Part shown: one piece after another, positions 1 to 64,000 of the stretch | Layout of the letters: the number at the start of each line of letters is the position of its first letter | How positions within the stretch are numbered: position 1 is the stretch's first letter | From: Bacteroidaceae bacterium | Lineage (GTDB): Bacteria; Bacteroidota; Bacteroidia; Bacteroidales; Bacteroidaceae | Direction of reading: 5' to 3' | Length of the DNA: 64,000 bases | NCBI GenBank assembly: GCA_045654565.1 | Contig: JAZONP010000219.1 | Location: forward strand, 4,153-68,152 | Notes under the pieces: model-generated | Seen by the model: the letters and a program-made list of their open reading frames with translations, nothing else | The model's database searches: none | What the model was told of the DNA's origin: nothing | Program-made: the position numbers and the translations under genes

Positions 1-374
1 AAGCGCTTGAAAGGGAACGAGAGTTCGTCGCGGTGAGCCACCACGTAGCGAGCAAAGGGCACGGTGAGGTCATAACGGAGTCCCTTTTCACACACCTTGG
101 CAGCAAGCTTCAGTGCATTGCGCTCGAGAAGTTCCTCATCGGGCACCTTACCAAAGCAGTCGCCCGAGTTGAGAATCTTAAAGAGGAGTTTATCTCCCTC
201 CTCGCCATACTTGCCCATGAGCGTAGAGAAATTCTCCATCGCAGGGGTTTCGATGGGTTGGAATCCGAAGGTGTAGAACACCTCACGGATGGTGTCAAAT
301 ATATAGTTACGCTTCGCCATCTCTGCAGGCGAGAAGTCACGTGTACCTTTAGGTATACCGGGTTTTGCTGCCAT
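1..374 (-). CDS. hisS: histidine--tRNA ligase, N-terminal part (gene continues beyond window start)
   Basis: Absent from the ORF track because it runs off the window edge. Minus-strand translation from ATG (372-374) reads [72 protein letters not shown]...[27 protein letters not shown]. This is the conserved class II HisRS N-terminus seen in Bacteroidetes. The + ORF 33-410 is its antisense shadow. Confidence 0.9.
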
Positions 375-583
375 ACTATTTTCCTATTTTGTAATCGAGT
401 ACAAAATTAGGAAAAATAATTGATAATTGACAATTAAATGTATAGGAGATAATATAGCAGTTGTTCAATAACACTAAAATCTCAGCGATAGCATCATTGC
501 TTTCAGCGACCTAAAGGTTGTCTCGATTTGCTCGAAATGACACGAGACGTTTTGGACAACATCTATATTATATGCATAAGTCT

Positions 584-622
584 GCTAAAACAAAAGGTCG
601 CGCCCGAAAGGACGCGACCTTT
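584..622 (-). terminator. rho-independent terminator downstream of the 716-4519 gene
   Basis: 10-bp GC-rich stem AAAGGTCGCG (593-602) / CGCGACCTTT (613-622). On the minus strand it is followed by TTTTGTTTT. Confidence 0.7.
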
Positions 623-630
623 AATATATT

Positions 631-702
631 CTGTCATTTTGAACGAAGTGAAAAATCTCGCAGAGTATTGCGCGGGATCCCTCATTTCACTCGGGATGAC
701 AG
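631..702. repeat. REP-like imperfect inverted repeat; a third related copy lies at 519-541
   Basis: CTGTCATTTTGAACGAAGTGAAAAATC (631-657) faces GATCCCTCATTTCACTCGGGATGACAG (676-702). GTCTCGATTTGCTCGAAATGACA at 519-541 is a further copy of the same GTCAT...GA..GAA word family. Translating these elements produces the spurious ORF 'MSRFARNDT...'. Confidence 0.5.
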
Positions 703-715
703 GAGTGCTGTTCTT

Positions 716-3700
716 TTACTTAACAAGCACCTTCTTACCGTTTACGATGTAGAGACCAGGAGCGGTGATAGCATCAATGCGGCGACCGAAGAGGTCGAAG
801 ATGCCCTGCACGGCAGGAGCAGCCACCTCGATGTTCTCAACACCCAAGAAGGGATTGTACTCGCTCTGAACATCACTCTTCTTCACGAGTTCGAGTGACC
901 AGTCGTCAGCACCCATCCAAGTACCAGTGAAGCTCTTGCCGCTCAATGCGCCGTCAGCTGTGATACCGATAGTGATCACGTGGTTAGTAACCTCGATATT
1001 CTCGATTGTATGCCATGACCAACCATAACCTTCACCATAGAGAGTAGCGTCGGTAGGACGAGCCATGAAGTAGGGATAGAGCTCAGCAAGGTCAACATCA
1101 TCTGCAGAAGGCTTACCATCAGCTTCCCACTGGAGACTATCAGCTTCCCAGATTTCACCACGCCATGCGCCATAGTTCTTAACATCGGCCCACTGAGTAG
1201 AAGCATCAGCAATTTCAGAAGCAGTAGCAGCGAATACACATACACCGTCACCATCGGTACGAGCAGCTACAGTGAGCTTGTATGTACCATCAGGTATACC
1301 ACCGATTTGCTGGTAGAACGTAGAGTTCATGGTGCCTGCTGTACCATTCCATGCATCCAAGTATGAGTTGGCAGCTACACCCTCGTAGTGCTCACCCTTA
1401 TTGGTTCCGCAGTTAGTCGCCTTGTTCTTCACGATAGTCCATCCTGCGAGATCCTCACCTTCAACGGTAGCAATGGTAGGATTAACGATCAAGTAAGTTA
1501 CGTCACCCTCTTCGATCTCCTTACCGAAGTTAACAGTACCCTTCAAGATATCGATAGCCTTCTGCAAGTCAGCTCTCAGTTCGTCACACTTCTCAACAGT
1601 TACGAGAGAAGCATTCAACTTAGCAAGCTGAGCAGCGATAATTTCATCCTTCAGATAGTTAACATAAGCCTCTGCATAGCTGCCACTCTTCATCTCATTC
1701 TCAGCATCGCGCAATGTAGAAGCGTAGTTAGCATAAGCATGCAACTGCTCATTGAGAGTGGGGAATACCTTGCAAGTGGTGGTGTCAGAAGCCAAGATAG
1801 CGTCTGCCAAAGCAATAGTAGCATCAGCGAAGCTGTATACCATCTCGCAGCCATCATAAGCGTCGTACAAGCGGATGGTGTCGAGCTTAGCATAGTAACC
1901 ACCATAGAAGTTCTTACTTGCTACGATAGTGCTATCCCAAACTTCGAGAGTAGCGCTCAACAGGCCGCAAGCCTCTGCATAGTTACCAGCATCTGCTACT
2001 GAGGTAGCCTCAGCCAAAGAAGCGACAACATCTTTCTCCTCGCTGGGGAGCAATACCTCTACAGCCTCCTGAGCCTCAGCCTTCAAGCTTTCCCAAGCGC
2101 CCTGCAGGTGCTCGTTTGAAGCGGGACCATGATAGTAGAGTTTGAAGTTTGTAGCCTGGAACCAACCCTCAGAGTTGGTACCACCCTGTGAAGCAGCAGC
2201 ACCGATAGTAAGAGTACCATCAACAACTACAGCGAAGTCATTGGTTGTCAAGGTTGTCCATTCGTAGGTATCCCAACCAGTAACGGTCAAATAGTCAGAA
2301 GTTACGGTAGCAGCACCTGTAGCATATACATGCTGGTCGGTTGCATAGTTTGTCTGAGTGATCATCTCAGCACTTACCTTATAGAGACCATTGGGAAGAC
2401 CAGTCAATGTCTGATGAACATCTACTGAAGTGATACCCCAACCCCAGAGATTAACACCCTGACGGTTAGCGCCACCCTCTGCTGAAGGACGACAACCACC
2501 ATTCCACTGGTCAGTACCACCACCAACTACAGACCATGTCCAGTCACCCTTCAACTCGAAGTTAGGATTGGGCACGAAGTAGGTGAAGTCAGCAGCTACA
2601 TCCTCAGTAGCCTCTTGTGACAAATAGTAATCTACGATAGCAGCATCGAACTGAGCCTGCAAAGCCTGCAATGCCTCGTAGGTGTTTATGGGTTCTTCAC
2701 TTTCTTGATCGAAATACGCCTCAGCCTCTTCCAAGAGCTCCCACAATGCATCTGCACCAGGATAACCCAGAGGAATCAACTCATTCTCGATACGTTGAGC
2801 CTGAGCCTTGAGACTAGCGAACAAATCTACAGCCGCCAAAGCCTCTGCCCACATAGCATCAAATGCCAAGATTACAGCATTAATCTCTTCATCAGAGTAA
2901 GCACCCTCTTCAGTATATCCTTCGCCTTCAAGATTGTAGAGATATTCGTCTACCATGAACCATACAGCAGCAGGAATATTTGCCTCGTTTGCATCAAGAT
3001 AATCTCTTGCGACATTCATCTTACCCTGGAGGTTAACAGAGGGGAAGTTACCGTAGTAGAACAACTTGAAGTCGCGGAATGCACACCATGAGCCACCCTT
3101 ATGACCTGCATTGCGCAAGCCGAACTTGAGGTTACCATCCATTACGATAACGGTGAGTGAATTCTCATCATAGTAGTTCACTCCTGTCAATGAGTTCATT
3201 GTGCTGAATGCCAAGTTGGCAGAGGTAAGTCCATCAATCTGACCATTGCCATGAACATTCTCTGTAACGCCCATCTCAGCAGCGGTATACTTATAGAGAG
3301 ACATCAAAGATACCTCGTCGCTGTTAGCATACAACTTGGCTGTGAGGTCTTCGCTACCAGCATTGTATGCATTACCACCGTCATTACCAGCCTCACGATA
3401 GAAGCCCTGAACCTTCACTACATACTTACCATTAGGAATACCTGTGAGCTGTTGGTAGATATCGAAGTCTATATTGTAGAATTCGGCTACGCCCTGTCCG
3501 AAAGCAGGATTGTTACCTGACCAACCCTTGTTGTTGTCACGCAATGCAGCATTGGTCACATATCTTTCAGTTACGTCAAAAGCGATGCTACCATCGGCGA
3601 TAGACATCTCGTACTCATAGACAGCCTGATTCAAAGCATCAATCATTGCCAATGCCTCAGCTGCAGAAAGAAGCTCTTCGTTGTAAGCATCTTCGGCTTC

Positions 3701-4519
3701 ACCAACAGCATCATACAAAGCATCGGTGTCGTCATGGTTGTCAGCCATTTCCAATACCTCATCGATCTTCACAATGAGTTTCTCGTAAGCTGCAACACAA
3801 GCTTCAGCCTCGGCAGCCTGCGCCTTCATTGTGTTCCACAAAGCCTCAGCATCTGCGAAAGTCTCCACAGTCTCGATAGCTGCGAAAGACTCATTGATAG
3901 CATCTCTCAATTCTGCATCCATCTGGTTCTCGATAACGAGCTCCAAGCTTTCCTTCAAAAGATTCATCTCGTCCTTTGCGAACCAAGTCTTAGCCTCGTC
4001 TTCAGACTCAGACAAATACTGGGTAAGGCGGATGTTATCCCAAGCAGTCCAGTTAATGTTACAAGATGTGATGCGGTAGCCAATAGTCAACTTACCGTCG
4101 GTAACAACTGTAGCAACAACATACTCAGTAGGAGGATTAGTGTTGGTTGTTGTCACGGGAACCTCATCAGAGTTGGCATAGATTACAACACCTGAGGGAA
4201 CCACTGAGCCGTCGCTCTGCTTAATAGCATGGGCAAGAACTCTAACAGAGTAAACGCCATTGGGAACCTCAATCGTCTGTGACCATTCACGATTACCAAG
4301 ATTCTCATTTGAAGGAACCCACTCCTCCATAAAACTGGTGCCGCTGTAACCATAGTTTGCTGCAGTACCAGCAATCTTCACACCTCCGGTGGTAGTCCAA
4401 CCATCAGTGCCACTCTCGAAGTCAGGATTGGTCAACAGACTTGTAACGTCTGTACCATACTGAGCCTTCACAGTCAGAGCCATAATAAAGCTCATCGCCA
4501 ATAAAGTAATTTTCTTCAT
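716..4519 (-). CDS. large secreted repeat protein: four CBM4_9-like beta-sandwich modules separated by acidic helical linkers, with a T9SS C-terminal sorting domain
   Basis: Signal peptide MKKITLLAMSFIMALTVKAQ. Four modules open with N(P)xFE..GW-type motifs (NPDFESGTDGW, NNKGWSGNN, NPNFELKGDW, LAGWTIV). Each contains a G(I/L)PNG.Y.V strand. The C-terminus GIFDLFGRRIDAITAPGLYIVNGKKVLVK matches the T9SS CTD pattern. No catalytic motif was recognised. Confidence 0.7.
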   Translation of the reverse strand: MKKITLLAMSFIMALTVKAQYGTDVTSLLTNPDFESGTDGWTTTGGVKIAGTAANYGYSGTSFMEEWVPSNENLGNREWSQTIEVPNGVYSVRVLAHAIKQSDGSVVPSGVVIYANSDEVPVTTTNTNPPTEYVVATVVTDGKLTIGYRITSCNINWTAWDNIRLTQYLSESEDEAKTWFAKDEMNLLKESLELVIENQMDAELRDAINESFAAIETVETFADAEALWNTMKAQAAEAEACVAAYEKLIVKIDEVLEMADNHDDTDALYDAVGEAEDAYNEELLSAAEALAMIDALNQAVYEYEMSIADGSIAFDVTERYVTNAALRDNNKGWSGNNPAFGQGVAEFYNIDFDIYQQLTGIPNGKYVVKVQGFYREAGNDGGNAYNAGSEDLTAKLYANSDEVSLMSLYKYTAAEMGVTENVHGNGQIDGLTSANLAFSTMNSLTGVNYYDENSLTVIVMDGNLKFGLRNAGHKGGSWCAFRDFKLFYYGNFPSVNLQGKMNVARDYLDANEANIPAAVWFMVDEYLYNLEGEGYTEEGAYSDEEINAVILAFDAMWAEALAAVDLFASLKAQAQRIENELIPLGYPGADALWELLEEAEAYFDQESEEPINTYEALQALQAQFDAAIVDYYLSQEATEDVAADFTYFVPNPNFELKGDWTWSVVGGGTDQWNGGCRPSAEGGANRQGVNLWGWGITSVDVHQTLTGLPNGLYKVSAEMITQTNYATDQHVYATGAATVTSDYLTVTGWDTYEWTTLTTNDFAVVVDGTLTIGAAASQGGTNSEGWFQATNFKLYYHGPASNEHLQGAWESLKAEAQEAVEVLLPSEEKDVVASLAEATSVADAGNYAEACGLLSATLEVWDSTIVASKNFYGGYYAKLDTIRLYDAYDGCEMVYSFADATIALADAILASDTTTCKVFPTLNEQLHAYANYASTLRDAENEMKSGSYAEAYVNYLKDEIIAAQLAKLNASLVTVEKCDELRADLQKAIDILKGTVNFGKEIEEGDVTYLIVNPTIATVEGEDLAGWTIVKNKATNCGTNKGEHYEGVAANSYLDAWNGTAGTMNSTFYQQIGGIPDGTYKLTVAARTDGDGVCVFAATASEIADASTQWADVKNYGAWRGEIWEADSLQWEADGKPSADDVDLAELYPYFMARPTDATLYGEGYGWSWHTIENIEVTNHVITIGITADGALSGKSFTGTWMGADDWSLELVKKSDVQSEYNPFLGVENIEVAAPAVQGIFDLFGRRIDAITAPGLYIVNGKKVLVK

Positions 4520-4597
4520 GGTTTTGTGTTTTAAAATTGTTAGTAAAAAAGTTAATTAAAATGTATTTATTTTATCATTAGTATTTGTCTTAAGAGT

Positions 4598-5278
4598 TCA
4601 ATCTCTGCGTCCCAAATATATCATCACGTAATATACCAGCGTGGCCAGTGAACTGAGGGCCGCCACCACGTAAGTATAGGCAGCCGAGCGCAGAGCGCTC
4701 TCGGCATCACGATGATTATACGATGAGGTGATACCCGAACGGTCGAGCCATGCGAGTGCACGCTGACTGGCATTAACCTCTACGGGAAGAGTAATGAAGC
4801 TAAACAGAGTGGTCATAGCAAACAAGCCGATGCCGAACAATAAGATACCCGGAAAACTCTCCACCATAATGATACCTGCAAGCAGTATCCACGACACCCA
4901 CTTGGAGGCGAACGATACGACAGGCACAAGAGCAGAGCGCATCTTCAAGGGACCATAGGCAGTAGCATGCTGCACGGCATGGCCACACTCGTGAGCTGCC
5001 ACGGCAGCTGCCGCGACGCTGCACGTCTCATACACGTCGCGACTGAGGTTGACGGTATGATCCGCAGGATTGTAGTGATCGGTCAAATGCCCCTCGATGC
5101 AGGTAACCCTAACATCGTAAATACCATTGTCGCGCAGCATCTTCTCGGCCACATCGCGGCCAGTCATGCCTCCACCGACAGGTATCTTGGAGAATTTCTC
5201 GAACTTGCGGTTCAAGTTGGCCTGTACAATCCAGCTGAGCAGGGTGATACCGATGAAGATTATCCAAATAGGGTTCAT
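4598..5278 (-). CDS. membrane zinc metallopeptidase (YugP/Zn_peptidase_2-like)
   Basis: 226 aa with an N-terminal TM helix, an HECGHA zinc-binding motif and C-terminal TM helices. This layout is typical of the putative neutral zinc metallopeptidase family. Confidence 0.75.
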   Translation of the reverse strand: MNPIWIIFIGITLLSWIVQANLNRKFEKFSKIPVGGGMTGRDVAEKMLRDNGIYDVRVTCIEGHLTDHYNPADHTVNLSRDVYETCSVAAAAVAAHECGHAVQHATAYGPLKMRSALVPVVSFASKWVSWILLAGIIMVESFPGILLFGIGLFAMTTLFSFITLPVEVNASQRALAWLDRSGITSSYNHRDAESALRSAAYTYVVAALSSLATLVYYVMIYLGRRD

Positions 5279-5346
5279 TGTCTCTCTATTCCTTATATAT
5301 ATACTATCCGTTTTTTATAGTCCGTCGTTCCGCGTCACTTGTTAGT

Positions 5347-5460
5347 GATGAGCATCTCGCTAACTACCGAGCTATACATCGCTAACTACCGATGAGCATC
5401 TCGCTAACTACCGAGCCAAACATCGCTAACTACCGATGAGTGTCGCGGTAGTTACCGCGG
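5347..5460. repeat. phased tandem repeat (44-bp unit x2, 22-bp sub-period) ending in an inverted copy that forms a hairpin
   Basis: GCTAACTACCGA occurs at 5359, 5381, 5403 and 5425, spaced exactly 22 bp apart. The inverted CGGTAGTTA at 5446-5454 pairs with TAACTACCG at 5427-5435. The array lies between the purA stop (5463-5465) and the Zn-peptidase start (5278). Confidence 0.85.
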
Positions 5461-5462
5461 AA

Positions 5463-6731
5463 TCAATCATTATAACGCTCGATGGTCTGATCACGGTCAG
5501 GACCCACAGAAACGATCTTGATGGGACACTCCAGTTCTTCCTCAAGGAAGGTAATATAGTTGTTGAACTCCTCGGGGAATTCCTCCTCAGAAGTCATCTT
5601 GGTCATATCGCACTGCCAGCCGGGAAGCTCTGCGTAGATGGGCTCTACCTCGCCCTCAATGGAATAGGGGAACTCCTCGGTCTCTACGCCATTGATGCGC
5701 TAAGCCACGCAAGCCTTGATGGTCTCGAAGGTGTCGAGCTCGTCGCCCTTCATCATGATGAGGTGCGTGACACCATTAATCATAATTGAATATTTCAACG
5801 CTACGAGGTCAATCCATCCGCAACGACGCTTACGGCCAGTTACCGAACCAAACTCGTGACCGATGGTGCAGAGCTTGTCGCCAGTCTCGTCGAAGAGTTC
5901 AGTGGGGAAGGGGCCGCTACCTACTCGTGTGCAGTAGGCCTTCATGATACCATATACGTTACCAATCTTGTTGGGGGCAATACCTAAGCCAGAGCAAGCA
6001 CCTGAGCAGATGGTATTTGAAGAGGTCACGAAGGGATACGAACCGAAGTCGATGTCGAGCATGGTGCCCTGAGCACCTTCGCAGAGAACGCTCTTCTCGG
6101 CTTTGAGCAGATTGTTGATCTCGTGTTCACTATCTACCAAGGGGAACTGGCGGAGGTACTCGATACCAGCCATCCACTCCTTTTCAATCTCAGTGATGTC
6201 GTATTCATAGTTCATGCTCTTGAGGATTTCCTCATGGCGTGCCTTAGCCTTTGCATAGATGGCGGGAAAATCACCGAGAATGTCACCTACACGAAGACCA
6301 TTACGGCTAATCTTGTCGGTATAGGTGGGGCCGATACCCTTACCTGTAGTACCTACCTTGGCATCACCCTTGGCTGCCTCGTAAGCAGCGTCGAGAGCAC
6401 GGTGAGTAGGCATGATGAGGTGTGCCTTCTTGGAGATATGCAGACGTTCCTTCAAGGGGTGGCCCGATGCCTCGAGGGCTTCAGCCTCAGCTTTGAAGAG
6501 TGCAGGATCAAGTACTACACCATTACCAATGATATTCACCTTATCACCCTGGAAGATTCCCGAGGGGATAGAGCGGAGCACATACTTCTGTCCTTCAAAC
6601 TCAAGAGTGTGACCCGCATTGGGACCGCCCTGAAAACGGGCTACCACATCATAGCGCGGAGTGAGCACGTCAACGACCTTACCTTTTCCTTCATCGCCCC
6701 ATTGGAGGCCTAACAATACATCTACTTTCAT
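5463..6731 (-). pseudogene. purA: adenylosuccinate synthetase interrupted by a single in-frame TAG (5700-5702)
   Basis: N-terminus MKVDVLLGLQWGDEGKGKVVDVL (P-loop) and full-length PurA-like sequence. The track ORF stops at ...ETIKACVA*. The same frame then continues without further lesions as RINGVETEEFPYSIEGEVEPIYAELPGWQCDMTKMTSEEEFPEEFNNYITFLEEELECPIKIVSVGPDRDQTIERYND* to TGA at 5463-5465. 5463-6731 is 1269 nt, or 423 codons, so the frame is preserved. Confidence 0.85.
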
Positions 6732-6738
6732 GATTATA

Positions 6739-7242
6739 TTATTTGTTGTTTCTTTGTTCTCTTAGCTTCTTCTCCCTATTCTCTCTACGGCGCTTGACAG
6801 CCATACACTTGGAACACATACCATACATATACAACGAGGTATGAGCAATGGAGAAGCCTTTACTGTGGGCATTCTCAATCACCCGACGCAACTTCTCGTC
6901 GCGCACCTCGGTGACGCTGCCACATGACATACAGATACGATGAAAGTGAGTAGTCATATTGAATGACTTCTCATACTGAGAGCTATTGTCAAACTTGTGA
7001 CGGATTACCAAATGGGCATCAGTGAGCAGTTCCATGGTGTTGTAGAGTGTGGCGCGGCTCACGTGAAACTTACTTGCATTCATCATGTCCATCAACTCCT
7101 CCATGGTAAAATGTCCCTCTATGGAATATATAGCATCAAGGATAGCAAAACGCTCTTGCGTCTTGCGTAAACCCTTGTTCTGCAGATATTGCTCGAAGGT
7201 ACAACGTACCGTTTCCTTCACCTTATCCTCCATAGTACACAT
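6739..7242 (-). CDS. fur: Fur-family metal-responsive transcriptional regulator
   Basis: Winged-helix region RKTQERFAILDAIYSIEGHFTMEELMD, then the Cys motifs HFHRICMSCGSV and MYGMCSKC. The track ORF begins at a TTG (7284). ATG candidates lie at 7242 (MCTMEDKV) and 7233 (MEDKV). It sits directly upstream of purA on the same strand. Confidence 0.8.
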   Translation of the reverse strand: MCTMEDKVKETVRCTFEQYLQNKGLRKTQERFAILDAIYSIEGHFTMEELMDMMNASKFHVSRATLYNTMELLTDAHLVIRHKFDNSSQYEKSFNMTTHFHRICMSCGSVTEVRDEKLRRVIENAHSKGFSIAHTSLYMYGMCSKCMAVKRRRENREKKLREQRNNK

Positions 7243-7279
7243 AAAGTAGCAAGCAAAGGTAAATAATAAATTTGAATAT

Positions 7280-7307
7280 CTCAATAATTTGTACGATAAT
7301 TATTGAG
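7280..7307. promoter_or_regulatory. AT-rich palindrome upstream of fur (possible Fur-box-like operator)
   Basis: CTCAATAATT-N8-AATTATTGAG is a perfect 10-bp inverted repeat about 40-65 bp upstream of the fur ATG. It contains GATAATTATT, which resembles Fur-box half sites. Confidence 0.35.
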
Positions 7308-7320
7308 TTTTACAGTGTTT

Positions 7321-7375
7321 AGCAGAAAAGAGAATTGGGCCTACCCTCTACACATAGAGGAAAGGCCCAATTCTC
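7321..7375 (-). terminator. rho-independent terminator after the lipocalin-like gene
   Basis: 13-bp stem GAGAATTGGGCCT (7330-7342) / AGGCCCAATTCTC (7363-7375) with an inner CCTCTA/TAGAGG stem. On the minus strand it is followed by TTTTCTGCT. Confidence 0.7.
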
Positions 7376-7421
7376 CTAAGGAATATACCTGTTCAGTTCC
7401 GAGAATATACCCGCAAAATCG

Positions 7422-7877
7422 CTACTTGCGCACAGCCTCGACAATCTCGGTGGGGACCTCCGTTACACGCACAAACTTCTGTACGTATGAGGCATCATCC
7501 TTGGCAGTCCAGGTCATAGACTTTTCGTAAAGGTCGGTAATGACATACTCATGCCCCCAAGCGCCGAGATCATAATCATAGGTACCACTGATAACATCGC
7601 CTGCACGCCAATCATACTCCAGCGCATACTTGCCAGTGAAAAGCACAGGATACATAGAAGCGGTATTCTCATAGATCTCGTAGGTGTATCCACGGTCAAT
7701 CACGAGGTATACATAAGCATTATCGGCAAGCTTAGCGCCATTCAGCTCGGCCAACATCCAAGTACCCTCAATAGTATAGGGCTTCACCTCCAGAGTTTCG
7801 GGAGTCTCGATAGTTTCGTCACATGCCACAAATAGAGCCACAGCAAGCAGCATCAGCAAGTTGGTTATCTTCTTCAT
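7422..7877 (-). CDS. small lipoprotein, lipocalin-like domain
   Basis: Lipobox ...LFVAC. The 151-aa beta-rich sequence has repeated W/Y-containing strands. The family call is weak. Confidence 0.5.
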   Translation of the reverse strand: MKKITNLLMLLAVALFVACDETIETPETLEVKPYTIEGTWMLAELNGAKLADNAYVYLVIDRGYTYEIYENTASMYPVLFTGKYALEYDWRAGDVISGTYDYDLGAWGHEYVITDLYEKSMTWTAKDDASYVQKFVRVTEVPTEIVEAVRK

Positions 7878-7903
7878 ATCTTTAGTTATGTTTCTTATTT
7901 CTA

Positions 7904-8698
7904 TTATCGTTCGATTACAATTTGCAATGTACGTTCAGAAGGCTTTCCCCCTACCCCTTCGACTATCAGTGGCACCTGGATTGTTCCATCCTTTCGGGGC
8001 AGCTTGTCCACATCAATGGTAATGAACAGGTCTGCCTCTTCGCCCGGAGCGATCACTGCCGGATCGGTATGCAGCGAAGCATACGAGGGGAGTATGCGAG
8101 AGGTCAGTTTCAAGGGCTTCGTTCCGCTATTGGCACAGAGAACGCGCATCGTGGTCTTACCTCCTGCGGGTAGCTCAGCGAAATGTACCTCCTTGCGTTT
8201 CAAACGAAGTGTACCCATCATATAGGGCAGATGACGCCACTGATCGCTATCAAGCACCTCACCATAGAACGAGAGACGCGCCATGGGTTGGCGGTCGCAA
8301 CCCTCGATGTAGACAAAGCCATCCACATCGATAGTACCTGGACGATTCTTGGGATTATAGGTTAAGGTTATCATCACCTCCCCACCAGGGGCAACAAGTG
8401 TACTATCATAGGACGCTGCCGTACAACCACACGTTGTGCGTACCCTCTTGATGCGCAGAGGCTCTCCACTCACGTTGCGCAGTCGGAAGGTGTGAGACAC
8501 GGGGCTATCAGTCTCAGACAACTTGCCCAAGTCATAGGACGGGACATCGGCAAGCAACGTCTTTGCAGCCTCGGCGTGCAGCGTAGGGTTCATAATGGAG
8601 TCAATCTGTGCACGTGTGAGATTACTCATTGACACTTGGGCACCAGCGGTAACTACACACCATAGCATACAAGACAATATGTAGACTCTACGCAACAC
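7904..8698 (-). CDS. DUF1573 domain protein (two Ig-like repeats), exported
   Basis: Hallmark motif HTFRLRNVSGEPLRIKRVRTTCGCTAA (F.N.G..PL.I..V...CGCT). A GTG start gives a proper signal peptide, MLRRVYILSCMLWCVVTAGAQ. Confidence 0.7.
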   Translation of the reverse strand: MLRRVYILSCMLWCVVTAGAQVSMSNLTRAQIDSIMNPTLHAEAAKTLLADVPSYDLGKLSETDSPVSHTFRLRNVSGEPLRIKRVRTTCGCTAASYDSTLVAPGGEVMITLTYNPKNRPGTIDVDGFVYIEGCDRQPMARLSFYGEVLDSDQWRHLPYMMGTLRLKRKEVHFAELPAGGKTTMRVLCANSGTKPLKLTSRILPSYASLHTDPAVIAPGEEADLFITIDVDKLPRKDGTIQVPLIVEGVGGKPSERTLQIVIER

Positions 8699-8741
8699 GA
8701 CTTTTTAAATTATGAATTGTGAATGATGAATTCTGAATAGT

Positions 8742-10826
8742 TTACATCCAGCCATTACCGCCCGTCTTACGTACGGTGATAGCGATAGACTGCTTATTGA
8801 TGACCTGTGAATTTTCATTGTGAACCTCTATGGTGGCGGTTGTCACACCAGGCTCAACACCAGTCACCACCAACTGAGTATTGTTAGCTATATTAGCATC
8901 AGCAACTGTCGTAGAAGCGAGTTTCACAATGTAGTAGAATTTTTCACCATCAACGAAGAACTTCGCCAAATCGACAACTTGCTCTTCGCCAGGAGCAACA
9001 ACAACATTAGGCACACGCATATCGCTACCAGCACCACCCTTAATCGCCTCAAGCAATGCGCCAGCATCAATGAGGGTGCCCATCTTGCCCCGATAGTTGT
9101 TCAACTTCATCTGCACCACAGAGTAGCCTGCCGATGAGTGGTTGTAGTTGTACACCTTGGTCTTATCAACGTAATAATGATCCAGATCGCGAGAAGTAGC
9201 TTTCATCAGTTCGACAAACTCCTCAGCCTTGAAGTGACGACGCTGCTTTAGTGCATACGACAAGCCGAGGGCCGCCACACCCGACACGTGGGGGCAGCTC
9301 ATCGATGTTCCCTCGTAGTATCCATAGCTTGCCTCACCATTGATAACCAAGGTAGAGAGGATAGCACCATTGGGATTCATCCAATCGGTGCCGTCATTGT
9401 TCTCGAGGAGTGTACCATAGTACTCGGTATCACCACCTGGAGCCGAGAAGTCAACTTCTACACCATAATCAGTATATCCTGCGGGAGTATAGTCGGCTGC
9501 AATGGCTGCCACGCTCAAACACTTGGAATAGGCGGAGGGGAAAGCTGGCATAGCAGAATATTCGTTACCAGCAGCAAAGATGGCAATACCACCTTCGATA
9601 ACGCCATTGGGCGAACCCGCATTGTGGATAAAGTAGTCGATAGCCTCCTTCTCCAGCGGATAAAGGGTCGACCACTCCTCCTCGGAGGCTGGACCGGGAG
9701 TATAGCCCTCCATCATATTGGCCAAAGCACTGTTGTAACCCCAGCTACACTGCACAATGACAGCCCCATTATCGGCTGCATACTTGAAGGCGCGCGCCTC
9801 CTGGGCAAGTGTCACCGAATACATGCCATCAATAACCTGGCACGACATGATGCGTACACCTGTACCTGGAGTACCATTACCACCAGCCACGCCACATACG
9901 CCCTCGCCATTATTGTTAGCAGCAGCAATAGTACCAGCCACGTGTGTTCCATGACCAGTATCGTAATTCTCAGACCAACAAATAACTGGAGAATTCTTCA
10001 CGAAGTTGTATCCATAACGGTCACCGGCATAGCCGTTACCATCATTATCCTCATTTGAGGCATACTCTTCATCCTCATTTACCCACATATTGGCAGCAAG
10101 GTCCGGGTGACTCCACATCACGCCCTCATCGAGCACAGCTACGATAATCTCTGGGTCGCCTGCCTCGGGGTAGATATTCCATGCCTGCTGACAGTTCACA
10201 TCGGCACCAGGAAGGGCGAGCGCATTCCACTCGGGTTGCTCAATCTCAGGATATCCTCCATTGTTAATATAACCCCATTGGAAATATAACCCCTTGTCAT
10301 TGAATGGTGCGTTAGCCACATTGGGAGCACTATTGAAACGCTCACGGCTGATGGCTACGGGTTTGCTTTCTCTGCGGTCAACACGCTTCAATGTCGTATT
10401 GCACTGAATCTTCGACACCTCACCCAGTTGTTTGAGGCTACGGATTGCTACCTTAAGGTCGGTACTCTTATCAAAACGTACAATATACCAAAGATGCATA
10501 CCACCCTCACGAGTACGCTCCTCATGACGGGGATCAATGGGGAACACACGCTCCAATTCATAGCTACCAAGGATACGTAAGACCTCATCGGTAGAGGGAA
10601 TACCACTACGAGTCATCACCCTATCAGAAGCCTCCTCGGCAATCTGGTCGAGAATGGCAGTCATCTCAGGCACGAACTTGATAAGCAATTCACCTTCCTC
10701 GGCATCTTCGGGGATGAAAATGTCTTCAGATTCGGATACAACACCATTCGTCACATCAAACTCTGCATCGTTACAAGCGGCAACAAACAGCCCTATGATA
10801 AGGGCATATATATAGGTTCTTTTCAT
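8742..10826 (-). CDS. S8 subtilisin-like serine protease lipoprotein with I9-like propeptide
   Basis: Lipobox LFVAAC. The catalytic triad motifs are VAVLDEGV (Asp), HGTHVAGTIAA (His) and GTSMSCPHVSGVAAL (Ser). Confidence 0.9.
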   Translation of the reverse strand: MKRTYIYALIIGLFVAACNDAEFDVTNGVVSESEDIFIPEDAEEGELLIKFVPEMTAILDQIAEEASDRVMTRSGIPSTDEVLRILGSYELERVFPIDPRHEERTREGGMHLWYIVRFDKSTDLKVAIRSLKQLGEVSKIQCNTTLKRVDRRESKPVAISRERFNSAPNVANAPFNDKGLYFQWGYINNGGYPEIEQPEWNALALPGADVNCQQAWNIYPEAGDPEIIVAVLDEGVMWSHPDLAANMWVNEDEEYASNEDNDGNGYAGDRYGYNFVKNSPVICWSENYDTGHGTHVAGTIAAANNNGEGVCGVAGGNGTPGTGVRIMSCQVIDGMYSVTLAQEARAFKYAADNGAVIVQCSWGYNSALANMMEGYTPGPASEEEWSTLYPLEKEAIDYFIHNAGSPNGVIEGGIAIFAAGNEYSAMPAFPSAYSKCLSVAAIAADYTPAGYTDYGVEVDFSAPGGDTEYYGTLLENNDGTDWMNPNGAILSTLVINGEASYGYYEGTSMSCPHVSGVAALGLSYALKQRRHFKAEEFVELMKATSRDLDHYYVDKTKVYNYNHSSAGYSVVQMKLNNYRGKMGTLIDAGALLEAIKGGAGSDMRVPNVVVAPGEEQVVDLAKFFVDGEKFYYIVKLASTTVADANIANNTQLVVTGVEPGVTTATIEVHNENSQVINKQSIAITVRKTGGNGWM

Positions 10827-10841
10827 ATTCCGTATAGCGTC

Positions 10842-12575
10842 TTAATCTTCAAATTCCTCCTTTATCTCATACTTCTCACGATAACCGGGGAAGAAATTGA
10901 AGTAATATTCATAATCGGTCGGTTCATTATCAAACTTTGAAGGCTTACCCTCAGAGTCGTAGGCATTGACTTGCTGCATATAGACAAGCGATTCGGGGAA
11001 CCAGTCGAGCAAATGGGGATGATAGAGGAGCCAACCGGGCAGTTTACCTGTAAAGAAATTGAGGTTCAAGGTAAGGCGTTTCATATTGGGAAGAATCTTA
11101 GGTCGCTCCTCAAGAGCAAGATTCTTGATGGTATCGCCGCCCCAAGCTGCGACATCGGCAGCACTCCATGCTACTACGCCATCTTCGCCCACCTTGAAGT
11201 CGGGAATCTGACCCTCAATATAATTGTTTGAGAGACGCAACTCCTCCAAATTCTCCCAAAGGAGCAAACGACGCAAAGAGTTATCCTCATTTACAGTAGA
11301 CCTAAAGTGCATGCCTATGCCATCCTCATAATTATCCTTCTTACGAAGATCCGAAACCGTCCAGCGACGACAAGCCAGAAGGTCGAGCTTCTTCAGCTTG
11401 GGGAAGTTCTCTGGAGTAAGTATTGAGGGTACCTCGGGGAAGTTATTTGAGTTGAGATCAAGCGACTCGAGTTTATCACCGAGCTTCACGAAATCATCGG
11501 GCAACGACACCAAGCCAAAAGCACCAATCTGTAGGTGTTTCAGATATTCAAGATCACAAATCTCACTGCCGAGTTCAATGCTCAGCAACATAGTATTGAC
11601 ATTACTGTAGATGTTGAGTGTCTCGATATACTTGAGATAACGCAACTCCAAAGGAATGCTTTCCTTGGTATTGGACATCATGAAGTTTGCCTCACGCACA
11701 CGACCAATAGCTTCACGGGGCACTTCCCCATTGAGAATTTCTTTATCGGTGCTATACCAAAGCTTTACATTTTCCCAATACTGCATATTCTCACTCATAT
11801 CCCATGGACTCAAGAGCTGCAGACGATTGATAATGGTAACCACTGCCAAAGAGTCACCCAAACGATTATCTGGAATTACAGGAGCAGCCTCCTGAGTAAG
11901 AGTCAAAGTAGCAACCTTCTCCAACTTGTCGGCCTCATCAAGCGGAAGGAAGTTGACAAAGGCAACACGAGCAATGGTGTCAGAATTGATTTTCCAGTCG
12001 AACCTCACCTTGGTAGAACGTGGGCGTGAGGGACGATCAAGATTGGGTTTCACCTCCGCATCTTTAGGGGTAAGCCATGTAATCGGATTATTCAAGCTAT
12101 CAACAACATTGATTCTGAAATTCACATTAGAACCCACCTCTATCTCAAAATAACGGTCACTAATACGATTGGTAGCTGCTTCAATTGTTATAGTCGAGTC
12201 CTTAAGGTTGATAAACTTACCGAAACCAGCTTGTTCGATCATCACAGTGTGTCTGTCGCCTTCAGCGGTCTCGAAGGTCAGCTTGGCCTCACGAACATTG
12301 TTACTCAATGTCGAGTCAACAAAGATGCTACATTTGGTTTGACCGATACCATTAGCTGGAGAGATACTTACCCAAGGTTGGTTAGCACTGGCAGTCCACT
12401 CTACCACTGAAGATACCTGAATATACTCGGTACCACCCTCGGGGGCAGCAAAGATACCTTCCAGCTTATCAATGGTAAAGCTCTCATAATTGTCATTTTC
12501 TTCACGACAAGATGCAAAGAACGCTACAGCTATAGCAAATAATATAGTTATCTTCTTCATATTCGTCCATTTCAT
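10842..12575 (-). CDS. surface lipoprotein with N-terminal BACON-like domain and leucine-rich repeats
   Basis: Lipobox FFASC. BACON-like segment GGTEYIQVSSVVEWTASANQPWVSISPANG...KCSIFVD. C-terminal LRR units include L.YLKHLQI, LESLDLNSNNF and LEELRLSNNYI. Its start abuts the stop of the upstream gene (12575/12576). Confidence 0.7.
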   Translation of the reverse strand: MKWTNMKKITILFAIAVAFFASCREENDNYESFTIDKLEGIFAAPEGGTEYIQVSSVVEWTASANQPWVSISPANGIGQTKCSIFVDSTLSNNVREAKLTFETAEGDRHTVMIEQAGFGKFINLKDSTITIEAATNRISDRYFEIEVGSNVNFRINVVDSLNNPITWLTPKDAEVKPNLDRPSRPRSTKVRFDWKINSDTIARVAFVNFLPLDEADKLEKVATLTLTQEAAPVIPDNRLGDSLAVVTIINRLQLLSPWDMSENMQYWENVKLWYSTDKEILNGEVPREAIGRVREANFMMSNTKESIPLELRYLKYIETLNIYSNVNTMLLSIELGSEICDLEYLKHLQIGAFGLVSLPDDFVKLGDKLESLDLNSNNFPEVPSILTPENFPKLKKLDLLACRRWTVSDLRKKDNYEDGIGMHFRSTVNEDNSLRRLLLWENLEELRLSNNYIEGQIPDFKVGEDGVVAWSAADVAAWGGDTIKNLALEERPKILPNMKRLTLNLNFFTGKLPGWLLYHPHLLDWFPESLVYMQQVNAYDSEGKPSKFDNEPTDYEYYFNFFPGYREKYEIKEEFED

Positions 12576-15281
12576 TTATTCGAGCAAATAGTCACACCCA
12601 CGGATATCCTGAGTCTTATCATAAATAAGCAGGTTGTAACCCAAGCGATAGTAATCACATACGTCTGACAAGTCAATAGAGATGTTAGGATTGTCCTTAA
12701 TCTCAAAATAGCGGAGATAGGGAGATATGGTGTCGTCAATCTTACCCAAATCATTCGAACCTACATAGAATGCGACGAGACTGGGACAAGTGTAGAGTCC
12801 CGTAGGCCATGTCTTGAGTGTACGGTTACCTTGCGCATCACGTTGATGGCGCAAACCGAAAGTGGTCAAATAGGCACCATCAAGCGGTTCGTAGGGAAAC
12901 TCTTCAAAGCAGTTGTAGCTGAGGTCAATGCCATAGAGATAGGGGAGATTGTCAGCCCAAAAATCCTTAGGCAAATCAGTCAGTTTGTTATAACTGAGAT
13001 CAAGAGTCTGCAAGAACTTTGCGTACTTACCCTTCATCGACCCTTCAGGAATATTCGTCATGCCATTACCAGAAAGCACCAATGTTGTCATGGGCGAAGC
13101 AGTGGCAAAAAGGACGGAGGGCATAGACTCCAAGCGATTATACGAGAGCGACACTGAGGTTGCATTGATACCACGGTGAGCATCTCCATTCTCAAAACCT
13201 TCGATCTCATTATAAGAGAAGTCTACCGATGCCATGACATTTACCGACTTGGCATTGAACACATTGGGGACCAACTTGAGTTGGTTGTTGGTGCACGAAA
13301 AGAGCTCTACATCATAGTAACCGAAGAAATACTCATATCCGTCAGCATCAAGGTGTCCGGGAATCTCTTTAATCTTATTATAATCAAGATAGAACTTGGT
13401 GAGGTTCACATTCTTACCGAAAGGATGCAAGGTTTCGATCTGATTATTGGTGCAGTCGAGCAAAGCTAATTTGACCATCTTGCTCAGGTGCTCATATTCA
13501 GGAAACTCCTTCAAGTTGTTGTAGCCCATATAAAGCAATTGTAAACGGTCACCACTATTGCCTTCGATGATACTTATCCAATCCTTCTTGAGCTGCTCGG
13601 CACTAATGCCGTTATTGCAAGCGATGTTGAGTGACTGCAATTCGGGTAAGCCATCCTCATCGAACATTTCCATGGGAAGGCTATCCAACTCGGCACAATT
13701 GTAAATCTCCACATCGGTAAGCAACTCCAGGTCGCTCCAGCTCCACTCCGACTGCTCCTCATAGAAAGGAGAGTTATCCTTCACGTCCATAAAGAACTGC
13801 TCTGTAGTGATGGGCGAATTGGCAATATAAAACTGCTGCAATTTGGTGAGACGCATCATCGCACGTGAGATACCCTTAATCTGGTTGGTCTTCTTTCCAA
13901 ACTGTACGTCTTTCAGGTTGATACGACTGCTTGGAGTAATAGCCGGCTGCTTACCATCACGATTAATCTGTTCCTTCAATATATCAGAGAGCCCCTCACG
14001 AACATCGCGAGCAAGGAACTTATCATGATAATCCATGCGAATAGCCTGCTTCTGCTCAATGCTCATATTAGCACTGACATCCTCAAAGAGATGTCCTCCT
14101 AACAACTCGTCATGAGTACCCAATGAGAGAACTTCCAACTCAGTGAGCTGACCGATAGCATCGGGCACATAACCACGAGCGCCCATACCTGCCAATGACA
14201 ATGACACCACACGGCCACCATCACCAAGAGCAACACCTGGTTGCTGACCCCATAGATCAAGATCCTTGTTGAAGTCCCAGTTACATCCAGGAGCCTCAGC
14301 CTCGCCGTAGTAGCTCCAGTGCGGTCCATCCAGAGCATCCCAAATCTCTTTCAGAGCGAGATAGTCCTTGATGTACTCAGCTGTTTCACTTAGAAGTATG
14401 GTAATCTCCACATTTTCAGCAAATTCATTATCTCCTACAACAAATGGCTTGGCAGCCTTTACCACTGCTGTTTCAAGGGCCTTTGTGGCTTTTTTATCCG
14501 AATATGTAGTATAGTTCAAGACTACATACTCGCCAGCTTTAAGCCACACTACGGTATCAACAGCCAACGAGGTAGTCTGTGCATTATATCCAGAGCCATC
14601 CACTGAATAATCGTGAAAATCCTCTTCAAGCTGCACCAACACATTCTTTATATCTACAGGTTCATGGCCACCCCCAGACAGAATTCGTCCTAAAGTAAAA
14701 CTAACCGCCTTGATATCACTAAAAGGATAGGCTCCCGACTCAGCAGCACGAGTTGCTGGAGTGGTAAAACTCTCAGGCTTGATTAGGCGGAACGAAGCCT
14801 TACCACGAGGAACAACGTCCACCGCAAGGTCTTGGTAGACAAGCCCACCCTCAACAATAGTAAATGACAAAGCCGATGAAGACAACTCCTCAGTAGCGAT
14901 TACCTCATCAACCTTACCATACAAACGGTAACCCGTCACTGTATACTCACCCGCCAACAACTGCAATTTGTCGCTACGCATACCGTATGCAGCATTCTCA
15001 ACATCATAGGAACGGAGCATGAGTGTCTGCTCGATCACCGAACCATCAGGACGCTCCAACGACACACCCACTTTGTAAGCATCAGAAAGATACTCCAACG
15101 GATCACTACCACGAGTAGCTCCCTCCTTGGGTGCCGTGTCATTCTTGAAGAGTCTGAACTGCACATAGCCATACGCAGCATTTAGCTCGTCATCCTTTTC
15201 AGTGCAACCCGTGAAGCCCACCATGGCACACACGGCAACGACCAAGGCAACAAAGGAATTACGGAATAATGAATATTTCAT
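12576..15281 (-). CDS. large surface lipoprotein with leucine-rich repeat C-terminal half
   Basis: Lipobox GFTGC. It carries many LRR units (LQTLDLSYNKLTDLP, IDLSYNCFEEFP, LTKFYLDYNKIKEIP). Confidence 0.7.
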   Translation of the reverse strand: MKYSLFRNSFVALVVAVCAMVGFTGCTEKDDELNAAYGYVQFRLFKNDTAPKEGATRGSDPLEYLSDAYKVGVSLERPDGSVIEQTLMLRSYDVENAAYGMRSDKLQLLAGEYTVTGYRLYGKVDEVIATEELSSSALSFTIVEGGLVYQDLAVDVVPRGKASFRLIKPESFTTPATRAAESGAYPFSDIKAVSFTLGRILSGGGHEPVDIKNVLVQLEEDFHDYSVDGSGYNAQTTSLAVDTVVWLKAGEYVVLNYTTYSDKKATKALETAVVKAAKPFVVGDNEFAENVEITILLSETAEYIKDYLALKEIWDALDGPHWSYYGEAEAPGCNWDFNKDLDLWGQQPGVALGDGGRVVSLSLAGMGARGYVPDAIGQLTELEVLSLGTHDELLGGHLFEDVSANMSIEQKQAIRMDYHDKFLARDVREGLSDILKEQINRDGKQPAITPSSRINLKDVQFGKKTNQIKGISRAMMRLTKLQQFYIANSPITTEQFFMDVKDNSPFYEEQSEWSWSDLELLTDVEIYNCAELDSLPMEMFDEDGLPELQSLNIACNNGISAEQLKKDWISIIEGNSGDRLQLLYMGYNNLKEFPEYEHLSKMVKLALLDCTNNQIETLHPFGKNVNLTKFYLDYNKIKEIPGHLDADGYEYFFGYYDVELFSCTNNQLKLVPNVFNAKSVNVMASVDFSYNEIEGFENGDAHRGINATSVSLSYNRLESMPSVLFATASPMTTLVLSGNGMTNIPEGSMKGKYAKFLQTLDLSYNKLTDLPKDFWADNLPYLYGIDLSYNCFEEFPYEPLDGAYLTTFGLRHQRDAQGNRTLKTWPTGLYTCPSLVAFYVGSNDLGKIDDTISPYLRYFEIKDNPNISIDLSDVCDYYRLGYNLLIYDKTQDIRGCDYLLE

Positions 15282-15316
15282 ATATAATCTTAATAATCGT
15301 ATTTATTTATTTGCGT

Positions 15317-17299
15317 TTATTCCCAATAGTTGTAGACAACCAACGCCTTCAGATAGACATCATCGGCTGTCACAAAATAGATGATATAGTACTCTTCCTC
15401 CACCTCGTAACGAGCCTTGAATTGGACAAGCATATACTCACCCTCTTCTTCCTCCATCTTCGTGGGCTCGGCTTCATAGTGACAACCATCCGTTTTTCCT
15501 TGAGTATATTTCACGCCACTTTCACCATAGACCTCGATACGGTCATTGCGAGTCTCCTCTCCTGGGTTCCACACATCGTCTGCGAGCAAGGGGTTAAGCA
15601 GATACGAAACGCCGGTCTTTAATTCTGCTCTGAAGACCTTCTTGGGGCCGATTCCCTTAGCACCAGCTACCTTAAGCCATTTCTCCTCTGTCTCATTCGC
15701 TATGGTGAGGTATTTCCAACCGAAGTTCGCGTCGATGACTTTCAAAGAACTTTCCTCTTCAGCTTCTTGGATGAACTGAGCCACTACATACTTCACTGCA
15801 TCGTCTCTAATTTCCAGGGGGCCCTCCTCATGTCCTTCTGCCACTGCAAACAATTCTGATGCTAGGTTTTCCTTATCCTCGGCAATTACGGTGGGCAACG
15901 CAAGAAGATAGGCCGTACGCATATTGCCTTGGTTGCGCTCAAAGGTCACCTCAATATTCCCATATCCATCATCGGCAACATTCATCCAACTATCCGTCTC
16001 TGGGATAATCACACAGCCCACTTCGTTGTCATAGCTTACATGCACTAGCTGATAGCCATTGTCTGTTGTGATAGTCGCCGTAAGTGGGGCATCAAGCGTA
16101 TCGGTCAAGGTCGAAGTAGTATAGGTCTTACCATCTACAGCCACCTTCAATCCCCATCGTGCCTCGGGATCAATAGTAATATTCGTTAAGCCATATTGCG
16201 ACATCTGAACTAAAAGATACTGCTTGGCATCTGCTTTCAATGTCGTCTCACCATCAACATTTTCGTATAGAAAGTCTACTAAACCGCCTATGCCAATATT
16301 AGCTAAACTATCGGCTATAATCTTGGGAAATGCCAAGAGAGTAACATTGCGGTCCTTGCCCTCATTCTCTTTTGTTACGGAAAGAGTGAGATTGCCACAG
16401 CCATCATCAGTCAGTTCAAACCATTTCTCCTCCAATATGCTATACCCATTGATGTTGTCATAACTCAAAGGCACAACCTGATAATCGTCGTTCAAAGCCG
16501 CAACTGTAAATGAAATCGGCATCTCCTTACGTGCACCTTCCACACTGTTCACGTATACACGCTTTGCGTCTCGGGATACAACAAGAGGGTTCTCCTGTTG
16601 GCCGTCAATACGAACCGTTCGAGGCTCCATTCCCACATACTGCACGTGATAGCTACTACGATAGGTGCTATCCTTGAACAAAAGCAATGAGTCACAGTCA
16701 TTATTGAAGATATACTTCAACGAATCGGCCTTTACCCTCAAGGTCATAAGCATATCCACACGCTGCATCTCAAGCCAAGTGGGGAACTTAGTGCCAAGTT
16801 TCTCAATATTAAAGTTCGAAGCTAAATTAAGATTCAATTCACCAGAAGCGTCAATAACAATCGATTCGCCTTCTGCATATACCCTATCGCCTGAACTCAC
16901 CTCCACCGCATACTCCATAGTAGCAAGACATGTGATGCGAGCGACAACACGCTCCTCATCGTTCATTCGCATCGTAATCAAGGCCTCATCAGCTGCAAAT
17001 AGATTTTCAGGCTCACCAATCACAAATACAACATCATGCTCACCAGGCTTACCCGATGTCGTTCTGTAGTCACCATCAACACGACACCAGTCCTTATCAG
17101 AGGTCAGACGCCAATTGTATCCCACATTGAAAGAGATCAGAACAGTATCACCAGGGAACTTCTCTGCAACAATTGTATTTGCGGGAAAGCCTAATGTAGA
17201 ATCCCCCCCCATAGTCTCATCGCAGGCTGTAAAACTCCAGACTGCCATTGCCACCAAACACGACAATAAGACATTAATTTTATCTCTCATTATTTTCAT
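15317..17299 (-). CDS. hypothetical surface lipoprotein (internally repeated beta-rich domains)
   Basis: Lipobox SFTAC. It is co-directional and tightly packed within the SusC/D locus. An internal repeat is visible (..NGYSILEEKWFELTDDGCGNLTLSVTKENEGKDRNVTLLA.. versus ..VIIPETDSWMNVADDGYGNIEVTFERNQGNMRTAYLLA..). It contains a G8 tract at codons 30-33. Confidence 0.6.
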   Translation of the reverse strand: MKIMRDKINVLLSCLVAMAVWSFTACDETMGGDSTLGFPANTIVAEKFPGDTVLISFNVGYNWRLTSDKDWCRVDGDYRTTSGKPGEHDVVFVIGEPENLFAADEALITMRMNDEERVVARITCLATMEYAVEVSSGDRVYAEGESIVIDASGELNLNLASNFNIEKLGTKFPTWLEMQRVDMLMTLRVKADSLKYIFNNDCDSLLLFKDSTYRSSYHVQYVGMEPRTVRIDGQQENPLVVSRDAKRVYVNSVEGARKEMPISFTVAALNDDYQVVPLSYDNINGYSILEEKWFELTDDGCGNLTLSVTKENEGKDRNVTLLAFPKIIADSLANIGIGGLVDFLYENVDGETTLKADAKQYLLVQMSQYGLTNITIDPEARWGLKVAVDGKTYTTSTLTDTLDAPLTATITTDNGYQLVHVSYDNEVGCVIIPETDSWMNVADDGYGNIEVTFERNQGNMRTAYLLALPTVIAEDKENLASELFAVAEGHEEGPLEIRDDAVKYVVAQFIQEAEEESSLKVIDANFGWKYLTIANETEEKWLKVAGAKGIGPKKVFRAELKTGVSYLLNPLLADDVWNPGEETRNDRIEVYGESGVKYTQGKTDGCHYEAEPTKMEEEEGEYMLVQFKARYEVEEEYYIIYFVTADDVYLKALVVYNYWE

Positions 17300-17320
17300 A
17301 TTATATCCTAATCGCTCTAA

Positions 17321-18229
17321 TTAATATCCTTGATTCATTAATACATGAGCCTCGTCATCGCTAATCCACTCTATGGCCTGAATGAAAGTTCCTACGGTAT
17401 TAGTCCCCGCAGCCATACCAGGCACCCAAAGGGTGATGTATTGGTAGATGAACTTCTCGCATGCGCTATAATAGCTTACGTAGTTGCTGGGTTGGTAGAT
17501 GTGTAGCATGCCATCACCATACTTCGTACCGAAGGCCTCACCTGTGGTCACCAAAGGCTGATCATCCATCTCAATGAGCGGATTGAGCGGGTCATCGGTA
17601 GTGAAACGCAGTTTCACGTCGTAACCATCATAATAGAAGTCGCGCATGATAATGGTATTCTCCTCAGTAGAATCCACTTCCGTCTTAATCAGACGATTGT
17701 ATCCTCCTACGTAGTTATAAAGGAAGGTCGAGGTTATCATTGCATAGCCTGTAAAGGCATTGATGTCAAACGGACAAACCTTCTGCAACATGACCTTGGT
17801 CTCCAATCCCTTATTTTCATAGAGCCCCCAATGGGTTTCTTCGGGAGAAATCAGACGCAGTTTAATCTCAGGAAGGTTCTCGTCAACGGTAAGGTTCTCA
17901 TAGTGACCACGGATGCGGACGCTAGTTGCTAATTCGCCTGCTTTGATGACTACGGTGTTAGACTCTATCGTATAGTGTACACCCTCGATGGCGCTACTTT
18001 CCGTCTCTATTACCTCCACGGCAAGAGTCTGGTCTTTATCCATAGCCCTAGTAGCAGAGATATAGACATCAGCATACTCCCCATTGTCCTCCACTCCTAT
18101 AACAGAGAGAGTATCTGCAAACATAATATACTGCGGACCGCTATATACGATTCGTTCCTCTTCACAACTCGTGAAGCCTACGAACGATACAAGCGATACG
18201 ACAACACTAAACAATATCTTTTTATTCAT
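17321..18229 (-). CDS. lipoprotein, DUF4843-like (typical SusD-adjacent accessory protein)
   Basis: Lipobox GFTSC followed by ...YIMFADTL.... Its position immediately after SusD fits this family. The family name is recalled from memory and is uncertain. Confidence 0.5.
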   Translation of the reverse strand: MNKKILFSVVVSLVSFVGFTSCEEERIVYSGPQYIMFADTLSVIGVEDNGEYADVYISATRAMDKDQTLAVEVIETESSAIEGVHYTIESNTVVIKAGELATSVRIRGHYENLTVDENLPEIKLRLISPEETHWGLYENKGLETKVMLQKVCPFDINAFTGYAMITSTFLYNYVGGYNRLIKTEVDSTEENTIIMRDFYYDGYDVKLRFTTDDPLNPLIEMDDQPLVTTGEAFGTKYGDGMLHIYQPSNYVSYYSACEKFIYQYITLWVPGMAAGTNTVGTFIQAIEWISDDEAHVLMNQGY

Positions 18230-18244
18230 ATATGGTCCTCCTGA

Positions 18245-19807
18245 TTATCTATTACTTTCGTTGGGTTCTATCTTAGCATCGGGCGACTCTAACTCATGTT
18301 GTGGTATGGGCCACACGAAAAGCGGGTTATCTGCCTCCACTTTGAGGCTGCTACCGTTAGAGAGCGACTGCTGCTGTGGTGTACGCTCAAATCCCTTGTG
18401 CCAACGCTTCAGGTCTTGTAGACGGAATCCCTCCATGTAAAGTTCCTTTACGCGTTCCTCCTCAATAATATCCATTGCATTCTCTGCATTCAACGATGCC
18501 GAAGCTCCAGAGCTATAGCGCGCCTTGCGCAACTCTTCGATATCCTTTGAGGCCTTTGAATAGTCTGGATTCTGCTTTTGTGCATATGCCTCAGCACGGA
18601 TGAGATACTGCTCTGCCAAACGGAACACCTGCGGTTCAGAGACATGCAGTAACTGCGCAGCATCAAACAACTCCTGATTACCCCAATACTTGGCAAGCAA
18701 AGGCCATGTCAGCCCATGGCTATGGCCCGTAGTCACCTCCGTAAAGAATACGCTGTAACGCATGTCATTGGCAGCATAAAGTTCGAGCACCCACTGCGCA
18801 GGCACATAGTCGGGCTTATACGACGCATAGTCCCAATTGAAGAAAACCGAGCCCAAAGCACCTCCATACGATGTCGTAGTGAAACCTACCTGCCAAATGC
18901 TCTCGGTAGAGAGATTATATCGCCACATATATTCATAATAGCTGATGCTCCTATTTGTATATGACAGATAGTCTGTCATCGTAGTATATATTTGATTTGC
19001 GCTAGACAATGCAAACTTATCTTTTGCTCCATCAATGAGCAGTGACGAATATCTGATGGCATTCTCATAGTCCTTCATGTAAAGTGCCACACGTGCGCGC
19101 AACGCGTATACCGTGTATATACTGAAGTATGGGCTGCTATAGAAAGTCAGGCTTGCATCCTTCTCCTCTTCATCGGTAAGTTGCAAACAATCCTCAGCAC
19201 GCTCCAAATCTTCGATAACAAAGGCATATGAGTCCTTCAGCGACGCACGCACCAAGGGAGCATTACTATAATACTCTTTTCTCAGTACCACGCCGAGCTC
19301 ATCTGTTGCCTCATCATCACCCTCGTAAGCCTTACAGAAGAGCTTGATAAGTTCTGAGTAGGCCAAAGCGCGGGCGAAATAGGCCTCGCCGCAATATTGC
19401 TCCAAACGGTCAAAGTCGTCATCATTATAGATATTACCACGCACCTTGTCCACGTTGGCAAGCAAGAAATTGCATCGACCGATAACGTCGTACAACGCAC
19501 CATACACAGAGGTTATCTGCGAGTTGGTAGCAAGGATGTCCCAGCGCCACACGTCACCATAAGTGTTGGTATATCCGTTGACAGCATAAACCAGATCGGC
19601 TTGTAAGTCAGGCAGCAAGGTAAGGTAACCACTATAGAGAGCGCCACTGAGCCAAGCATTATAGATTCCAATGACTGCCTGATTGGCATCCTCAATGGTG
19701 GTGATAGCACTACCTGCAGGAATCTCATCTTGCGGGAACTTATCCAAACAAGATGTCAGCATACACGCGCTGAGTGCAATAAGTAGATATGATTTGAGTT
19801 TCTTCAT
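18245..19807 (-). CDS. susD: SusD/RagB-family nutrient-binding outer-membrane lipoprotein
   Basis: Lipobox LTSC. It has 520 aa and TPR-like helical content (FARALAYSELIKLF, YLIRAEAYA). It lies directly downstream of SusC. Confidence 0.9.
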   Translation of the reverse strand: MKKLKSYLLIALSACMLTSCLDKFPQDEIPAGSAITTIEDANQAVIGIYNAWLSGALYSGYLTLLPDLQADLVYAVNGYTNTYGDVWRWDILATNSQITSVYGALYDVIGRCNFLLANVDKVRGNIYNDDDFDRLEQYCGEAYFARALAYSELIKLFCKAYEGDDEATDELGVVLRKEYYSNAPLVRASLKDSYAFVIEDLERAEDCLQLTDEEEKDASLTFYSSPYFSIYTVYALRARVALYMKDYENAIRYSSLLIDGAKDKFALSSANQIYTTMTDYLSYTNRSISYYEYMWRYNLSTESIWQVGFTTTSYGGALGSVFFNWDYASYKPDYVPAQWVLELYAANDMRYSVFFTEVTTGHSHGLTWPLLAKYWGNQELFDAAQLLHVSEPQVFRLAEQYLIRAEAYAQKQNPDYSKASKDIEELRKARYSSGASASLNAENAMDIIEEERVKELYMEGFRLQDLKRWHKGFERTPQQQSLSNGSSLKVEADNPLFVWPIPQHELESPDAKIEPNESNR

Positions 19808-19819
19808 AATTCGTAGAGA

Positions 19820-22756
19820 TTAGAATGTTAACTCCATACCAATGGAGAACTGGCGCGACATAGGATACTGCGCGGCATACACGTTGCTAGTCGACTCGGG
19901 ATCAATACCGCTAAACTTGGTAAGGGTAAGGAGATTCTGTCCCTGCACATAAACACGCGCGCCACCAAGGCCCTTAACCTTTTCCAGTGTCTTGGGTTGG
20001 AGAGTATAACTGAGCATAAGGTTCTTCATACGTAGGAATGAAGCATCCTCAAGGAAGCGTGAGTCCATCTGCGGAGTCACACCATAGCGGGGGATGTCAG
20101 TAACATCGCCAGGCTTCTTCCAACGGTCATAAAGCAAACGCTTCGACTGGTTATATACAGTGTAGAGACCATTACTCTCCTCAAAGAATCGGTCATTATT
20201 AAACATCCAACGATCAGCCACCCAAGCAAACTGTGTGCTCAACGAGATTCCCCTCCATGACACAGAGGTTCCGAAACCACCTTGCCAAGGAGCCATATAG
20301 GTCTTACCTATGAGAACCTTATCTGACTCGCGGAATGCAGTAGTAACATTACCCTCTTTGTCATACCAAAGAGCATCACCATTAGCAGGATTCACACCAG
20401 CATAGCGGTTGATGTAGAACTCACCCACGGGATGTCCCACCTTAAGTTTAGTTGATGTACCTGACATCTCGTACTCGTCAAGTCCATTGTATAGTTCAGT
20501 AATCTCATTATGATTGTATGACGCATTGGCATTGATGTTCCATACGAAGTTCTCGGTACGGAAGACATCATAGTTCACAGACATCTCAACACCACGATTA
20601 ACCATGGCGCCCACGTTATCCCAACGCTGTCCAAACCCGTTGTTTGCATAGGATTGAGGCACAAGCATCAACATATCGGTGGTCTTCTTATTATAGAGTT
20701 CCACGTCCACGTTAAGACGATGCCAGAATCCGAGATGCAAGGCAAGGTTACTACTCCACAACTGCTCCCAGCTGAGATTGGGATTACCCTCGCTCGAAGG
20801 AGCAATACCCGACTCACCATTATAGATATAGCCACCACCTACGAGCTCCAAATGGTCGTAATTGGGGATTGACGAGTTACCAGACGTACCAGTACTGAGT
20901 GCCACCTGTGCATTGGTAAGCCATGTATAGGGACGCATAAACTTTTCCTTCAGTGCATTCCACATCAAGCCCACTGACCAGAAGCTAGCCCAACGTCCAT
21001 TCTTACCAAAGCGAGATGAAGCATCGCTACGCAATGAGAAATCTGCGTAATACTTGTCCATGTAGTTATACTCACCACGTCCGAAGAATGATAGATAGCT
21101 ATAGCTTGAGTAACCCTTGGCCCATGAGGTAGCCATCGTTCCTGTCGAGAGATTGGTGAGATAATCGTTATTCTGTCCTCGTGTCACTACCTGGAAACTC
21201 TCAGAACGGAAATTTACGCCCTCTTGTCCAAGCATGAAATTAAAGTCATGCACATGATCGAGGTTAAACTTATAATTAGCCGTATTAGTAGCTGTGAGCT
21301 GCAGCGCATTGCTCATCGCATTAGCCGCCGAACCGATACCATTGTTCCCCGGAAAACTGGGAAGCGATTTCACGTCGGTTGTCGAGAGCGAGAAATCCAC
21401 ACCGAGCTGCGAACGCAAGGTAAGATTCTTAATGGGAGTAGCCTCTGCATATATTGTACTCAACAACTTGTATTTTCTAAGATCTTGAGGGTTGGTAGAC
21501 ATCCACTCGATAGGATTCTGAGTGGTACCCTTCCATGAGCCATCCTTCGATGAAGCTATACCCCCATCAGCCTTATAAGGATTCCAGTAGGGGAGCATAA
21601 AGCGGCTTGCCGAGATGGGAGTATAGAGTGTATACGACCCCTCCTCAGCCTGCTGTACCTCTTCGTAGGTGAGCATCGTATTGGTTCCCATCTTGAGCCA
21701 TTCTCCCGTCTTCACGTCGGCATTGCTGCGCAACGAGTAGCGACGGAATGTAGATCCCATAGCAATACCATCCTGGTCAAAGAAATTGCCCGACACAAAG
21801 TAGTTCATACGTTCCGTAGCACGGCTCACCGAGAAGTCGTAGTTCTGAAGCATCGCGCGATTATTGAAGATTGCCTTCTGCCAGTTGATATCTGTTTGGC
21901 TCAGCAGGTCATAGTCCTGCCCCGCATCAAGTCCCAGCTCCTTCTCGAAGGCGATACGCTCTGCCGTATTCATCAGCATCCATTCCTTAGAGCTGGCGAG
22001 TTGAGATATACCGAGCTGTGAGCGCACCGTCACCTTCGGTTTCTCCATTTGCGTGCCACGTTTGGTAGTGATTACCACCACGCCATTGGCAGCACGAGCA
22101 CCGTAAATGGAGGTTGACGATGCATCCTTGAGCACAGATACCGACTCAATATCGTTCGGACTGATGGTATTGAAATCCGAGCTTGAAATGGGCACACCAT
22201 CAAGAATGAAGAGTGGCGCTGTACCCGAGTTGATTGAGTTGGTACCACGTATCTGGAATGTAGCCGCCTTAGAAGGCTCACCCGAGTTAGAAAGCACCAT
22301 CAGACCGGGGCTCTGTCCCTGTAGAGCCTGGTCGAAACCCGCAGCGGGAATCTCTGCAATCTTATCGGCCTTAACCGTTGACACCGAACCGGCGATAGTT
22401 CCCTTCTTTCTCACACCATAAGCCACTACCACTACCTCATCCATCAGCTGGGCGTCAGAAAGCATCTCAACATCAAGTTTTCCTGTTTTAGCAGTCACTT
22501 TGTGCTGCTGTTCCTGCATACCAAGGTAGGTGAAGCTTAATGTAGCCTCTTTACCAGACAACTCAATGGAGTAGTTACCATCAAAATCCGTAGTAACACC
22601 GCTTGTTGGATTTTCCAACGGACGGATAGCCACGCCAATCAGCGGTTCGCCATCCTCTTTGGAGATAACCGTACCCTTCACCGTAAAACTCTGTGCGAGC
22701 AACGTACTAAAGGTTACAGTCAGTCCGAAGATGGTCATCAATAATCTTTTTCTCAT
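19820..22756 (-). CDS. susC: SusC/RagA-family TonB-dependent outer-membrane transporter
   Basis: Starting at ATG 22756, the signal peptide is MRKRLLMTIFGLTVTFSTLLAQ. Next comes a carboxypeptidase-regulatory-like domain (FTVKGTVISKEDGEPLIGVAI), then a plug (VVVVAYG..K, SPGLMV, IRGTNS, PLFILDGVP) and a terminal ...FSIGMELTF. The track ORF begins at an upstream TTG (22816). Confidence 0.92.
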   Translation of the reverse strand: MRKRLLMTIFGLTVTFSTLLAQSFTVKGTVISKEDGEPLIGVAIRPLENPTSGVTTDFDGNYSIELSGKEATLSFTYLGMQEQQHKVTAKTGKLDVEMLSDAQLMDEVVVVAYGVRKKGTIAGSVSTVKADKIAEIPAAGFDQALQGQSPGLMVLSNSGEPSKAATFQIRGTNSINSGTAPLFILDGVPISSSDFNTISPNDIESVSVLKDASSTSIYGARAANGVVVITTKRGTQMEKPKVTVRSQLGISQLASSKEWMLMNTAERIAFEKELGLDAGQDYDLLSQTDINWQKAIFNNRAMLQNYDFSVSRATERMNYFVSGNFFDQDGIAMGSTFRRYSLRSNADVKTGEWLKMGTNTMLTYEEVQQAEEGSYTLYTPISASRFMLPYWNPYKADGGIASSKDGSWKGTTQNPIEWMSTNPQDLRKYKLLSTIYAEATPIKNLTLRSQLGVDFSLSTTDVKSLPSFPGNNGIGSAANAMSNALQLTATNTANYKFNLDHVHDFNFMLGQEGVNFRSESFQVVTRGQNNDYLTNLSTGTMATSWAKGYSSYSYLSFFGRGEYNYMDKYYADFSLRSDASSRFGKNGRWASFWSVGLMWNALKEKFMRPYTWLTNAQVALSTGTSGNSSIPNYDHLELVGGGYIYNGESGIAPSSEGNPNLSWEQLWSSNLALHLGFWHRLNVDVELYNKKTTDMLMLVPQSYANNGFGQRWDNVGAMVNRGVEMSVNYDVFRTENFVWNINANASYNHNEITELYNGLDEYEMSGTSTKLKVGHPVGEFYINRYAGVNPANGDALWYDKEGNVTTAFRESDKVLIGKTYMAPWQGGFGTSVSWRGISLSTQFAWVADRWMFNNDRFFEESNGLYTVYNQSKRLLYDRWKKPGDVTDIPRYGVTPQMDSRFLEDASFLRMKNLMLSYTLQPKTLEKVKGLGGARVYVQGQNLLTLTKFSGIDPESTSNVYAAQYPMSRQFSIGMELTF

Positions 22757-22848
22757 TATATACTTGTAAACTTTTATTATCCAATCATTTGCGCAAACCT
22801 CCTTAGCAAAAGCCAAGCACTTCTCGCGCCCTCATTTTCAACAAACTG

Positions 22849-22856
22849 CAAAGGTA
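22849..22856 (-). promoter_or_regulatory. candidate Bacteroidetes -7 box (TACCTTTG) for the susC operon
   Basis: The minus strand reads TACCTTTG, matching TAnnTTTG, about 95 nt upstream of the susC ATG. Confidence 0.35.
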
Positions 22857-23059
22857 CACATAATTGGCGGAAAAACCTAACGAGTAGAATCTAATCTGCA
22901 GAATTTTAACAATCTCAAGTCACATCCGTTGACAAAGAGACACAACTCCATAAGCCTCGGGAACGCATCAATACCTTCCCAAAGCCCTATCCCTTCAGAG
23001 CGTTCGAGGTTGGTTCGTATCCCTCACACTCTTTCAGGCGAAAGTGTCGTAAACTCTAT

Positions 23060-23069
23060 GGGGGGGGGG
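23060..23069. repeat. G10 (C10 on the coding strand) homopolymer immediately 3' of the dgt stop codon
   Basis: Counted directly in the sequence: ...tctatGGGGGGGGGGcta.... A hairpin at 23026-23047 follows on the minus strand. Confidence 0.95.
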
Positions 23070-24404
23070 CTATACTGCAGGCAAACTATTGCCATTAATC
23101 TTGCGATACAAGTCGAGAGCAAAAACATCAGTCATGCCCGACAGATAATCAAAGACTGCTTGGATCTTACCATAGAGTGTGGGAGCATGCAAGTCGTACT
23201 GACTGCTAACCCGATTAATAAGGAGCCCTGAGTAAGCTTTGTCGGGATGGGTGACTGCATCGATCATCAGTTCAATCAATGTGTTGATAATACGGAAACC
23301 TGCAAGTTCAATGTCCAACACATCCCGCGAACGATAAATTTTCTTTACCGCCACCTCTGAACATTGCCTATATGCCTGTCGGCAACGCTCACTTGTATGC
23401 TTGATAAGCGGTTCAGAGAATGTTCCATTTAGGACTTCTTCTTCATGGCGCATAAAAGCATCTACACACTCATCGATAAGTATGCCTATCACCTTGGATC
23501 GCAAGTAAGCGACCTGTTCATTACTATCTGTGACCATATTGAGCACCTCAGTGAGATGGCCTTGCTTATGCTCCTCAATAAATGGCGTGAGCAGTGCTAT
23601 GGTCTCCTCACGAGTAAGTATCTTCAGTTTATAAGCATCCTCAATATCCATCATCTGATAGCAGATATCATCGGCAGCCTCAACCAAAAACACAAGTGGA
23701 TGACGGCAATAGCGAAGCGGCTCACCCTCGGAACTCAACCGAATAAGTCCCAAATCATCGGCTATCGTGCGAAAAGTATCAGCCTCAGTCTTAAAGAAAC
23801 CGAACTTCGACTTCGCCCCCGAATAATACGACGAATAGGGATATTTCACAATACTGGCCAATGTTGAGTAGGTCAATGCAAAACCGCCTTTACGACGGCC
23901 GTTAAATTGATGGGTGAGCAAACGGAAGGCATTGGCGTTACCCTCAAAGTGGATAATATCGTCCCACTCGGCAGCAGTCATCTGCTCACGCAAAGCCTGC
24001 CCCTTCCCCTCCGTGAAATAAGAAGATATGGCACGTTCGCCCGAATGGCCAAAAGGAGGATTCCCCAAGTCATGAGCCAAACAGGCTGCCGATACAATGC
24101 TGCCAATTTCTTCAATGAGAGAGTCTGCCAATTCGGGGCGGCGCTTCAGCACCGCACGGCTCACCTTATTGCCCAACGACCGCCCTACGCAAGCCACTTC
24201 GAGACTATGAGTAAGCCGATTATGTACAAACACGCTCCCTGGCAGAGGAAACACCTGAGTCTTATTCTGTAAACGCCGAAAGGGGGCCGAGAAGATCAAA
24301 CGGTCATAGTCACGCAAGAAGTCCGAGCGGTCATCCGCTCCTTCTGCATGAAACGATTCCATACCCAAGCGTTTAGCAGATATAAGTTTCTTCCAGTCCA
24401 TCAT
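23070..24404 (-). CDS. dgt: dGTPase-like deoxynucleoside triphosphate triphosphohydrolase (HD domain)
   Basis: Motifs HNRLTHSLEVACVGRSLG and HDLGNPPFGHSGE. The length is 444 aa. Confidence 0.88.
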   Translation of the reverse strand: MMDWKKLISAKRLGMESFHAEGADDRSDFLRDYDRLIFSAPFRRLQNKTQVFPLPGSVFVHNRLTHSLEVACVGRSLGNKVSRAVLKRRPELADSLIEEIGSIVSAACLAHDLGNPPFGHSGERAISSYFTEGKGQALREQMTAAEWDDIIHFEGNANAFRLLTHQFNGRRKGGFALTYSTLASIVKYPYSSYYSGAKSKFGFFKTEADTFRTIADDLGLIRLSSEGEPLRYCRHPLVFLVEAADDICYQMMDIEDAYKLKILTREETIALLTPFIEEHKQGHLTEVLNMVTDSNEQVAYLRSKVIGILIDECVDAFMRHEEEVLNGTFSEPLIKHTSERCRQAYRQCSEVAVKKIYRSRDVLDIELAGFRIINTLIELMIDAVTHPDKAYSGLLINRVSSQYDLHAPTLYGKIQAVFDYLSGMTDVFALDLYRKINGNSLPAV

Positions 24405-24428
24405 AAATTTCCTAATACTTTTTAGATG

Positions 24429-27400
24429 CTACTCTTCTTTGCATACAACTTTATGTCCATTCACTATGTATATGTTACCTGGAATCATCTCCTCAGCACT
24501 ACCGATACGGCGCCCGAAGAGGTCGTGTATCACTTCCGCACGAAGAGGTGAAGCTTGTTGCAACAAGGGCTGCTCAACATCAGAGTCGATATTATTGTCA
24601 TCAAGTCTACCAAGATAGTATAGGTTAAAGTCATCCACTTTATACCACGATTCGCCCCCTTTCACCCCGATAGGCAAAAAGTCATCTTCAACTTTAATGC
24701 TGTCAATGACATATTCTGTCAAGTAATATTTCCCCCTTGGATGCGCCTTAATATCAAGAGTTCTTTCCCCTGCAAATAAGCTTACAGCATCATCTACTCC
24801 TGCACCCGCCATGGCAGTCAAACGATAATATCCGGGAGACAATCCTGAGACTGTTTGACTAATATCACTATCCCCTGCATCTCCATAGAGAAGACAGCTA
24901 CCATCCATACCTACTCCGAAGTTGTTTAGATTACCAGAATAGACCAACTGAGTATTACTACCTGCAGTCCAACCCTCTTTAGTCTTCAGCTCAAACGATG
25001 GGTTAACAAGCAAGCTATTATAACAGATTGGCTCTGCCACATGAGCCAGCTTCAAGCGATATGTATTCAGCAAATCAACCAAACGCGAAGCATAGTCCTG
25101 CATTTCGTCAGTTTCCTCCGGCATGGTAGAGAATACATCATAAGCATAACGCATTGAATCAAGCAACACCGCATTCCACTCATCCTCAATCTGGGAATGA
25201 AGCGCATCGTAGGTGTGATTTGCCTCATCGATAGCCAGCGCCAACGCCATATAGCTTTTATTTTGAGCAGAGGTGGTTCTATGTGAGCGCACCCTCTTTG
25301 ATGTAGACTTTATGATTGCAGTGAAGGGGGCTATCTTGGCACCTGCCTCTGCACGAGTGAAATATTGCGAACTCTCCTTCTCATCGTAGCCATACACAAG
25401 CGTATTCTCATCAGCGTAGGAGGTTGAGACTACCGCTTGAAAAGAAGGAATGGTATCTATCTCCGATACGCCATTGCTACTTACGACCACATCGTTAGCG
25501 GTGATGGGACTATTATCACACGTCATCACCATATAGGGTGTACAAGCATACAACGTATCCACAAATTCTTGCTCAGCAATCGCGGAAGAGCTGATAGACT
25601 TCACTCGCTGGCACAAGTAGCCAAGAGGTCTTACGGCCGTAAAAGGCAAAGCAAAAGGTTTCCATCCCTGACTAATATCCCATTTCGGGGTGAAAGTTGC
25701 TCGTCGGGCAACAAATTCATCAATGGGAGCAAAGTTAAAGTTTGGCTGGAGACGCAGATCCTCGCACATGCCATCACAAACAATGTTGTACCCATCCATT
25801 TCCTTGTTCACTAGGAATAGCGCATTAGGATTGACAGCTATGGGCTGGCCGCTAACATCAGAGACTTGAGTCAAGTCGTAGACCGTTATTTCCGGATTTA
25901 CAGCCAATGTAGAGAAGAGCAAAGCATCCCATGCACCCGAGAGGGTCATAACAGTCCCATCAACGGACATACATTCGAGCGTTGGAGGACAAACCTTAAA
26001 GTACAGAATAGAATCGGTACTTCCCATATTCAAAGCATCACCATCCGTGACATTGGTTAATTTATTTTTGATACATAGGGCGTATCGACCTCCCACCTCC
26101 AAGTCTGTTATGTCAGCAGTCACGCGGGTTACACTTCCAGGTTCGTACTTCTGAGTCGGAATAGTGATAGTCTTTACTGTTTCCATTGCGTTGGTTCCTT
26201 CGTTATACTTCATCAGCTCCATACGCAAGGTTGTCTGAATAGGTGTAGCCTCTGCACTATTCTCTATTTCCGCAAAGGCCTGTAGCTTATCATTGTAGAG
26301 CAAACGATAAGTTCCACTTTCATGAGATTCCACAACATCTCCAGCAGTAATATCAAAGGACTTTAATGTTAAGTCGGGATTTACGGGCAGCACCGCTATC
26401 TCCGCTTTGTCAAGTACGTTGCAATTCTTGTCTGTAAGGTAGATGTAATAAGTACGCTCCGCAGCAGGTTTGAAAGTAACCGTAAACTCTCCACTCTCAT
26501 CGCTTGCAAGAGACAAAGACGAATTGGACTCAGAGATGCTAGTCGAACTTGAAGGTACTCGGTTCGATGTACTCCAATAAAGGTTAAATCCCGCATAATC
26601 AAGTGTACCATGATTAGTCGCGGAAACACGTATCGTCGTCTCCATACGCCTATAGGCTTGGGGGGCAGCGTGGATTTTTGCACTTACATTCGGTTTCTTG
26701 GGAGCAATGTTGTAGACCATTCCCTGTTGGCCAGAGAATCCGTTTACCCCCGTCTCATCATCCAATGTATAGTATCCGTCACCTTGTCCACCCCATCCGA
26801 AGTTAAAGTGAAATAGTCCATTATTGGCATTATATCCGTCAAGAATTATGGCGTGTCCTCCATTGGAAGGATGAACGCCAGCATATACCATCGGTTGTCC
26901 CTTGATGAGGTTTCCATATACCAAATTCTCCCAAGTTGATTGGCTGGTACCTCCTTTGTATTGACACACACTGCTTAAGTTGAAATATTGATTGTATCCA
27001 TCCACTATATTAGAGATTTGCCCCGAAGTACTGCTACCATAAGTTTGCCATATACCTGCTCCGAAAGCAGCATTGAGCACAGCCACTGCATTACGCATCT
27101 CTTCTGGATAGGCCCCATTGTAATCATACTGCATCAAATCCCACAATATAGGAGTACCTTTAGGATAACTAACCATTACAGGCGCATCGCCATAGCCATA
27201 CGTAGGCGTAGAGGCCAATAGTTCACCAGGCAGGTCGCGACGATAATGATGGAGCACCATCACCGCCGCCGTGCATGTACAACCAGTCAAGGCTCTATTG
27301 GTTGTATTTGTAATGAAGGGGGCCAGATCATTATATGGCGAGGACTGATGCCAATGCGCCTTAACAATCGGTTCTACACTCGTACGCCCAGCCACTACAT

Positions 27401-27800
27401 TTCGTGGAGCTCGAGTGGACGCGCCTGCCGCTTGTGCCTTCTCTACGAGTTCAGCATAGCCCTCTAGCATATCAAGAAGTGCAGGAGGCATCTGTCCTTC
27501 CACGAAATCACCTGTATCTGTGTATCCAAGAATCTCAGGCAAGCAATCATCGCCACTGACAATTACAAAACCCGCGTTCTCTCCTCGGCTAATAATATAA
27601 TAGGGAGCCAACGTGTCATTCACGGCCAATTCACTACTACTCCGACGAGCAGGAGCGCTTGACACCTCCATAGAAACATCCCCCCAATAGGACGCTGCTA
27701 TTTTAAGCGCACGCGAAGGCCCGATAGGATCAGCACAAACATTTCTTAAAATAATGCAAAACAACAAAGACGATAGGACTCTCTTCATGGAATTACTCAT
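24429..27800 (-). CDS. C10 (streptopain/interpain-like) cysteine protease with CBM4_9-like module and T9SS C-terminal domain
   Basis: Signal peptide MSNSMKRVLSSLLFCIILRNVCA, using ATG 27800 or 27788. Catalytic Cys region TGCTCTAAVMVLHHY. His region GGHAIILDGYN...FHFNFGWGGQGDGYYTL. Near the C-terminus is NPSFELKTKEGW...GLSPGYYRLTA. The CTD reads VIHDLFGRRIGSAEEMIPGNIYIVNGHKVV. The track ORF start (27911) is an upstream alternative. Confidence 0.85.
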   Translation of the reverse strand: MSNSMKRVLSSLLFCIILRNVCADPIGPSRALKIAASYWGDVSMEVSSAPARRSSSELAVNDTLAPYYIISRGENAGFVIVSGDDCLPEILGYTDTGDFVEGQMPPALLDMLEGYAELVEKAQAAGASTRAPRNVVAGRTSVEPIVKAHWHQSSPYNDLAPFITNTTNRALTGCTCTAAVMVLHHYRRDLPGELLASTPTYGYGDAPVMVSYPKGTPILWDLMQYDYNGAYPEEMRNAVAVLNAAFGAGIWQTYGSSTSGQISNIVDGYNQYFNLSSVCQYKGGTSQSTWENLVYGNLIKGQPMVYAGVHPSNGGHAIILDGYNANNGLFHFNFGWGGQGDGYYTLDDETGVNGFSGQQGMVYNIAPKKPNVSAKIHAAPQAYRRMETTIRVSATNHGTLDYAGFNLYWSTSNRVPSSSTSISESNSSLSLASDESGEFTVTFKPAAERTYYIYLTDKNCNVLDKAEIAVLPVNPDLTLKSFDITAGDVVESHESGTYRLLYNDKLQAFAEIENSAEATPIQTTLRMELMKYNEGTNAMETVKTITIPTQKYEPGSVTRVTADITDLEVGGRYALCIKNKLTNVTDGDALNMGSTDSILYFKVCPPTLECMSVDGTVMTLSGAWDALLFSTLAVNPEITVYDLTQVSDVSGQPIAVNPNALFLVNKEMDGYNIVCDGMCEDLRLQPNFNFAPIDEFVARRATFTPKWDISQGWKPFALPFTAVRPLGYLCQRVKSISSSAIAEQEFVDTLYACTPYMVMTCDNSPITANDVVVSSNGVSEIDTIPSFQAVVSTSYADENTLVYGYDEKESSQYFTRAEAGAKIAPFTAIIKSTSKRVRSHRTTSAQNKSYMALALAIDEANHTYDALHSQIEDEWNAVLLDSMRYAYDVFSTMPEETDEMQDYASRLVDLLNTYRLKLAHVAEPICYNSLLVNPSFELKTKEGWTAGSNTQLVYSGNLNNFGVGMDGSCLLYGDAGDSDISQTVSGLSPGYYRLTAMAGAGVDDAVSLFAGERTLDIKAHPRGKYYLTEYVIDSIKVEDDFLPIGVKGGESWYKVDDFNLYYLGRLDDNNIDSDVEQPLLQQASPLRAEVIHDLFGRRIGSAEEMIPGNIYIVNGHKVVCKEE

Positions 27801-27822
27801 AACGTATATTTTAAAAGGTCTA

Positions 27823-27830
27823 CAAATGTA
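27823..27830 (-). promoter_or_regulatory. candidate -7 box (TACATTTG) for the C10 protease gene
   Basis: The minus strand reads TACATTTG about 20 nt upstream of ATG 27800. Confidence 0.35.
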
Positions 27831-27903
27831 CATCTTTTTTTGCATCGTTTGGGTATACTCATCTATTTTTGTTATTTTTGCTGCCGACAAAACATCTACT
27901 ACG

Positions 27904-28569
27904 ATGAACAAGTGGATAAGAAGGAAACGTAATTCGTGGGGTTATGGAGTACAAAGCCCCAGCGACTTTTACTTCGTACAGCATGTGTTGCGCGAGAAAT
28001 CACCATACTATGGCTATTCCGAGATTGAGGAACTAAAAGAGAAACACAGTGCCCATCTACCATTGTACTCGGAAGGAATTAATAAATTACTGTTTCGATT
28101 AGCCAATTATACACAAGCCAAATCAATAATCGAAGTCGGAGCAGGACTTTCCACTTATGCTATGACCTTGGGGCGTCCTTCCGCTCGATGCATCGCCATC
28201 ACTTCATCAGAGCCATGCAAAAGAGCCATGCAGTCACTGCTCAATGAACATCCACAAGTAGAGATAAAAGAAGGCGATGAAATGGATATTTTCTGTAACC
28301 TAATCCAAGAATTAGGCACAATAGGTTTACTCCATGTAGCCCACACCGATCACTACCGAGAAGTGATCGATGCCGCCCTACCCCATGTCACCGACCAGTC
28401 ACTTATTGTTATCGAAGATATCTGCAGCAGCAAGGAGAAGTACGACTGGTGGGAAGAACTGCAAAAAAGTTCACAGACGGGCATCACCTATGACCTTGGC
28501 AACATCGGGCTACTTTTTTTTAATAGCTCGCGTCACAAAAACAATTACTGGATAAATATCAGGAAATAA
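27904..28569 (+). CDS. class I SAM-dependent methyltransferase-like protein
   Basis: ATG at 27904 (MNKWIRRKRNSWGY...). Motif-I-like IIEVGAGLSTYAMTLG. The upstream part of the track ORF (27754-27903) overlaps the divergent protease gene and its promoter. TATTTTTG boxes occur at 27864 and 27873. Confidence 0.6.
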   Translation: MNKWIRRKRNSWGYGVQSPSDFYFVQHVLREKSPYYGYSEIEELKEKHSAHLPLYSEGINKLLFRLANYTQAKSIIEVGAGLSTYAMTLGRPSARCIAITSSEPCKRAMQSLLNEHPQVEIKEGDEMDIFCNLIQELGTIGLLHVAHTDHYREVIDAALPHVTDQSLIVIEDICSSKEKYDWWEELQKSSQTGITYDLGNIGLLFFNSSRHKNNYWINIRK

Positions 28570-28576
28570 ATCGAAC

Positions 28577-29143
28577 ATGAAAAAGAGTCACCTATATACG
28601 CGTGGTGGAGATAGCGGCACCACATCACTTATCGGAGGCAGTCGGGTAAGGAAGAGTTGCCTACAACTTGACGCATATGGAACTATAGACGAACTCAGCT
28701 CCCACATCGGCCTACTGGAAGCGATGATAGAACCCCATCCCGAAGTAGATACCCACCTACTACAATGGATACAATCGCGTCTATTTGATGTAGGCACCTA
28801 CCTCGCTATGCCCTATACCGAAAAAGAGAAGCCATCTTGCGCCATTACCATTACCCACATAGAGCAATTGGAAAAGCTGATTGACACTCTCGATGCTCAG
28901 CTTCCCTCCTTATCATCCTTTATCCTACCTGGAGGTTGTATGCCGGCAGCACAGAGCCACATATGCCGTACAGTATGTCGCCGTGCCGAACGTCTCATAG
29001 CCGCACTCGCCGAGGAAGTTCACATCAATCCTGTTTTACTATCGTTTGTCAACAGATTATCAGACTTTCTCTTCGTCTATGCACGCTTCTTAAACAAAAT
29101 AAAAGGAGTAGACGAAATTTCTTGGAAGAAAGATTGCGATTGA
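28577..29143 (+). CDS. pduO: PduO-type ATP:cob(I)alamin adenosyltransferase
   Basis: N-terminus YTRGGDSGTTSLIGGSRVRKSCLQLDAYGTIDELSSHIGLL is the family hallmark. The length is 188 aa. Confidence 0.85.
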   Translation: MKKSHLYTRGGDSGTTSLIGGSRVRKSCLQLDAYGTIDELSSHIGLLEAMIEPHPEVDTHLLQWIQSRLFDVGTYLAMPYTEKEKPSCAITITHIEQLEKLIDTLDAQLPSLSSFILPGGCMPAAQSHICRTVCRRAERLIAALAEEVHINPVLLSFVNRLSDFLFVYARFLNKIKGVDEISWKKDCD

Positions 29144-29155
29144 GGAAAAAAGTTA

Positions 29156-29163
29156 TACTTTTG
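29156..29163 (+). promoter_or_regulatory. candidate -7 box (TACTTTTG) for the DUF2795 gene
   Basis: Matches TAnnTTTG about 50 nt upstream of ATG 29215. Confidence 0.4.
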
Positions 29164-29214
29164 CAGCCTTATTTACAGAAAGGTTTAATTAAACAAAAAA
29201 ACAAAAGATAGAAT

Positions 29215-29436
29215 ATGTACTGGACACTTGAACTCGCATCTAAATTAGAGGATGCACCTTGGCCCGCAACCAAAGAAGAGCTCCTTGACTATGCCATGCG
29301 CTCGGGAGCTCCTATGGAAGTAATCGAAAACCTACAAGAGATGGAAGACGAGGGAGAGATTTACGAAAGCATCGAGGATCTCTGGCCCGACTATCCCAGC
29401 AAAGAGGACTTCTTCTTTGACGAGGAGGAGTATTAA
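29215..29436 (+). CDS. DUF2795 domain protein
   Basis: 73 aa, with WPATKEELLDYAMRSGAPMEVIENLQEMEDEG typical of the family. Confidence 0.7.
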   Translation: MYWTLELASKLEDAPWPATKEELLDYAMRSGAPMEVIENLQEMEDEGEIYESIEDLWPDYPSKEDFFFDEEEY

Positions 29437-29607
29437 TGGGTTGAAAAAGGTTTAACACCTAAGAATCAACGATTTACATTGACCGATTGGGCGATCCAGT
29501 CGGTCATTTTTATGTCAAAAACTACCCGAAAATGAGCGAAAACTGCCCAAATACTTCCCTGAAACTATTACCAAATCCTCCTAAAAATAAGAATTGTAAG
29601 TGAGGGA
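29406..29607 (+). repeat. left copy of a ~200-bp direct repeat (last 9-10 codons of the DUF2795 gene, its terminator and downstream sequence)
   Basis: Aligns by eye, base for base apart from a few substitutions and a 15-bp indel, with 30882-31088 (GGACTTC..TTTGACGAGGAG...AAAAAGGTTTAACACCTAAGAATCAACGATTTACATTGACC...CCAGTCGGTCATTTTTATGTCAAAAACTACCCGAAAAT...ATTACCAAATCCTCCTAAAAA...TAAGTGAGG). Confidence 0.85.
29480..29513 (+). terminator. rho-independent terminator of the DUF2795 gene
   Basis: 11-bp stem TGACCGATTGG / CCAGTCGGTCA (one G-T pair), loop GCGAT, followed by TTTTTAT. Confidence 0.75.
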
Positions 29608-29734
29608 TGGCACACTGCCCAAACACTGCCCTGACGCTCTACAAGGCACTTTTTGCCCAAATTGAGCGAACTGCCCAAAACGCCCGTTTTAGTCAGTGTT
29701 CTATGCATCCCCGCGATGGTGGCAATTAGCACAT

Positions 29735-30562
29735 TTATAAAGCTCTTTCTTCATCACAATCGCCATCAAAGTCTGAAGGCCAAGTAATTTGAACATCATA
29801 TGCATCGGCGAAACTGATATCATAACTAGAGTTGGGGTCAAAACTGGCAGGCTCTTCAAACAGACCATCGCCGCCTATTTGCGGCTCTTTCTCTTCGGAT
29901 ATGGCACAAGCAAATTTTACAAATTCCCTTGCAATATCCGCATTCATCTCATTCTCAATAACATCAGAAGCATCTCTTGCGCTAAAGACCTCATAAAGAG
30001 GCAGTGATTCTGAAGCTACTCGTTCTACTACCGATAACAATTTGTCTAAAAACTCTTCACTAACAATACTTGTATCACGAAGTTCTTTGCCATCATCACT
30101 TGTGTCAATAAGTCCTTTACCATCGGTTGAAACATAAAAATTATAAAGGACATCTTTTATTCTCAACTTATCCGATGACCAGGAATTGCCCATATCAATT
30201 CTCTTTTCAAGAAAAATCTCATCATTGATACAGCATTGGATATTGTACTCACCACAAATAATGCAATCATCCTCATATGTTTGCCAGTCACCCTCCTCCC
30301 CATCGTAAAGGCAATGGGCAAACTTTATCATCGTCGTAAGATACCCCCAACCTCTCCTTGTATTAAAGATTTCAAGTATCTCCTCACTTGTCATCTCTTT
30401 TTCCAAGAACTCATCAGAACAACGGAAAAATGCTTTTAGATGTTCCCAAACCTCCTCTATATTATCATACTCACCGAACTTCCATACCGTTTCACCTTCA
30501 CCGGCATCAATGACTGACATGGTTTGACCTAATGCCTTTAAACATAATTTCTGTGCTCTCAT
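29735..30562 (-). CDS. hypothetical, highly acidic cytoplasmic protein (cassette gene, no recognisable family)
   Basis: 275-aa ORF with no signal peptide. It is rich in D/E, has a Cys cluster CIICGEYNIQCC, and is AT-richer than its flanks by eye. It has its own TAACTTTG box upstream. Confidence 0.55.
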   Translation of the reverse strand: MRAQKLCLKALGQTMSVIDAGEGETVWKFGEYDNIEEVWEHLKAFFRCSDEFLEKEMTSEEILEIFNTRRGWGYLTTMIKFAHCLYDGEEGDWQTYEDDCIICGEYNIQCCINDEIFLEKRIDMGNSWSSDKLRIKDVLYNFYVSTDGKGLIDTSDDGKELRDTSIVSEEFLDKLLSVVERVASESLPLYEVFSARDASDVIENEMNADIAREFVKFACAISEEKEPQIGGDGLFEEPASFDPNSSYDISFADAYDVQITWPSDFDGDCDEERAL

Positions 30563-30602
30563 ATTCTTTATTTATGTATAGTATTCTTCATCAAACAAAG
30601 TA

Positions 30603-30610
30603 CAAAGTTA
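30603..30610 (-). promoter_or_regulatory. candidate -7 box (TAACTTTG) for the cassette gene
   Basis: The minus strand reads TAACTTTG about 40 nt upstream of ATG 30562. Confidence 0.4.
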
Positions 30611-30881
30611 AAGAATAATACCTTATCTGCAACTATTCCATAATTTTTCTTCGTCTATGTGCTGTTTATAAAATTACTGAAATATTCAACACATAGGATG
30701 TTATTGAAAATGTTGCGGGTAACATAAAAAACGAATCCTCTTATACCGCCTTAACGCAAACCTATAAAACACGCAAAGATAAAAGATTCAGCATTGCCCA
30801 ATATACCAGATACTGCCCAAGCACTGCCCCAACGGAATAGTCAGTTATATGCAGTTGCCTATCAGGGAATAAAGATGCTCA

Positions 30882-31088
30882 GGACTTCTTTGACGAGGAG
30901 GTTCATTAATGGACTAAAAAAGGTTTAACACCTAAGAATCAACGATTTACATTGACCAATTAGGCGATCCAGTCGGTCATTTTTATGTCAAAAACTACCC
31001 GAAAATAGCCCGAAAATGAGGCGAGACTACCCGAATACTGCCCTGAAGCTATTACCAAATCCTCCTAAAAAGGAGTAATAAGTGAGGA
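30882..31088 (+). repeat. right copy of the ~200-bp direct repeat, carrying an orphan DUF2795 3' end (..DFFDEEVH*) and a degenerate terminator
   Basis: See the left copy. Here the hairpin arm is mutated (TGACCAATTAGG). Confidence 0.85.
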
Positions 31089-31113
31089 AGGTGAGACTAT
31101 CAAACTGCAGTCA

Positions 31114-32490
31114 TCACCTCACCTTGTATTCCAAACACGTATAATAGCTGTCGTTGGCTTTGCGCTGCACGGACACCCTCAATTTGCCTGGCTTGGGAGT
31201 GACTATGATCTCAAGCACATTGCCAGAAGGTGACTTAACCCATTCATAGTGCCATTCATCGTTGTTTATAATGGCCCAATTACCGCTTACCTTTGGTTGT
31301 ATCTTGAAACGATATGCCTGACCAGAACGAAGCACTCCATTAAGAGGGACATCAACAACCGTCACAACCTCCTTCTGATATAGATCGGGGAGCGACGTAA
31401 CACTGCCGTTGCGAACAGCTTGCAACAAACGCCTTCCATCGAACCCCATCTCTGCAAGATAGGATTTATTGATACATTTCAAGCGTTTTATCTCGGGCAT
31501 TTCAAACGGTCGTTTCGCCTCAAGATTGCGCAAGTCGGCAGCTGTAGGCTCTGTCACCTTGTATTCTATTATGGTGTGATATTTGTCGTCGCATGTATTA
31601 TACCAGGACAACCTCAAGTCATCGTTACAGGGCACGGTATAATCCAGCGTGTAAATACCGCCTCTATACTTCCATTCTGTATCATAAACAAACTCATCAC
31701 CACAGATAAGCGCGAACTTGTCGTGTAGCTTACGGACACAGAAACGATAAGTAGCTCCAGGACACAAGATGCCCACCATGGGAATCTCATCGATATGGAA
31801 ATGTGCCTTGTCGTAGGTAAAATAAAACTTAGGCAGCGTTGCATCACTATTTCTGCAGTGATGGTACAGTCCTTCGGCATCTAATCCATAGAGTTCAGCA
31901 GTAGGTTTAACACAGGGCAACCTGAAAAACTCTTCATAAGAAATGGGCGACTCCAATAGCTGATAGGAAGGATCATCAGGATAATGAGAGAAAATCATAA
32001 GATAGGGATCGACATGAAACCAGCTCATATCATTTTCTTTACGAGTAAATACTCTGCCATCTACGTTCCCTGCGCCCCAAGTAGGGTCTATGAGAACGCC
32101 TGCATGTCTCACCTTGTCGGTTTCGGCATAAACCCAAGCATGCCTACCGATATCGCCACTATAGTCCTTTGATCGTCCCGATATGACATCAACCCTTATA
32201 TCAAGGGCCGTGGCTATATGATAAAACAGTTCGCTGTAAGCCTGACACACCCCTCGTCTGTTGTCCCAGCACTCATCGGCGTGGTAGATGGTGTATGACG
32301 TGTCGTAGCTGATATTGGCACATATCCAACGATAGATAGCCTTCACGCGCTCATAGTCTGTGGTACACCCCTCAGTGATGGTGTTGGCCACGTTATTCCA
32401 GTTGTATCGTGTTGGCTCGATAGTATTGGCACATAAGCTGACAGGGAACAATGCCACCCAAAGGAACAAAATGCAGATATTCTTTTTCAT
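31114..32490 (-). CDS. secreted transglutaminase-like (papain-fold) domain protein
   Basis: Signal peptide MKKNICILFLWVALFPVSLCA. Cys motif RRGVCQAYSELFYHIA, then GRHAWVYAE and LIDPTWGAG, forming a Cys-His-Asp transglutaminase core. Confidence 0.75.
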   Translation of the reverse strand: MKKNICILFLWVALFPVSLCANTIEPTRYNWNNVANTITEGCTTDYERVKAIYRWICANISYDTSYTIYHADECWDNRRGVCQAYSELFYHIATALDIRVDVISGRSKDYSGDIGRHAWVYAETDKVRHAGVLIDPTWGAGNVDGRVFTRKENDMSWFHVDPYLMIFSHYPDDPSYQLLESPISYEEFFRLPCVKPTAELYGLDAEGLYHHCRNSDATLPKFYFTYDKAHFHIDEIPMVGILCPGATYRFCVRKLHDKFALICGDEFVYDTEWKYRGGIYTLDYTVPCNDDLRLSWYNTCDDKYHTIIEYKVTEPTAADLRNLEAKRPFEMPEIKRLKCINKSYLAEMGFDGRRLLQAVRNGSVTSLPDLYQKEVVTVVDVPLNGVLRSGQAYRFKIQPKVSGNWAIINNDEWHYEWVKSPSGNVLEIIVTPKPGKLRVSVQRKANDSYYTCLEYKVR

Positions 32491-32619
32491 TATGCTAGTA
32501 TAAATCTAAATTCAAGATACAAAATTACAAAAAAGATTGACACTCAATTACCTGAACGCATAAATATAGCTATGCTTTCCCCATTAGGAAATCGGCTAAT
32601 AAATATTCATCATTTCAGC

Positions 32620-32653
32620 AATGACAATTGGGAAACGTTTCCCAATTGTCATT
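32620..32653. other. 34-bp perfect palindrome
   Basis: AATGACAATTGGGAAAC|GTTTCCCAATTGTCATT. It lies 20 bp downstream of the SusD-remnant stop and about 130 bp upstream of the transglutaminase-like gene start. TTTT follows on the + strand. Confidence 0.9.
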
Positions 32654-32672
32654 TTAAGTACTTTTAGATCTG

Positions 32673-33215
32673 CTATTCATCGATGGGTTTAAGATACCAA
32701 TTTTCTCTATCGCGCAATTTTTGTTGAAGGTTTATATCAGGAGTCAAAGGATTTGTACGTCGTGCGACACGTGAGGCTAAGTAGTCAGCACCCCGTCGGT
32801 AAGCAAAGCGCATAAGGTCATAATAACGAAATCCCTCGAAAGCACAGTCAAGAGCTAGTTCATCGCAGATTAAATCCTCAACATATTCGATCTTTTCGTC
32901 TGTAGATAGTTCGCGCGGTAGTGTGTAGAAGATAGTGTCCATTTCAATATTACCACATCCTCTCGCATGGATTCCAATCTGATTCTTATTATTTCCAAAG
33001 TCATAGAATGTATGGTTTGAGAGTATTAGTTCCGAGAACTCTTTCTGATTATACATTAGCATATTTCCCCTGCTGAGTCCATACTTGAGCATACAGAACG
33101 CAGTTTCGGGATATCCAGCACAACATATAGCCTCAGCTAACCGTAGATATATATGATTGGAGCGGTAAGTACAGATATGGGGGTACCGAGCAGGAAACTT
33201 ATCAATACTTATCAC
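32673..33215 (-). pseudogene. C-terminal remnant of a SusD/RagB-family gene
   Basis: Only about 180 aa remain, with a SusD-type C-terminal sequence (NHIYLRLAEAIC..., CDELALDCAFEGFRYYDLMRFA). The track start is a GTG. The N-terminal ~2/3 and the partner susC are absent. Confidence 0.7.
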
Positions 33216-33239
33216 ATATTGACTTTCCTGTTCCTGCGG

Positions 33240-33779
33240 TTTGTAGATGCGGAGACCAACTCCACTCTATGGGCAGATGTGGCGCATCCTATTTTTATAG
33301 GAATCCACGGAAATTCTGCCGTGGGTGACAGCATCGTAGGTCTCGTGTATGAGAACATCGACATCATCTGCCACAGCGAGCCACAAGTAGACTATCAGGG
33401 CTGCATGGCCATCAACTGCGGCGATAATAACTATGTCAAGAACGTCCTCTTCGACAATATCCGTATCGAACAGATACATCAAGGAGCGCTGCTTCATGTC
33501 AAGGTAGGATACAATGCCAAGTACTGCACCGCCCCAGGATTAGGAGTCGAAAATGTCACCTTCCGTCATGTCCGCTACAATGGTGAGCAGCCCTACATGT
33601 CTGTCATCAATGGCTACAACGAAGAACGCAAAGTGAAGAATGTCACCTTCGAGGGACTCAAGATCAACGGCCGACTCATCCATGACAAGATGCCTGGCAA
33701 ACCAGGTTGGTACCAGACTGCCGACTTTGTACCCATCTACGTAGGCAACCATGTCGAGGGGTTGAAGTTCACGAAGTAA
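33240..33779 (+). pseudogene. C-terminal remnant of a parallel beta-helix (GH28/pectin-lyase-fold-like) gene
   Basis: Repetitive beta-helix coil pattern (NVLFDNIRIE..., VENVTFRHVRYNG..., VKNVTFEGLKINGRLI). There is no N-terminal signal or catalytic region. The upstream part of the track ORF overlaps the SusD remnant. The family call is tentative. Confidence 0.45.
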
Positions 33780-33820
33780 CACAAAAGATCCATATAGTAA
33801 AGAAGAGTTACAATGGATAA

Positions 33821-33850
33821 GAGAGAGAAGGCCTTCTCTCTCCTTTTTTT
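33821..33850 (+). terminator. rho-independent terminator
   Basis: Perfect 11-bp stem GAGAGAGAAGG/CCTTCTCTCTC followed by CTTTTTTTAT. Confidence 0.75.
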
Positions 33851-33961
33851 ATACAATAAATCCAGAAGTAGTATACAATCGTTCATCCTTATATACCGAA
33901 GAAAGATTAGGGATAAATTCTTAAATAAGTGAATCTGTTTGGTCATTAGGCTAGTAATATA

Positions 33962-33969
33962 TACCTTTG
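33962..33969 (+). promoter_or_regulatory. candidate -7 box (TACCTTTG) for the lptF/G-like gene
   Basis: Matches TAnnTTTG about 77 nt upstream of ATG 34046. Confidence 0.35.
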
Positions 33970-34045
33970 CGCCACATTAGAGAGGAGAGAGAGATTAATC
34001 ATTAACGAGGACCAAGCACATTGGCACCCCCACTTTCATTGATAG

Positions 34046-35158
34046 ATGAAACAGTTACTCAGAGGCAAGTTATTTGGGAAATTGGACAGGTACATAATCA
34101 GAAAGTTCCTGGGTCACTATTTCTTTTCCATTGCACTGATTATCTCTATAGCCGTGGTGTTCGACTATAATGAGCATATCGACAAGTTTGTATCCAATAA
34201 TGCTCCGTGGCGGGCTATCATTTTCGACTACTACCTTAACTTCATTCCCTATTTCTCCAATCTTTTCAGCCCGTTATTTGTATTCATTGCTGTAATATTC
34301 TTCACCTCCAAGCTAGCAGAGAACTCGGAAATCATCGCCATGTTTTCCACAGGCACAAGCCTACATCGTTTAATGCTACCCTATATGTTTTCGGCCCTAC
34401 TCATAGCCATACTCACTTATGGATTGGGAGCGTATGTCATTCCTAAGGGGAATGTCGTGCGATTAGAATTTGAAAACACCTACAAGAAGAAAAAGAAGGT
34501 AGAGACCGCCCGCAACATTCAGATGGAGGTGGAACCCAACGTAATAGCCTATATCGAGCGTTTCGAAAGTAGTAATAACACGGCCTACCGATTTTCACTC
34601 GACCGTTTTGAGGGTAATACCATGAAGTCACACTTCACCGCGCGCACTTTGGTTTATATCGGTGACAAAGACAACCCTTACAAGTGGAAGGCCAAGAACT
34701 GGCAACACCGCATCCTCACCGACACATTAGAGCACATCGACAATGGCCTTCAGATAGACACTATCGTGCAAATAGAACCCTACGACCTACTCATATCAAA
34801 GAACCAGCAGGAGACACTCACATCGCCTCAGTTAAAGCGGTATATTGACAAGCAACGACGACGTGGTATTGCCAACATCAAAGAATTCGAACTTGAATAC
34901 CATAAGCGCATAGCCACCTCGTTTGCAGCATTTATACTTACGCTCATCGGGCTCTCACTTTCTGCCAAAAAGGTCAAGGGCGGCATGGGTTTGAACCTCG
35001 GCATCGGCATTGCCCTGAGTTTTGGATACATCGTTTTCCAAACCATCTCATCAACTTTTGCCGTCAGCGGTAGCATGACACCCATTGCGGCGGTATGGCT
35101 ACCTAATATAACGTTTCTCATTGTTGGCGTATACCTTTACTGGAAGGCGCCTAAATAA
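34046..35158 (+). CDS. LptF/LptG-family (YjgP/YjgQ) LPS export permease
   Basis: 370 aa with six TM segments flanking a central periplasmic beta-jellyroll-like region. The N-terminus has the KLDRYIIRKF pattern typical of the family. Confidence 0.8.
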   Translation: MKQLLRGKLFGKLDRYIIRKFLGHYFFSIALIISIAVVFDYNEHIDKFVSNNAPWRAIIFDYYLNFIPYFSNLFSPLFVFIAVIFFTSKLAENSEIIAMFSTGTSLHRLMLPYMFSALLIAILTYGLGAYVIPKGNVVRLEFENTYKKKKKVETARNIQMEVEPNVIAYIERFESSNNTAYRFSLDRFEGNTMKSHFTARTLVYIGDKDNPYKWKAKNWQHRILTDTLEHIDNGLQIDTIVQIEPYDLLISKNQQETLTSPQLKRYIDKQRRRGIANIKEFELEYHKRIATSFAAFILTLIGLSLSAKKVKGGMGLNLGIGIALSFGYIVFQTISSTFAVSGSMTPIAAVWLPNITFLIVGVYLYWKAPK

Positions 35159-35226
35159 TTGGCAATTCACAATTGACAATTGACAACGCAACTCATAATT
35201 CATAACTCAGAATTCAGAATTTTAAA
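35159..35226. repeat. AT-rich AATTCA/AATTGA word-repeat element in an intergenic leader
   Basis: AATTCACAATTGACAATTGACAACGCAACTCATAATTCATAACTCAGAATTCAGAATTTTAAAAT. Related word strings occur at 8709-8738 (minus strand ATTCAGAATTCATCATTCACAATTCATAATTTAAAAAG) and at 418-435. Each lies just upstream of a start codon. Confidence 0.6.
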
Positions 35227-35228
35227 AT

Positions 35229-36545
35229 ATGGATTTCTACGATCTCGACTTAAACGACGATGTTCTCGACGCCCTCGACGCGATGAATTTCACCACTTGC
35301 ACCCCTATCCAGGAGCACACCATCCCGCCATTGCTTGAGGGACGTGACCTCATCGGTGTTGCCCAGACCGGCACAGGAAAGACGGCAGCTTATCTACTGC
35401 CCATCCTCAGCATGCTTAGCGATGGAGGCTACCCCGACGATGCCATCAACTGCGTCATCATGTCGCCCACCCGTGAGTTGGCACAGCAGATCGACCAAGC
35501 CATGGAGGGTTTCTCCTACTATGTACCCGTAAGCAGCGTAGCCGTGTACGGAGGTAATGACGGCATACGCTACGAACAAGAGCGCCGTGGTCTCTCGCTG
35601 GGTGCCGACGTCATCATTGCCACGCCTGGACGTCTCATCAGCCACATCTCATTGGGCAATGTAGACCTCTCGCGCACCTCGTTCTTTATCCTTGACGAGG
35701 CTGACCGCATGCTAGACATGGGATTCTACGACGACATTATGCAGATAGCCAAGCAACTCCCCGAGAACCGTCAGACCATCATGTTCTCAGCCACCATGCC
35801 CGACAAGATACAGAAACTAGCCTCCTCTATTCTACACAACCCAGTAGAAGTACGTATCGCTGTAAACAAGCCTGCGGACAAGATTGTACAGACTGCCTAT
35901 ATTTGTTACGAGACACAAAAGTTGGGTATCATCAAGAGCCTCTTCAAAGACACTAAGCCCGAGCGTGTCATCATCTTTTCATCCAAGAAGACCAAGGTAA
36001 AAGAGATTGCAGCAGCCTTCAAGCGCATGAAGCTCAACGTGGGAGAAATGCATAGCGACCTCGATCAAGCACAACGAGATGTGGTGATGCGCGAATTCAA
36101 AAGTGGCCGTATTGACATCCTCGTAGCAACTGACATCGTATCACGTGGCATAGACATCGACGACATACGTCTCGTCATCAACTACGATGCTCCGCATGAT
36201 TGCGAAGACTATGTACACCGCATAGGCCGTACGGCCCGTGCTGGCGCAGAGGGCTGTGCCATCACCTTCGTAGCCGTAGACGACCAAACCCGCTTCGCAG
36301 CCATCGAGGAGTTCATCGGCCGTGAAGTGCACAAGTTACCTCTTCCTGAAGAGTTGGGCGAGGCTCCCGAGTATAATCCTCAAAAGACCAAAGGACGTAA
36401 CAAAGGAGGCCATGGGAAAGGACGCCATAACAAGGGGAATAACAATAGCCCCAAGGGAGGTCATCGTGGCAGGAAGGGAAAACGCAACGGTACTCCGAAA
36501 GGTAAGCCTAGCACAAATGAAGCAAACGTAAACAACAAAAAATAG
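35229..36545 (+). CDS. DEAD-box ATP-dependent RNA helicase with basic C-terminal tail
   Basis: Q-motif region, then AQTGTGKTAAY, PTRELA, DEAD, SAT and HRIGRTARAG. The tail is Lys/Arg/Gly-rich. Confidence 0.92.
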   Translation: MDFYDLDLNDDVLDALDAMNFTTCTPIQEHTIPPLLEGRDLIGVAQTGTGKTAAYLLPILSMLSDGGYPDDAINCVIMSPTRELAQQIDQAMEGFSYYVPVSSVAVYGGNDGIRYEQERRGLSLGADVIIATPGRLISHISLGNVDLSRTSFFILDEADRMLDMGFYDDIMQIAKQLPENRQTIMFSATMPDKIQKLASSILHNPVEVRIAVNKPADKIVQTAYICYETQKLGIIKSLFKDTKPERVIIFSSKKTKVKEIAAAFKRMKLNVGEMHSDLDQAQRDVVMREFKSGRIDILVATDIVSRGIDIDDIRLVINYDAPHDCEDYVHRIGRTARAGAEGCAITFVAVDDQTRFAAIEEFIGREVHKLPLPEELGEAPEYNPQKTKGRNKGGHGKGRHNKGNNNSPKGGHRGRKGKRNGTPKGKPSTNEANVNNKK

Positions 36546-36585
36546 TTTCTATTATCTCAGACATTCGAATTAGGATGCAAATAAA

Positions 36586-36616
36586 AGAGGGGATTAGCCA
36601 TTGACTAATCCCCTCT
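36586..36616. terminator. bidirectional terminator hairpin between convergent genes
   Basis: 12-bp stem AGAGGGGATTAG/CTAATCCCCTCT, loop CCATTGA, flanked by an A-run and a T-rich segment. Confidence 0.7.
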
Positions 36617-36623
36617 CCTTGTA

Positions 36624-39600
36624 TCACTTCACCACGGTTTTCTGACCGTTAATAATATAGACACCGGGATCCAATTCCTGAGTAGACTTGGCATTCAACC
36701 TTATAGGACGTCCTGACACATCATAAATCATCAACGTAGGCGTTTCGCCGTCAACCTGATCAATACCCGTATCAGTCTTCACTGTCACTACACAAGTCGC
36801 TGAGAAGTCAGCTGTCTTAGCTGTAATGATGGCAGTACCCTCCGCAACCGCTTTCACCACTTTTCTTGAAATGGTAGCGACCCTCACATCCGAAGAACTC
36901 CAGGTAATAACCTTGTTATCAGCATTCTCGGGCAATACGGTTGCTGAAAGTGTTACTTTCTCGCCCACCTTAAGTTCTACTTCTGTGTAGTTCAAGATGA
37001 TATCCGTTACAGGAATATAGCGTTTTTCCACGGTCACCACACAAGTAGCTTGTCTGCCACCAGCCTTAGCTGTAATGGTCACTGTTCCTGGAACAATCGC
37101 AGTCACCACTCCATCCTTCACGGTAGCGATGTCAGCATTCGAAGTCTCCCAAGTTATGGCCTTTTCATCGGCATCCTCAGGCAACACCGTTGCAGTAAGT
37201 GTCAACTCATCACCCTCCGTCATGGTGGCGGTAGACTGACTCAGGAGTATACCCATTACCTCTACATAGCGTTTCTCCACGGTCACCACGCAAGTAGCTT
37301 CCTTGTCTCCAGCCTTAGCTGTGATAACAGCCACACCCGGCGCCACTGCCGTCACCACGCCACGAGCGACAATGGCTACGGTATTATCCGATGTTGTCCA
37401 AGTCACCGTCTGGTCTGTAGCATAGCTGGGAGCAATAGAGGCTTGCAATGCCAATGCCTCACCAGCCATCAATGTGGCTGTGCTATAGTTTAGAGTCAAC
37501 TCAGCCACTTCCACGATGGGGAATTTTTCAAGAGCCGCCTTGGAATTAAATGTCTTGGCCGGACGGATAACAAACGAATTGCCTCCATCGGGAGTTGCAT
37601 AAGCATTGATAACCAACTGACGTTCGTTATTTACATTAATATAGTGCGACTCGTCAAAGTAAGCCACATAAGTGGTATCATACGCACCCTCCTTGAAGTA
37701 AATGGGGTCTGTGGGCGAATCGGCAAGTTTTCCGTCCTTATTCACAAACTTCTTTTCCAACGCGTGATAGAGATAGTGTGTAGCCCCCTCATCGTTAGTA
37801 AGGAAGGCAAACTGTTGTATCGCATCGTCTCGGTCAGCAACAATACCCAAAGTGGTATTCGATACCAACACACCTTCGCTTTGAGATACTGCCCATGAGG
37901 TGAGTCCCTGCGTGTGGTAAGGAAGTGAGATGTAGTAGAGTCTGTCATTGATCAGCTTAGCGATAGAAGAGACAGCATCCGATGACTTCTCGAATACGGT
38001 CACAGGACTCTGCATCAATCTAAATCGCTGCAAGGTCATACAGCTCTGTCCGCTCATATTTACCAACAGGCCAATGCTTACGGTAGTCTCCTCTGTAAGT
38101 ACGAAGCCCAAGGTATTCTTGTTAACCTGCCCCTTAGGGGTCATTGCCTTATAGGCGATGGCCTCACCCAATTCCTCTTTCACGGGCAAGGTGCTTCCTG
38201 CAGCTACGACAAGATATGATGCACCGCATTGTCCTTCATACGTAGCGTCATACTCGGCCTCGAATGTATAGTATCCCTTCGGCAATGTAATTGTCTGGAA
38301 TACCTTATGATTGCTGAGCGTATTGGCAAATCCATCCCATCCCGTGGTGACGGTAAAGGTACGTCCTTTGTTCACATCGACATGTGCTCCGGTAGTAATA
38401 TTTCCGTTAACAACAGCATTCTCCATGGTCCATCCTGTCAGCTTGAGGAAACGAGACGAATTGTTCGGGTTAACGGTTTGGTTATTGCTTGCAAAAGCCT
38501 CCACATAGTTGGTAAGAGTGGTCGCCGTGATATCCTTTCCACCAGCCTCGCTGAAATTGAGGCAGAAGACACCTTTCGACAATCCCCACGCGTCACCATC
38601 AGGACCAAAGCCTGTGCGTCGGCCATGGAGACCTCTCGAGGTTGCATCCTGCACATCACCTCCGCTCTGATTGAAGTTGTAGTAGAGTTTCAATCCTTGA
38701 GCACTCTCTGCAGCAGCCACATCGGCTATGGGGCTATTGGCATAGGTACGTAGTTGAGCATCCGTGAGCGCTTTTCCCCATACGCGGAACTCATCGATGC
38801 TACCCTTGAATGGAGCGCCCGAGGTACCAATGCTAAAGTTGCTGATAGCAGGCACCGCAGTAGAAGCGATAGATTTTGAGTAATTCAACACACCATCACG
38901 GTAGAAGCTCACCTGTCCACTATTGAATGTCACAGCATAGTGATGCCACTCACCAGGAACAACGAAGTTGCTACCCGATGACAGACTCTTTCCTTCCACA
39001 TAGAGAGTCATCTGTCCGCTGGCATTGGTCTTTACATGCATTGTCTGGTCACTCTCACCAATACCATTACAGAAAGTGTTGAGCCAAGCACTATTCATCC
39101 ACCAGTCAATAGTGAAAGCACTCTGCCCTGCAGTAATGGGCGACATACCTACGTTCACACTGGCACCATCATATGAGAAAAGCAATCCATTCTTACTGTC
39201 TGCATTGGTCACAATGAGTGCTCTTTCGCGAGTCACGTCACTATTTCCTTCATTGTTTGCTACGGTAAGAGTCACATCATACACGCCCGGTTGATCCATC
39301 ACAAGCGCTCTATACTGGTCATATAAGATATAGTTCGCCTTTTCGCTACCGATTCGCCACTCCCATTTGGTAGGTGCATAAAGCGACTCGTCGACGAACT
39401 CCACCTCCTGGCCCTTAATCACTACGGCAGGGGCTATGCTGAAGGCAGCCTTGGGCGCCACCTCAAGCACTTCAATCTGCTCAGTATGACTCTTCTCACG
39501 GCCATCGGGTGCTGTCACGGTCAGTGTCACGCTATACGTACCCTTGGCCTGGTAGCTGGTAGCTACGCTGGGCGATGCAGCTTCCTCCACATCGGCTCCA

Positions 39601-42353
39601 GGCATACTCCAACGATAGATATATCCTACTTGAGGATTCTTTGCGTGCAGAGCGATACGCTCTCCAGCAGGAACCTGAGCGGCATTCATCACAAAGTCGG
39701 CCTCTACCTCGGGAGCCTCTGCCACAACGACGTCATATGTCGCAGTAGCGCTGCTTCCGGCAGCAGTGTAGGCAACTGCCGTTACGGTATGTATTCCGGC
39801 CGTGGCAAAGGTCACTGTGGGCGACAGAATGTTGACATTCTCAATGCCGGCCGACTCGATAGTCCACGCGATGCGGTTAACGGCCGCACTATAGGTTGCA
39901 CTGAGCGTAGTAGGTATACCGGCATAGATGGTGCCCTTGGGCTCATCGATGCTGACGCTGGGCTCGCCAGCAACAGCGCCCAATTTGCCCATATCAGCGA
40001 TAACCACATCGTAGCTACCTTTGATTGTTGCGTGATGACCTCCCACGCAGTCGTAAATCAGCGGTTCGCCATCCTTACCGGTGATGAGGTCACCCTTGAG
40101 GTAGGTCACGAGTCCTTGAGGCATGATGTTACCCGTGAACTCCGTATTCATACACGCCTTGAGTTCCTTGGCTGTGCGAGCTGTATTCCAAATGCGTATC
40201 TCGTCGTACACGGCATCTTGCTCTGCACTGACTCCCGATGAGAACACGAGGTCGCCAAATCCTCCTACACCACTATAGCTATCGGAGGTGCAACTGGTGC
40301 GGTTCACTCCATTGACGAAGATGCTCAGTTGGTTCTTTTTGATTACCATAGCGATATGAGTCCACTGTCCTACAGAAAGCGCAGCTGTAGTAGCACGGTT
40401 GCTAGTATCCCAACCTGCATAGAATGTTCCGTAGGCATCGGTATGGAACATGAAGCGTCCCCAACCCGGTCCACCGGTCTGGTTGTAATAGCTGAGGCTG
40501 GTAGGCTTAATCCAGAACTCTATAGTAGCCTCCTCATAGTGGGTAGCCATAACATCAGGGATAGTGAATCCAGCCTTGTTAAACTTGATTGCCGCGTTCT
40601 GTTCCGATGCTACGAGGGGGATACGCGCTATGATACAGTCTGACTCAGTTTCATCGGCATACACTGCGCTGACTCCATATTCACCAAGTGCAGGTATAGT
40701 ATGCGGAGTATAGCTATAGGTGTCGGCTGGCAGTGAAGCCACGTGTGCTCCGTTGAGATAGACGTTGTATGCCACAATAGTGTTTGCCGAGCGCAAGGGA
40801 GCCTGCCAGGTAAGCACGCCATCAGCAAAGGTCGCATTCTGCGGTTTATAGTATCCGCTACCCTGTACGACAACAGAGATGATGGTCTTTTCACCAGCAT
40901 TCTTCACCTCTACCCCCTCACCGATGGCGAAGGGAGTCTCCACACCAAGTTCATCGAAACGATAGTCTATGATTGAAGCGTTATGGATGGTACCCTTACC
41001 CTCTGCCCATGAGCGAGTGTCAACAATGAAGAAGTACTTGAGCGGCTGGCTCATATCATATCCGTTGCTCAGGTCGGTGAGGTCGTAACCAAACTCCATA
41101 GGCTCAGTATGCAACTTGCCATCAGCCCAACGACCCAGCATGGGAACCTCGGGAGCGGGATTAACGTTACCATTACCACCATCACCGGCATAAGTGAAGT
41201 GGATGAACGACACCGTTTTCTCGGGCTCCGTAGCATCGAGGTCAGCACTGACACCAGCGCTCAGAGCAATCTCACTACGGCGACTATAGTCCATCTCGAG
41301 TTTAATGGTACGGAGGGGACGATAGTCTTTACGCACCTTATAGATTTCGGGTTGCCACCACTGCTTGTTGAAGGTACCATCGCTACGGAAGGCACTTCCC
41401 GCATAAGCATAAGGGCAGTAGACGAAACCTTGGTTACACCACCAGGCACCCCACGAGTTAACAATAATCCAGGCACCCAGTTCATCGGCCTCAGGCTCAC
41501 CATATTTGCCATCGCCATCGAGGTCAAACTCTACACGGTCATCGTATCCTACGATGGTGAGTGCGTGGTCTACCTGTACTCCCCACTTCTTCACATAGCT
41601 CATACCGGCTACGCCGATGCTCTCGTTGTTGGCGGTCTTGGGGATAGCCTCCCAGACGCCACCTGATGCGACACCGATACCACAGATACCGCCAGCCTGG
41701 AACGAGTCGTCGCCATTATGGTTCCACAACCAGTTCTTCACTGCCTCGCGACCTTCCTCAGTACCTACGCTTACGGGGAAATTCGTGGGCTGCAACATAC
41801 GGTTGTGCATCGCCTCGTACCATTTGTCGTAGCCCTGCATCCAACCGAAGTCATTGTATGTCTCCTCCTGATAACCGAAGAGCGACGAGTAGGTCTGTCC
41901 ACCATAGGTAGCAGCCGAGGGCACACCCACCTTGGTTACAAACTCATCCTTACCCTGACCGGGCGAGTTGGTATGCAACCACACGAAGTGCGAAGGGTAG
42001 TAGTTGTGGGGATCCGAGCCATCGAGGTTACGATAGGCAGCCAATTCGTAGCTAAACATATAGCTGATACGCGATGCCGAACCGCACGAACCACCATCCT
42101 GATTGAATACCGGTGGGAAATGACGGTTCAAGCCATTGTGCACATGGTCGGGACGTCCGCTTGCAGCTCGGTCACGAGACTGGGCGCGAGCCTCCTTCGC
42201 CGAAGGCATCAGCGACCAATCGGGATTGATACTCTCCGAGTAGTCGGGATACTTTGTGCGGTCCACATCTACGGTCTGAGCTTGTGCATTCAATGCAACA
42301 ACACCACTTAGAAATAGCGTAGCAAGAACTTTTGTTGGGATAAACTTTTTCAT
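36624..42353 (-). CDS. 1909-aa multidomain T9SS cargo: papain-like (C1-type) peptidase, LamG-like, PKD, CBM-like and three Big_2 domains, plus CTD
   Basis: Signal peptide ...ALNAQAQ. The C1-like triad is GGSCGSASRISY (Cys), DHALTIVGYDD (His) and WIIVNSWGAWW (Asn). LamG-like blocks are present (EIRIWNTARTAKEL, DEFRVWGKALTDAQL). PKD-like repeats occupy residues ~790-1040. Three Big_2 repeats end in CVVTVEKRY. The CTD reads LMIYDVSGRPIRLNAKSTQELDPGVYIINGQKTVVK. Confidence 0.8.
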   Translation of the reverse strand: MKKFIPTKVLATLFLSGVVALNAQAQTVDVDRTKYPDYSESINPDWSLMPSAKEARAQSRDRAASGRPDHVHNGLNRHFPPVFNQDGGSCGSASRISYMFSYELAAYRNLDGSDPHNYYPSHFVWLHTNSPGQGKDEFVTKVGVPSAATYGGQTYSSLFGYQEETYNDFGWMQGYDKWYEAMHNRMLQPTNFPVSVGTEEGREAVKNWLWNHNGDDSFQAGGICGIGVASGGVWEAIPKTANNESIGVAGMSYVKKWGVQVDHALTIVGYDDRVEFDLDGDGKYGEPEADELGAWIIVNSWGAWWCNQGFVYCPYAYAGSAFRSDGTFNKQWWQPEIYKVRKDYRPLRTIKLEMDYSRRSEIALSAGVSADLDATEPEKTVSFIHFTYAGDGGNGNVNPAPEVPMLGRWADGKLHTEPMEFGYDLTDLSNGYDMSQPLKYFFIVDTRSWAEGKGTIHNASIIDYRFDELGVETPFAIGEGVEVKNAGEKTIISVVVQGSGYYKPQNATFADGVLTWQAPLRSANTIVAYNVYLNGAHVASLPADTYSYTPHTIPALGEYGVSAVYADETESDCIIARIPLVASEQNAAIKFNKAGFTIPDVMATHYEEATIEFWIKPTSLSYYNQTGGPGWGRFMFHTDAYGTFYAGWDTSNRATTAALSVGQWTHIAMVIKKNQLSIFVNGVNRTSCTSDSYSGVGGFGDLVFSSGVSAEQDAVYDEIRIWNTARTAKELKACMNTEFTGNIMPQGLVTYLKGDLITGKDGEPLIYDCVGGHHATIKGSYDVVIADMGKLGAVAGEPSVSIDEPKGTIYAGIPTTLSATYSAAVNRIAWTIESAGIENVNILSPTVTFATAGIHTVTAVAYTAAGSSATATYDVVVAEAPEVEADFVMNAAQVPAGERIALHAKNPQVGYIYRWSMPGADVEEAASPSVATSYQAKGTYSVTLTVTAPDGREKSHTEQIEVLEVAPKAAFSIAPAVVIKGQEVEFVDESLYAPTKWEWRIGSEKANYILYDQYRALVMDQPGVYDVTLTVANNEGNSDVTRERALIVTNADSKNGLLFSYDGASVNVGMSPITAGQSAFTIDWWMNSAWLNTFCNGIGESDQTMHVKTNASGQMTLYVEGKSLSSGSNFVVPGEWHHYAVTFNSGQVSFYRDGVLNYSKSIASTAVPAISNFSIGTSGAPFKGSIDEFRVWGKALTDAQLRTYANSPIADVAAAESAQGLKLYYNFNQSGGDVQDATSRGLHGRRTGFGPDGDAWGLSKGVFCLNFSEAGGKDITATTLTNYVEAFASNNQTVNPNNSSRFLKLTGWTMENAVVNGNITTGAHVDVNKGRTFTVTTGWDGFANTLSNHKVFQTITLPKGYYTFEAEYDATYEGQCGASYLVVAAGSTLPVKEELGEAIAYKAMTPKGQVNKNTLGFVLTEETTVSIGLLVNMSGQSCMTLQRFRLMQSPVTVFEKSSDAVSSIAKLINDRLYYISLPYHTQGLTSWAVSQSEGVLVSNTTLGIVADRDDAIQQFAFLTNDEGATHYLYHALEKKFVNKDGKLADSPTDPIYFKEGAYDTTYVAYFDESHYINVNNERQLVINAYATPDGGNSFVIRPAKTFNSKAALEKFPIVEVAELTLNYSTATLMAGEALALQASIAPSYATDQTVTWTTSDNTVAIVARGVVTAVAPGVAVITAKAGDKEATCVVTVEKRYVEVMGILLSQSTATMTEGDELTLTATVLPEDADEKAITWETSNADIATVKDGVVTAIVPGTVTITAKAGGRQATCVVTVEKRYIPVTDIILNYTEVELKVGEKVTLSATVLPENADNKVITWSSSDVRVATISRKVVKAVAEGTAIITAKTADFSATCVVTVKTDTGIDQVDGETPTLMIYDVSGRPIRLNAKSTQELDPGVYIINGQKTVVK
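36777..37517 (-). repeat. three tandem ~250-bp coding repeats (Big_2 domains)
   Basis: Protein repeats ...TWxxSxxxxATVxxGVVTAxxxGxxxITAKAGxxxATCVVTVEKRY occur three times. Confidence 0.8.
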
Positions 42354-42413
42354 GACAGTGTTTTGTTGATACTGATTAAAGGGTATTAGTTTAACTTTTA
42401 TACTTTTAACCTA

Positions 42414-42421
42414 CAAATGTA
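42414..42421 (-). promoter_or_regulatory. candidate -7 box (TACATTTG) for the 1909-aa gene
   Basis: The minus strand reads TACATTTG about 60 nt upstream of ATG 42353. Confidence 0.35.
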
Positions 42422-42491
42422 TACAATCTTTGTGAAAGATTTATTATGAGAGGAGTTTTTTTGCGATAATAAAGATTGAACGGAGCAAACA

Positions 42492-42565
42492 ACTTTAATT
42501 TTTGATCTGGCAAGGTGCAGTGGAATGCATACATCGCTATTCCTTGCCAGGTTAAAAATTAAAGT
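42492..42565. repeat. long imperfect inverted repeat (24-nt arms, 26-nt spacer) in a 500-bp intergenic region
   Basis: ACTTTAATTTTTGATCTGGCAAGG (42492-42515) pairs with CCTTGCCAGGTTAAAAATTAAAGT (42542-42565). 22 of 24 positions pair. Confidence 0.85.
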
Positions 42566-42787
42566 ATTTTACTCATAGAAGACATTTCATTTTAGAGCGG
42601 TGAAATTGCAGAAAGGTTTTAAAAATAAATCCTTAAGGCTTTAGAAAAATTGCAGAAAGACTTTTTTCAAAACGGACAAAGAGATTTTTCCTCGCCTATA
42701 AAGAGTTTTATCAAAGGCTTTCTATTTCGAATACTATGTATAGACTAAAGACACCCAACAACATTAGGCTACAACTATATCATTACA

Positions 42788-42823
42788 ATAAGAGCCGCTC
42801 GAATTAATTCGAACGGCTCTTAT
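42788..42823 (-). terminator. terminator-like hairpin at the end of the seven-gene operon
   Basis: ATAAGAGCCGCTCGAATT|AATTCGAACGGCTCTTAT is a 36-bp palindrome with one mismatch. It lies about 30 bp downstream of the stop at 42855. The U-tract is weak. Confidence 0.55.
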
Positions 42824-42854
42824 ACAAACCTTTATCTATTGGACTACTCCAACC

Positions 42855-44612
42855 TTAATAATAAAAACGAATTGTTGTGGTTTCACCATTCATTACACCA
42901 CCTTTAAAGGTAAAACTTCCGCCAGAAGTCCAGTATTCCTTGTCAAGGCCAAACATATGAGCATTAGCCTGGTCTGGGCAATTGGTCTTAAACGAAGCAA
43001 TGAGTTGATCAATAAGGCTTAATTCCGTATCGTTATATTTTCCATAATCACCTGAATTTGCATATTCCTTTATCTTCTTCTTTGCAATTTCGAGTTTATC
43101 AATACACAACAAATACTTATATTTATCTATAAATAGACTCTTTTCATCATTACCTAATTTGAATTTATTCTTAGAGTACATCAATGCTAAGCGGAAGTAT
43201 GCATCACCATGATTCGCATTAAGTTTCACTGCGCTCTTATAACGGAATGCAGCTTGCTGGTTATTTCCTTGGCGTTCCAAGATAACACCCCAACGATAAT
43301 GTAAATGAGCCTTTTCTATATTATCAAGACTCGGTAGACCTAATAAGAATTGTATTTGTCCAATAGCCTCGTCATAAAGTTCACGTTGGATATACACATT
43401 AACCAACAAACGACGTTTATCGACAATTTCAGCAGGATCCACATTAGAAAGGTAGGTATAATTCTCCAAAGCTTCCACATAAACATTAGAGTTTGGACAC
43501 TTGCGCAACTTTCGAATTACTTGATCAAGGAACATCTGATCCATCCCCCTTTCCAACATTCGCGAAGCATAATACTCTTCTTGAGCTGGGCAATCACCCG
43601 GACTAGGAGGATCTAGCACATCAATTATTTTTTTATACTGATCATTATGTCCCTTATGCAAATAGACAATATTTCCTTTTGCATCGGAATCGCTCACGTG
43701 ATCTAACAACAATTGCATTCTCACATCAAAAATATCAAAATCGGCAACATACTGATCCGCATACTTCTTATAGTTTCCGTTCAAAGCGTAGGCTCTCTTC
43801 AAACGTTGAACTGAGATACGCATGAGCTTATCTACATTAAGGTAATAAACCTCCTCTTGGTTCTCTGGTTCATTCAAAGCATCCATAATGTAGTCATACA
43901 TTTTTACATAATGAGGATGCATTACATTCTCCTCGGTAATTTCACCAGAATACATTTCAATGTAGTCTCTTACTTTATTGCTTTTAATCAAGGTCTTCGA
44001 AAAAGTTTCGTTCATGCTTGCGTTGATTGTATCAGCATACTCATACCACACGTCATAGACATTCATCAATTCATTGATGTATATCTCACGTTGAATTGAG
44101 TCACAAGTATATCCTATCAAATCTTTAAGAATGCTGATTCCATCGTTGTACAAACTTACACGATATACACTATGCGTATCAAAAACAGTTTTCCAAGGAT
44201 AATAGACAAATATCAACTCTGTAGGATCACCATTAAAATGCAACACATCAGCAAGACCACCCACCGTGGAAAGACTAACAACCTCTTCCTCTGAGATTGA
44301 GCGACCCACCTCGCGAGAAATGACTCCTGCCAATTCGCGCACTGTCAAAGAGTCAATTCCCAAATTGCTGAACTTTGCATTAAGATTAACCTTTGATGCT
44401 ATATGAGGGAATTCTCTCTTTACTATTCTGATAATTTCATCTTGAAAATCCTGTTTATTGAGAAGATAAGTATTGTATGGACTCCTATACATCGCAATAT
44501 TATACACCAAAGAATCACTCAACACCTCTACATCTTGAGCCATTCCCTTAAAGGGAAGGCATAAAATGAGAAGAAGGACTACACTCTGAAGGAAAGACCT
44601 GAATTTATTCAT
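42855..44612 (-). CDS. exported protein with acyl-carrier-protein-like (PP-binding-like) segment and C-terminal TPR-like repeats
   Basis: Signal peptide MNKFRSFLQSVVLLLILCLPFKGMAQ|D. Residues ~58-125 read IIRIVKREFPHIASKVNLNAKFSNLGIDSLTVRELAGVISREVGRSISEEEVVSLSTVGGLADVL, with a (L)G(I)DSL carrier-protein motif. TPR-like helices follow (AHLHYRWGVILERQGNNQQAAFRYKSAVKLN, GDAYFRLALMYSK). Confidence 0.6.
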   Translation of the reverse strand: MNKFRSFLQSVVLLLILCLPFKGMAQDVEVLSDSLVYNIAMYRSPYNTYLLNKQDFQDEIIRIVKREFPHIASKVNLNAKFSNLGIDSLTVRELAGVISREVGRSISEEEVVSLSTVGGLADVLHFNGDPTELIFVYYPWKTVFDTHSVYRVSLYNDGISILKDLIGYTCDSIQREIYINELMNVYDVWYEYADTINASMNETFSKTLIKSNKVRDYIEMYSGEITEENVMHPHYVKMYDYIMDALNEPENQEEVYYLNVDKLMRISVQRLKRAYALNGNYKKYADQYVADFDIFDVRMQLLLDHVSDSDAKGNIVYLHKGHNDQYKKIIDVLDPPSPGDCPAQEEYYASRMLERGMDQMFLDQVIRKLRKCPNSNVYVEALENYTYLSNVDPAEIVDKRRLLVNVYIQRELYDEAIGQIQFLLGLPSLDNIEKAHLHYRWGVILERQGNNQQAAFRYKSAVKLNANHGDAYFRLALMYSKNKFKLGNDEKSLFIDKYKYLLCIDKLEIAKKKIKEYANSGDYGKYNDTELSLIDQLIASFKTNCPDQANAHMFGLDKEYWTSGGSFTFKGGVMNGETTTIRFYY

Positions 44613-44629
44613 AGTTCTCTAATATTTCT

Positions 44630-47600
44630 TTAAAATGAATACTTAACACCCATCAAGAGGTTCATAATTGCACTACGGCCGCCATTCAATGCTGCATAGT
44701 CTCTATTGAAGAAGGCCAAAGCACGGGGTTCCAACGAGACACCCCAATTTTCATTCAAACGATATTCCACGGGGATACCCACCGATGCTCCTACCGAAGC
44801 CTTAGCAATATGGCTAACCTTTGAAGCCTTCATGCTGAACAAAGGACCTGCAGCAAGCGTCACGTTCAAACGACGGTCAGGAGTATAACCAGCAAAGAGC
44901 GTGCTGAGGTCAAACATGTAGTCAACACCCAAGTCAACGTGACCGACGCGAGACTTCGTACCATTGGTTACCTCGGCATATCCCGCAGAAAGACGAGCGC
45001 CTGAATAGGGAGTGAAGTGATACTCACCTGACAAACTGGTATTGATACCCAGCTGAGGCAATCCTGCATACATGTTAGTAAGGAATCGATGACTCAGACC
45101 CGCTGCAACACCTACGTTATAGTAGGGTTTGAACTCACCCGGCTGACGTCTGCTCGCGCGGAAGCGATATTCCGACATACCGAACTCCATACCTGCAGAC
45201 ACTGATACCAAGTGATCATCCAATGTGTAGCGAGGCTCAATGTAGAGTATGTGTTCCTCATCAGTACGCAAACGCAACTGAGCGCCCACACTCATACTGC
45301 TGTAGAAATGTCTATCCACGTTGTAATACAAGGCATCAATCTTACCACCAGCCTCCCAGCCGAGGAGCAATGCTGCGCCGAAGCGACCCGGAGTATAGCT
45401 ACTACCGAAGGCCAACGGATTAAGCATCATATCTACACGACCACCGATACGTGCCGACTTGAGCAAGAGCTCACCGCCCTGGAGATTTACCGAATTAAGG
45501 TTACTTGCTGCAATCTCAGCACCTACACGAGCGCCCAACAAAGAGTTGAACCAACGACCTACGCCAAGACCGAGCTGCATACCACCCGTAGAGCCGAAAG
45601 CGATACCGTTACCAGCTGCATACTGAAGACCCATAGAATAGTTAACGAAACTACGACGAGTACCATACGTCTCATCCTGCATCTCCATACGCTGATAGAA
45701 ACGCTCACCTGGAGTATACTTCACACCGGCCTGGAGGTTCATGATCGCGCTACGACCACCATTCAATGCGGCATAGTCTCTGTTGAAGAAGGCTTGAGCA
45801 CGAGGTTCCAATGAAACGCCAAAGTTCTCATTGAAGCGATACTGCACGGGGATACCCACCTGCATACCAATCGACGACTTGGCCAAGTGGTCAACCACCA
45901 CATTACCCTCAGAAGTTCTTGTACTGAACACAGGACCCGCAGCAAGCGCAACATCCAGACGGCGGTCGGGGGTGTATCCTGCAAAGAGGGTGCTAAGGTC
46001 AAACATATAGTCAAAGCCATTGTTAATGTGACCTACGCGTACTGCAGTACCATTGGTCACCTCGGCGTATTCAACCGCAAAACGAGCACCTGAGTAGGGA
46101 GTGAAGTGGTACTCACCTGACACACCGGCACTAACCCCCAATTGAGGCAATCCGGCATACACATTGGTGAGGAAGCGATGACTTACACCACCGGCAACAC
46201 CGATGTTATAGTAGGGTTTGAACTCCCCTGGCTGACGTCTGCTTGAACGGAAACGATGCTCTGACATAGCGTATTCCAAACCTGCGGTCATTGACACCAA
46301 GTGGTCGTCAAGAGCATAGCGAGGCTCAATATAGAATGTATGGTTCTCATCGGTGCGCAAGCGCAACTGAGCAGCTACACTCAAGCTGTTGTAGAAATGT
46401 TTGTCGGGACGAGTATAATACAAGGCATCTATCTTGCCTCCAGCCTCCCAACCGAGGAGCAATGCCGTACCGAAACGACCTGGAGTATAGCTGCGGCTGA
46501 ATGCCAACGGATTAAGCATCATCTCTACACGACCTCCAAAGCGTGCCGACTTGAGCAAGAGCTCACCACCATTGAGATTCACCGAATTAAGGTGACTCGC
46601 AGCAAGTTCTGCACCCAAACGAACACCCAAGAGTGAGTTTACCCAACGACCCACACCAAGACCGAGCTGCATGCCACCCGTATGACCGAAATCCACTCCC
46701 ATGCCTGTAGCATACTGAAGTCCTACAGCATAGTTGATAAAGTCGTAACGGGTGTTATGAGAAACGTTCAGTTTCTCCATATGCTCGTAAAGCTTCTCGC
46801 CAGGAGTATAATTCACACCCATCAAGAGATTTACAATGGCGCTACGGCCACCATTCACCAGAGCATAGTCTCTATTGAAGAAGGCCTGAGCACGGGGTTC
46901 CAATGTGATTCCCAAGTTCTCATTCAGACGATACTGAACGGGGATACCCACCTGTGCACCTACAGACGACTCGGCGAGTTGAGCAACTTCCTTGCTTTCT
47001 GAGGCTCTCGTACTGAACACAGGACCCGCAGCGAGTGCAACTCCCAAGCGGCGTTCAGGAGTGTAACCAGCAAAGAGGGTACTGAGGTCAAACATGTAGT
47101 CAAAACCTGTATTAATATGTCCAGTGCGTTTGGTTGTACCCGTGGTCACCTCGGCATACCCTGCCGTGAAGCGAACACCCGAATAGGGAGTGAAATGATA
47201 TTCACCAGACAGACCAGCATTTACGCCCAGCTGAGGCATGCCGGCATACATATTGGTGAGGAAACGATGACTCACACCACCAGCGAGACCGATGCTATAG
47301 TAAGGAGTGAACTCACCCGGCTGGCGTCTGCCTGAACGGAAGCGATACTCTGACATCGCGTATTCCAATCCAGCCGTCATTGACACCAAGCGATCATCGA
47401 TAGCATAACGAGGTTCAATATAGAACGCGTGGTTCTCATCGGTGCGCAAGCGCAGCTGAGCTGCCACACTCAAGCTATTGTAGAAGTGCTTGTAAGGACT
47501 GGTATAATACAAGGCATCAATCTTACCACCAGCCTCCCATCCGAGGAGCAATGCTGTACCCAAGCGACCCGGAGTATAGTTGCTGCCAAAGGCCAACGGA

Positions 47601-50600
47601 TTAAGCATCATATCCACGCGTCCACCAATACGTGCCGACTTGAGCAAGAGATCATTTCCATTGAGTTCCACTGCGTTAAGGTGGCTTGCTGCTATTTCAG
47701 CCCCTAAGCGGATACCCAAGAGCGAGTTAAACCAGCGACCCAGACCAAGGCCGAGTTGTACACCACCCGTCTGGCCAAAATCAATTCCTGTACCAGCTGC
47801 ATACTGAAGACCTATCGCATAGTTTACAAAGTCATAACGGCTACGATGAGATTGGTTCAGCTCCGACAAACGGTTATAAAGTTCCTCATCCGGAGTGTAC
47901 TTCACACCCAATAGGGCATCGTACTGTAAGAAAGGATACTTGGTACGCTTATTGAACAAGTGTTCGAACGAGGTCTTCACACGAGGCTCAAACATAATCG
48001 CCCAATTGTTATCGATATCATACGATACAGGAGCGGCCACCTGAGCACCCCAGAAGAAATTGCTTGCACTCTCACTGTATGGTTCACCAAAGGGAACATA
48101 GCCCTCACGGAGGACCTTTTCAGACTCAGCCACCTTATAACCCAATGTAGGACCGATTGCCAAAGCCGCATTCCATCTACGGTCATTGGTATAACCCTGC
48201 ATCAAGGTGGTGACATCAAACACATAGTCAAGGCCAAAGTTCATATAATCTACACTATAGTTGTGTAGACTCGCGGCTCCATCATTTCCACTATACAGCT
48301 CACGCTGGTGGTAGTTGGCATAGTTTCCGGTCAAACGCACAGCAGAGTAAGGGCTGAACTTATACTCAGCAGCAATACCACCGGTATAGTCTGAGATAGG
48401 AGCATCAACATACTCCTTACCATTGTATATATAACCAAGACCACCCAACAATGCGAATGAGAAGGCAGGTCTAAACTCACCAGGCTGATACTTATTGGAA
48501 TGGAAAGCATATTCCGTAGCACCCAGCTCCATACCAGCAACCAATGAATAGTAGCTGCTCTCTGTTGAGAGATTATAGGTGTAGCGTGGCTCAAGGTAGA
48601 AGACACGATAGCCATCGTAATTGTAACGAAGCTGAAGACCTCCTGATAGCGCATTGTAGTAGTTATCCAAGATGTCTGTTCTGTTACCTCTGAGCATTCT
48701 ACCATATTCCCAACCCAGGATGAAATTGAGGCCGAACAGTCTATCATAACGATTGGCTACGTAATCGAAGGGAGCAAGCATCAAATCCAGACGTCCGCTT
48801 GCGCTCACCTGACGGTAGTCGTTCAACGGGTCCTCAAATCCAGGTTTCCAGTCATGCGACATCAGATTGATCGAAGCTCTTGTAGCAAGACCGGGGTTGA
48901 ACCAATAGCCTAAACCCGCCTCGATGCGCGGTCCCATATTGCCCAATGTCATAGCGCTCTGTGCGCCTACGCCCAAGTGAGTAAAGAGATGACCCGGCTG
49001 TGCCTTGAACAACGTATCGGTACCCACATAGTAACGATCCTGGAACGAATAGCGCAATCCCAACTGTGCATTCAAGATTTTACTTGCACCTTGAGAATGA
49101 ACCTGGTTAATGTAGTCCTTACCGAAGAAACGGGCACGGGGCTCAAACAAGATATCCCAACGGGGAGCAATACGATACCCAACAGGAATACCCACTTGGA
49201 AGCCAAGGTCCTGGTCTATGGCCTTACCATTGTATTCCTCGATTCTTCCCTCGTCAGTAATAAACTTCTCGCCCACACGACGGCTAAGCACAGGACCAGC
49301 AGCCAAGGCCACATCCCATTTCTTGTTTATATCATATCCCTGCAACAATGTTCCCAAATTGAATACATAATCGGCAGACACATCTACAAAGCCATATCTT
49401 CCTGTAACGCGGGCGGCATCTCTGAATGACAATCGAGAGTAGTCGGCCATAAGGCGTATACCAGAGTAGGGGGTAATCTGCATATCTCCCGCCAAGCCAC
49501 CACTATAGTCCATACTGAAGTCGCTTGCATGTTCCTTGGTGATGAACAAATAGTTAACACCACCCAACATCGACAATGAGATGTGAGGAGCGTGAGGAGA
49601 AGGTTGCTTCTTTCTACCCTTGAAACCATTCTCCGTTACCGAATACTCCAAACCCGCAGTCAACGAATAGAGATAGTCACGGTAGTGGTCTACATAGTCT
49701 TGATAGGGCGCAGCATAAGGTACGTTATAGTTGGCCAAAGTCACGCGCGGCTCCAGATAGAGCGATGTCTTCTCATCATACTTGTAACGGAGCTGCAAAC
49801 CTGCAGAGAAGCCATCATAATGGGTTCTCAACAACTTAGCAGGATCGATAGCTGTCTTAATCGTCTGACCATACTCCCAACCCAACACAGCATAAACGTC
49901 AAATAGGGGGTCATCATTTCCTTTAATATAATGATAGGGGCTGAACAGGAAGTCCAAACGTCCATTAGCCAAGACATTCTTCAGACGGACATCGGATTCC
50001 TTTTCGTCATCAGCATCCATGCTGCTCGTTGAAAGGTTACCTGTGGCACGAATGGCAAGACCCGGTCTGAGCCAATAACCGACACCCAATCTGAGGTGAG
50101 GGCCTGCAGAGGCAAAGAAGGGAACTTCGTTCGGACGTCTGTAATATCCCAAGAAGGGTTCAAACTGTGCACCGATACCAAAGTCCATAAATGCTCTCCC
50201 TTTGTAACCGCTCTTTTGGCGTAACGAGTCTCTGAACTCTTGCGAATGGAACGTATAGGCCAATGACACATCAGTACCATACAGCACATCATATTTGCGG
50301 AAATTCTCGATACCCGAGAAGTCCACATTATCACTTGCTAATGCCACATAAGGCTCAATGCTCAAAGAAACGGCAGGGCTGAGTAGCATGCGTGCTCCTG
50401 CACCCACGACAGCCATCGGACCTTTTTCGACCTTATCCAGACGCTTACTATAGAAACCACCGACACCCAAGCTGGTCACAGCCTCTACCTTGCGGTAGGG
50501 ATTATACCCACCAAAATAACGAGTCCAGTTGAATGAGTACAGCAACTCAGCCTGGTACTTGTTCATGCGGATCGAACGCGAAGCCTGCTGATAGATTCCT

Positions 50601-50980
50601 TCAAACACGAGCAAGCGTAACGAGTGCAACTTGTTGATCTCTTTCTCAACAAAAAGTCCATAATTGAGCGCAGGAACAAAGCCTTGCGATGTGCGCTCGT
50701 GAATCTTGTCGACATGCCACACCATACCGATGCTCGTGTTGTCGTAGAACTTCTTATTCAGATAGGGTTCACTATCACCATACCTAAACCTCGGTTGAAG
50801 AGACAAGGAATCAATTGCATTGAATCCTGGATTCTCTGCCTTAAACTGAGATCCTTCGACACTATTCTCCAATACAGCATCTTGCGCCACACCTTGCAAG
50901 GGTATAGCACACATACACACACACAGAATCAGCAATTTCAGCACGCCTCTATTTTGTCGTATATACGATTGGTTTGTCAT
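44630..50980 (-). CDS. 2116-aa exported protein composed of about eleven tandem small outer-membrane beta-barrel-like modules
   Basis: Signal peptide ...CAIPLQGVAQ|D. An N-terminal module (res ~35-255) is followed by five two-part units starting at residues ~262, ~664, 1048, 1411 and 1775. Strand-like segments alternate throughout. The protein ends ...LLMGVKYSF with a terminal Phe (beta-signal-like). Its ATG overlaps the upstream stop (TAATG at 50978-50982). Confidence 0.7.
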   Translation of the reverse strand: MTNQSYIRQNRGVLKLLILCVCMCAIPLQGVAQDAVLENSVEGSQFKAENPGFNAIDSLSLQPRFRYGDSEPYLNKKFYDNTSIGMVWHVDKIHERTSQGFVPALNYGLFVEKEINKLHSLRLLVFEGIYQQASRSIRMNKYQAELLYSFNWTRYFGGYNPYRKVEAVTSLGVGGFYSKRLDKVEKGPMAVVGAGARMLLSPAVSLSIEPYVALASDNVDFSGIENFRKYDVLYGTDVSLAYTFHSQEFRDSLRQKSGYKGRAFMDFGIGAQFEPFLGYYRRPNEVPFFASAGPHLRLGVGYWLRPGLAIRATGNLSTSSMDADDEKESDVRLKNVLANGRLDFLFSPYHYIKGNDDPLFDVYAVLGWEYGQTIKTAIDPAKLLRTHYDGFSAGLQLRYKYDEKTSLYLEPRVTLANYNVPYAAPYQDYVDHYRDYLYSLTAGLEYSVTENGFKGRKKQPSPHAPHISLSMLGGVNYLFITKEHASDFSMDYSGGLAGDMQITPYSGIRLMADYSRLSFRDAARVTGRYGFVDVSADYVFNLGTLLQGYDINKKWDVALAAGPVLSRRVGEKFITDEGRIEEYNGKAIDQDLGFQVGIPVGYRIAPRWDILFEPRARFFGKDYINQVHSQGASKILNAQLGLRYSFQDRYYVGTDTLFKAQPGHLFTHLGVGAQSAMTLGNMGPRIEAGLGYWFNPGLATRASINLMSHDWKPGFEDPLNDYRQVSASGRLDLMLAPFDYVANRYDRLFGLNFILGWEYGRMLRGNRTDILDNYYNALSGGLQLRYNYDGYRVFYLEPRYTYNLSTESSYYSLVAGMELGATEYAFHSNKYQPGEFRPAFSFALLGGLGYIYNGKEYVDAPISDYTGGIAAEYKFSPYSAVRLTGNYANYHQRELYSGNDGAASLHNYSVDYMNFGLDYVFDVTTLMQGYTNDRRWNAALAIGPTLGYKVAESEKVLREGYVPFGEPYSESASNFFWGAQVAAPVSYDIDNNWAIMFEPRVKTSFEHLFNKRTKYPFLQYDALLGVKYTPDEELYNRLSELNQSHRSRYDFVNYAIGLQYAAGTGIDFGQTGGVQLGLGLGRWFNSLLGIRLGAEIAASHLNAVELNGNDLLLKSARIGGRVDMMLNPLAFGSNYTPGRLGTALLLGWEAGGKIDALYYTSPYKHFYNSLSVAAQLRLRTDENHAFYIEPRYAIDDRLVSMTAGLEYAMSEYRFRSGRRQPGEFTPYYSIGLAGGVSHRFLTNMYAGMPQLGVNAGLSGEYHFTPYSGVRFTAGYAEVTTGTTKRTGHINTGFDYMFDLSTLFAGYTPERRLGVALAAGPVFSTRASESKEVAQLAESSVGAQVGIPVQYRLNENLGITLEPRAQAFFNRDYALVNGGRSAIVNLLMGVNYTPGEKLYEHMEKLNVSHNTRYDFINYAVGLQYATGMGVDFGHTGGMQLGLGVGRWVNSLLGVRLGAELAASHLNSVNLNGGELLLKSARFGGRVEMMLNPLAFSRSYTPGRFGTALLLGWEAGGKIDALYYTRPDKHFYNSLSVAAQLRLRTDENHTFYIEPRYALDDHLVSMTAGLEYAMSEHRFRSSRRQPGEFKPYYNIGVAGGVSHRFLTNVYAGLPQLGVSAGVSGEYHFTPYSGARFAVEYAEVTNGTAVRVGHINNGFDYMFDLSTLFAGYTPDRRLDVALAAGPVFSTRTSEGNVVVDHLAKSSIGMQVGIPVQYRFNENFGVSLEPRAQAFFNRDYAALNGGRSAIMNLQAGVKYTPGERFYQRMEMQDETYGTRRSFVNYSMGLQYAAGNGIAFGSTGGMQLGLGVGRWFNSLLGARVGAEIAASNLNSVNLQGGELLLKSARIGGRVDMMLNPLAFGSSYTPGRFGAALLLGWEAGGKIDALYYNVDRHFYSSMSVGAQLRLRTDEEHILYIEPRYTLDDHLVSVSAGMEFGMSEYRFRASRRQPGEFKPYYNVGVAAGLSHRFLTNMYAGLPQLGINTSLSGEYHFTPYSGARLSAGYAEVTNGTKSRVGHVDLGVDYMFDLSTLFAGYTPDRRLNVTLAAGPLFSMKASKVSHIAKASVGASVGIPVEYRLNENWGVSLEPRALAFFNRDYAALNGGRSAIMNLLMGVKYSF
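44633..47839 (-). repeat. three tandem ~1.03-1.09-kb coding repeats (units 3-5 of the giant protein)
   Basis: The units span 46751-47839, 45659-46750 and 44633-45658. Each begins R(Y/R)(D/S)F(V/I)NY..GLQYA.G.G..FG.TGG. They remain alignable residue by residue, with most positions identical by eye. Confidence 0.85.
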
Positions 50981-53865
50981 TATTTTCTCTTTCGCATTTC
51001 ATTAAAGTAAAACATCTCAAACAGCTTCTGCGTCTTCTTAGAAGCTTTCACCTCCTCATCTGCATATCTTGCCACATTGATAACCGACAAGTAATCAGGG
51101 TCGCAAGCTATACATTTCTCTAAATTACGTATTACATCATTTTCATCTTCCGAGGTACGAGCAGCAATCGCTCTTTCGTACCAATAGTAGGGATGATCAA
51201 CATTGGTCTCGACAATCCAATAAGGTTCCATCATACCGTCATATGTTCCCTGTTGCTTCCATGTAGCAATCTGTAAGGAGTCAATTCCGCTAAGTTCAAA
51301 ATTTTCCCTATCAAAAGTCTTCTTATAAACTTCTGCCTTCATCATCTTCTCCCATGCGGCAAAAGCGGGTATGACAATCTTTACACGATTATGAATCAAT
51401 TGCTGATCATTGTTTGCCACAGGCATCTTGCGAAGATCCAATTTAAAGCATTCCGCAAGATACTCAGCTGCATCATCATAGTTAGGAGAAGGACGCAACA
51501 ATTCAATAATGGCCTTCAAATACCATGCAATGGAAGTCTCTGGCAACTCGTAAAATTGCTCCTCCAAGAGTTTTTTACGAGCTTCCTCATCATTTTCTCC
51601 ATCTGCTTGAGCAATATTCATAATGACACTATTAATCAAAGAGACATCAGAGACCTCCGCTCTCGTACGCACTGCTCGTTCATCCTCACCGCGGTAGTAT
51701 CCACGCTTACAATTGGCTAGTGCCAACATCTTACGATAAGTGGGATTAGTTTTACATTCAGGAGCCTCCTCAATCATATCTGTAAGATGCCCCAATTCCA
51801 CCATATTTTTCCGATCCGATTGCATAAGAAGCATAATCATCTGCTCTGCAATAATTTCAGGATAATTGGTATACTTAATGATTCCAATACGATTGTTATC
51901 TGCATCGTGTTTATAAATAGGCTGACGCAAAGGCTCAACATAACGACGGACAATAGTATCCACTCCTGTATACGGAGAAATCTCGGGTTCACTAATCATC
52001 GTACGATTAATGAAAGGACGTAAAATGTTAAGGTCAAAGGTATCACGTTCAATATACGACGTCGCCAAAATATTGGCTGCCAAAGCCCAATACCCTTCAT
52101 TATAAAGAGAATCCCCATCTTCAATATCATCCTTGGTTAAACGAGTATTTACCAAAGCACGTTTAGCAATCTCCTCCAAACGGGCACGTATCTCAGGTTC
52201 CTTACGATCATCCCAATAACATTGAATAAGGTGATAATAGTGCGCACGATTAAATTCGTCGTCACGGCCTGTATCGAACATTTGTATCAATTCATCTTGA
52301 TTCAAGGTACGATCCTCCACCTTAGTGTAGGTATAACGCACCGTACGCAACTTCGGCAAGTATATAGGTTTAATAATAGTGGCATAACTTCCAAGGCGTG
52401 CCACAGCTTGTCCCTGACTAACACGGTTACCGGGATATTTAGCGATAATTTCACGCACCTGCTGAGCTATCGTAATAAGACTATCACGCTCCAAGCTATC
52501 AGCGACCACATTCCATCCAAGAACCTCCGATTCACTGGGACGGATAACATCATGCATATGATAGGGAATAACAGACTTTAGTTCACGCATCACAAAGTCT
52601 GCACGACGACGAGCAAGGTCTTCATTCGACTGAGGATTACCCTCAGGTGAAGAATATCCAAACACCTGCATAAATCTCAGTTTTGAGGAACTCTGACGGA
52701 AAGCTTCCTGCAACTCACCTCGAGCCTCAGCAAGAATACGGGTATTGGTGGTATCCTTGGGGTTAAGGGTTGCCTTACCTACCTCAAAGTTAAGCTTCAC
52801 CTCACCATTCGAGTCCATAGGACGTACCTCCATACGTTCCTCAAAATCCTCCAGATTTACATCCAAATCCTTCTCAAAACTAAAATCAAGAAATTTGATA
52901 TAGTTTGTACGCTCACCTTCGTCAATACGAATAGTATCAAGCACATAACGTTCATTATAGTCCTCAACAGCAATGATTGCACGAGCAGGATATGGATATG
53001 ATTCATCCGGATTGTGTCCGGTGAGAGTATCAATATAGTGTTTTAGACAAATGGAATCTTTCTTTACATCAATACGAGTATGAGTAGTGGCATTGACTAT
53101 AAAACGTGCCAACTGATCATTAGCATACTTGTCGAAATCCATACGACGAACCTGAGTACAATCATACTCGTCGTAATCATATACCACGGGATCTGCCCAT
53201 GCAAACACCTTATTTTCGCCTAAATCGGGACCATCAAGCCAATAAGGTTGAATAATAATACGCGAATTGGTTCTGCTACGACAAGGATGAGGGAGGCTAT
53301 CTATTTTTAGGAAGAGTCTGCCATCTTCTTCAACAGTTCTCGTACCGACAAAACCTCCTTTCTTTCTTTTTCCAAGAACCTCAAGCTCATCTATGGTCAA
53401 TCCATCCTTAGTCATATCACCTGTCGGAGCCTGCTGTTTCTTTTTGACCACATCAAAAATGAGAGAACTTACGTTCTTGGTTATTTTGCGCATTCCTTGT
53501 TTCGTATCATAACCTTCATTATGCACTAGCACCATGACATAACCATCAGTTTTAGTACTGATAGAAAAGGAAACTTCAGGATTCAAATTGGTCAGCTGCA
53601 CTTTCTTGATACTCATGTAAAGAGAAGAAGGCACACCACCTGCCTTTATCTTGTTTTCTCTAAAATCCTTTAAAGCTGCATCGGCCTCTGATTTATTATA
53701 AAAACTATAGACATAACAAGTAAAGGAACCTCCCCAAACAATGTCGTTAAGAGCCTCATCTGAGAGTTTTATCATGCCCTCCACCACACGCTCACCTTGA
53801 GCTTGCACAAGGGTGGGGAGTACACCAAAGAGACCTATAAGTAATATCCGTATAATCTTTTTCAT
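50980..53865 (-). CDS. exported protein: N-terminal beta-rich region (DUF3868-like?), OmpA-C-like segment, long C-terminal helical-repeat region
   Basis: Signal peptide MKKIIRILLIGLFGVLPTLVQAQ from ATG 53865 (an alternative ATG at 53883 overlaps the upstream stop). OmpA-like block VKLNFEVGKATLNPKD...LRFMQVFGYSSPEGNPQSNEDLARRRADFVMRELK. The C-terminal ~450 aa is helical and TPR-like. Confidence 0.6.
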   Translation of the reverse strand: MKKIIRILLIGLFGVLPTLVQAQGERVVEGMIKLSDEALNDIVWGGSFTCYVYSFYNKSEADAALKDFRENKIKAGGVPSSLYMSIKKVQLTNLNPEVSFSISTKTDGYVMVLVHNEGYDTKQGMRKITKNVSSLIFDVVKKKQQAPTGDMTKDGLTIDELEVLGKRKKGGFVGTRTVEEDGRLFLKIDSLPHPCRSRTNSRIIIQPYWLDGPDLGENKVFAWADPVVYDYDEYDCTQVRRMDFDKYANDQLARFIVNATTHTRIDVKKDSICLKHYIDTLTGHNPDESYPYPARAIIAVEDYNERYVLDTIRIDEGERTNYIKFLDFSFEKDLDVNLEDFEERMEVRPMDSNGEVKLNFEVGKATLNPKDTTNTRILAEARGELQEAFRQSSSKLRFMQVFGYSSPEGNPQSNEDLARRRADFVMRELKSVIPYHMHDVIRPSESEVLGWNVVADSLERDSLITIAQQVREIIAKYPGNRVSQGQAVARLGSYATIIKPIYLPKLRTVRYTYTKVEDRTLNQDELIQMFDTGRDDEFNRAHYYHLIQCYWDDRKEPEIRARLEEIAKRALVNTRLTKDDIEDGDSLYNEGYWALAANILATSYIERDTFDLNILRPFINRTMISEPEISPYTGVDTIVRRYVEPLRQPIYKHDADNNRIGIIKYTNYPEIIAEQMIMLLMQSDRKNMVELGHLTDMIEEAPECKTNPTYRKMLALANCKRGYYRGEDERAVRTRAEVSDVSLINSVIMNIAQADGENDEEARKKLLEEQFYELPETSIAWYLKAIIELLRPSPNYDDAAEYLAECFKLDLRKMPVANNDQQLIHNRVKIVIPAFAAWEKMMKAEVYKKTFDRENFELSGIDSLQIATWKQQGTYDGMMEPYWIVETNVDHPYYWYERAIAARTSEDENDVIRNLEKCIACDPDYLSVINVARYADEEVKASKKTQKLFEMFYFNEMRKRK

Positions 53866-53882
53866 AATCGTGCGTCCTGTCA

Positions 53883-54437
53883 TTATCTAATCACATACAC
53901 TATGGATACACCCAACTTAATGGGGACCAATGCATATCCGCGTGCATTGAAACGTTCACCATATCCAGAAATATCATCCCCCTGACGGAAGAACTTCTCT
54001 CTATATCCAACTACACCAAAACTGCCCGAGAGGTCAATATTCCATCGTTGAGTCAGTGTCCAGACATGGCCAAAGGAGAGACCAAGACCTACCGCATCGC
54101 CATGGTGATAGTCTTTCCAGTTGAGTTTATAACCCGTCATGTTGGCTACAACACCCACGTATTGTCTGGTCAAAGGGCGTCCGTTAAACCAATATCTGAA
54201 CTCTGGGGTTACACTGGTCATCTGCATCTTTACACCCCAAGGATTACGGTTGAACGCAACCTCAGCACCCAAGGTGCATTTCTCACCCACAACAAGGTCA
54301 ACACCCACATTCGGAGTCATCAAGAGATCCTTCAACGCATCAGTTCTCACAGCAACCATCTGAGCTGAAAGATCTTGCGTCGAAAGTGCCAACAATGCCA
54401 CCACACAAGTTAGGAGTCTATAGATGCTTTTCTTCAT
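53883..54437 (-). CDS. DUF3575-family small outer-membrane beta-barrel protein
   Basis: Signal peptide ...LSTQDLSAQ. The sequence VAVRTDALKDLLMTPNVGVDLVVGEKCTLGAEVAFNRNPWG...TPEFRYWFNGRPLTRQYVG matches the DUF3575 pattern (VA.KTN.L.D....PN.G.E......L...YNPW...PE.RYWF). Confidence 0.75.
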   Translation of the reverse strand: MKKSIYRLLTCVVALLALSTQDLSAQMVAVRTDALKDLLMTPNVGVDLVVGEKCTLGAEVAFNRNPWGVKMQMTSVTPEFRYWFNGRPLTRQYVGVVANMTGYKLNWKDYHHGDAVGLGLSFGHVWTLTQRWNIDLSGSFGVVGYREKFFRQGDDISGYGERFNARGYALVPIKLGVSIVYVIR

Positions 54438-54454
54438 TATGCTATTGTATACTT

Positions 54455-55420
54455 TTATTTAACTTCAAATTCAATGTTATCCTGGCCAATCACATTGATC
54501 TCGGCCATATAGTTACATCCCGCCTTAAAGCCTCCATCCAATGTCAACACGACAGGAGCCGATTCATCCAATTGGATGGTATAGCTGTTTGCCTCAGGGA
54601 GGAAGCAACGAGCAGTCTTCTCCTCACCCAACGAAACGATGAAATCTGTTGTCTCAGCCGTAAAGTTAACTCTCATCTTAGTCTCGTCATCGGCAGCCAC
54701 AACAAAGAGTCCACGATAAGGTAGATTCTTCACACATACACGGTTCGCCTCCGCACTTCCAGCCTGAAGCGAGAACTGCAATGTCACAAGTTGATGCTCC
54801 ATCGTAAATGTAGGATATACTCCCCAATAACCAGTCTCTGCACTATATGGCACCAATGAAGAGCCCTCCAACTTGGACTTTTGCTTCTCAGTAGGAGTAG
54901 CAACACTACACATCAAGTCCTGCGTACCGTCGATTTCAATCTCGTAGGCTACAGAGTCAGCACCACGCAGCATTTTTTTACCCTCCTTTACTGCATCACC
55001 CACATAATAGGCAAAGAACTTATAGCTGTAGAGCGAATTTGCGCTGTTGTAATGAGGCATCTCGTCATCTTCCCATTGGAGGATTGATGACATGTCATTA
55101 CCCAAGCGCGCCTTCTTTCCGCCCGCACTATCACCCATCAAGCAGTCAGTCTTAGAGCGATAATCCGTAGCCTCAGGAGCGCCCTCCACGCCTGTGGGAG
55201 TATAGAAAGCATAGACATAGAAAGCAGAATCCAACTCCTCATCTACCATATCCTGAGCATCATCCATAGCGACCAGTACGGGAATACGCAAACCGGCATT
55301 GTCAAATACAGCTTGGTGCATATACCCAAAGAAATCCTTCTCCGGATAGTCGATGTTACAACCGACAAATAGGGTTGCAAGCAAGCTCGTACAGATAATA
55401 TGTAAGTATGTTCTTTTCAT
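54455..55420 (-). CDS. fimbrillin-family (type V pilin-like) lipoprotein
   Basis: Lipobox LFVGC. Pilin-like features are FYVYAFY, TQDLMCS and MEHQLVTLQFSLQAG. It has the size of a stalk or accessory pilin. Confidence 0.6.
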   Translation of the reverse strand: MKRTYLHIICTSLLATLFVGCNIDYPEKDFFGYMHQAVFDNAGLRIPVLVAMDDAQDMVDEELDSAFYVYAFYTPTGVEGAPEATDYRSKTDCLMGDSAGGKKARLGNDMSSILQWEDDEMPHYNSANSLYSYKFFAYYVGDAVKEGKKMLRGADSVAYEIEIDGTQDLMCSVATPTEKQKSKLEGSSLVPYSAETGYWGVYPTFTMEHQLVTLQFSLQAGSAEANRVCVKNLPYRGLFVVAADDETKMRVNFTAETTDFIVSLGEEKTARCFLPEANSYTIQLDESAPVVLTLDGGFKAGCNYMAEINVIGQDNIEFEVK

Positions 55421-55455
55421 GCAGTATGTTTCTACCTAAAATCTAATCCTTTTTA

Positions 55456-56700
55456 TTAATATATCTCCCAAGAATCCTTCAATCCATCGATGTTTGTCTG
55501 CAACACAGCTCCGTCATGCATAAACATCAAGGTATCAGGGATACACAATGTGTTCGAGTAGGGCATATTGGGGTTCTCACCGGAATTCTTTATAAAGTAT
55601 GACCCTCCCTTCTCTTCATCAATCTCCACTACTAAAGGAGCTTCAGTAAGGGTATTGTACAGATTGATTCGGGCATAGGAGGTCAACTCTTCCTTGTCGC
55701 CATTTCCATTGTCGCTGCTTGCATACACACACAACTGCAATATACCTGCGCCAAAGCCAGCCTTAGGATCCTTGTTGGGGATCAAGCCCGTAACAGAAAT
55801 CGTAGTCTGATAGTTACACAACACGAAAGCCTTATCTACCCAAGTTCCTCCCTCGTTAATCTTGAGGATAGTGTCTTGCTTAACATAGTTCTCATCAGCC
55901 TCAAACTGGAACAACATTCTGTAGACTGTATCAATATCAAGCTTACCCGAACGCAACATCATCTTGTGAGGAATTCCCGACACCTCAGCAACGATACTGT
56001 CAATGGTTACCTGACCTTCTGCATATAGGGGCAGAGAGAAGGTGATATCCTGTGTCGCTCTTTGGGGTTCGAGAAGCACCTTTGCACTCTCGCCTACGCG
56101 AACACCAAAGGTGTACTCCTGTGTTGAGTCAACCTCAACCTTAGTGGGATTGGGATAGATAGCATAATATATAGGCTTGAAATCCGATGAGATATACTTC
56201 AAACCGGGATTGAGGTCATCTCTCCAGCCCTCTCTGTCGCACTCACAACCTACATAGGCAACCTCCAAATCATTCATATCCATGGCATTCAAGAGGTCAG
56301 TATCTTCAGCCTCATTCAAACCATTGAAGTTGTATACGGCAGGATCATGGTTAAAAGCGAACATGCGATATTCACCCTCGCGCACTTGAAGACGATTATC
56401 TTCCTCATCGTACATCTTACCGAAAATATAACGGCCTCCCTCAGACGTTTCGGCATCCGTAACATACCCAATGTAATGGTTGTTGACCACTCTATTCACG
56501 AGGGCGAGCATAGAATCGGGACGCTCATCACCCATATTATCGGGCCACTGGTAAGAGACCACGACCTCACCTAAGTGGGTGTGCTTGTCATCGGAACAAA
56601 CATCCACTTGCACACATGAGATAAACGCAGTCAAGCACAGCATCATCAGTGCTGTGCGATATATCTTGTCACCTATGCGAACCATATCAGTCTTCATCAT
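55456..56700 (-). CDS. lipoprotein, possibly Mfa2/FimB-like or DUF5119-like pilus-associated protein
   Basis: Lipobox AFISC. The sequence is beta-rich. It sits between a DUF3575-type gene and a fimbrillin-like gene. The start is ATG 56700 (14-nt overlap with the upstream stop) or ATG 56685. Confidence 0.45.
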   Translation of the reverse strand: MMKTDMVRIGDKIYRTALMMLCLTAFISCVQVDVCSDDKHTHLGEVVVSYQWPDNMGDERPDSMLALVNRVVNNHYIGYVTDAETSEGGRYIFGKMYDEEDNRLQVREGEYRMFAFNHDPAVYNFNGLNEAEDTDLLNAMDMNDLEVAYVGCECDREGWRDDLNPGLKYISSDFKPIYYAIYPNPTKVEVDSTQEYTFGVRVGESAKVLLEPQRATQDITFSLPLYAEGQVTIDSIVAEVSGIPHKMMLRSGKLDIDTVYRMLFQFEADENYVKQDTILKINEGGTWVDKAFVLCNYQTTISVTGLIPNKDPKAGFGAGILQLCVYASSDNGNGDKEELTSYARINLYNTLTEAPLVVEIDEEKGGSYFIKNSGENPNMPYSNTLCIPDTLMFMHDGAVLQTNIDGLKDSWEIY

Positions 56701-58918
56701 CTTCCTTTATATAATATTCTCTACCAGGCAAAGCCTCCTGCACCTTCTCGGCATACCAAGCAAGGGCAACCTCCTCGACATCAGCTAAGACACCACCAAG
56801 CAAAGGCTCCGCAACAGTCAGCACACTATCAGCACTTAAGCTATCAGCGACAAGGCCATCAGTCTTTACGCTATCGACAACCTCAACGGCCTTCTTCTTG
56901 GTCTTCTTCACTTTGGCCGGCTTTTCAGCTTTCGTCTTTTTGGCCTTTGCCGCCTTCTTGGCTTGAGGTTGAGGTATAGTGTCGGATACCATCTTATCTA
57001 CGACACTATCAGCCAACTCAACAAGAGTCACTACGCTATCTGCAACCATCTTGGTCACGCTATCGGCCACCTCTTCGCTGACATTCAGCTTCGCCTTCTT
57101 AACTTTTTTCTTGGTTTTCGCAGCCTTTGCCGAGTTCTTAGCCTTACTCTTCTTTGCTACGGGTTCATCTACGTTTGCCACTTGATGCAAACTGTCAACA
57201 AAAATACTATCCGTTCTGAGGCTGTCATTCAAGGCCACAAACGTGCTATCAAGTTTCATGCTATCCGAAGCAAGACTATCAGCCATCACACTACCAATCT
57301 GAACACTGTCAGTCTGAATGCTATCGACCTGAACAGAATCCTCTACCAAGAAATCATATACCTCAGGTAATTCTACACGGCCAGGATGTTCACCCTGCAT
57401 ACGCTTCTGTTCATCAGACCATGCCTGCTTCTTAATATTGTTAAGCCACTCAATCCTATCATTTTGAGTCATCTCAATAGCACGTTGGGGTTCTTCGTAA
57501 ACGATTTCCACCTTCAAACGCCCCTGCGACTCTACATTAAACTTATGCATATCCTGAGGATTCGCAAAGGTATCTGTCTTGAAAACCGTTCCAACTATAA
57601 TTCCATCGTTATTATTTTTGATTCCATCGTTCAAGTAACAATAGATTTCTCTTATCAATGCAGTACGGTTCACTGACTTACCTGTGATACTATTATATTT
57701 ATTCACAAATACTTTATCTACCTCCGCCGAGGTCATACCAGGAATACTATCAATCTCCGCTCTCACACTAAGCAAGATAGGATCAACAATCTGCTCAAAG
57801 CTATCAATCTCCACCTTAGGCAAGGTATCCTTATTTTGACGGGTGTATCTCTTCGGTGCCTCCATCATATAAACATAAGGCGTCAAATACTCGAGGCTGT
57901 AGGCCTGATTAAATCCAGGCTCGCTCTCAACAGTCTGCTTATATTGGGCAATTTCCTGATTGCGTCTATCCAGTTCAGCCTTCAACACACCAATGCTATC
58001 GTTATAGGCCGAAACATTATCATGATCACCCTCCATCAGACGCGCCACGTAGCGACGATCAATCAAGGCATAGTTAATCTCGGTATGCTGCTTAGAGATG
58101 CTACGGAAACGATATACCAACGACACACGAAGCTCAGAGGGGAAAGGAATAAACATGTTTCTATGTCCCTTGCCATTCTTGTTAACAGCAGACTGGAATT
58201 CCTCGTTCTCTATATCCAATCCATAGAAGTCAAACGAAGAGAAATGCAAGCCAAGGCTGCCACCAAACTCCAAGTCAAGTGCAGAGCCGTTCTGATAGCC
58301 ATAAAGAGGAAGGGCAACACCACCTGTAAGACCCGCTCCTACAGCAAAGCCCTGACGACCAATTGCGTCAGCATTGAGCTTAAACGAGAAGGTGCTGGCC
58401 GAAAGATAGGGACCCACGAAGAAAGAGAGGTGTGTCTTGGGATTCTCTGCTGCACGGAAACAGTTGGCGCGTGCACGCAACTTGCCAAACCCTTTGGCTC
58501 CATTAATCCATTCGCGTTCCCAATCACCATAGGCATCGCTACGATTGTCGAATGGTTGCTGACGCCAATAGAAACGATAGTCAACACGAGCATCGAACAG
58601 GTTGAACACCATACCAGGAGCCCTTGACAACCAATCATCTCCATTGAGGCGATGATGTGATGCATTCCAATTATACCTCAACCCCAAGCCAATAGACTTC
58701 TTATCATACGGGGTACTTACGATATCATAATCAAAAGCAATATTAGGAACAGTAAGCGCCCAATCGACCACATTGGTACGAATGGCAATACGATCCTTAA
58801 ATGACACATCCTCCTCACCAAGATTGTTCAAATCTTGAGCAGAGACACGCAAAAGAGGGAGCATAAACAGCACAAAAGCCACCCCTAACCGAATACCTAT
58901 GTTATTGAACTTCAGCAT
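56687..58918 (-). CDS. exported protein: DUF3575-like barrel N-terminal domain, coiled-coil, DSxxx pentad repeats and Lys/Ala-rich tracts
   Basis: Signal peptide ...LLRVSAQ|D. Barrel-like N-terminal region RIAIRTNVVDWALTVPNIAFDYDI...RVDYRFYWRQ. Coiled segment LKAELDRRNQEIAQYKQ. The C-terminal 225 aa carry DSVQVDSIQTDSVQ... repeats and KKAAKAKKTKAEKPAKVKKTKKKA tracts. Confidence 0.6.
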   Translation of the reverse strand: MLKFNNIGIRLGVAFVLFMLPLLRVSAQDLNNLGEEDVSFKDRIAIRTNVVDWALTVPNIAFDYDIVSTPYDKKSIGLGLRYNWNASHHRLNGDDWLSRAPGMVFNLFDARVDYRFYWRQQPFDNRSDAYGDWEREWINGAKGFGKLRARANCFRAAENPKTHLSFFVGPYLSASTFSFKLNADAIGRQGFAVGAGLTGGVALPLYGYQNGSALDLEFGGSLGLHFSSFDFYGLDIENEEFQSAVNKNGKGHRNMFIPFPSELRVSLVYRFRSISKQHTEINYALIDRRYVARLMEGDHDNVSAYNDSIGVLKAELDRRNQEIAQYKQTVESEPGFNQAYSLEYLTPYVYMMEAPKRYTRQNKDTLPKVEIDSFEQIVDPILLSVRAEIDSIPGMTSAEVDKVFVNKYNSITGKSVNRTALIREIYCYLNDGIKNNNDGIIVGTVFKTDTFANPQDMHKFNVESQGRLKVEIVYEEPQRAIEMTQNDRIEWLNNIKKQAWSDEQKRMQGEHPGRVELPEVYDFLVEDSVQVDSIQTDSVQIGSVMADSLASDSMKLDSTFVALNDSLRTDSIFVDSLHQVANVDEPVAKKSKAKNSAKAAKTKKKVKKAKLNVSEEVADSVTKMVADSVVTLVELADSVVDKMVSDTIPQPQAKKAAKAKKTKAEKPAKVKKTKKKAVEVVDSVKTDGLVADSLSADSVLTVAEPLLGGVLADVEEVALAWYAEKVQEALPGREYYIKEDDED

Positions 58919-58972
58919 CTAACACAAAAAAAATTACCCATGCGAACACAGTACGCATGACAAAAACGTCTG

Positions 58973-58980
58973 CAAAGTTA
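58973..58980 (-). promoter_or_regulatory. candidate -7 box (TAACTTTG) for the seven-gene operon
   Basis: The minus strand reads TAACTTTG about 55 nt upstream of ATG 58918. The leader contains a CATGCG-N9-CGCATG hairpin. Confidence 0.4.
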
Positions 58981-59176
58981 CAGCTTTTTAATGGATTATA
59001 GAAACTTTTTAACAAATAAAATCACTCACTTCGTATTCTTTACGACTACAACCAACCACTTCTTTTACACCCCAAGCTACAAGAAAAATCTAAAGCAAAT
59101 TTGCGTATTTGCGGGATTTTTGCGTATTTTGTGGTCTCAAAAAACACCAAGCAAACAAACCCTAATATATACAATA

Positions 59177-61210
59177 ATGAAAAGACAATTGACAATGTTA
59201 GCTATGGCAACAGCTTTGTGCGTATCATGCAACAATGACAAGGAGGCTTCGACCTTCAACTACAACGATGAGAAATTTGCCGATATCCAAATGCTCCGCT
59301 ATGAGGTGAAAGGATTCGATGAGCTCACCCTCGACCAAAAGAAGTTAGTGTATTATCTCCAAGAAGCGGCACTGCACGGCCGCGACATCCTCTTCGACCA
59401 GAACGGACGTCACAACCTCGTCATCCGCAAAATGCTCGAGACCGTGTATACCGACTACCAAGGTGATAAGAACACCGAAGACTGGGCAAACTTCGTTACC
59501 TACACCAAACGAGTATGGTTCTCCAACGGCATCCATCATCATTATAGTGCCGACAAGTTCCAGCCAGGCTTCTCTGAGGAATTCTTCCGCGAGGCCTTGG
59601 CTTCGGTAGACACAGAAAAGCTCCCATTGACTGAAGGCCAAACCCTTGCAGAGTTATGCGAAGAAGTATTCCCCGCCATCTTTGACCCTGCCGTGATGGC
59701 CAAGCGCGTAAACCAGACCGATGGTGAAGACCTTGTACTCACCTCAGCCAGCAACTACTACGACGGCGTAACTCAGGCTGAAGCCGAGGCCTTCTATAAT
59801 AACCTCAAGGACCCCAACGACGAAACTCCCGTGATGTATGGCATGAACAGCCGACTCGTGAAGGAAGATGGTAAGGTGGTGGAGAAGGTATGGCACACCG
59901 AAGGTCTCTATGGAGAGGCACTCAGCAAGGTGGTATACTGGCTTGAGAAGGCACTCACCGTGGCTGAGAACGACGAGCAGAAGGCTGTCATCGAGAAGCT
60001 TATCAAGTACTACCGTTCAGGTAGCCTTGAGGACTTTGACGACTACTGCATTGCATGGGTTGATGACCTCGATTCACACATCGACTTCGTCAACGGCTTC
60101 ACTGAGAGCTACGGCGACCCCCTCGGCATGAAGGCTTCATGGGAGTCTATCGTCAACTACAAGGACGTAGAGGCTACCAAGCGCACACAGACCATCAGCG
60201 ACAATGCACAATGGTTTGAGGACAACTCACCCATGGACAACCGCTTCAAGAAGGAGACCGTGAAGGGTGTTACCGCCAAGGTTATCACCGCAGCCATCCT
60301 CGCTGGCGACCTATACCCATCAACCGCTATCGGCATCAATCTCCCCAACTCAAACTGGATACGTAGCGCACATGGCTCTAAGTCTGTAACCATCGGCAAC
60401 CTCACCGAGGCCTACAACATGGCCGCACTCGGCAACGGATTCAACGAGGAGTTCGTATATAGCGACGAGGAACGCCGCCTCATCGAGGAGTATGATGCAC
60501 TCACCGGCGACCTCCACACCGACCTACACGAATGCCTCGGCCACGGCTCAGGCAAGCTACTCCCCGGTGTTGACCCTGACGCATTGAAGGCTCACGGTTC
60601 AACCATTGAGGAGACCCGTGCCGACCTCTTCGGCCTCTACTACATCGGTGACCCCAAGATGGTAGAACTCGGTCTGCTCCCCAATGCCGAGGCATACAAG
60701 GCTGAATATTATGGTCAGATGATGAACGGTCTGATGACCCAGCTCGTACGCATCGAGCCGGGTGCCACCGTTGAGGAGGCCCACATGCGCAACCGCCAGC
60801 TCATCGCCCGCTGGGCCTACGAGCACGGCAAGGCCGACAACGTCATCGAGCTTGTGAAGCGAGACGGCAAGACCTTCGTGAAGATCAACGACTATGAAAA
60901 GCTGCGTGGGCTCTTCGGCGAACTCCTTGCTGAGGTACAGCGCATCAAGTCAGAGGGAGACTACGAGGCTGGCCGTCAATTGGTAGAACAGTATGCCGTA
61001 CAGGTAGACCAGGAGCTCCACCGCGAGATCCTCGAGCGATACGAAGCACTCGATCTCGCCCCCTACAAGGGCTTCATCAACCCCGTATACACCGCAGTGA
61101 CAGATGCCGAGGGCAACATCACCGACGTAACCATCTCTTATGACGAGAGCTACGATGCACAGATGCTCCGCTACAGCACCGACTACGCCACATTGCCATA
61201 TAGAAACTAA
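59177..61210 (+). CDS. dipeptidyl-peptidase III (M49 family) lipoprotein
   Basis: From ATG 59177 the N-terminus is MKRQLTMLAMATALCVSC (lipobox). M49 motifs are HECLGHGSG (HExxGH) and EETRADLF (EExRAD). The track ORF start (58991) is an upstream extension. Confidence 0.88.
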   Translation: MKRQLTMLAMATALCVSCNNDKEASTFNYNDEKFADIQMLRYEVKGFDELTLDQKKLVYYLQEAALHGRDILFDQNGRHNLVIRKMLETVYTDYQGDKNTEDWANFVTYTKRVWFSNGIHHHYSADKFQPGFSEEFFREALASVDTEKLPLTEGQTLAELCEEVFPAIFDPAVMAKRVNQTDGEDLVLTSASNYYDGVTQAEAEAFYNNLKDPNDETPVMYGMNSRLVKEDGKVVEKVWHTEGLYGEALSKVVYWLEKALTVAENDEQKAVIEKLIKYYRSGSLEDFDDYCIAWVDDLDSHIDFVNGFTESYGDPLGMKASWESIVNYKDVEATKRTQTISDNAQWFEDNSPMDNRFKKETVKGVTAKVITAAILAGDLYPSTAIGINLPNSNWIRSAHGSKSVTIGNLTEAYNMAALGNGFNEEFVYSDEERRLIEEYDALTGDLHTDLHECLGHGSGKLLPGVDPDALKAHGSTIEETRADLFGLYYIGDPKMVELGLLPNAEAYKAEYYGQMMNGLMTQLVRIEPGATVEEAHMRNRQLIARWAYEHGKADNVIELVKRDGKTFVKINDYEKLRGLFGELLAEVQRIKSEGDYEAGRQLVEQYAVQVDQELHREILERYEALDLAPYKGFINPVYTAVTDAEGNITDVTISYDESYDAQMLRYSTDYATLPYRN

Positions 61211-61223
61211 TGTTTAGTTGAGA

Positions 61224-61263
61224 GTTGAAGGTTGAGAGTTTAGTGTAATTCTCAACCTTCAAC
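61224..61263 (+). terminator. terminator hairpin after the DPP3 gene
   Basis: 13-bp stem GTTGAAGGTTGAG/CTCAACCTTCAAC with a 14-nt loop, followed by CTTTAAC. Confidence 0.6.
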
Positions 61264-61282
61264 CTTTAACACTCAACCAAGT

Positions 61283-61837
61283 ATGCACGAAACCGTCAGA
61301 CAAATCAAAGCCCAACTCCGTCTCTTCATGAATGGAGTATTATCACAGAGCCTTCGCGAGAAGGGGCTCAAGTATCGCCTCATCTTCGGCGTCGAATTAC
61401 CTCGCCTTAAGGAGATTGCCGCTGGCTACGAACAGAGCCATAACCTCGCACAAGCTCTCTGGAAAGAGGACATCCGCGAATGCAAGATATTAGCAGCCTA
61501 TCTGCAGCCTACCGACACTTTCGACCCCGAACTGGCCGATTTCTGGATGGAAGGCGTTCACAATACTGAACTAGCCGACTACCTTTGCATGGCCCTCTTC
61601 CGTCGACTTCCCTATGCTTCACAGAAGGCATTCCAGTGGATAGCATCGGACAATCGCATGGAGGCCTACACGGGCTTTCGCCTCATGAGCCACCTCTTCG
61701 TCACCTTAGGTACCGAGATGAACGAGCGTAGCCGCAACGAGTTCCTCGATCAAGCTCATGCCGCCCTACAGGGCAATGACCTACTCATCAAGCAAGCCGC
61801 GCAGACAGCCTTGGAGCGACTGACAATGAATGATTGA
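61283..61837 (+). CDS. DNA alkylation repair (AlkD-like HEAT-repeat) protein
   Basis: 184 aa and all-helical. The N-terminal pattern IKAQLRLFMNGVLSQSLREKGLKYRLIFGVELPRLKEIA is typical of the DNA_alkylation family. Confidence 0.65.
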   Translation: MHETVRQIKAQLRLFMNGVLSQSLREKGLKYRLIFGVELPRLKEIAAGYEQSHNLAQALWKEDIRECKILAAYLQPTDTFDPELADFWMEGVHNTELADYLCMALFRRLPYASQKAFQWIASDNRMEAYTGFRLMSHLFVTLGTEMNERSRNEFLDQAHAALQGNDLLIKQAAQTALERLTMND

Positions 61838-61887
61838 CTAATTGTCAGCAACGAGCCGCACAAGCAGCTGGACTCCTATCAATCTTC

Positions 61888-61927
61888 ATCCCTACTCTGA
61901 CACCGGAGTAGGGATTTTTCTTTTTTT
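61888..61927 (+). terminator. rho-independent terminator
   Basis: 10-bp stem ATCCCTACTC/GAGTAGGGAT, loop TGACACCG, followed by TTTTTCTTTTTTT. Confidence 0.8.
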
Positions 61928-61950
61928 GAGGGAGATAAAAGGCCTATTGG

Positions 61951-62910
61951 TCAGGCACAATGTTCCAGTAAGGTAAGAATAATGGCTGCCACCAACCCGA
62001 ATGCTAATTTAGGATTCTTGTCAAAGAAATCGGATAGTTTCTGCATTAGATTCGACGGGGAAGGTTCCTCGTGCTCCTCCTCCTTGCCAGAGTCGTTATG
62101 AGGTAGCAAGTCACGCTCCAGTTCCCTCTGCTTTGCCTCATTGCGCATCCCATTCAACTCTGCTATAGGGTCCTCGCCACGGTGCTCAGTATAGAGAGGC
62201 TCGGTCTGCTCCTCGTCGTCATCGAAGATACCAAAATCCTCATACTCATATTCATCTTCAAGTTCCTCCCCCTTGTTGTCTTCCCCGCAGACAGAGTGCA
62301 CGGTAAAGATAGGGGCAGAGTCAGCAGATGAAGACAAGGGCTGCCAGTCAAAAGAGGCAAACTCCTCAGAGTGGGAAGGGCACTCTTCTATCTGTTCGTT
62401 TGCTGAACCATATTCCACAGTATTGCTTTTCGCTGGCTCGTAGCCCACGACCTTACTGTCGGTGAGTGTACCATCCAAAGGAGCTGCACTGGATACTGCA
62501 GAGTGAATGGAATCCGGTTCGTCCGCCAGATCTGCATCATCCTCCTCTTCTTCCCTCAGCAGGCAAAGGAGATCCTCCAACAACGAAGCCTCGGTGGTCA
62601 ACGTACAGCGCCTTCTCATTTCCTCAGGGAGCTGTACCCCATCGGCGACACAAACGAGCATCGGCTTCACCATACCAGCAGCACACTGCACCGAAGCCAT
62701 GGCATAGTTGGAACTCATGAAGTTCGCCCCGATAAGCATCACATACACGCGGCTCTCCTCTATGAGGTTGCGCGTGTAGTCGCCCAGTGCAAATCCACTT
62801 TCGGCACAGTCGAGGTAGCATTGTACGTTCTCACGGCTCAGCTGGGCCGACAACTCATAGGCACGGCTCGAATAGCCCATCGAGTAACTGACAAAAACAT
62901 CGTAACTCAT
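61951..62910 (-). CDS. TIR-domain protein with long acidic linker and C-terminal transmembrane anchor
   Basis: N-terminus MSYDVFVSYS... (the TIR beta-A motif), then ...SRVYVMLIGANFMSSNYA...KPMLVCVADGVQLP. An acidic, low-complexity middle region follows. The C-terminal hydrophobic helix is KLAFGLVAAIILTLL. Confidence 0.65.
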   Translation of the reverse strand: MSYDVFVSYSMGYSSRAYELSAQLSRENVQCYLDCAESGFALGDYTRNLIEESRVYVMLIGANFMSSNYAMASVQCAAGMVKPMLVCVADGVQLPEEMRRRCTLTTEASLLEDLLCLLREEEEDDADLADEPDSIHSAVSSAAPLDGTLTDSKVVGYEPAKSNTVEYGSANEQIEECPSHSEEFASFDWQPLSSSADSAPIFTVHSVCGEDNKGEELEDEYEYEDFGIFDDDEEQTEPLYTEHRGEDPIAELNGMRNEAKQRELERDLLPHNDSGKEEEHEEPSPSNLMQKLSDFFDKNPKLAFGLVAAIILTLLEHCA

Positions 62911-62930
62911 ATTCCTTTATTTTGTGTGCC

Positions 62931-62938
62931 CAAAGGTA
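62931..62938 (-). promoter_or_regulatory. candidate -7 box (TACCTTTG) for the TIR gene
   Basis: The minus strand reads TACCTTTG about 20 nt upstream of ATG 62910. Confidence 0.35.
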
Positions 62939-63002
62939 ATGCAAAATATCGGAATTACCTAAAGCTCATCCCATATACTCTTAAATGCCTATCTTCGCTT
63001 GA

Positions 63003-63965
63003 TTACCTCCTCCCCACATAGTGCCACCAACGGTGCGGACGCAGCTTGGTGCGGTCCACGGTGAGCTGTATGCCCACTTTGTGCACTGTGGTCAGTGCCA
63101 AGGCATCGTCGGGGGCGATGAGGTAATTGCGCAGTTCACTCACGGCCACGTTATAGAGTGCCTGCCCGTCTTTGGCATCGCGTTGCCAGATGGTGCGGCA
63201 GATGTCCTCCTTCGTCAGCATATATTCGGGTGCGGCCTCGATGAGCATGCGCAGCAGCGCCTCTCGTGTGGCGGTGAGTGTCACGGTGTCGCCGTTCCAG
63301 TGGTGCAGCGTGGCGGTGTTGAAGTCGATGCATGTGTTGCCTATGAGGTGCACGCCCTGCAGGTAGGCCATGGCTTTCCTCACATATAGGATGACGACAT
63401 AGAGCACTGCCATGACGAGCAGCAACAGCACCTGCCGCCAGGCTATCCACCGCATGCCGCTCCGTATGGTACTGCGCTCCAAGGCCACCTTGCCCACCAT
63501 CAGTCCCTGGTCGCAGATGCCTATGCCCACGGTGTCGGTGACGAATCCCTCCACGTGCCTTGCTATCAGCACCTCACGGATGGGTGCATTCACGTTCATC
63601 GAGTCTGCCGTGGGGAACATCTCTTTTTGGTTCTTCACATATAGTTCTGTTGCAGCTTCGGCCTCAATGCCCATACTCTTCAATAGGTTGCTGAAGAGTG
63701 TGTCGGAGATACCAGGCGTGTAATACTTGCAATACATAAGCGCACTCTCTGAACACCTCCGCTGATATTCGTCATATTCTTTCGGAAGAAAATAGCGTGC
63801 AGATATCACTACGGTGTCTCCCTCAGTAATCACCGTAGTCTTCGTCTTGCGTGCATAGGCCTTGCTATGATACCTTCCCCAACTAGGATAGTTCCGTATG
63901 GCATATATCGAGTCTCCCCAGTATGGCACCGCCTCCCTGAACTGCTCATTGATGCGGCTCTGCAT
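63003..63965 (-). CDS. membrane protein with C-terminal OmpR/PhoB-type winged-helix DNA-binding domain (5' end may lie outside the window)
   Basis: TM helix WIAWRQVLLLLVMAVLYVVILYV. C-terminal segment ...TLTATREALLRMLIEAAPEYMLTKEDICRTIWQRDAKDGQALYNVAVSELRNYL...VHKVGIQL (trans_reg_C-like). The reading frame stays open from 63966 to the window end, so the ATG at 63965 may be internal. Confidence 0.6.
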   Translation of the reverse strand: MQSRINEQFREAVPYWGDSIYAIRNYPSWGRYHSKAYARKTKTTVITEGDTVVISARYFLPKEYDEYQRRCSESALMYCKYYTPGISDTLFSNLLKSMGIEAEAATELYVKNQKEMFPTADSMNVNAPIREVLIARHVEGFVTDTVGIGICDQGLMVGKVALERSTIRSGMRWIAWRQVLLLLVMAVLYVVILYVRKAMAYLQGVHLIGNTCIDFNTATLHHWNGDTVTLTATREALLRMLIEAAPEYMLTKEDICRTIWQRDAKDGQALYNVAVSELRNYLIAPDDALALTTVHKVGIQLTVDRTKLRPHRWWHYVGRR

Positions 63966-64000
63966 CGCTTCCTTGCTGTCGCGGTAGTTGAGCTGGTACG

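Follow-up and report, generated by a model that had tools for sequence, protein, structure and literature searches.

A conserved Bacteroidales envelope cassette with a predicted chain of eleven outer-membrane barrels, DUF3575 barrels and an OmpA-like/TPR-like protein

OmpA consists of an N-terminal eight-stranded barrel and a C-terminal peptidoglycan-binding domain. In the fim cluster of P. gingivalis an accessory gene pair, fimX-pgmA, precedes the fimbrillin genes; on indirect evidence, FimX is probably a DUF3575 protein and PgmA probably OmpA-like. One of these two genes, which lie 5' of fimA, encodes PgmA, an outer-membrane protein that pilus polymerisation does not require (PMC3436787). 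Tandem eight-stranded barrels on a single chain, termed poly-8, have been predicted computationally for Prevotella and Bacteroides proteins with 2-11 barrels, the (8)11 form being derived from an 8-8-8 ancestor, and an adhesion role was suggested for them (Solan, Pereira, Lupas, Kolodny and Ben-Tal, 2021, PNAS; PMC8346858). The giant multi-barrel protein treated as unusual in the original prediction for the present locus thus has described precedents. The locus lies in a stretch of 64,000 nucleotides from a Bacteroidaceae bacterium (the window), and its seven genes, g1 to g7, form what is well supported by the sequence as one operon. The component families are already known; no description of the cassette or of its function was found in the literature searched.

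According to the ORF list, the seven genes are tightly packed and co-directional on the minus strand from 58918 to 42855, as had been proposed: g1 (58918-56687, 743 aa), g2 (56700-55456, 414 aa), g3 (55420-54455, 321 aa), g4 (54437-53883, 184 aa), g5 (53883-50980, likely start 53865, 967 aa), g6 (50980-44630, 2116 aa) and g7 (44612-42855, 585 aa). The gaps of 35 nt between g2 and g3, 17 nt between g3 and g4 and 17 nt between g6 and g7 were confirmed. So was the TAATG overlap of g5 and g6 at 50980, and since a start/stop overlap is likewise found in two homologous loci (L003 and L008), coupled translation is suggested. The similar overlap proposed for g4 and g5 at 53883 is doubtful, because the consensus of the g5 homologues begins at M7 (MKKIIR), which would place the start at about 53865 and leave a gap of 17 nt to g4. 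For g1 and g2, the predicted 14-nt overlap applies to the listed start of g2, while use of the third ATG (56685) would turn it into a 1-nt gap. Both flanking signals of the original prediction are present. The TAACTTTG box (58980-58973, minus strand), a candidate Bacteroidetes -7 promoter element, is located 62 nt 5' of the g1 ATG; its motif TAnnTTTG is common, with 48 occurrences in the window, and is therefore not significant by itself, so that a promoter role is backed only by position. No copy falls within the intra-operon gaps, and the next well-positioned one lies 68 nt upstream of the 1909-aa gene downstream of the operon. A strong terminator-like hairpin (42788-42823, minus strand) lies 32 nt past the g7 stop codon, with two 18-nt arms of 94% complementarity and an RNA fold of -25.1 kcal/mol (z = -6.3 versus shuffles). 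All seven products carry export signals, either signal-peptide-like N-termini, with predicted ends read as VSAQ (g1), LSAQ (g4), VQAQ (g5), GVAQ (g6) and GMAQ (g7), or a lipobox (g2 and g3), and no cytoplasmic enzyme, ATPase or regulator was found among them with Pfam and NCBIfam.

The idea of a dedicated, wholly exported envelope locus is supported, and comparison of homologous loci shows that its genes stay together as a cassette elsewhere in Bacteroidales. The order g1, g4, g5, g6, g7 is the same in L005, L007 and L008 at 30-64% identity, and the order g1, g2, one or more g3-like genes, g4, g5, g6 is retained at 23-38% identity in distant loci (L009 from cultured Bacteroides finegoldii, L011, L012 and L014-L017). 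A minimal triad of DUF3575, g5-like and poly-barrel genes is found in L010 and L013. Directly 5' of the g5-like gene, a DUF3575 gene corresponding to g4 is present in all 13 other loci that reach this position (L003 and L005-L017), the sequences of L001, L002 and L004 beginning downstream of it. Judged by gene order, this triad is the invariant core, and both the pilin-like genes and g1, the latter a frequent partner of the triad, are optional. The original prediction of a pilus-like core joined by three unusual additions is thereby reversed.

The most conspicuous member of the core, g6, is well supported as a signal peptide followed by eleven tandem eight-stranded outer-membrane barrels, as predicted from its sequence. 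On the minus strand, barrel B0 (aa 35-260, nt 50878-50201) precedes five A-B double units (aa 262-646, nt 50197-49043; aa 647-1029, nt 49042-47894; aa 1030-1392, nt 47893-46805; aa 1393-1756, nt 46804-45713; aa 1757-2116, nt 45712-44633), and the chain ends in KYSF. The poly-barrel assignment was upheld by self-comparison, by the unit alignment, in which each double unit comprises 8 + 8 amphipathic strands, and by copy counts with HMMs for the A and B types. These two types are related to each other (hhalign, 95%); g6 matches Pfam OMP_b-brl_2 at 2e-22, and its barrels show faint matches to PorT and PorG. In architecture the protein corresponds to the (8)11 form of the poly-8 proteins, and its orthologue in L005 has three barrels. 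Across the cassette loci the copy number ranges from 3 to about 16, the upper value, from one relative, compared with the 2-11 described (PMC8346858). This variation, with the lengths of g5 and g7 remaining constant, makes a machine of fixed stoichiometry unlikely. Whereas poly-8 proteins were reported without genomic context or partners, g6 sits in a conserved cassette together with DUF3575, OmpA-like/TPR and fimbrillin-like genes. The periplasmic side is the better conserved one: in 22 A-B units taken from five loci, conservation of the A-to-B linker and of the periplasmic turns equals that of the strands, and the predicted external loops, which are short (about 10-16 aa), are conserved least. 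The inter-barrel linker motif E-Y-R-F-x5-Q-P-G-E-F-x-P is present in five copies.

The DUF3575 call was confirmed by Pfam for g4 and for the N-terminus of g1. The g4 product is a small outer-membrane barrel with a signal peptide that matches DUF3575 over its full length (119 bits). In g1, a signal peptide is followed by a DUF3575-type barrel (about aa 28-270, nt 58837-58109; 34 bits, cut-off 21.1) that is related to the g4 family (hhalign probability 96.5%), by a conserved middle region (about aa 270-580) and by a low-complexity tail (about aa 585-743, nt 57166-56690) of xDSx repeats and Lys/Ala-rich stretches. Low-complexity tails are likewise present in the orthologues of L005-L009, L011 and L012.

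The third core protein, g5, is well supported by its AlphaFold2 model (mean pLDDT 83.4) as a predicted periplasmic protein that combines CRD-like, OmpA-like and TPR-like regions. The model places a beta domain (aa 31-147) and a beta-sandwich (aa 180-321) after the signal peptide, followed by the OmpA-like domain (aa 354-525, nt 52824-52309) and a TPR-like helical solenoid (aa 529-967, nt 52299-50983); distant relatives match CarbopepD_reg_2. The fold and the Foldseek matches to the C-terminal domains of OmpA, Pal and PorE (6top), at TMt 0.5-0.73, and to TPR proteins including LbcA, sustain the OmpA-like call. S412, P413, G415, N420, L423 and R427 are invariant in the family, forming an S-P-x-G...N..L...R loop. 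The Pfam OmpA match is sub-threshold (21.1 versus 27.2 bits) and, in the DAP-binding pair, the canonical Asp aligns to Ser with the Arg retained, so that peptidoglycan binding is not assured. No DUF3868 match was found, leaving the 'DUF3868-like' label of the original prediction unsupported. Like PorE of the type IX secretion system, g5 is periplasmic and combines TPR, carboxypeptidase-regulatory-like and OmpA_C domains; unlike PorE, it has a different domain order, lacks a beta-propeller and is not a lipoprotein, and the locus contains neither T9SS genes nor CTD cargo. What the two share is a vocabulary of domains, which does not make them orthologues.

Downstream of the barrel gene, g7 encodes a signal peptide, an ACP-like four-helix domain (aa 59-123, nt 44438-44244), a highly conserved helical region (aa 126-400), TPR repeats (aa 400-500) and a C-terminal short beta hairpin ending in RFYY. 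With a plain signal peptide and neither lipobox nor T9SS tail, it is predicted to be periplasmic. Its AlphaFold2 model is all-alpha (pLDDT 86.5) and retrieves generic TPR superhelices with Foldseek. The protein is restricted to a narrow clade, with only about 12 full-length 50%-identity clusters among 1.84 billion proteins, and in other lineages unrelated exported TPR proteins take its position after the barrel gene (L012 and L016). Pfam matches to PP-binding (33.5 bits, cut-off 20.8) and TPR_14 bear out the description of g7 as carrier-protein-like; a working carrier is another matter. Of 56 homologues, 8 have Leu in place of the attachment Ser, which the window copy keeps in a GxDSL motif; the L007 and L008 orthologues lack the domain altogether, as do P0122, P0123 and P0125. 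The ACP-like domain is thus probably no working carrier. Periplasmic acyl- or aminoacyl-carrier chemistry, in which a phosphopantetheine-linked group on this domain would serve to modify an envelope component, is largely refuted by these losses, by the export of g7 and by the lack of a PPTase, ligase or acyltransferase in or near the operon, and we regard it as scarcely credible.

The variable slot between g1 and g4 is well supported as holding surface-type lipoproteins, here a DUF5119 protein and a fimbrillin-like one. For g2 (lipobox Cys29), the DUF5119 match is 28.8 bits against a cut-off of 27 and recurs in five of six positional homologues; C29, C35, H40 and H42 are invariant in the family. 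By homology g3 is a fimbrillin-related lipoprotein (lipobox Cys21, invariant in its family): it has no Pfam match itself, but is similar to a B. finegoldii protein passing Mfa_like_1 (BLASTP E = 1e-16), and 11 of 14 positional homologues match Mfa_like_1. Of the two supposed fimbrillin-like lipoproteins, only g3 can therefore be tied to fimbrillins, g2 having no demonstrable pilin similarity.

As in type V (FimA/Mfa) operons, Mfa_like_1-family lipoprotein precursors here share an operon with outer-membrane accessory genes. The barrels together with g5 and g7 might be a base or export device for type V pilus-like fibres, moving the lipoproteins g2 and g3 across the outer membrane or anchoring them in it; if true, this would supply the missing outer-membrane step in the biogenesis of type V pilins. 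The g1-g4 interval does contain fimbrillin-like genes in the window and in eight other loci (L005, L009, L011, L012, L014-L017), an ordinary Mfa2-containing locus (L013) is also headed by a DUF3575 and OmpA-like pair, as in the fimX-pgmA arrangement, and a DUF3575 protein is listed beside FimB in the P. gingivalis W83 vesicle proteome. We nevertheless consider such a device unlikely. L006, L008, L010 and L013 keep the triad but have no pilin-like genes, so that a pilus-related role cannot be the core function; Pfam identified neither an Mfa2/FimB anchor nor a vWA tip subunit nor a FimA-type stalk in the window; a barrel of eight strands offers no pore; and in P. gingivalis fimA alone yields fimbriae, without fimX or pgmA (PMC3436787). 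The window also departs from fimX-pgmA in that its DUF3575/OmpA-like pair comes after the pilin-like genes and is itself followed by a poly-barrel gene, and in the far greater size of g5 (967 aa, including a TPR solenoid).

How multibarrel proteins are inserted is explicitly an open question (PMC8346858), and g4, g5 and the TPR-like g7 could be private helpers that keep the 2116-aa g6 precursor foldable and pass its barrels singly to BAM, with the chain by itself doing the work of the locus, for instance as the multivalent adhesin proposed by Solan et al. Periplasmic chaperones and adaptors are often TPR proteins, LbcA appears among the g5 matches, the conserved g6 linkers could bind chaperones, and the g5 and g6 genes overlap. 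Yet 3- to 5-barrel proteins of only about 680-1010 aa (L005, L009, L010), small enough that special help should be needless, come with these partners as well, an OmpA-like domain is no chaperone feature, and the short, unconserved external loops fit an adhesin poorly; we hold this account to be quite unlikely. Diversification under phage or host immune pressure, which would make the operon a variable surface-antigen or phage-interaction locus retained for its effect on the cell surface, is suggested by a same-species contig whose flanks are 97-100% identical to the window while g7 is swapped for a 40%-identical allele, g5 identity falls locally to 58% and g6 has a mosaic pattern; the g7 region has a GC content of 38% versus about 47% elsewhere, and barrel copies vary between lineages. 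Against this, g7, which diverges most, is predicted to be periplasmic, neither an invertible promoter nor a recombinase was found, and defence-system models gave no match, which leaves the proposal improbable.

The explanation that we favour, and to which we give about an even chance of being right, is a multivalent, split OmpA-like platform that would join the outer membrane and the periplasm. As in OmpA, small eight-stranded barrels are paired with an OmpA_C-like fold; unlike in OmpA, separate polypeptides carry the two, g6 has eleven barrels in place of one, and g5 lacks the canonical Asp. The cassette would thus be OmpA divided over separate chains and multiplied. The g6 chain would form a string of barrels within the outer membrane, its conserved periplasmic turns and inter-barrel linkers might, purely by inference, be the motifs on which the TPR solenoids of g5 and g7 dock, and the OmpA-like domain of g5 would anchor the whole on peptidoglycan or a different periplasmic polymer. 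The tail of g1 would extend into the periplasm, and the ACP-like domain of g7 would be a structural remnant. The dispensability of PgmA for pilus polymerisation (PMC3436787) fits a platform of this kind, or an accessory function, rather than a part in assembly. By sequence comparison, the locus is an enlarged version of an envelope cassette spread across Bacteroidales, and it is well supported that its operon encodes a conserved envelope module with g4, g5 and g6 as the core, flanked by g1, another DUF3575 barrel whose long low-complexity tail is predicted to be periplasmic, and by the exported TPR-like g7. For the family, the outcome would be a multivalent platform linking the outer membrane to the cell wall, which in many lineages may also bear or organise fimbrillin-like lipoproteins.

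The original prediction described seven co-directional genes on the minus strand, running from 58918 to 42855, and the ORF table bears out this arrangement: in transcription order, g1 (58918-56687, 743 aa), g2 (56700-55456, 414 aa), g3 (55420-54455, 321 aa), g4 (54437-53883, 184 aa), g5 (53883-50980, 967 aa), g6 (50980-44630, 2116 aa) and g7 (44612-42855, 585 aa). The predicted gaps of 35, 17 and 17 nt are confirmed, as is the TAATG start/stop overlap between g5 and g6; start and stop codons also overlap at this junction in L003, a locus of the same species, and in the related locus L008. Two junctions are less certain than proposed. The TAATG overlap claimed for g4 and g5 is doubtful, because the consensus of the g5 homologues begins at Met7 and would place the start near 53865, and the 14-nt overlap between g1 and g2 would give way to a 1-nt gap if the ATG at 56685 serves as start. 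The upstream box (TAACTTTG) lies 62 nt 5' of g1; TAnnTTTG is common, with 48 occurrences in the window, none of them in the gaps between operon genes, and the next copy in a suitable position stands ahead of the downstream gene for a 1909-aa protein. The hairpin expected downstream of g7 is found at 42788-42823 and is strong (-25.1 kcal/mol, z = -6.3). All seven products appear to be exported, as claimed, since every N-terminus reads as a signal peptide or a lipobox, and the lipobox cysteines, C29 in g2 and C21 in g3, do not vary within their respective families. In agreement with the prediction, no cytoplasmic enzyme, ATPase or regulator was detected among the operon products. The flanking genes are housekeeping genes (M49 peptidase, DNA-alkylation repair protein, DEAD helicase, LptF/G). 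Rfam gave no match anywhere in the window and PADLOC none in g1-g5 and g7, the six operon proteins scanned.

Related loci were collected with a g5 profile, for which a 12-sequence alignment worked and a 21-sequence alignment was too diverse. Across 185,579 species genomes the profile returned only four loci, each from a Bacteroidales/Bacteroidaceae MAG, and together with contigs found via g7 they show the order g1-g4-g5-g6-g7 to be common to six lineages. The slot between g1 and g4, which holds the lipoprotein genes g2 and g3 in the window, is empty in L006 and L008, carries g2 alone in L007 and contains five lipoprotein genes in L005. At 23-38% identity, a more distant order (long DUF3575, g2-like, fimbrillin-like genes, DUF3575, g5-like, poly-barrel) is present in the cultured species Bacteroides finegoldii (L009), in the common gut Bacteroides contigs L014 and L015, and in L011, L012, L016 and L017, while minimal versions in L010 and L013 comprise only a DUF3575 protein, a g5-like protein and a protein of 2-4 barrels. 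This recurrence across near, distant and minimal loci marks the triad of DUF3575 barrel, g5-like protein and poly-barrel as invariant, with the pilin-like genes and g1 as accessories. The proposal that the locus is a co-conserved envelope cassette is thus upheld, and we regard the cassette as genuine and its identity as highly probable. In L013 the minimal triad lies back-to-back with a conventional fimbrial locus (12-5627, minus strand: DUF3575, OmpA-like of 383 aa, Peptidase_C11, DUF5029, Mfa2) beside an integrase, so that both locus types occur in one genome.

The largest member of the triad, g6, is a chain of barrels. By self-comparison it consists of one N-terminal unit (aa 35-260) followed by five more of ~360 aa each, the last three being 72-74% identical, and alignment of the units shows 8 + 8 amphipathic strands of alternating hydrophobicity per unit. 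Eleven segments of ~165-225 aa result (aa 35-260, then ten matches to HMMs of the two barrel types, A and B), which leads us to read g6 as B0-(A-B)x5, that is, eleven eight-stranded barrels joined by linkers such as EYRFRSGRRQPGEFTP and ending in KYSF. The A and B barrels are related to each other (hhalign 95%), and Pfam OMP_b-brl_2 matches the protein at 2e-22, with faint matches to PorT and PorG. Tandem Repeats Finder reported no repeat, the ~1.09-kb unit exceeding its 500-nt period limit. The poly-8 superfamily is characterised by chains that carry several tandem domains, each of which matches an eight-stranded OMP barrel; it comprises 289 proteins of 2-11 barrels, all from Bacteroidetes, 105 of them from Prevotella and 157 from Bacteroides (Solan et al., 2021; PMC8346858). 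The related loci likewise all come from Bacteroidales/Bacteroidaceae MAGs or B. finegoldii, in line with this restriction, and judged by sequence g6 matches this already described, computationally defined class. The same study derives the (8)11 form explicitly from an 8-8-8 ancestor, gives no gene context for the poly-8 proteins, and names the function and membrane insertion of multibarrels as open questions (PMC8346858).

Whole A-B units have been gained or lost between lineages, the HMM counts being 3 barrels in L005, 10 in L008, 11 in the window and L003, 13 in L007 and ~16 in L001, with conserved linkers of 15-20 aa. Both features lend indirect support to barrels that would each close on their own instead of merging into a single large one. 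The poly-barrel orthologue of L001 and L002 (1530-9980 in both, 2816 aa, ~16 barrel-HMM matches) thereby exceeds the maximum of 11 barrels reported for poly-8 proteins in 2021. The order of its units differs between L001 and L002, pointing either to rearrangement that is still in progress or to an ambiguous assembly. A comparison of 22 A-B units drawn from five divergent loci shows two periplasmic elements, the A-to-B linker E-Y-R-F-x5-Q-P-G-E-F-x-P and the turns TPYSG and GYTPDRR, to be conserved as well as the strands themselves; conservation is lowest in the predicted external loops, which are short. With conserved periplasmic linkers and turns and variable outer loops, the functional face of the barrel chain looks periplasmic.

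The second triad member, g5, was modelled with AlphaFold2 using 35 homologues (mean pLDDT 83.4). The model comprises two beta domains (aa 31-147 and aa 180-321), an alpha/beta domain (aa 354-525) and a helical solenoid (aa 529-967), for which Foldseek retrieved TPR proteins. For the alpha/beta domain it retrieved OmpA, OprF, Pal, RmpM and the PorE C-domain at target-normalised TM-scores of 0.5-0.73, so that the domain, as modelled, has the OmpA_C fold. Pfam OmpA (PF00691) remains below its gathering threshold on g5 itself (21.1 vs 27.2 bits); the g5 homologue P0086 carries a precomputed PF00691 match. In distant relatives of g5 the N-domain is a CarbopepD_reg_2 domain. Solved structures, searched by sequence, offered nothing of use for g5 or its OmpA-like segment, save for an alignment of the OmpA loop. 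In OmpA-like domains, a conserved Asp/Arg pair binds diaminopimelate, as seen in structures of A. baumannii OmpA. The canonical Asp aligns to a Ser in the 'GYS-SPEG' stretch of g5, and Arg427 is invariant, as is the whole loop S412-P413-x-G415...N420..L423...R427 across the 35 homologues. The invariance of the S-P-x-G loop makes a ligand site in this domain likely, for which peptidoglycan would be a candidate ligand.

The third member, g4, is a full-length DUF3575 protein (PF12099, 119.3 bits vs a gathering cut-off of 21.1). The same domain is recognised above threshold in g1 (34 bits vs 21.1), where the barrel occupies the N-terminal 250 aa and matches the g4 family with an hhalign probability of 96.5%. 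Kinship between DUF3575 and the g6 barrels was considered as well and is not detectable (hhalign probability 1-3%). Past its barrel, g1 continues with a region conserved in closer relatives and then with a tail of low complexity, made up of xDSx repeats and stretches rich in Lys/Ala. Such a tail, of MDS/LDS or KPKKAEK-type repeats, ends every g1 orthologue examined, and it should be periplasmic, as expected for an even-stranded barrel.

For the lipoproteins between g1 and g4, the evidence for a pilin-like nature is uneven. g3 has no Pfam match of its own; it matches a B. finegoldii Mfa_like_1 protein (E = 1e-16), 11 of the 14 genes in the same position elsewhere match Mfa_like_1, and its profile gave non-significant matches to two Bacteroides pilin-type structures. 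No link of g2 to pilins was found by family profile, structure-sequence search or hhalign: g2 and four of its five positional homologues match DUF5119, a g2-family profile search returned only unnamed DUF5119 proteins, and hhalign aligned the g2 and g3 families through their signal peptides only. Sequence searches of solved structures yielded nothing usable for g1, g2, g3 or the g2 and g3 families. None of the seven proteins matches Mfa2, P_gingi_FimA or vWA, as a type V pilus anchor, tip or accessory subunit would. The g2 family has an invariant C-x5-C-x4-H-x-H cluster at aa 29-42 (C29, C35, H40, H42), from the lipid-attachment cysteine onward, which may form a metal site.

The last gene, g7, had been described as encoding an exported carrier-protein-like TPR protein. 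It does match Pfam PP-binding above threshold at aa 59-123 (PF00550, 33.5 bits vs 20.8), with TPR repeats near aa 437-483. We nevertheless reject a working acyl carrier: the Asp of the ACP motif is invariant, but the phosphopantetheine Ser is not conserved, with Leu in its place in 8 of 56 homologues; the orthologues of L007 and L008, like several remote relatives, have no such domain at all; a signal peptide in every homologue is at odds with a cytoplasmic carrier; and no PPTase or synthase partner enzyme was found in the locus or its flanks. The AlphaFold2 model (pLDDT 86.5) is all-helical, and its Foldseek matches are generic TPR superhelices only. An exact look-up of g7 gave no match, and among 1.84 billion representatives its family amounts to about a dozen full-length 50%-identity clusters, the rest being generic TPR proteins. 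Its best-conserved stretch is aa 126-250. At the C-terminus (42855-42930), g7 and even remote relatives share a beta hairpin, ...G(E/Q)TTTIRFY(Y), resembling the C-terminal beta-signal of OMPs though the protein is otherwise all-helical; this hairpin could be a strand-augmentation or docking motif. By its sequence distribution g7 is confined to a narrow clade. In L012 and L016, a different exported TPR protein directly follows the barrel gene (mutual similarity E = 6e-31). These two are not g7 orthologues, matching g7 at the generic TPR-repeat level only, and the presence of an unrelated TPR protein in the same position makes a terminal TPR partner seem a recurrent requirement.

Comparison with L003 revealed a further peculiarity of g7. 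The flanks of the two same-species loci share 97-100% DNA identity, while g7 and its downstream spacer are swapped (window 42418-44700 vs L003 9950-11922): the alleles are 40% identical as proteins, and what the two allele classes have in common is confined to the first 30-40 residues. In the N-terminal part of g5 (53683-53387) DNA identity is down to 58%, g6 is mosaic at 79-99%, and the GC content of the g7 region is 38% vs ~47% elsewhere. Such a pattern recalls allelic exchange at surface-antigen loci, although g7 itself is predicted to be periplasmic. An inverted repeat (42483-42574; 33-nt arms, 85% complementary, 26-nt spacer) lies between g7 and the gene for the 1909-aa protein, in a stretch that does not align to L003. 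Phase variation through an invertible promoter was considered and rejected, as no flanking inverted repeat and no recombinase accompany the operon. Nor is the downstream surface protein of 1909 aa (36624-42353, minus strand; PKD, Laminin_G_3, DUF5013 and Big_2 domains, with a weak papain-like match) an eighth member: a 500-nt spacer separates it from g7, a separate TAnnTTTG box precedes its gene by 68 nt, and the neighbourhood is kept only in near-identical strains, L001 having different neighbours. Elsewhere in the window, all on the minus strand, a TIR-domain protein with a weak ThsB-like match adjoins a Trans_reg_C DNA-binding-domain protein (61951-62910 and 63003-63965), the two perhaps forming a small pair with a role in defence or signalling, and a protease-rich, PUL-like stretch (8742-27911) encodes an S8 subtilase (8742-10826), a DUF4458+LRR protein (12576-15281), a SusC/SusD pair (19820-22816, 18245-19807) and a C10 peptidase with an I69 inhibitor domain (24429-27911).

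As to what the cassette does, a Slam-like translocon was rejected, as only a weak TPR_Slam match (E = 0.012) and no 14-stranded DUF560 barrel were found. The simplest model would be a multivalent tether or platform resembling a split OmpA, in which the membrane part is the barrel chain and the OmpA-like domain resides on its translationally coupled neighbour; in many lineages it would carry fimbrillin-like lipoproteins. The TPR solenoids of the g5 C-terminus and g7 would dock on the conserved periplasmic linkers and turns of the chain, and we infer that the periplasmic conservation fits such docking better than adhesion mediated by the outer loops. We put this mechanism forward tentatively, as plausible at somewhat less than even credence. 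In P. gingivalis, the genes fimX and pgmA lie upstream of fimA, the PgmA protein resides in the outer membrane, and polymerisation of FimA requires neither fimX nor pgmA (PMC3436787). By analogy, this precedent is in keeping with an accessory function, not with one in assembly. A bolder reading, which we consider improbable, would make the triad of DUF3575 barrel, CRD/OmpA-like/TPR protein and poly-8 chain a previously unrecognised Bacteroidales envelope machine that organises or exposes surface lipoproteins, including type V pilin-like ones, with the repeated periplasmic linker motifs on the barrel 'rail' recruiting TPR adaptors.

Part of this picture was already known, namely the g6 class and the association of DUF3575, OmpA-like and fimbrillin proteins, which is visible in existing annotations. 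What appears undescribed in the literature searched is the union of the components in a single ancient cassette that has an invariant triad, the periplasmic location of the conserved face of the barrel chain, the recurring TPR partner and the replacement of g7 alleles. To our knowledge, DUF3575 and OmpA-like proteins beside Bacteroidales fimbrial genes are as unexplained as multi-barrel OMPs, and the two puzzles turn out to belong to one conserved cassette. That g7 has been replaced at strain level suggests unusual selection on the module in populations of the gut or rumen. The envelope-machine reading, if true, would provide the first function for multi-barrel OMPs and for the FimX/PgmA-type genes preceding fimbrial operons, and the occurrence of the cassette in cultured, genetically tractable gut Bacteroides turns a computational curiosity into a testable system.

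Follow-up and report, generated by a model that had tools for sequence, protein, structure and literature searches.

A probable poly-8 multibarrel outer-membrane protein with eleven predicted eight-stranded barrels, encoded in a conserved cell-envelope gene cluster

The open reading frame (ORF) at positions 44630..50980 on the (-) strand of the window, the 64,000-nucleotide stretch of DNA analyzed here, begins with ATG and encodes a 2116-amino-acid Bacteroidales protein (hereafter poly-barrel) that, taken as a whole, is probably best explained as a poly-8 multibarrel outer-membrane protein. Structure models predict 11 separate eight-stranded barrels (88 strands) on a string rather than one giant barrel. 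Proteins of this kind are already known; the poly-8 multibarrels were published in 2021 on the basis of computation and have never been studied experimentally. The original prediction was right that multi-barrel proteins had been predicted but not characterized, although it was unaware that this particular kind had been published. Solan et al. (PNAS 2021; PMC8346858) described a Bacteroidetes-only superfamily, found mostly in Prevotella and Bacteroides, with 2 to 11 barrels per protein, including an (8)11 protein. The original prediction had also called a chain of this size extreme or unprecedented, which was overstated because 11 barrels is the published maximum and 17-barrel relatives exist. 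New here are relatives with 3 to 17 barrels, a conserved gene triad, and conservation on the putative periplasmic side together with variable, short outer loops.

Windowed self-BLAST and module HMMs divided poly-barrel into an N module followed by five A/B pairs (A261-452/B461-647, A663-825/B834-1031, A1048-1213/B1222-1394, A1411-1576/B1585-1758, and A1775-1939/B1948-2116), in agreement with the residue numbers proposed originally. The repeats were detected with E values of 1e-10 to 1e-60, well outside chance. The A and B modules share homology (hhalign probability, 94%; E value, 1.6e-7), and alignment of the N module to B was only weak (E value, 7e-4). Barrel 1, the N module (residues 82-244; 50249..50737; this and all following barrels on the (-) strand), has eight predicted strands by DSSP (82-93, 101-114, 119-132, 138-151, 165-180, 183-199, 204-216, and 230-244). 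Eight strands are likewise predicted for barrel 2 (A1, residues 262-447; 49640..50197), which has a weak PF13505 match (E value, 1.3e-4); for barrel 3 (B1, residues 466-645; 49046..49585), with weak PF13505 and PF13568 matches; for barrel 4 (A2, residues 664-820; 48521..48991), from the model and module HMMs; and for barrel 5 (B2, residues 839-1028; 47897..48466), which contains the best Pfam OMP_b-brl_2 stretch (residues 863-1010). The remaining barrels have the module bounds given above for pairs 3 to 5. Barrels 6 and 7 (A3/B3; 46799..47839) were delimited by module HMMs and coincide with DNA repeat families D1-D5; A3/B3 is the first copy of a recently amplified pair. Barrels 8 and 9 (A4/B4; 45707..46750) were modeled as a pair at high confidence, and barrels 10 and 11 (A5/B5; 44633..45658) were delimited by module HMMs. 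As originally described, along with the position and length of the ORF, the internal B modules end in GLRYSF, GVKYTP, GVNYTP, and GVKYTP, and the protein itself ends in ...LLMGVKYSF. The 24 complete homologues share the ending ...Y/C-[TSI]-F, with a terminal Phe in every case.

Pairs 3 to 5 share 74 to 81% identity (pair 3 is 81% identical to pair 4 and 74% identical to pair 5), and pairs 1 and 2 are 31 to 35% identical to every other pair. Sequence comparison shows that the architecture grew from a seven-barrel N-AB-AB-AB form as its third A/B pair was duplicated in tandem. Three copies of this pair are present in poly-barrel, and one to six are present in relatives, for which the module HMMs counted 7 to 17 modules. 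The homologue search with module counts suggested in the original prediction recovered these relatives, the largest having 13, 15, and 17 barrels by module HMMs. The published (8)11 protein likewise arose via amplification from a shorter ancestor (PMC8346858).

The N terminus is a typical signal peptide, MTNQSYIRQNRGVLKLLILCVCMCAIPLQGVAQ (residues 1-32; 50885..50980, (-) strand), with a helix at residues 7-25 in the model and no lipobox. The original prediction correctly recognized this peptide and placed the cut at VAQ|D; signal peptidase I cleavage at A32|Q33 (VA|QD), in line with the Bacteroidetes "Q-rule," is the more probable, because homologues all have Q33 and nearly all have A32. The signal peptide is followed by a conserved N-terminal extension (residues 33-78; 50747..50884, (-) strand) that is unstructured in the model and holds many residues invariant in the homologue alignment (K47, G52, N54, Q62, R64, F65, D69, and Y73); pLDDT was below 50 for residues 1-78 in the AlphaFold2 model of residues 1-1047. 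The mature protein lacks Cys and has Gly and Tyr contents of 10.8% and 7.3%.

Profile and structure comparisons both support the modules as outer-membrane barrels, as first proposed. The whole protein scored 80.3 bits against Pfam OMP_b-brl_2 (cut-off, 27), and among the A/B pairs of the family 25 of 37 matched PF13505 and 18 of 37 matched PF13568. The profile searches proposed in the original prediction therefore succeeded for the whole protein and not for most single modules, which fell below the Pfam gathering thresholds when scanned alone. AlphaFold2 gave eight strands in every module modeled and no domains other than barrels, in line with the earlier statement that no soluble domain interrupts the array. 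The A4/B4 model (pLDDT, 91.2; pTM, 0.78) has 8 + 8 strands joined by an 18-residue linker, and the model of residues 1-1047, built on a 25-sequence alignment, has moderate confidence (pLDDT, 73.2) and five modules of eight strands each by DSSP. A sequence-level search for solved structures matching poly-barrel detected none. By Foldseek, the eight-stranded OmpA barrel superimposed onto half of the A/B model with a TMt of 0.64 and an rmsd of 5.1 Å. In contrast, the whole A/B model fitted 14- to 16-stranded barrels (OmpG, FadL, and porins) with TM scores of 0.17 to 0.26 and rmsds of 16 to 22 Å, and the five-module model fitted 22- to 26-strand barrels with a TM score of ~0.1; whole-model fits over all 14- to 26-stranded barrels gave TM scores of 0.08 to 0.26 and rmsds of 16 to 37 Å. 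Because the half-model fits OmpA while barrels of at least 14 strands fit badly, the models favor separate barrels connected by linkers of 9 to 30 residues, the first of the two options raised originally (beads on a string or one huge barrel). This reading is based on Foldseek TM scores and strand counts rather than on barrel closure viewed in coordinates.

Fusion of the modules, either into a 16-stranded barrel per A/B pair or into one giant barrel serving as a pore or translocon, is improbable. The short A-B linker and the pTM of the A4/B4 model, which indicates a fixed A/B arrangement, would suit such a fusion, and two eight-stranded barrels joined artificially can yield a 16-stranded barrel (Arnold et al., as cited in PMC8346858). 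However, the Foldseek fits given above speak against both the paired and the giant form, the linker lengths match the reported range for independent barrels, an arrangement that contact maps of the published poly-8 family also favor (PMC8346858). A periplasmic or secreted protein whose modules are soluble repeats, either beta-barrels or beta-sandwiches, is very improbable. Hydrophobic/polar alternation is also found in soluble up-and-down barrels, and the subthreshold scores of lone modules point the same way, but the OMP_b-brl_2 score of the whole protein, the family-wide PF13505 and PF13568 matches, and the terminal Phe kept in every complete homologue all oppose this reading. Furthermore, the Foldseek matches listed for both models are all outer-membrane barrels, and the asymmetry in conservation between loops and turns described below is typical for outer-membrane proteins. 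The original prediction had also raised the concern that the long ORF might be an assembly artifact of its repeats, in which case the barrel number would not be real; it does contain 1.09-kb tandem repeats, and the relatives closest to it were recovered from metagenome assemblies and MAGs. Such an error is extremely unlikely. The DNA repeats (period, 1077 to 1092 nt) are readily resolved because they are only 75 to 82% identical, at least eight further independent assemblies encode proteins of 2114 to 2116 amino acids, the exact protein is present in an NCBI record, and the module count is unchanged in homologues at 94 to 97% identity. The ORF is not an assembly artifact.

For the chain of separate barrels, Sec export and signal-peptide removal would leave 2083 residues forming eleven eight-stranded beta-barrels of OmpA/OmpX size. 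Insertion would presumably proceed via BAM, the chain ending in a conserved ...KY[ST]F with terminal Phe. An even strand number per barrel would place all linkers and both termini on the periplasmic side, and the barrels would be arrayed next to one another in the membrane. The putative extracellular connections are variable (mean entropy, 2.73 bits), carry nearly all insertions, and measure 2 to 13 residues in the modeled pair; on the putative periplasmic side, turns and linkers show conservation (1.57 bits) and no indels.

The poly-barrel gene sits in a conserved, uncharacterized cell-envelope gene cluster. The window was compared with eight related loci (L001, L002, L006, L008, L009, L010, L011, and L012), some of them short contigs without both flanks. 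A triad in the order DUF3575, a 760- to 1116-amino-acid protein, and poly-barrel was found in the window and in all eight loci, the first gene being unannotated in L012. In the window, where all cluster genes described here lie on the (-) strand, the triad opens with a 184-amino-acid DUF3575 protein (53883..54437; PF12099 E value, 1.5e-34), which has a DUF3575 counterpart at the equivalent position in seven of the eight loci; L012 has a 185-amino-acid gene there without Pfam data. The second gene (967 amino acids; 50980..53883) has a stop codon that overlaps the poly-barrel start codon, and its product comprises a signal peptide, an N-terminal beta region, an OmpA_C-like segment (residues 366-435; motif GYSSPEG..N..LARRRA; PF00691 E value, 4e-4, below threshold), and a long helical C-terminal part. 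In this motif, Ser takes the place of the peptidoglycan-binding Asp of E. coli OmpA. In all eight related loci, an orthologue directly precedes the poly-barrel gene, and the orthologues beside five- and three-barrel relatives are 28 to 30% identical to the 967-amino-acid protein (E values, 3e-55 and 3e-61).

Starting 17 nt past the poly-barrel stop, a 585-amino-acid gene (42855..44612) encodes a signal peptide, a PP-binding (ACP-like) match (PF00550 E value, 5e-8), and TPR repeats. Alignable orthologues are found downstream in L001, L002, L010, and L011, and L012 has a 556-amino-acid gene there; overall, six of the nine loci carry a 540- to 700-amino-acid gene at this place, five of which are mutually alignable, three of these with TPR matches. 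Upstream of the triad are two fimbrillin-like genes (54455..56700), one of 414 amino acids with DUF5119 (PF17145 E value, 1.3e-6) and one of 321 amino acids with no family match in the Pfam scan. L001, L006, L008, and L010 have Mfa_like_1 genes at this position, and fimbrillin-like genes are upstream in five of the nine loci. The first cluster gene (743 amino acids; 56687..58918), with equivalents in L001, L002, and L009, encodes an N-terminal DUF3575-like region (PF12099 E value, 2.3e-8) followed by a Lys-rich tail with many DS[LVI] repeats. The pilus link of the cluster is not universal, because L002 has no fimbrillin genes and, in another related locus, a polysaccharide-export gene rather than fimbrillins lies downstream.

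From the gene neighborhood and conservation patterns, we tentatively propose that poly-barrel could serve an envelope complex as a membrane-embedded scaffold, as opposed to acting as a pore or an enzyme. Its conserved periplasmic face, comprising the T2 turns and their short helices, the A-to-B linker (RF..QP.EF.P), and the N-terminal extension, may dock the co-encoded 967-amino-acid and TPR proteins. Together with DUF3575 barrels, these partners would form an envelope complex that, in most loci, accompanies fimbrillin genes of the Mfa-like type (type V pilus family), and the number of barrel pairs might determine how large or how multivalent the platform is. Solan et al. (PMC8346858) put forward a multivalent adhesin instead, in which tandem barrels display many loop copies to repeated epitopes such as gut polysaccharides and thereby increase avidity. 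The fast evolution of copy number through amplification, the variability of the putative external loops, as expected of surface-exposed parts, and the neighboring fimbrillin-like adhesin genes are consistent with this idea. However, these loops are so short and poorly conserved that there is little room for a specific binding site, the strong conservation falls on the putative periplasmic side, and the constant partners are periplasmic-type proteins, making an adhesin unlikely.

Among known systems, the poly-barrel cluster resembles Bacteroidales type V pilus (Mfa/Fim-like) loci in its grouping of DUF3575 with Mfa_like_1/DUF5119 fimbrillin-like genes. To our knowledge, poly-barrel proteins are not part of the characterized P. 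gingivalis Fim/Mfa systems. DUF3575, DUF3868, and Mfa1-type genes are adjacent in B. thetaiotaomicron, and the literature searched documents no role for DUF3575. With the OmpA N-terminal domain and OmpX-type single barrels (OMP_b-brl, PF13505, and OMP_b-brl_2, PF13568), poly-barrel shares eight antiparallel strands, Pfam matches, and a C-terminal aromatic signal, as well as the Foldseek fit to the OmpA barrel; unlike them, it has eleven barrels per chain rather than one, and it lacks the peptidoglycan-binding domain of OmpA, an OmpA_C-like segment being found in its neighbor's product. E. coli GfcD and YjbH, from capsule operons, also carry more than one outer-membrane barrel per chain and belong to an operon for a surface structure, but they are proteobacterial and unrelated in sequence, and in them a globular middle domain accompanies two 12-stranded barrels that come from different families. 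The poly-8 superfamily (PMC8346858), known from prediction only, likewise strings eight-stranded outer-membrane barrels in tandem along one chain, with linkers between them, and the relatives found here with 13, 15, and 17 barrels differ from it as published (maximum, 11). The main text of that study makes no mention of gene neighborhood or fimbrial genes, and the DUF3575/OmpA_C-like/poly-barrel triad is an addition to the published poly-8 account.

The open reading frame at 44630..50980 on the minus strand begins with ATG and encodes 2116 amino acids, with a typical Sec signal peptide at its N-terminus and a C-terminus reading ...LLMGVKYSF. The layout of the original prediction, an N module followed by five A/B pairs, was recovered almost to the residue by windowed self-BLAST and repeat HMMs, which placed pairs 1 to 5 at A261-452/B461-647, A663-825/B834-1031, A1048-1213/B1222-1394, A1411-1576/B1585-1758, and A1775-1939/B1948-2116. 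Pairs 3 to 5 share 74-81% mutual identity, and the identity of pairs 1 and 2 to every other pair is 31-35%. The A and B modules are homologous to each other (hhalign probability, 94%; E, 1.6e-7), and the N module aligns weakly with B over its full length (hhalign E, 7e-4). The internal B modules end in GLRYSF, GVKYTP, GVNYTP, and GVKYTP, just as they had been listed originally. A standard signal peptide had been noted originally, with cleavage after Gln; among homologues, however, Q33 never varies and A32 hardly does, which favors a cut before Q33. Signal-peptide cleavage before Gln is usual in Bacteroidetes. The mature chain contains no Cys and consists of 10.8% Gly and 7.3% Tyr.

Searches with curated profiles agreed with an assignment of the modules to the OMP_b-brl type. 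The whole protein scored 80.3 bits against Pfam OMP_b-brl_2 (PF13568), passing the gathering threshold of 27, and across the family, PF13505 was matched by 25 of 37 diverse A/B pairs and PF13568 by 18. Single modules scanned alone against PF13568 and PF13505 gave weak matches, mostly just under threshold (17.6-27.3 bits). Membership in the T9SS PorT/SprT or PorG families was rejected, since the scores against the NCBIfam equivalogs (34.5 bits where 125 is required and 32.9 bits where 130 is) were far under the cut-offs and point to resemblance at the superfamily level only. A profile of the A/B alignment found no match at E <= 1 among the PDB sequences of solved structures. The 2116-aa protein likewise had no match to PF00691 (OmpA_C), whose presence in the same chain defines the OmpA family. 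All 24 complete homologues (24/24) keep a terminal Phe, usually in KYTF or KYSF, and the GVKYSF end is thus consistent, by sequence, with the BAM beta-signal that had been predicted for it. Within the protein, a Y-S-F end occurs in the last barrel and B1 only. The remaining internal B barrels have Y-T-P there, with Pro in place of the terminal aromatic residue of the beta-signal, a feature that bears on whether BAM recognizes each barrel or the end of the chain.

Two AlphaFold2 models were used to ask how the strands are arranged. The model of pair 4 (residues 1411-1758), built on a 37-sequence alignment of family repeats, had a mean pLDDT of 91.2 and a pTM of 0.78, and consists of two sets of 8 strands joined by an 18-residue linker, in which a short helix is present. 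Every match listed for it by Foldseek against the PDB was an outer-membrane barrel. Soluble beta repeats, the reading in which the modules would not be membrane barrels at all, were among the alternatives rejected. Half of the pair model superposed with the eight-stranded OmpA barrel (TMt, the Foldseek TM-score, 0.64; rmsd, 5.1 A; 182 columns), whereas the whole model fitted 14-16-stranded barrels (OmpG, FadL, and porins) poorly (TM, 0.17-0.26; rmsd, 16-22 A); on this comparison, a fusion of each pair into one 16-stranded barrel was rejected. The model of residues 1-1047, built on a 25-sequence alignment, had a mean pLDDT of 73.2 and contains five modules of 8 strands each, the N module (82-244) included, with a short helix in many of the linkers. 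Against 22-26-stranded barrels this model gave a TM of about 0.1, and the reading of the chain as one giant barrel was rejected as well; over both models, the larger barrels scored 0.08-0.26. Linkers between modules are 9-30 residues long. Judged from the strand counts and TM-scores, the predicted chain is made of eleven separate eight-stranded barrels, and because pairs 3 to 5 copy the modeled pair closely, it would hold 11 x 8 = 88 strands as beads on a string, the favored one of the two arrangements envisaged originally.

An expansion or collapse of repeats during assembly, which had been named as a possible source of so long a reading frame, was also weighed. The tandem DNA repeats in the open reading frame recur every 1077-1092 nt with an identity of only 75-82%, and should therefore be resolvable by assemblers. 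The NCBI record carries the identical 2116-aa protein, its 90% cluster also holds proteins of 2114-2116 aa from at least 8 other assemblies, and homologues at 94-97% identity have the same count of ten A/B modules. An assembly artefact was rejected on these grounds of repeat divergence and independent assemblies.

The number of barrels differs among relatives. A word-indexed search returned 26 unnamed relatives, 1336-3325 aa in length. Leaving aside the distant relative P0026 and two truncated sequences, each relative combines one N module with between 3 and 8 A/B pairs, for a total of 7 to 17 barrels; one of them, P0025, carries one extra B module, giving 10 barrels in all. What is expanded is the third A/B pair, repeated in tandem with three copies in the window, five in the relative P0004, and six in the relative P0001, where the copies are 75-95% identical. 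These sequence comparisons support the view that the chain grew as its third pair was amplified. P0001 (L012:3452-13429), P0004, and a further relative, P0005, reach 15 and 17 barrels in 2889-3325 aa, against a published maximum of 11; the copy number in P0001 is tentative because its middle copies are up to 95% identical. A HMMER search with the A/B profile against 1.84 billion representative proteins matched 766 clusters at E <= 1e-3, of which 241 reached E <= 1e-30. Many of the matches have a length close to 630-700 aa for three barrels, 1000-1100 aa for five, 1450-1550 aa for seven, or 1830 aa for nine, and larger sizes are also present. A pattern scan of species-representative genomes found 3 loci only, all in Bacteroidaceae or Bacteroidales MAGs. 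Fragments of the family are labeled "opacity protein-like surface antigen" in IMG.

An even number of strands per barrel places both ends of the barrel on the same side of the membrane, and with the N-terminus in the periplasm, all linkers would thus be periplasmic. The family alignment was mapped onto the pair model, and column entropy was determined for each connection. The would-be extracellular loops are 2-13 residues long, variable (mean column entropy, 2.73 bits), and hold nearly all insertions, and the turns on the putative periplasmic side, together with the A-to-B linker, are indel-free and conserved (1.57 bits). The top conserved motifs of the family all map to the putative periplasmic side: FDLSTL.AGYT.DRR in turn T2 of B, NPL......Y.P.R in turn T2 of A, and RF....QP.EF.P in the A-to-B linker. 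This asymmetry between loops and turns is the classical outer-membrane-protein pattern, and it suggests that the conserved interactions of the family are on the periplasmic side.

At the start of the chain, residues 1-78 of the 1-1047 model have a pLDDT below 50, and residues 26-78 show no secondary structure except one 4-residue helix. The N-terminal extension within this segment (residues 33-78; window 50747-50884), unstructured in the model and likewise with a pLDDT below 50, has many residues that are invariant across homologues (K47, G52, N54, Q62, R64, F65, D69, and Y73). These 45 residues may be a docking peptide for a partner.

The poly-barrel gene lies in a tight minus-strand cluster with stop/start overlaps at 50980, 53883, and 56687-56700. 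In the order of transcription, the cluster comprises 56687-58918 (743 aa; DUF3575-like N-terminus and Lys-rich tail with DS[LVI] repeats), 55456-56700 (414 aa; DUF5119 fimbrillin-like), 54455-55420 (321 aa; no family match), 53883-54437 (184 aa; DUF3575), 50980-53883 (967 aa; signal peptide, beta region, OmpA_C-like segment GYSSPEG..N..LARRRA, and long helical part), the 2116-aa poly-barrel gene itself (44630-50980), and 42855-44612 (585 aa; signal peptide, ACP-like match, and TPR repeats). The PF00691 match of the 967-aa protein is sub-threshold (21.1 bits against 27.2). HMMs of the A, B, and N modules showed no significant similarity to the neighboring proteins, both DUF3575 proteins included, so the neighbors are not extra copies of the barrel module.

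We compared this arrangement with eight related loci (L001, L002, L006, L008, L009, L010, L011, and L012), whose barrel counts, listed by size, are 3, 3, 5, 7, 7, 10, about 11 or more, and 17. Directly before the poly-barrel gene, the window and 8 of the 8 related loci carry a gene for a protein of 760-1116 aa with an OmpA_C-like segment, and a gene for 170-197 aa stands before that. The small gene of the window is annotated as DUF3575, as are those of 7 of the 8 loci; the one in L012 comes without Pfam data. The stop and start codons of this triad usually overlap, and the triad is kept from the 3-barrel to the 17-barrel relatives. The 760-aa proteins beside the 3- and 5-barrel relatives are orthologues of the 967-aa protein (28-30% identity; E, 3e-61 and 3e-55). 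Counting the window, fimbrillin-like genes (Mfa_like_1 or DUF5119) were found upstream in 5 of 9 loci and a gene for 540-700 aa downstream in 6 of 9; five of the latter proteins are mutually alignable, three of them with TPR matches. One paper lists DUF3575 beside DUF3868 and genes of the Mfa1 type in B. thetaiotaomicron, and literature searches found no experimental work on this essentially unstudied family.

Further observations concern individual neighbors. After the poly-barrel gene of L009, which encodes the 2427-aa P0072, a Wza-like Poly_export/SLBB exporter (L009:15350-16153) is encoded and no TPR gene is found there; given this downstream gene, the cluster may also be linked to surface polysaccharide. 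The 585-aa protein (42855-44612, minus strand) has a PP-binding Pfam match (E, 5e-8) with a GIDSL motif; D87 and S88 are invariant in five orthologues. The corresponding region of the L010 orthologue is a run of DSLA repeats, so that the ACP resemblance may be incidental. These DSLA repeats, at the N-terminus of the L010 TPR protein, resemble the tail of the 743-aa protein, whose C-terminal third is a long low-complexity stretch with repeated DS[LVI] motifs and Lys-rich stretches (KKSKAKNSAKAAKTKKKVKKAK). Downstream of the cluster, past a 500-nt, AT-rich gap (GC, 0.38), the minus-strand gene at 36624-42353 encodes a 1909-aa Laminin_G_3/PKD/DUF5013/Big_2 protein with a weak papain-like match. 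No NCBIfam model, T9SS C-terminal domain models included, matched this protein at E <= 0.01, and its gene follows the cluster in L001 and not in L002. Upstream of the cluster, past two plus-strand genes, two adjacent minus-strand genes (61951-63965) encode 319 aa with a sub-threshold TIR_2 match and 320 aa with a winged-helix Trans_reg_C domain and no recognized receiver domain.

From general knowledge of outer-membrane proteins, the poly-barrel chain would be exported by Sec, its linkers would lie in the periplasm, and BAM would insert it by way of the signal that ends in Phe. A barrel of eight strands offers no open pore. The inserted chain would then act as a membrane scaffold, not a channel, whose conserved periplasmic face binds co-encoded periplasmic partners to give an envelope complex, often alongside Mfa-like fimbrillin genes, with the number of barrel pairs setting the size of the platform. 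Conservation and gene context point in this direction, and we give the proposal somewhat less than an even chance. The main functional rival is adhesin avidity: Solan et al. (2021; PMC8346858) proposed avidity toward repeated epitopes as a possible function of such proteins. This explanation, less probable in our view, is weakened by outer loops that are very short and poorly conserved. Beyond the scaffold proposal, it is conceivable, and in our estimation improbable, that an unrecognized outer-membrane machine of Bacteroidales is built from the poly-barrel and TPR proteins, the DUF3575 barrels, and the partner with the OmpA_C-like segment, and that it anchors or assembles Mfa-like (type V family) surface filaments or lipoproteins, with each A/B pair as one docking unit. 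If so, amplification within the gene, over a range of 3 to 17 barrels, would adjust the number of filaments or partners per platform, and the machine would be a natural test case for the insertion by BAM of many barrels from one chain.

Multibarrel outer-membrane proteins are so far known from prediction only. Literature searches found no experimental studies of multibarrel or poly-8 proteins, and a 2026 preprint still describes double barrels as "previously anticipated." The original statement that such proteins had been predicted and not characterized thus holds, and the kind itself is already published, as a computational prediction, under the name poly-8 (PMC8346858); this is no new kind of protein. 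How BAM handles and inserts many-barrel chains is a question raised by the poly-8 authors (PMC8346858), and the family offers a natural 3-to-17-barrel series for experiments. The additions made here are leads rather than a new type: a pair model of high confidence, relatives of as many as 17 barrels, a conserved triad, and periplasmic-side conservation. The triad and the periplasmic-side conservation provide the first concrete testable function lead for the poly-8 family of Bacteroidetes, itself common in gut genera; the main text of Solan et al. (2021; PMC8346858) makes no mention of fimbriae or genomic context.

The poly-8 superfamily emerged from a search for outer-membrane proteins with several barrels per chain (Solan et al., PNAS 2021; PMC8346858). 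It comprises 289 proteins in 28 families, with 2 to 11 eight-stranded barrels, and was described as restricted to Bacteroidetes, mainly Prevotella and Bacteroides (PMC8346858). The independence of its barrels was backed by contact maps and linker lengths (median, 22 +/- 13 residues), and its (8)11 protein was attributed to amplification from an 8-8-8 ancestor (PMC8346858). Unlike the OmpA family, the poly-barrel chain carries no OmpA_C domain, and the sub-threshold segment resides in the neighboring 967-aa protein. Like poly-8 proteins, it has several non-overlapping, full-length eight-stranded barrel units in one chain, here eleven with linkers of 9-30 residues, and, as judged from the predicted models, its barrels are independent and unfused. 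Its eleven barrels equal the published maximum, that of the (8)11 protein, and in every feature compared, the poly-barrel protein matches the poly-8 description.
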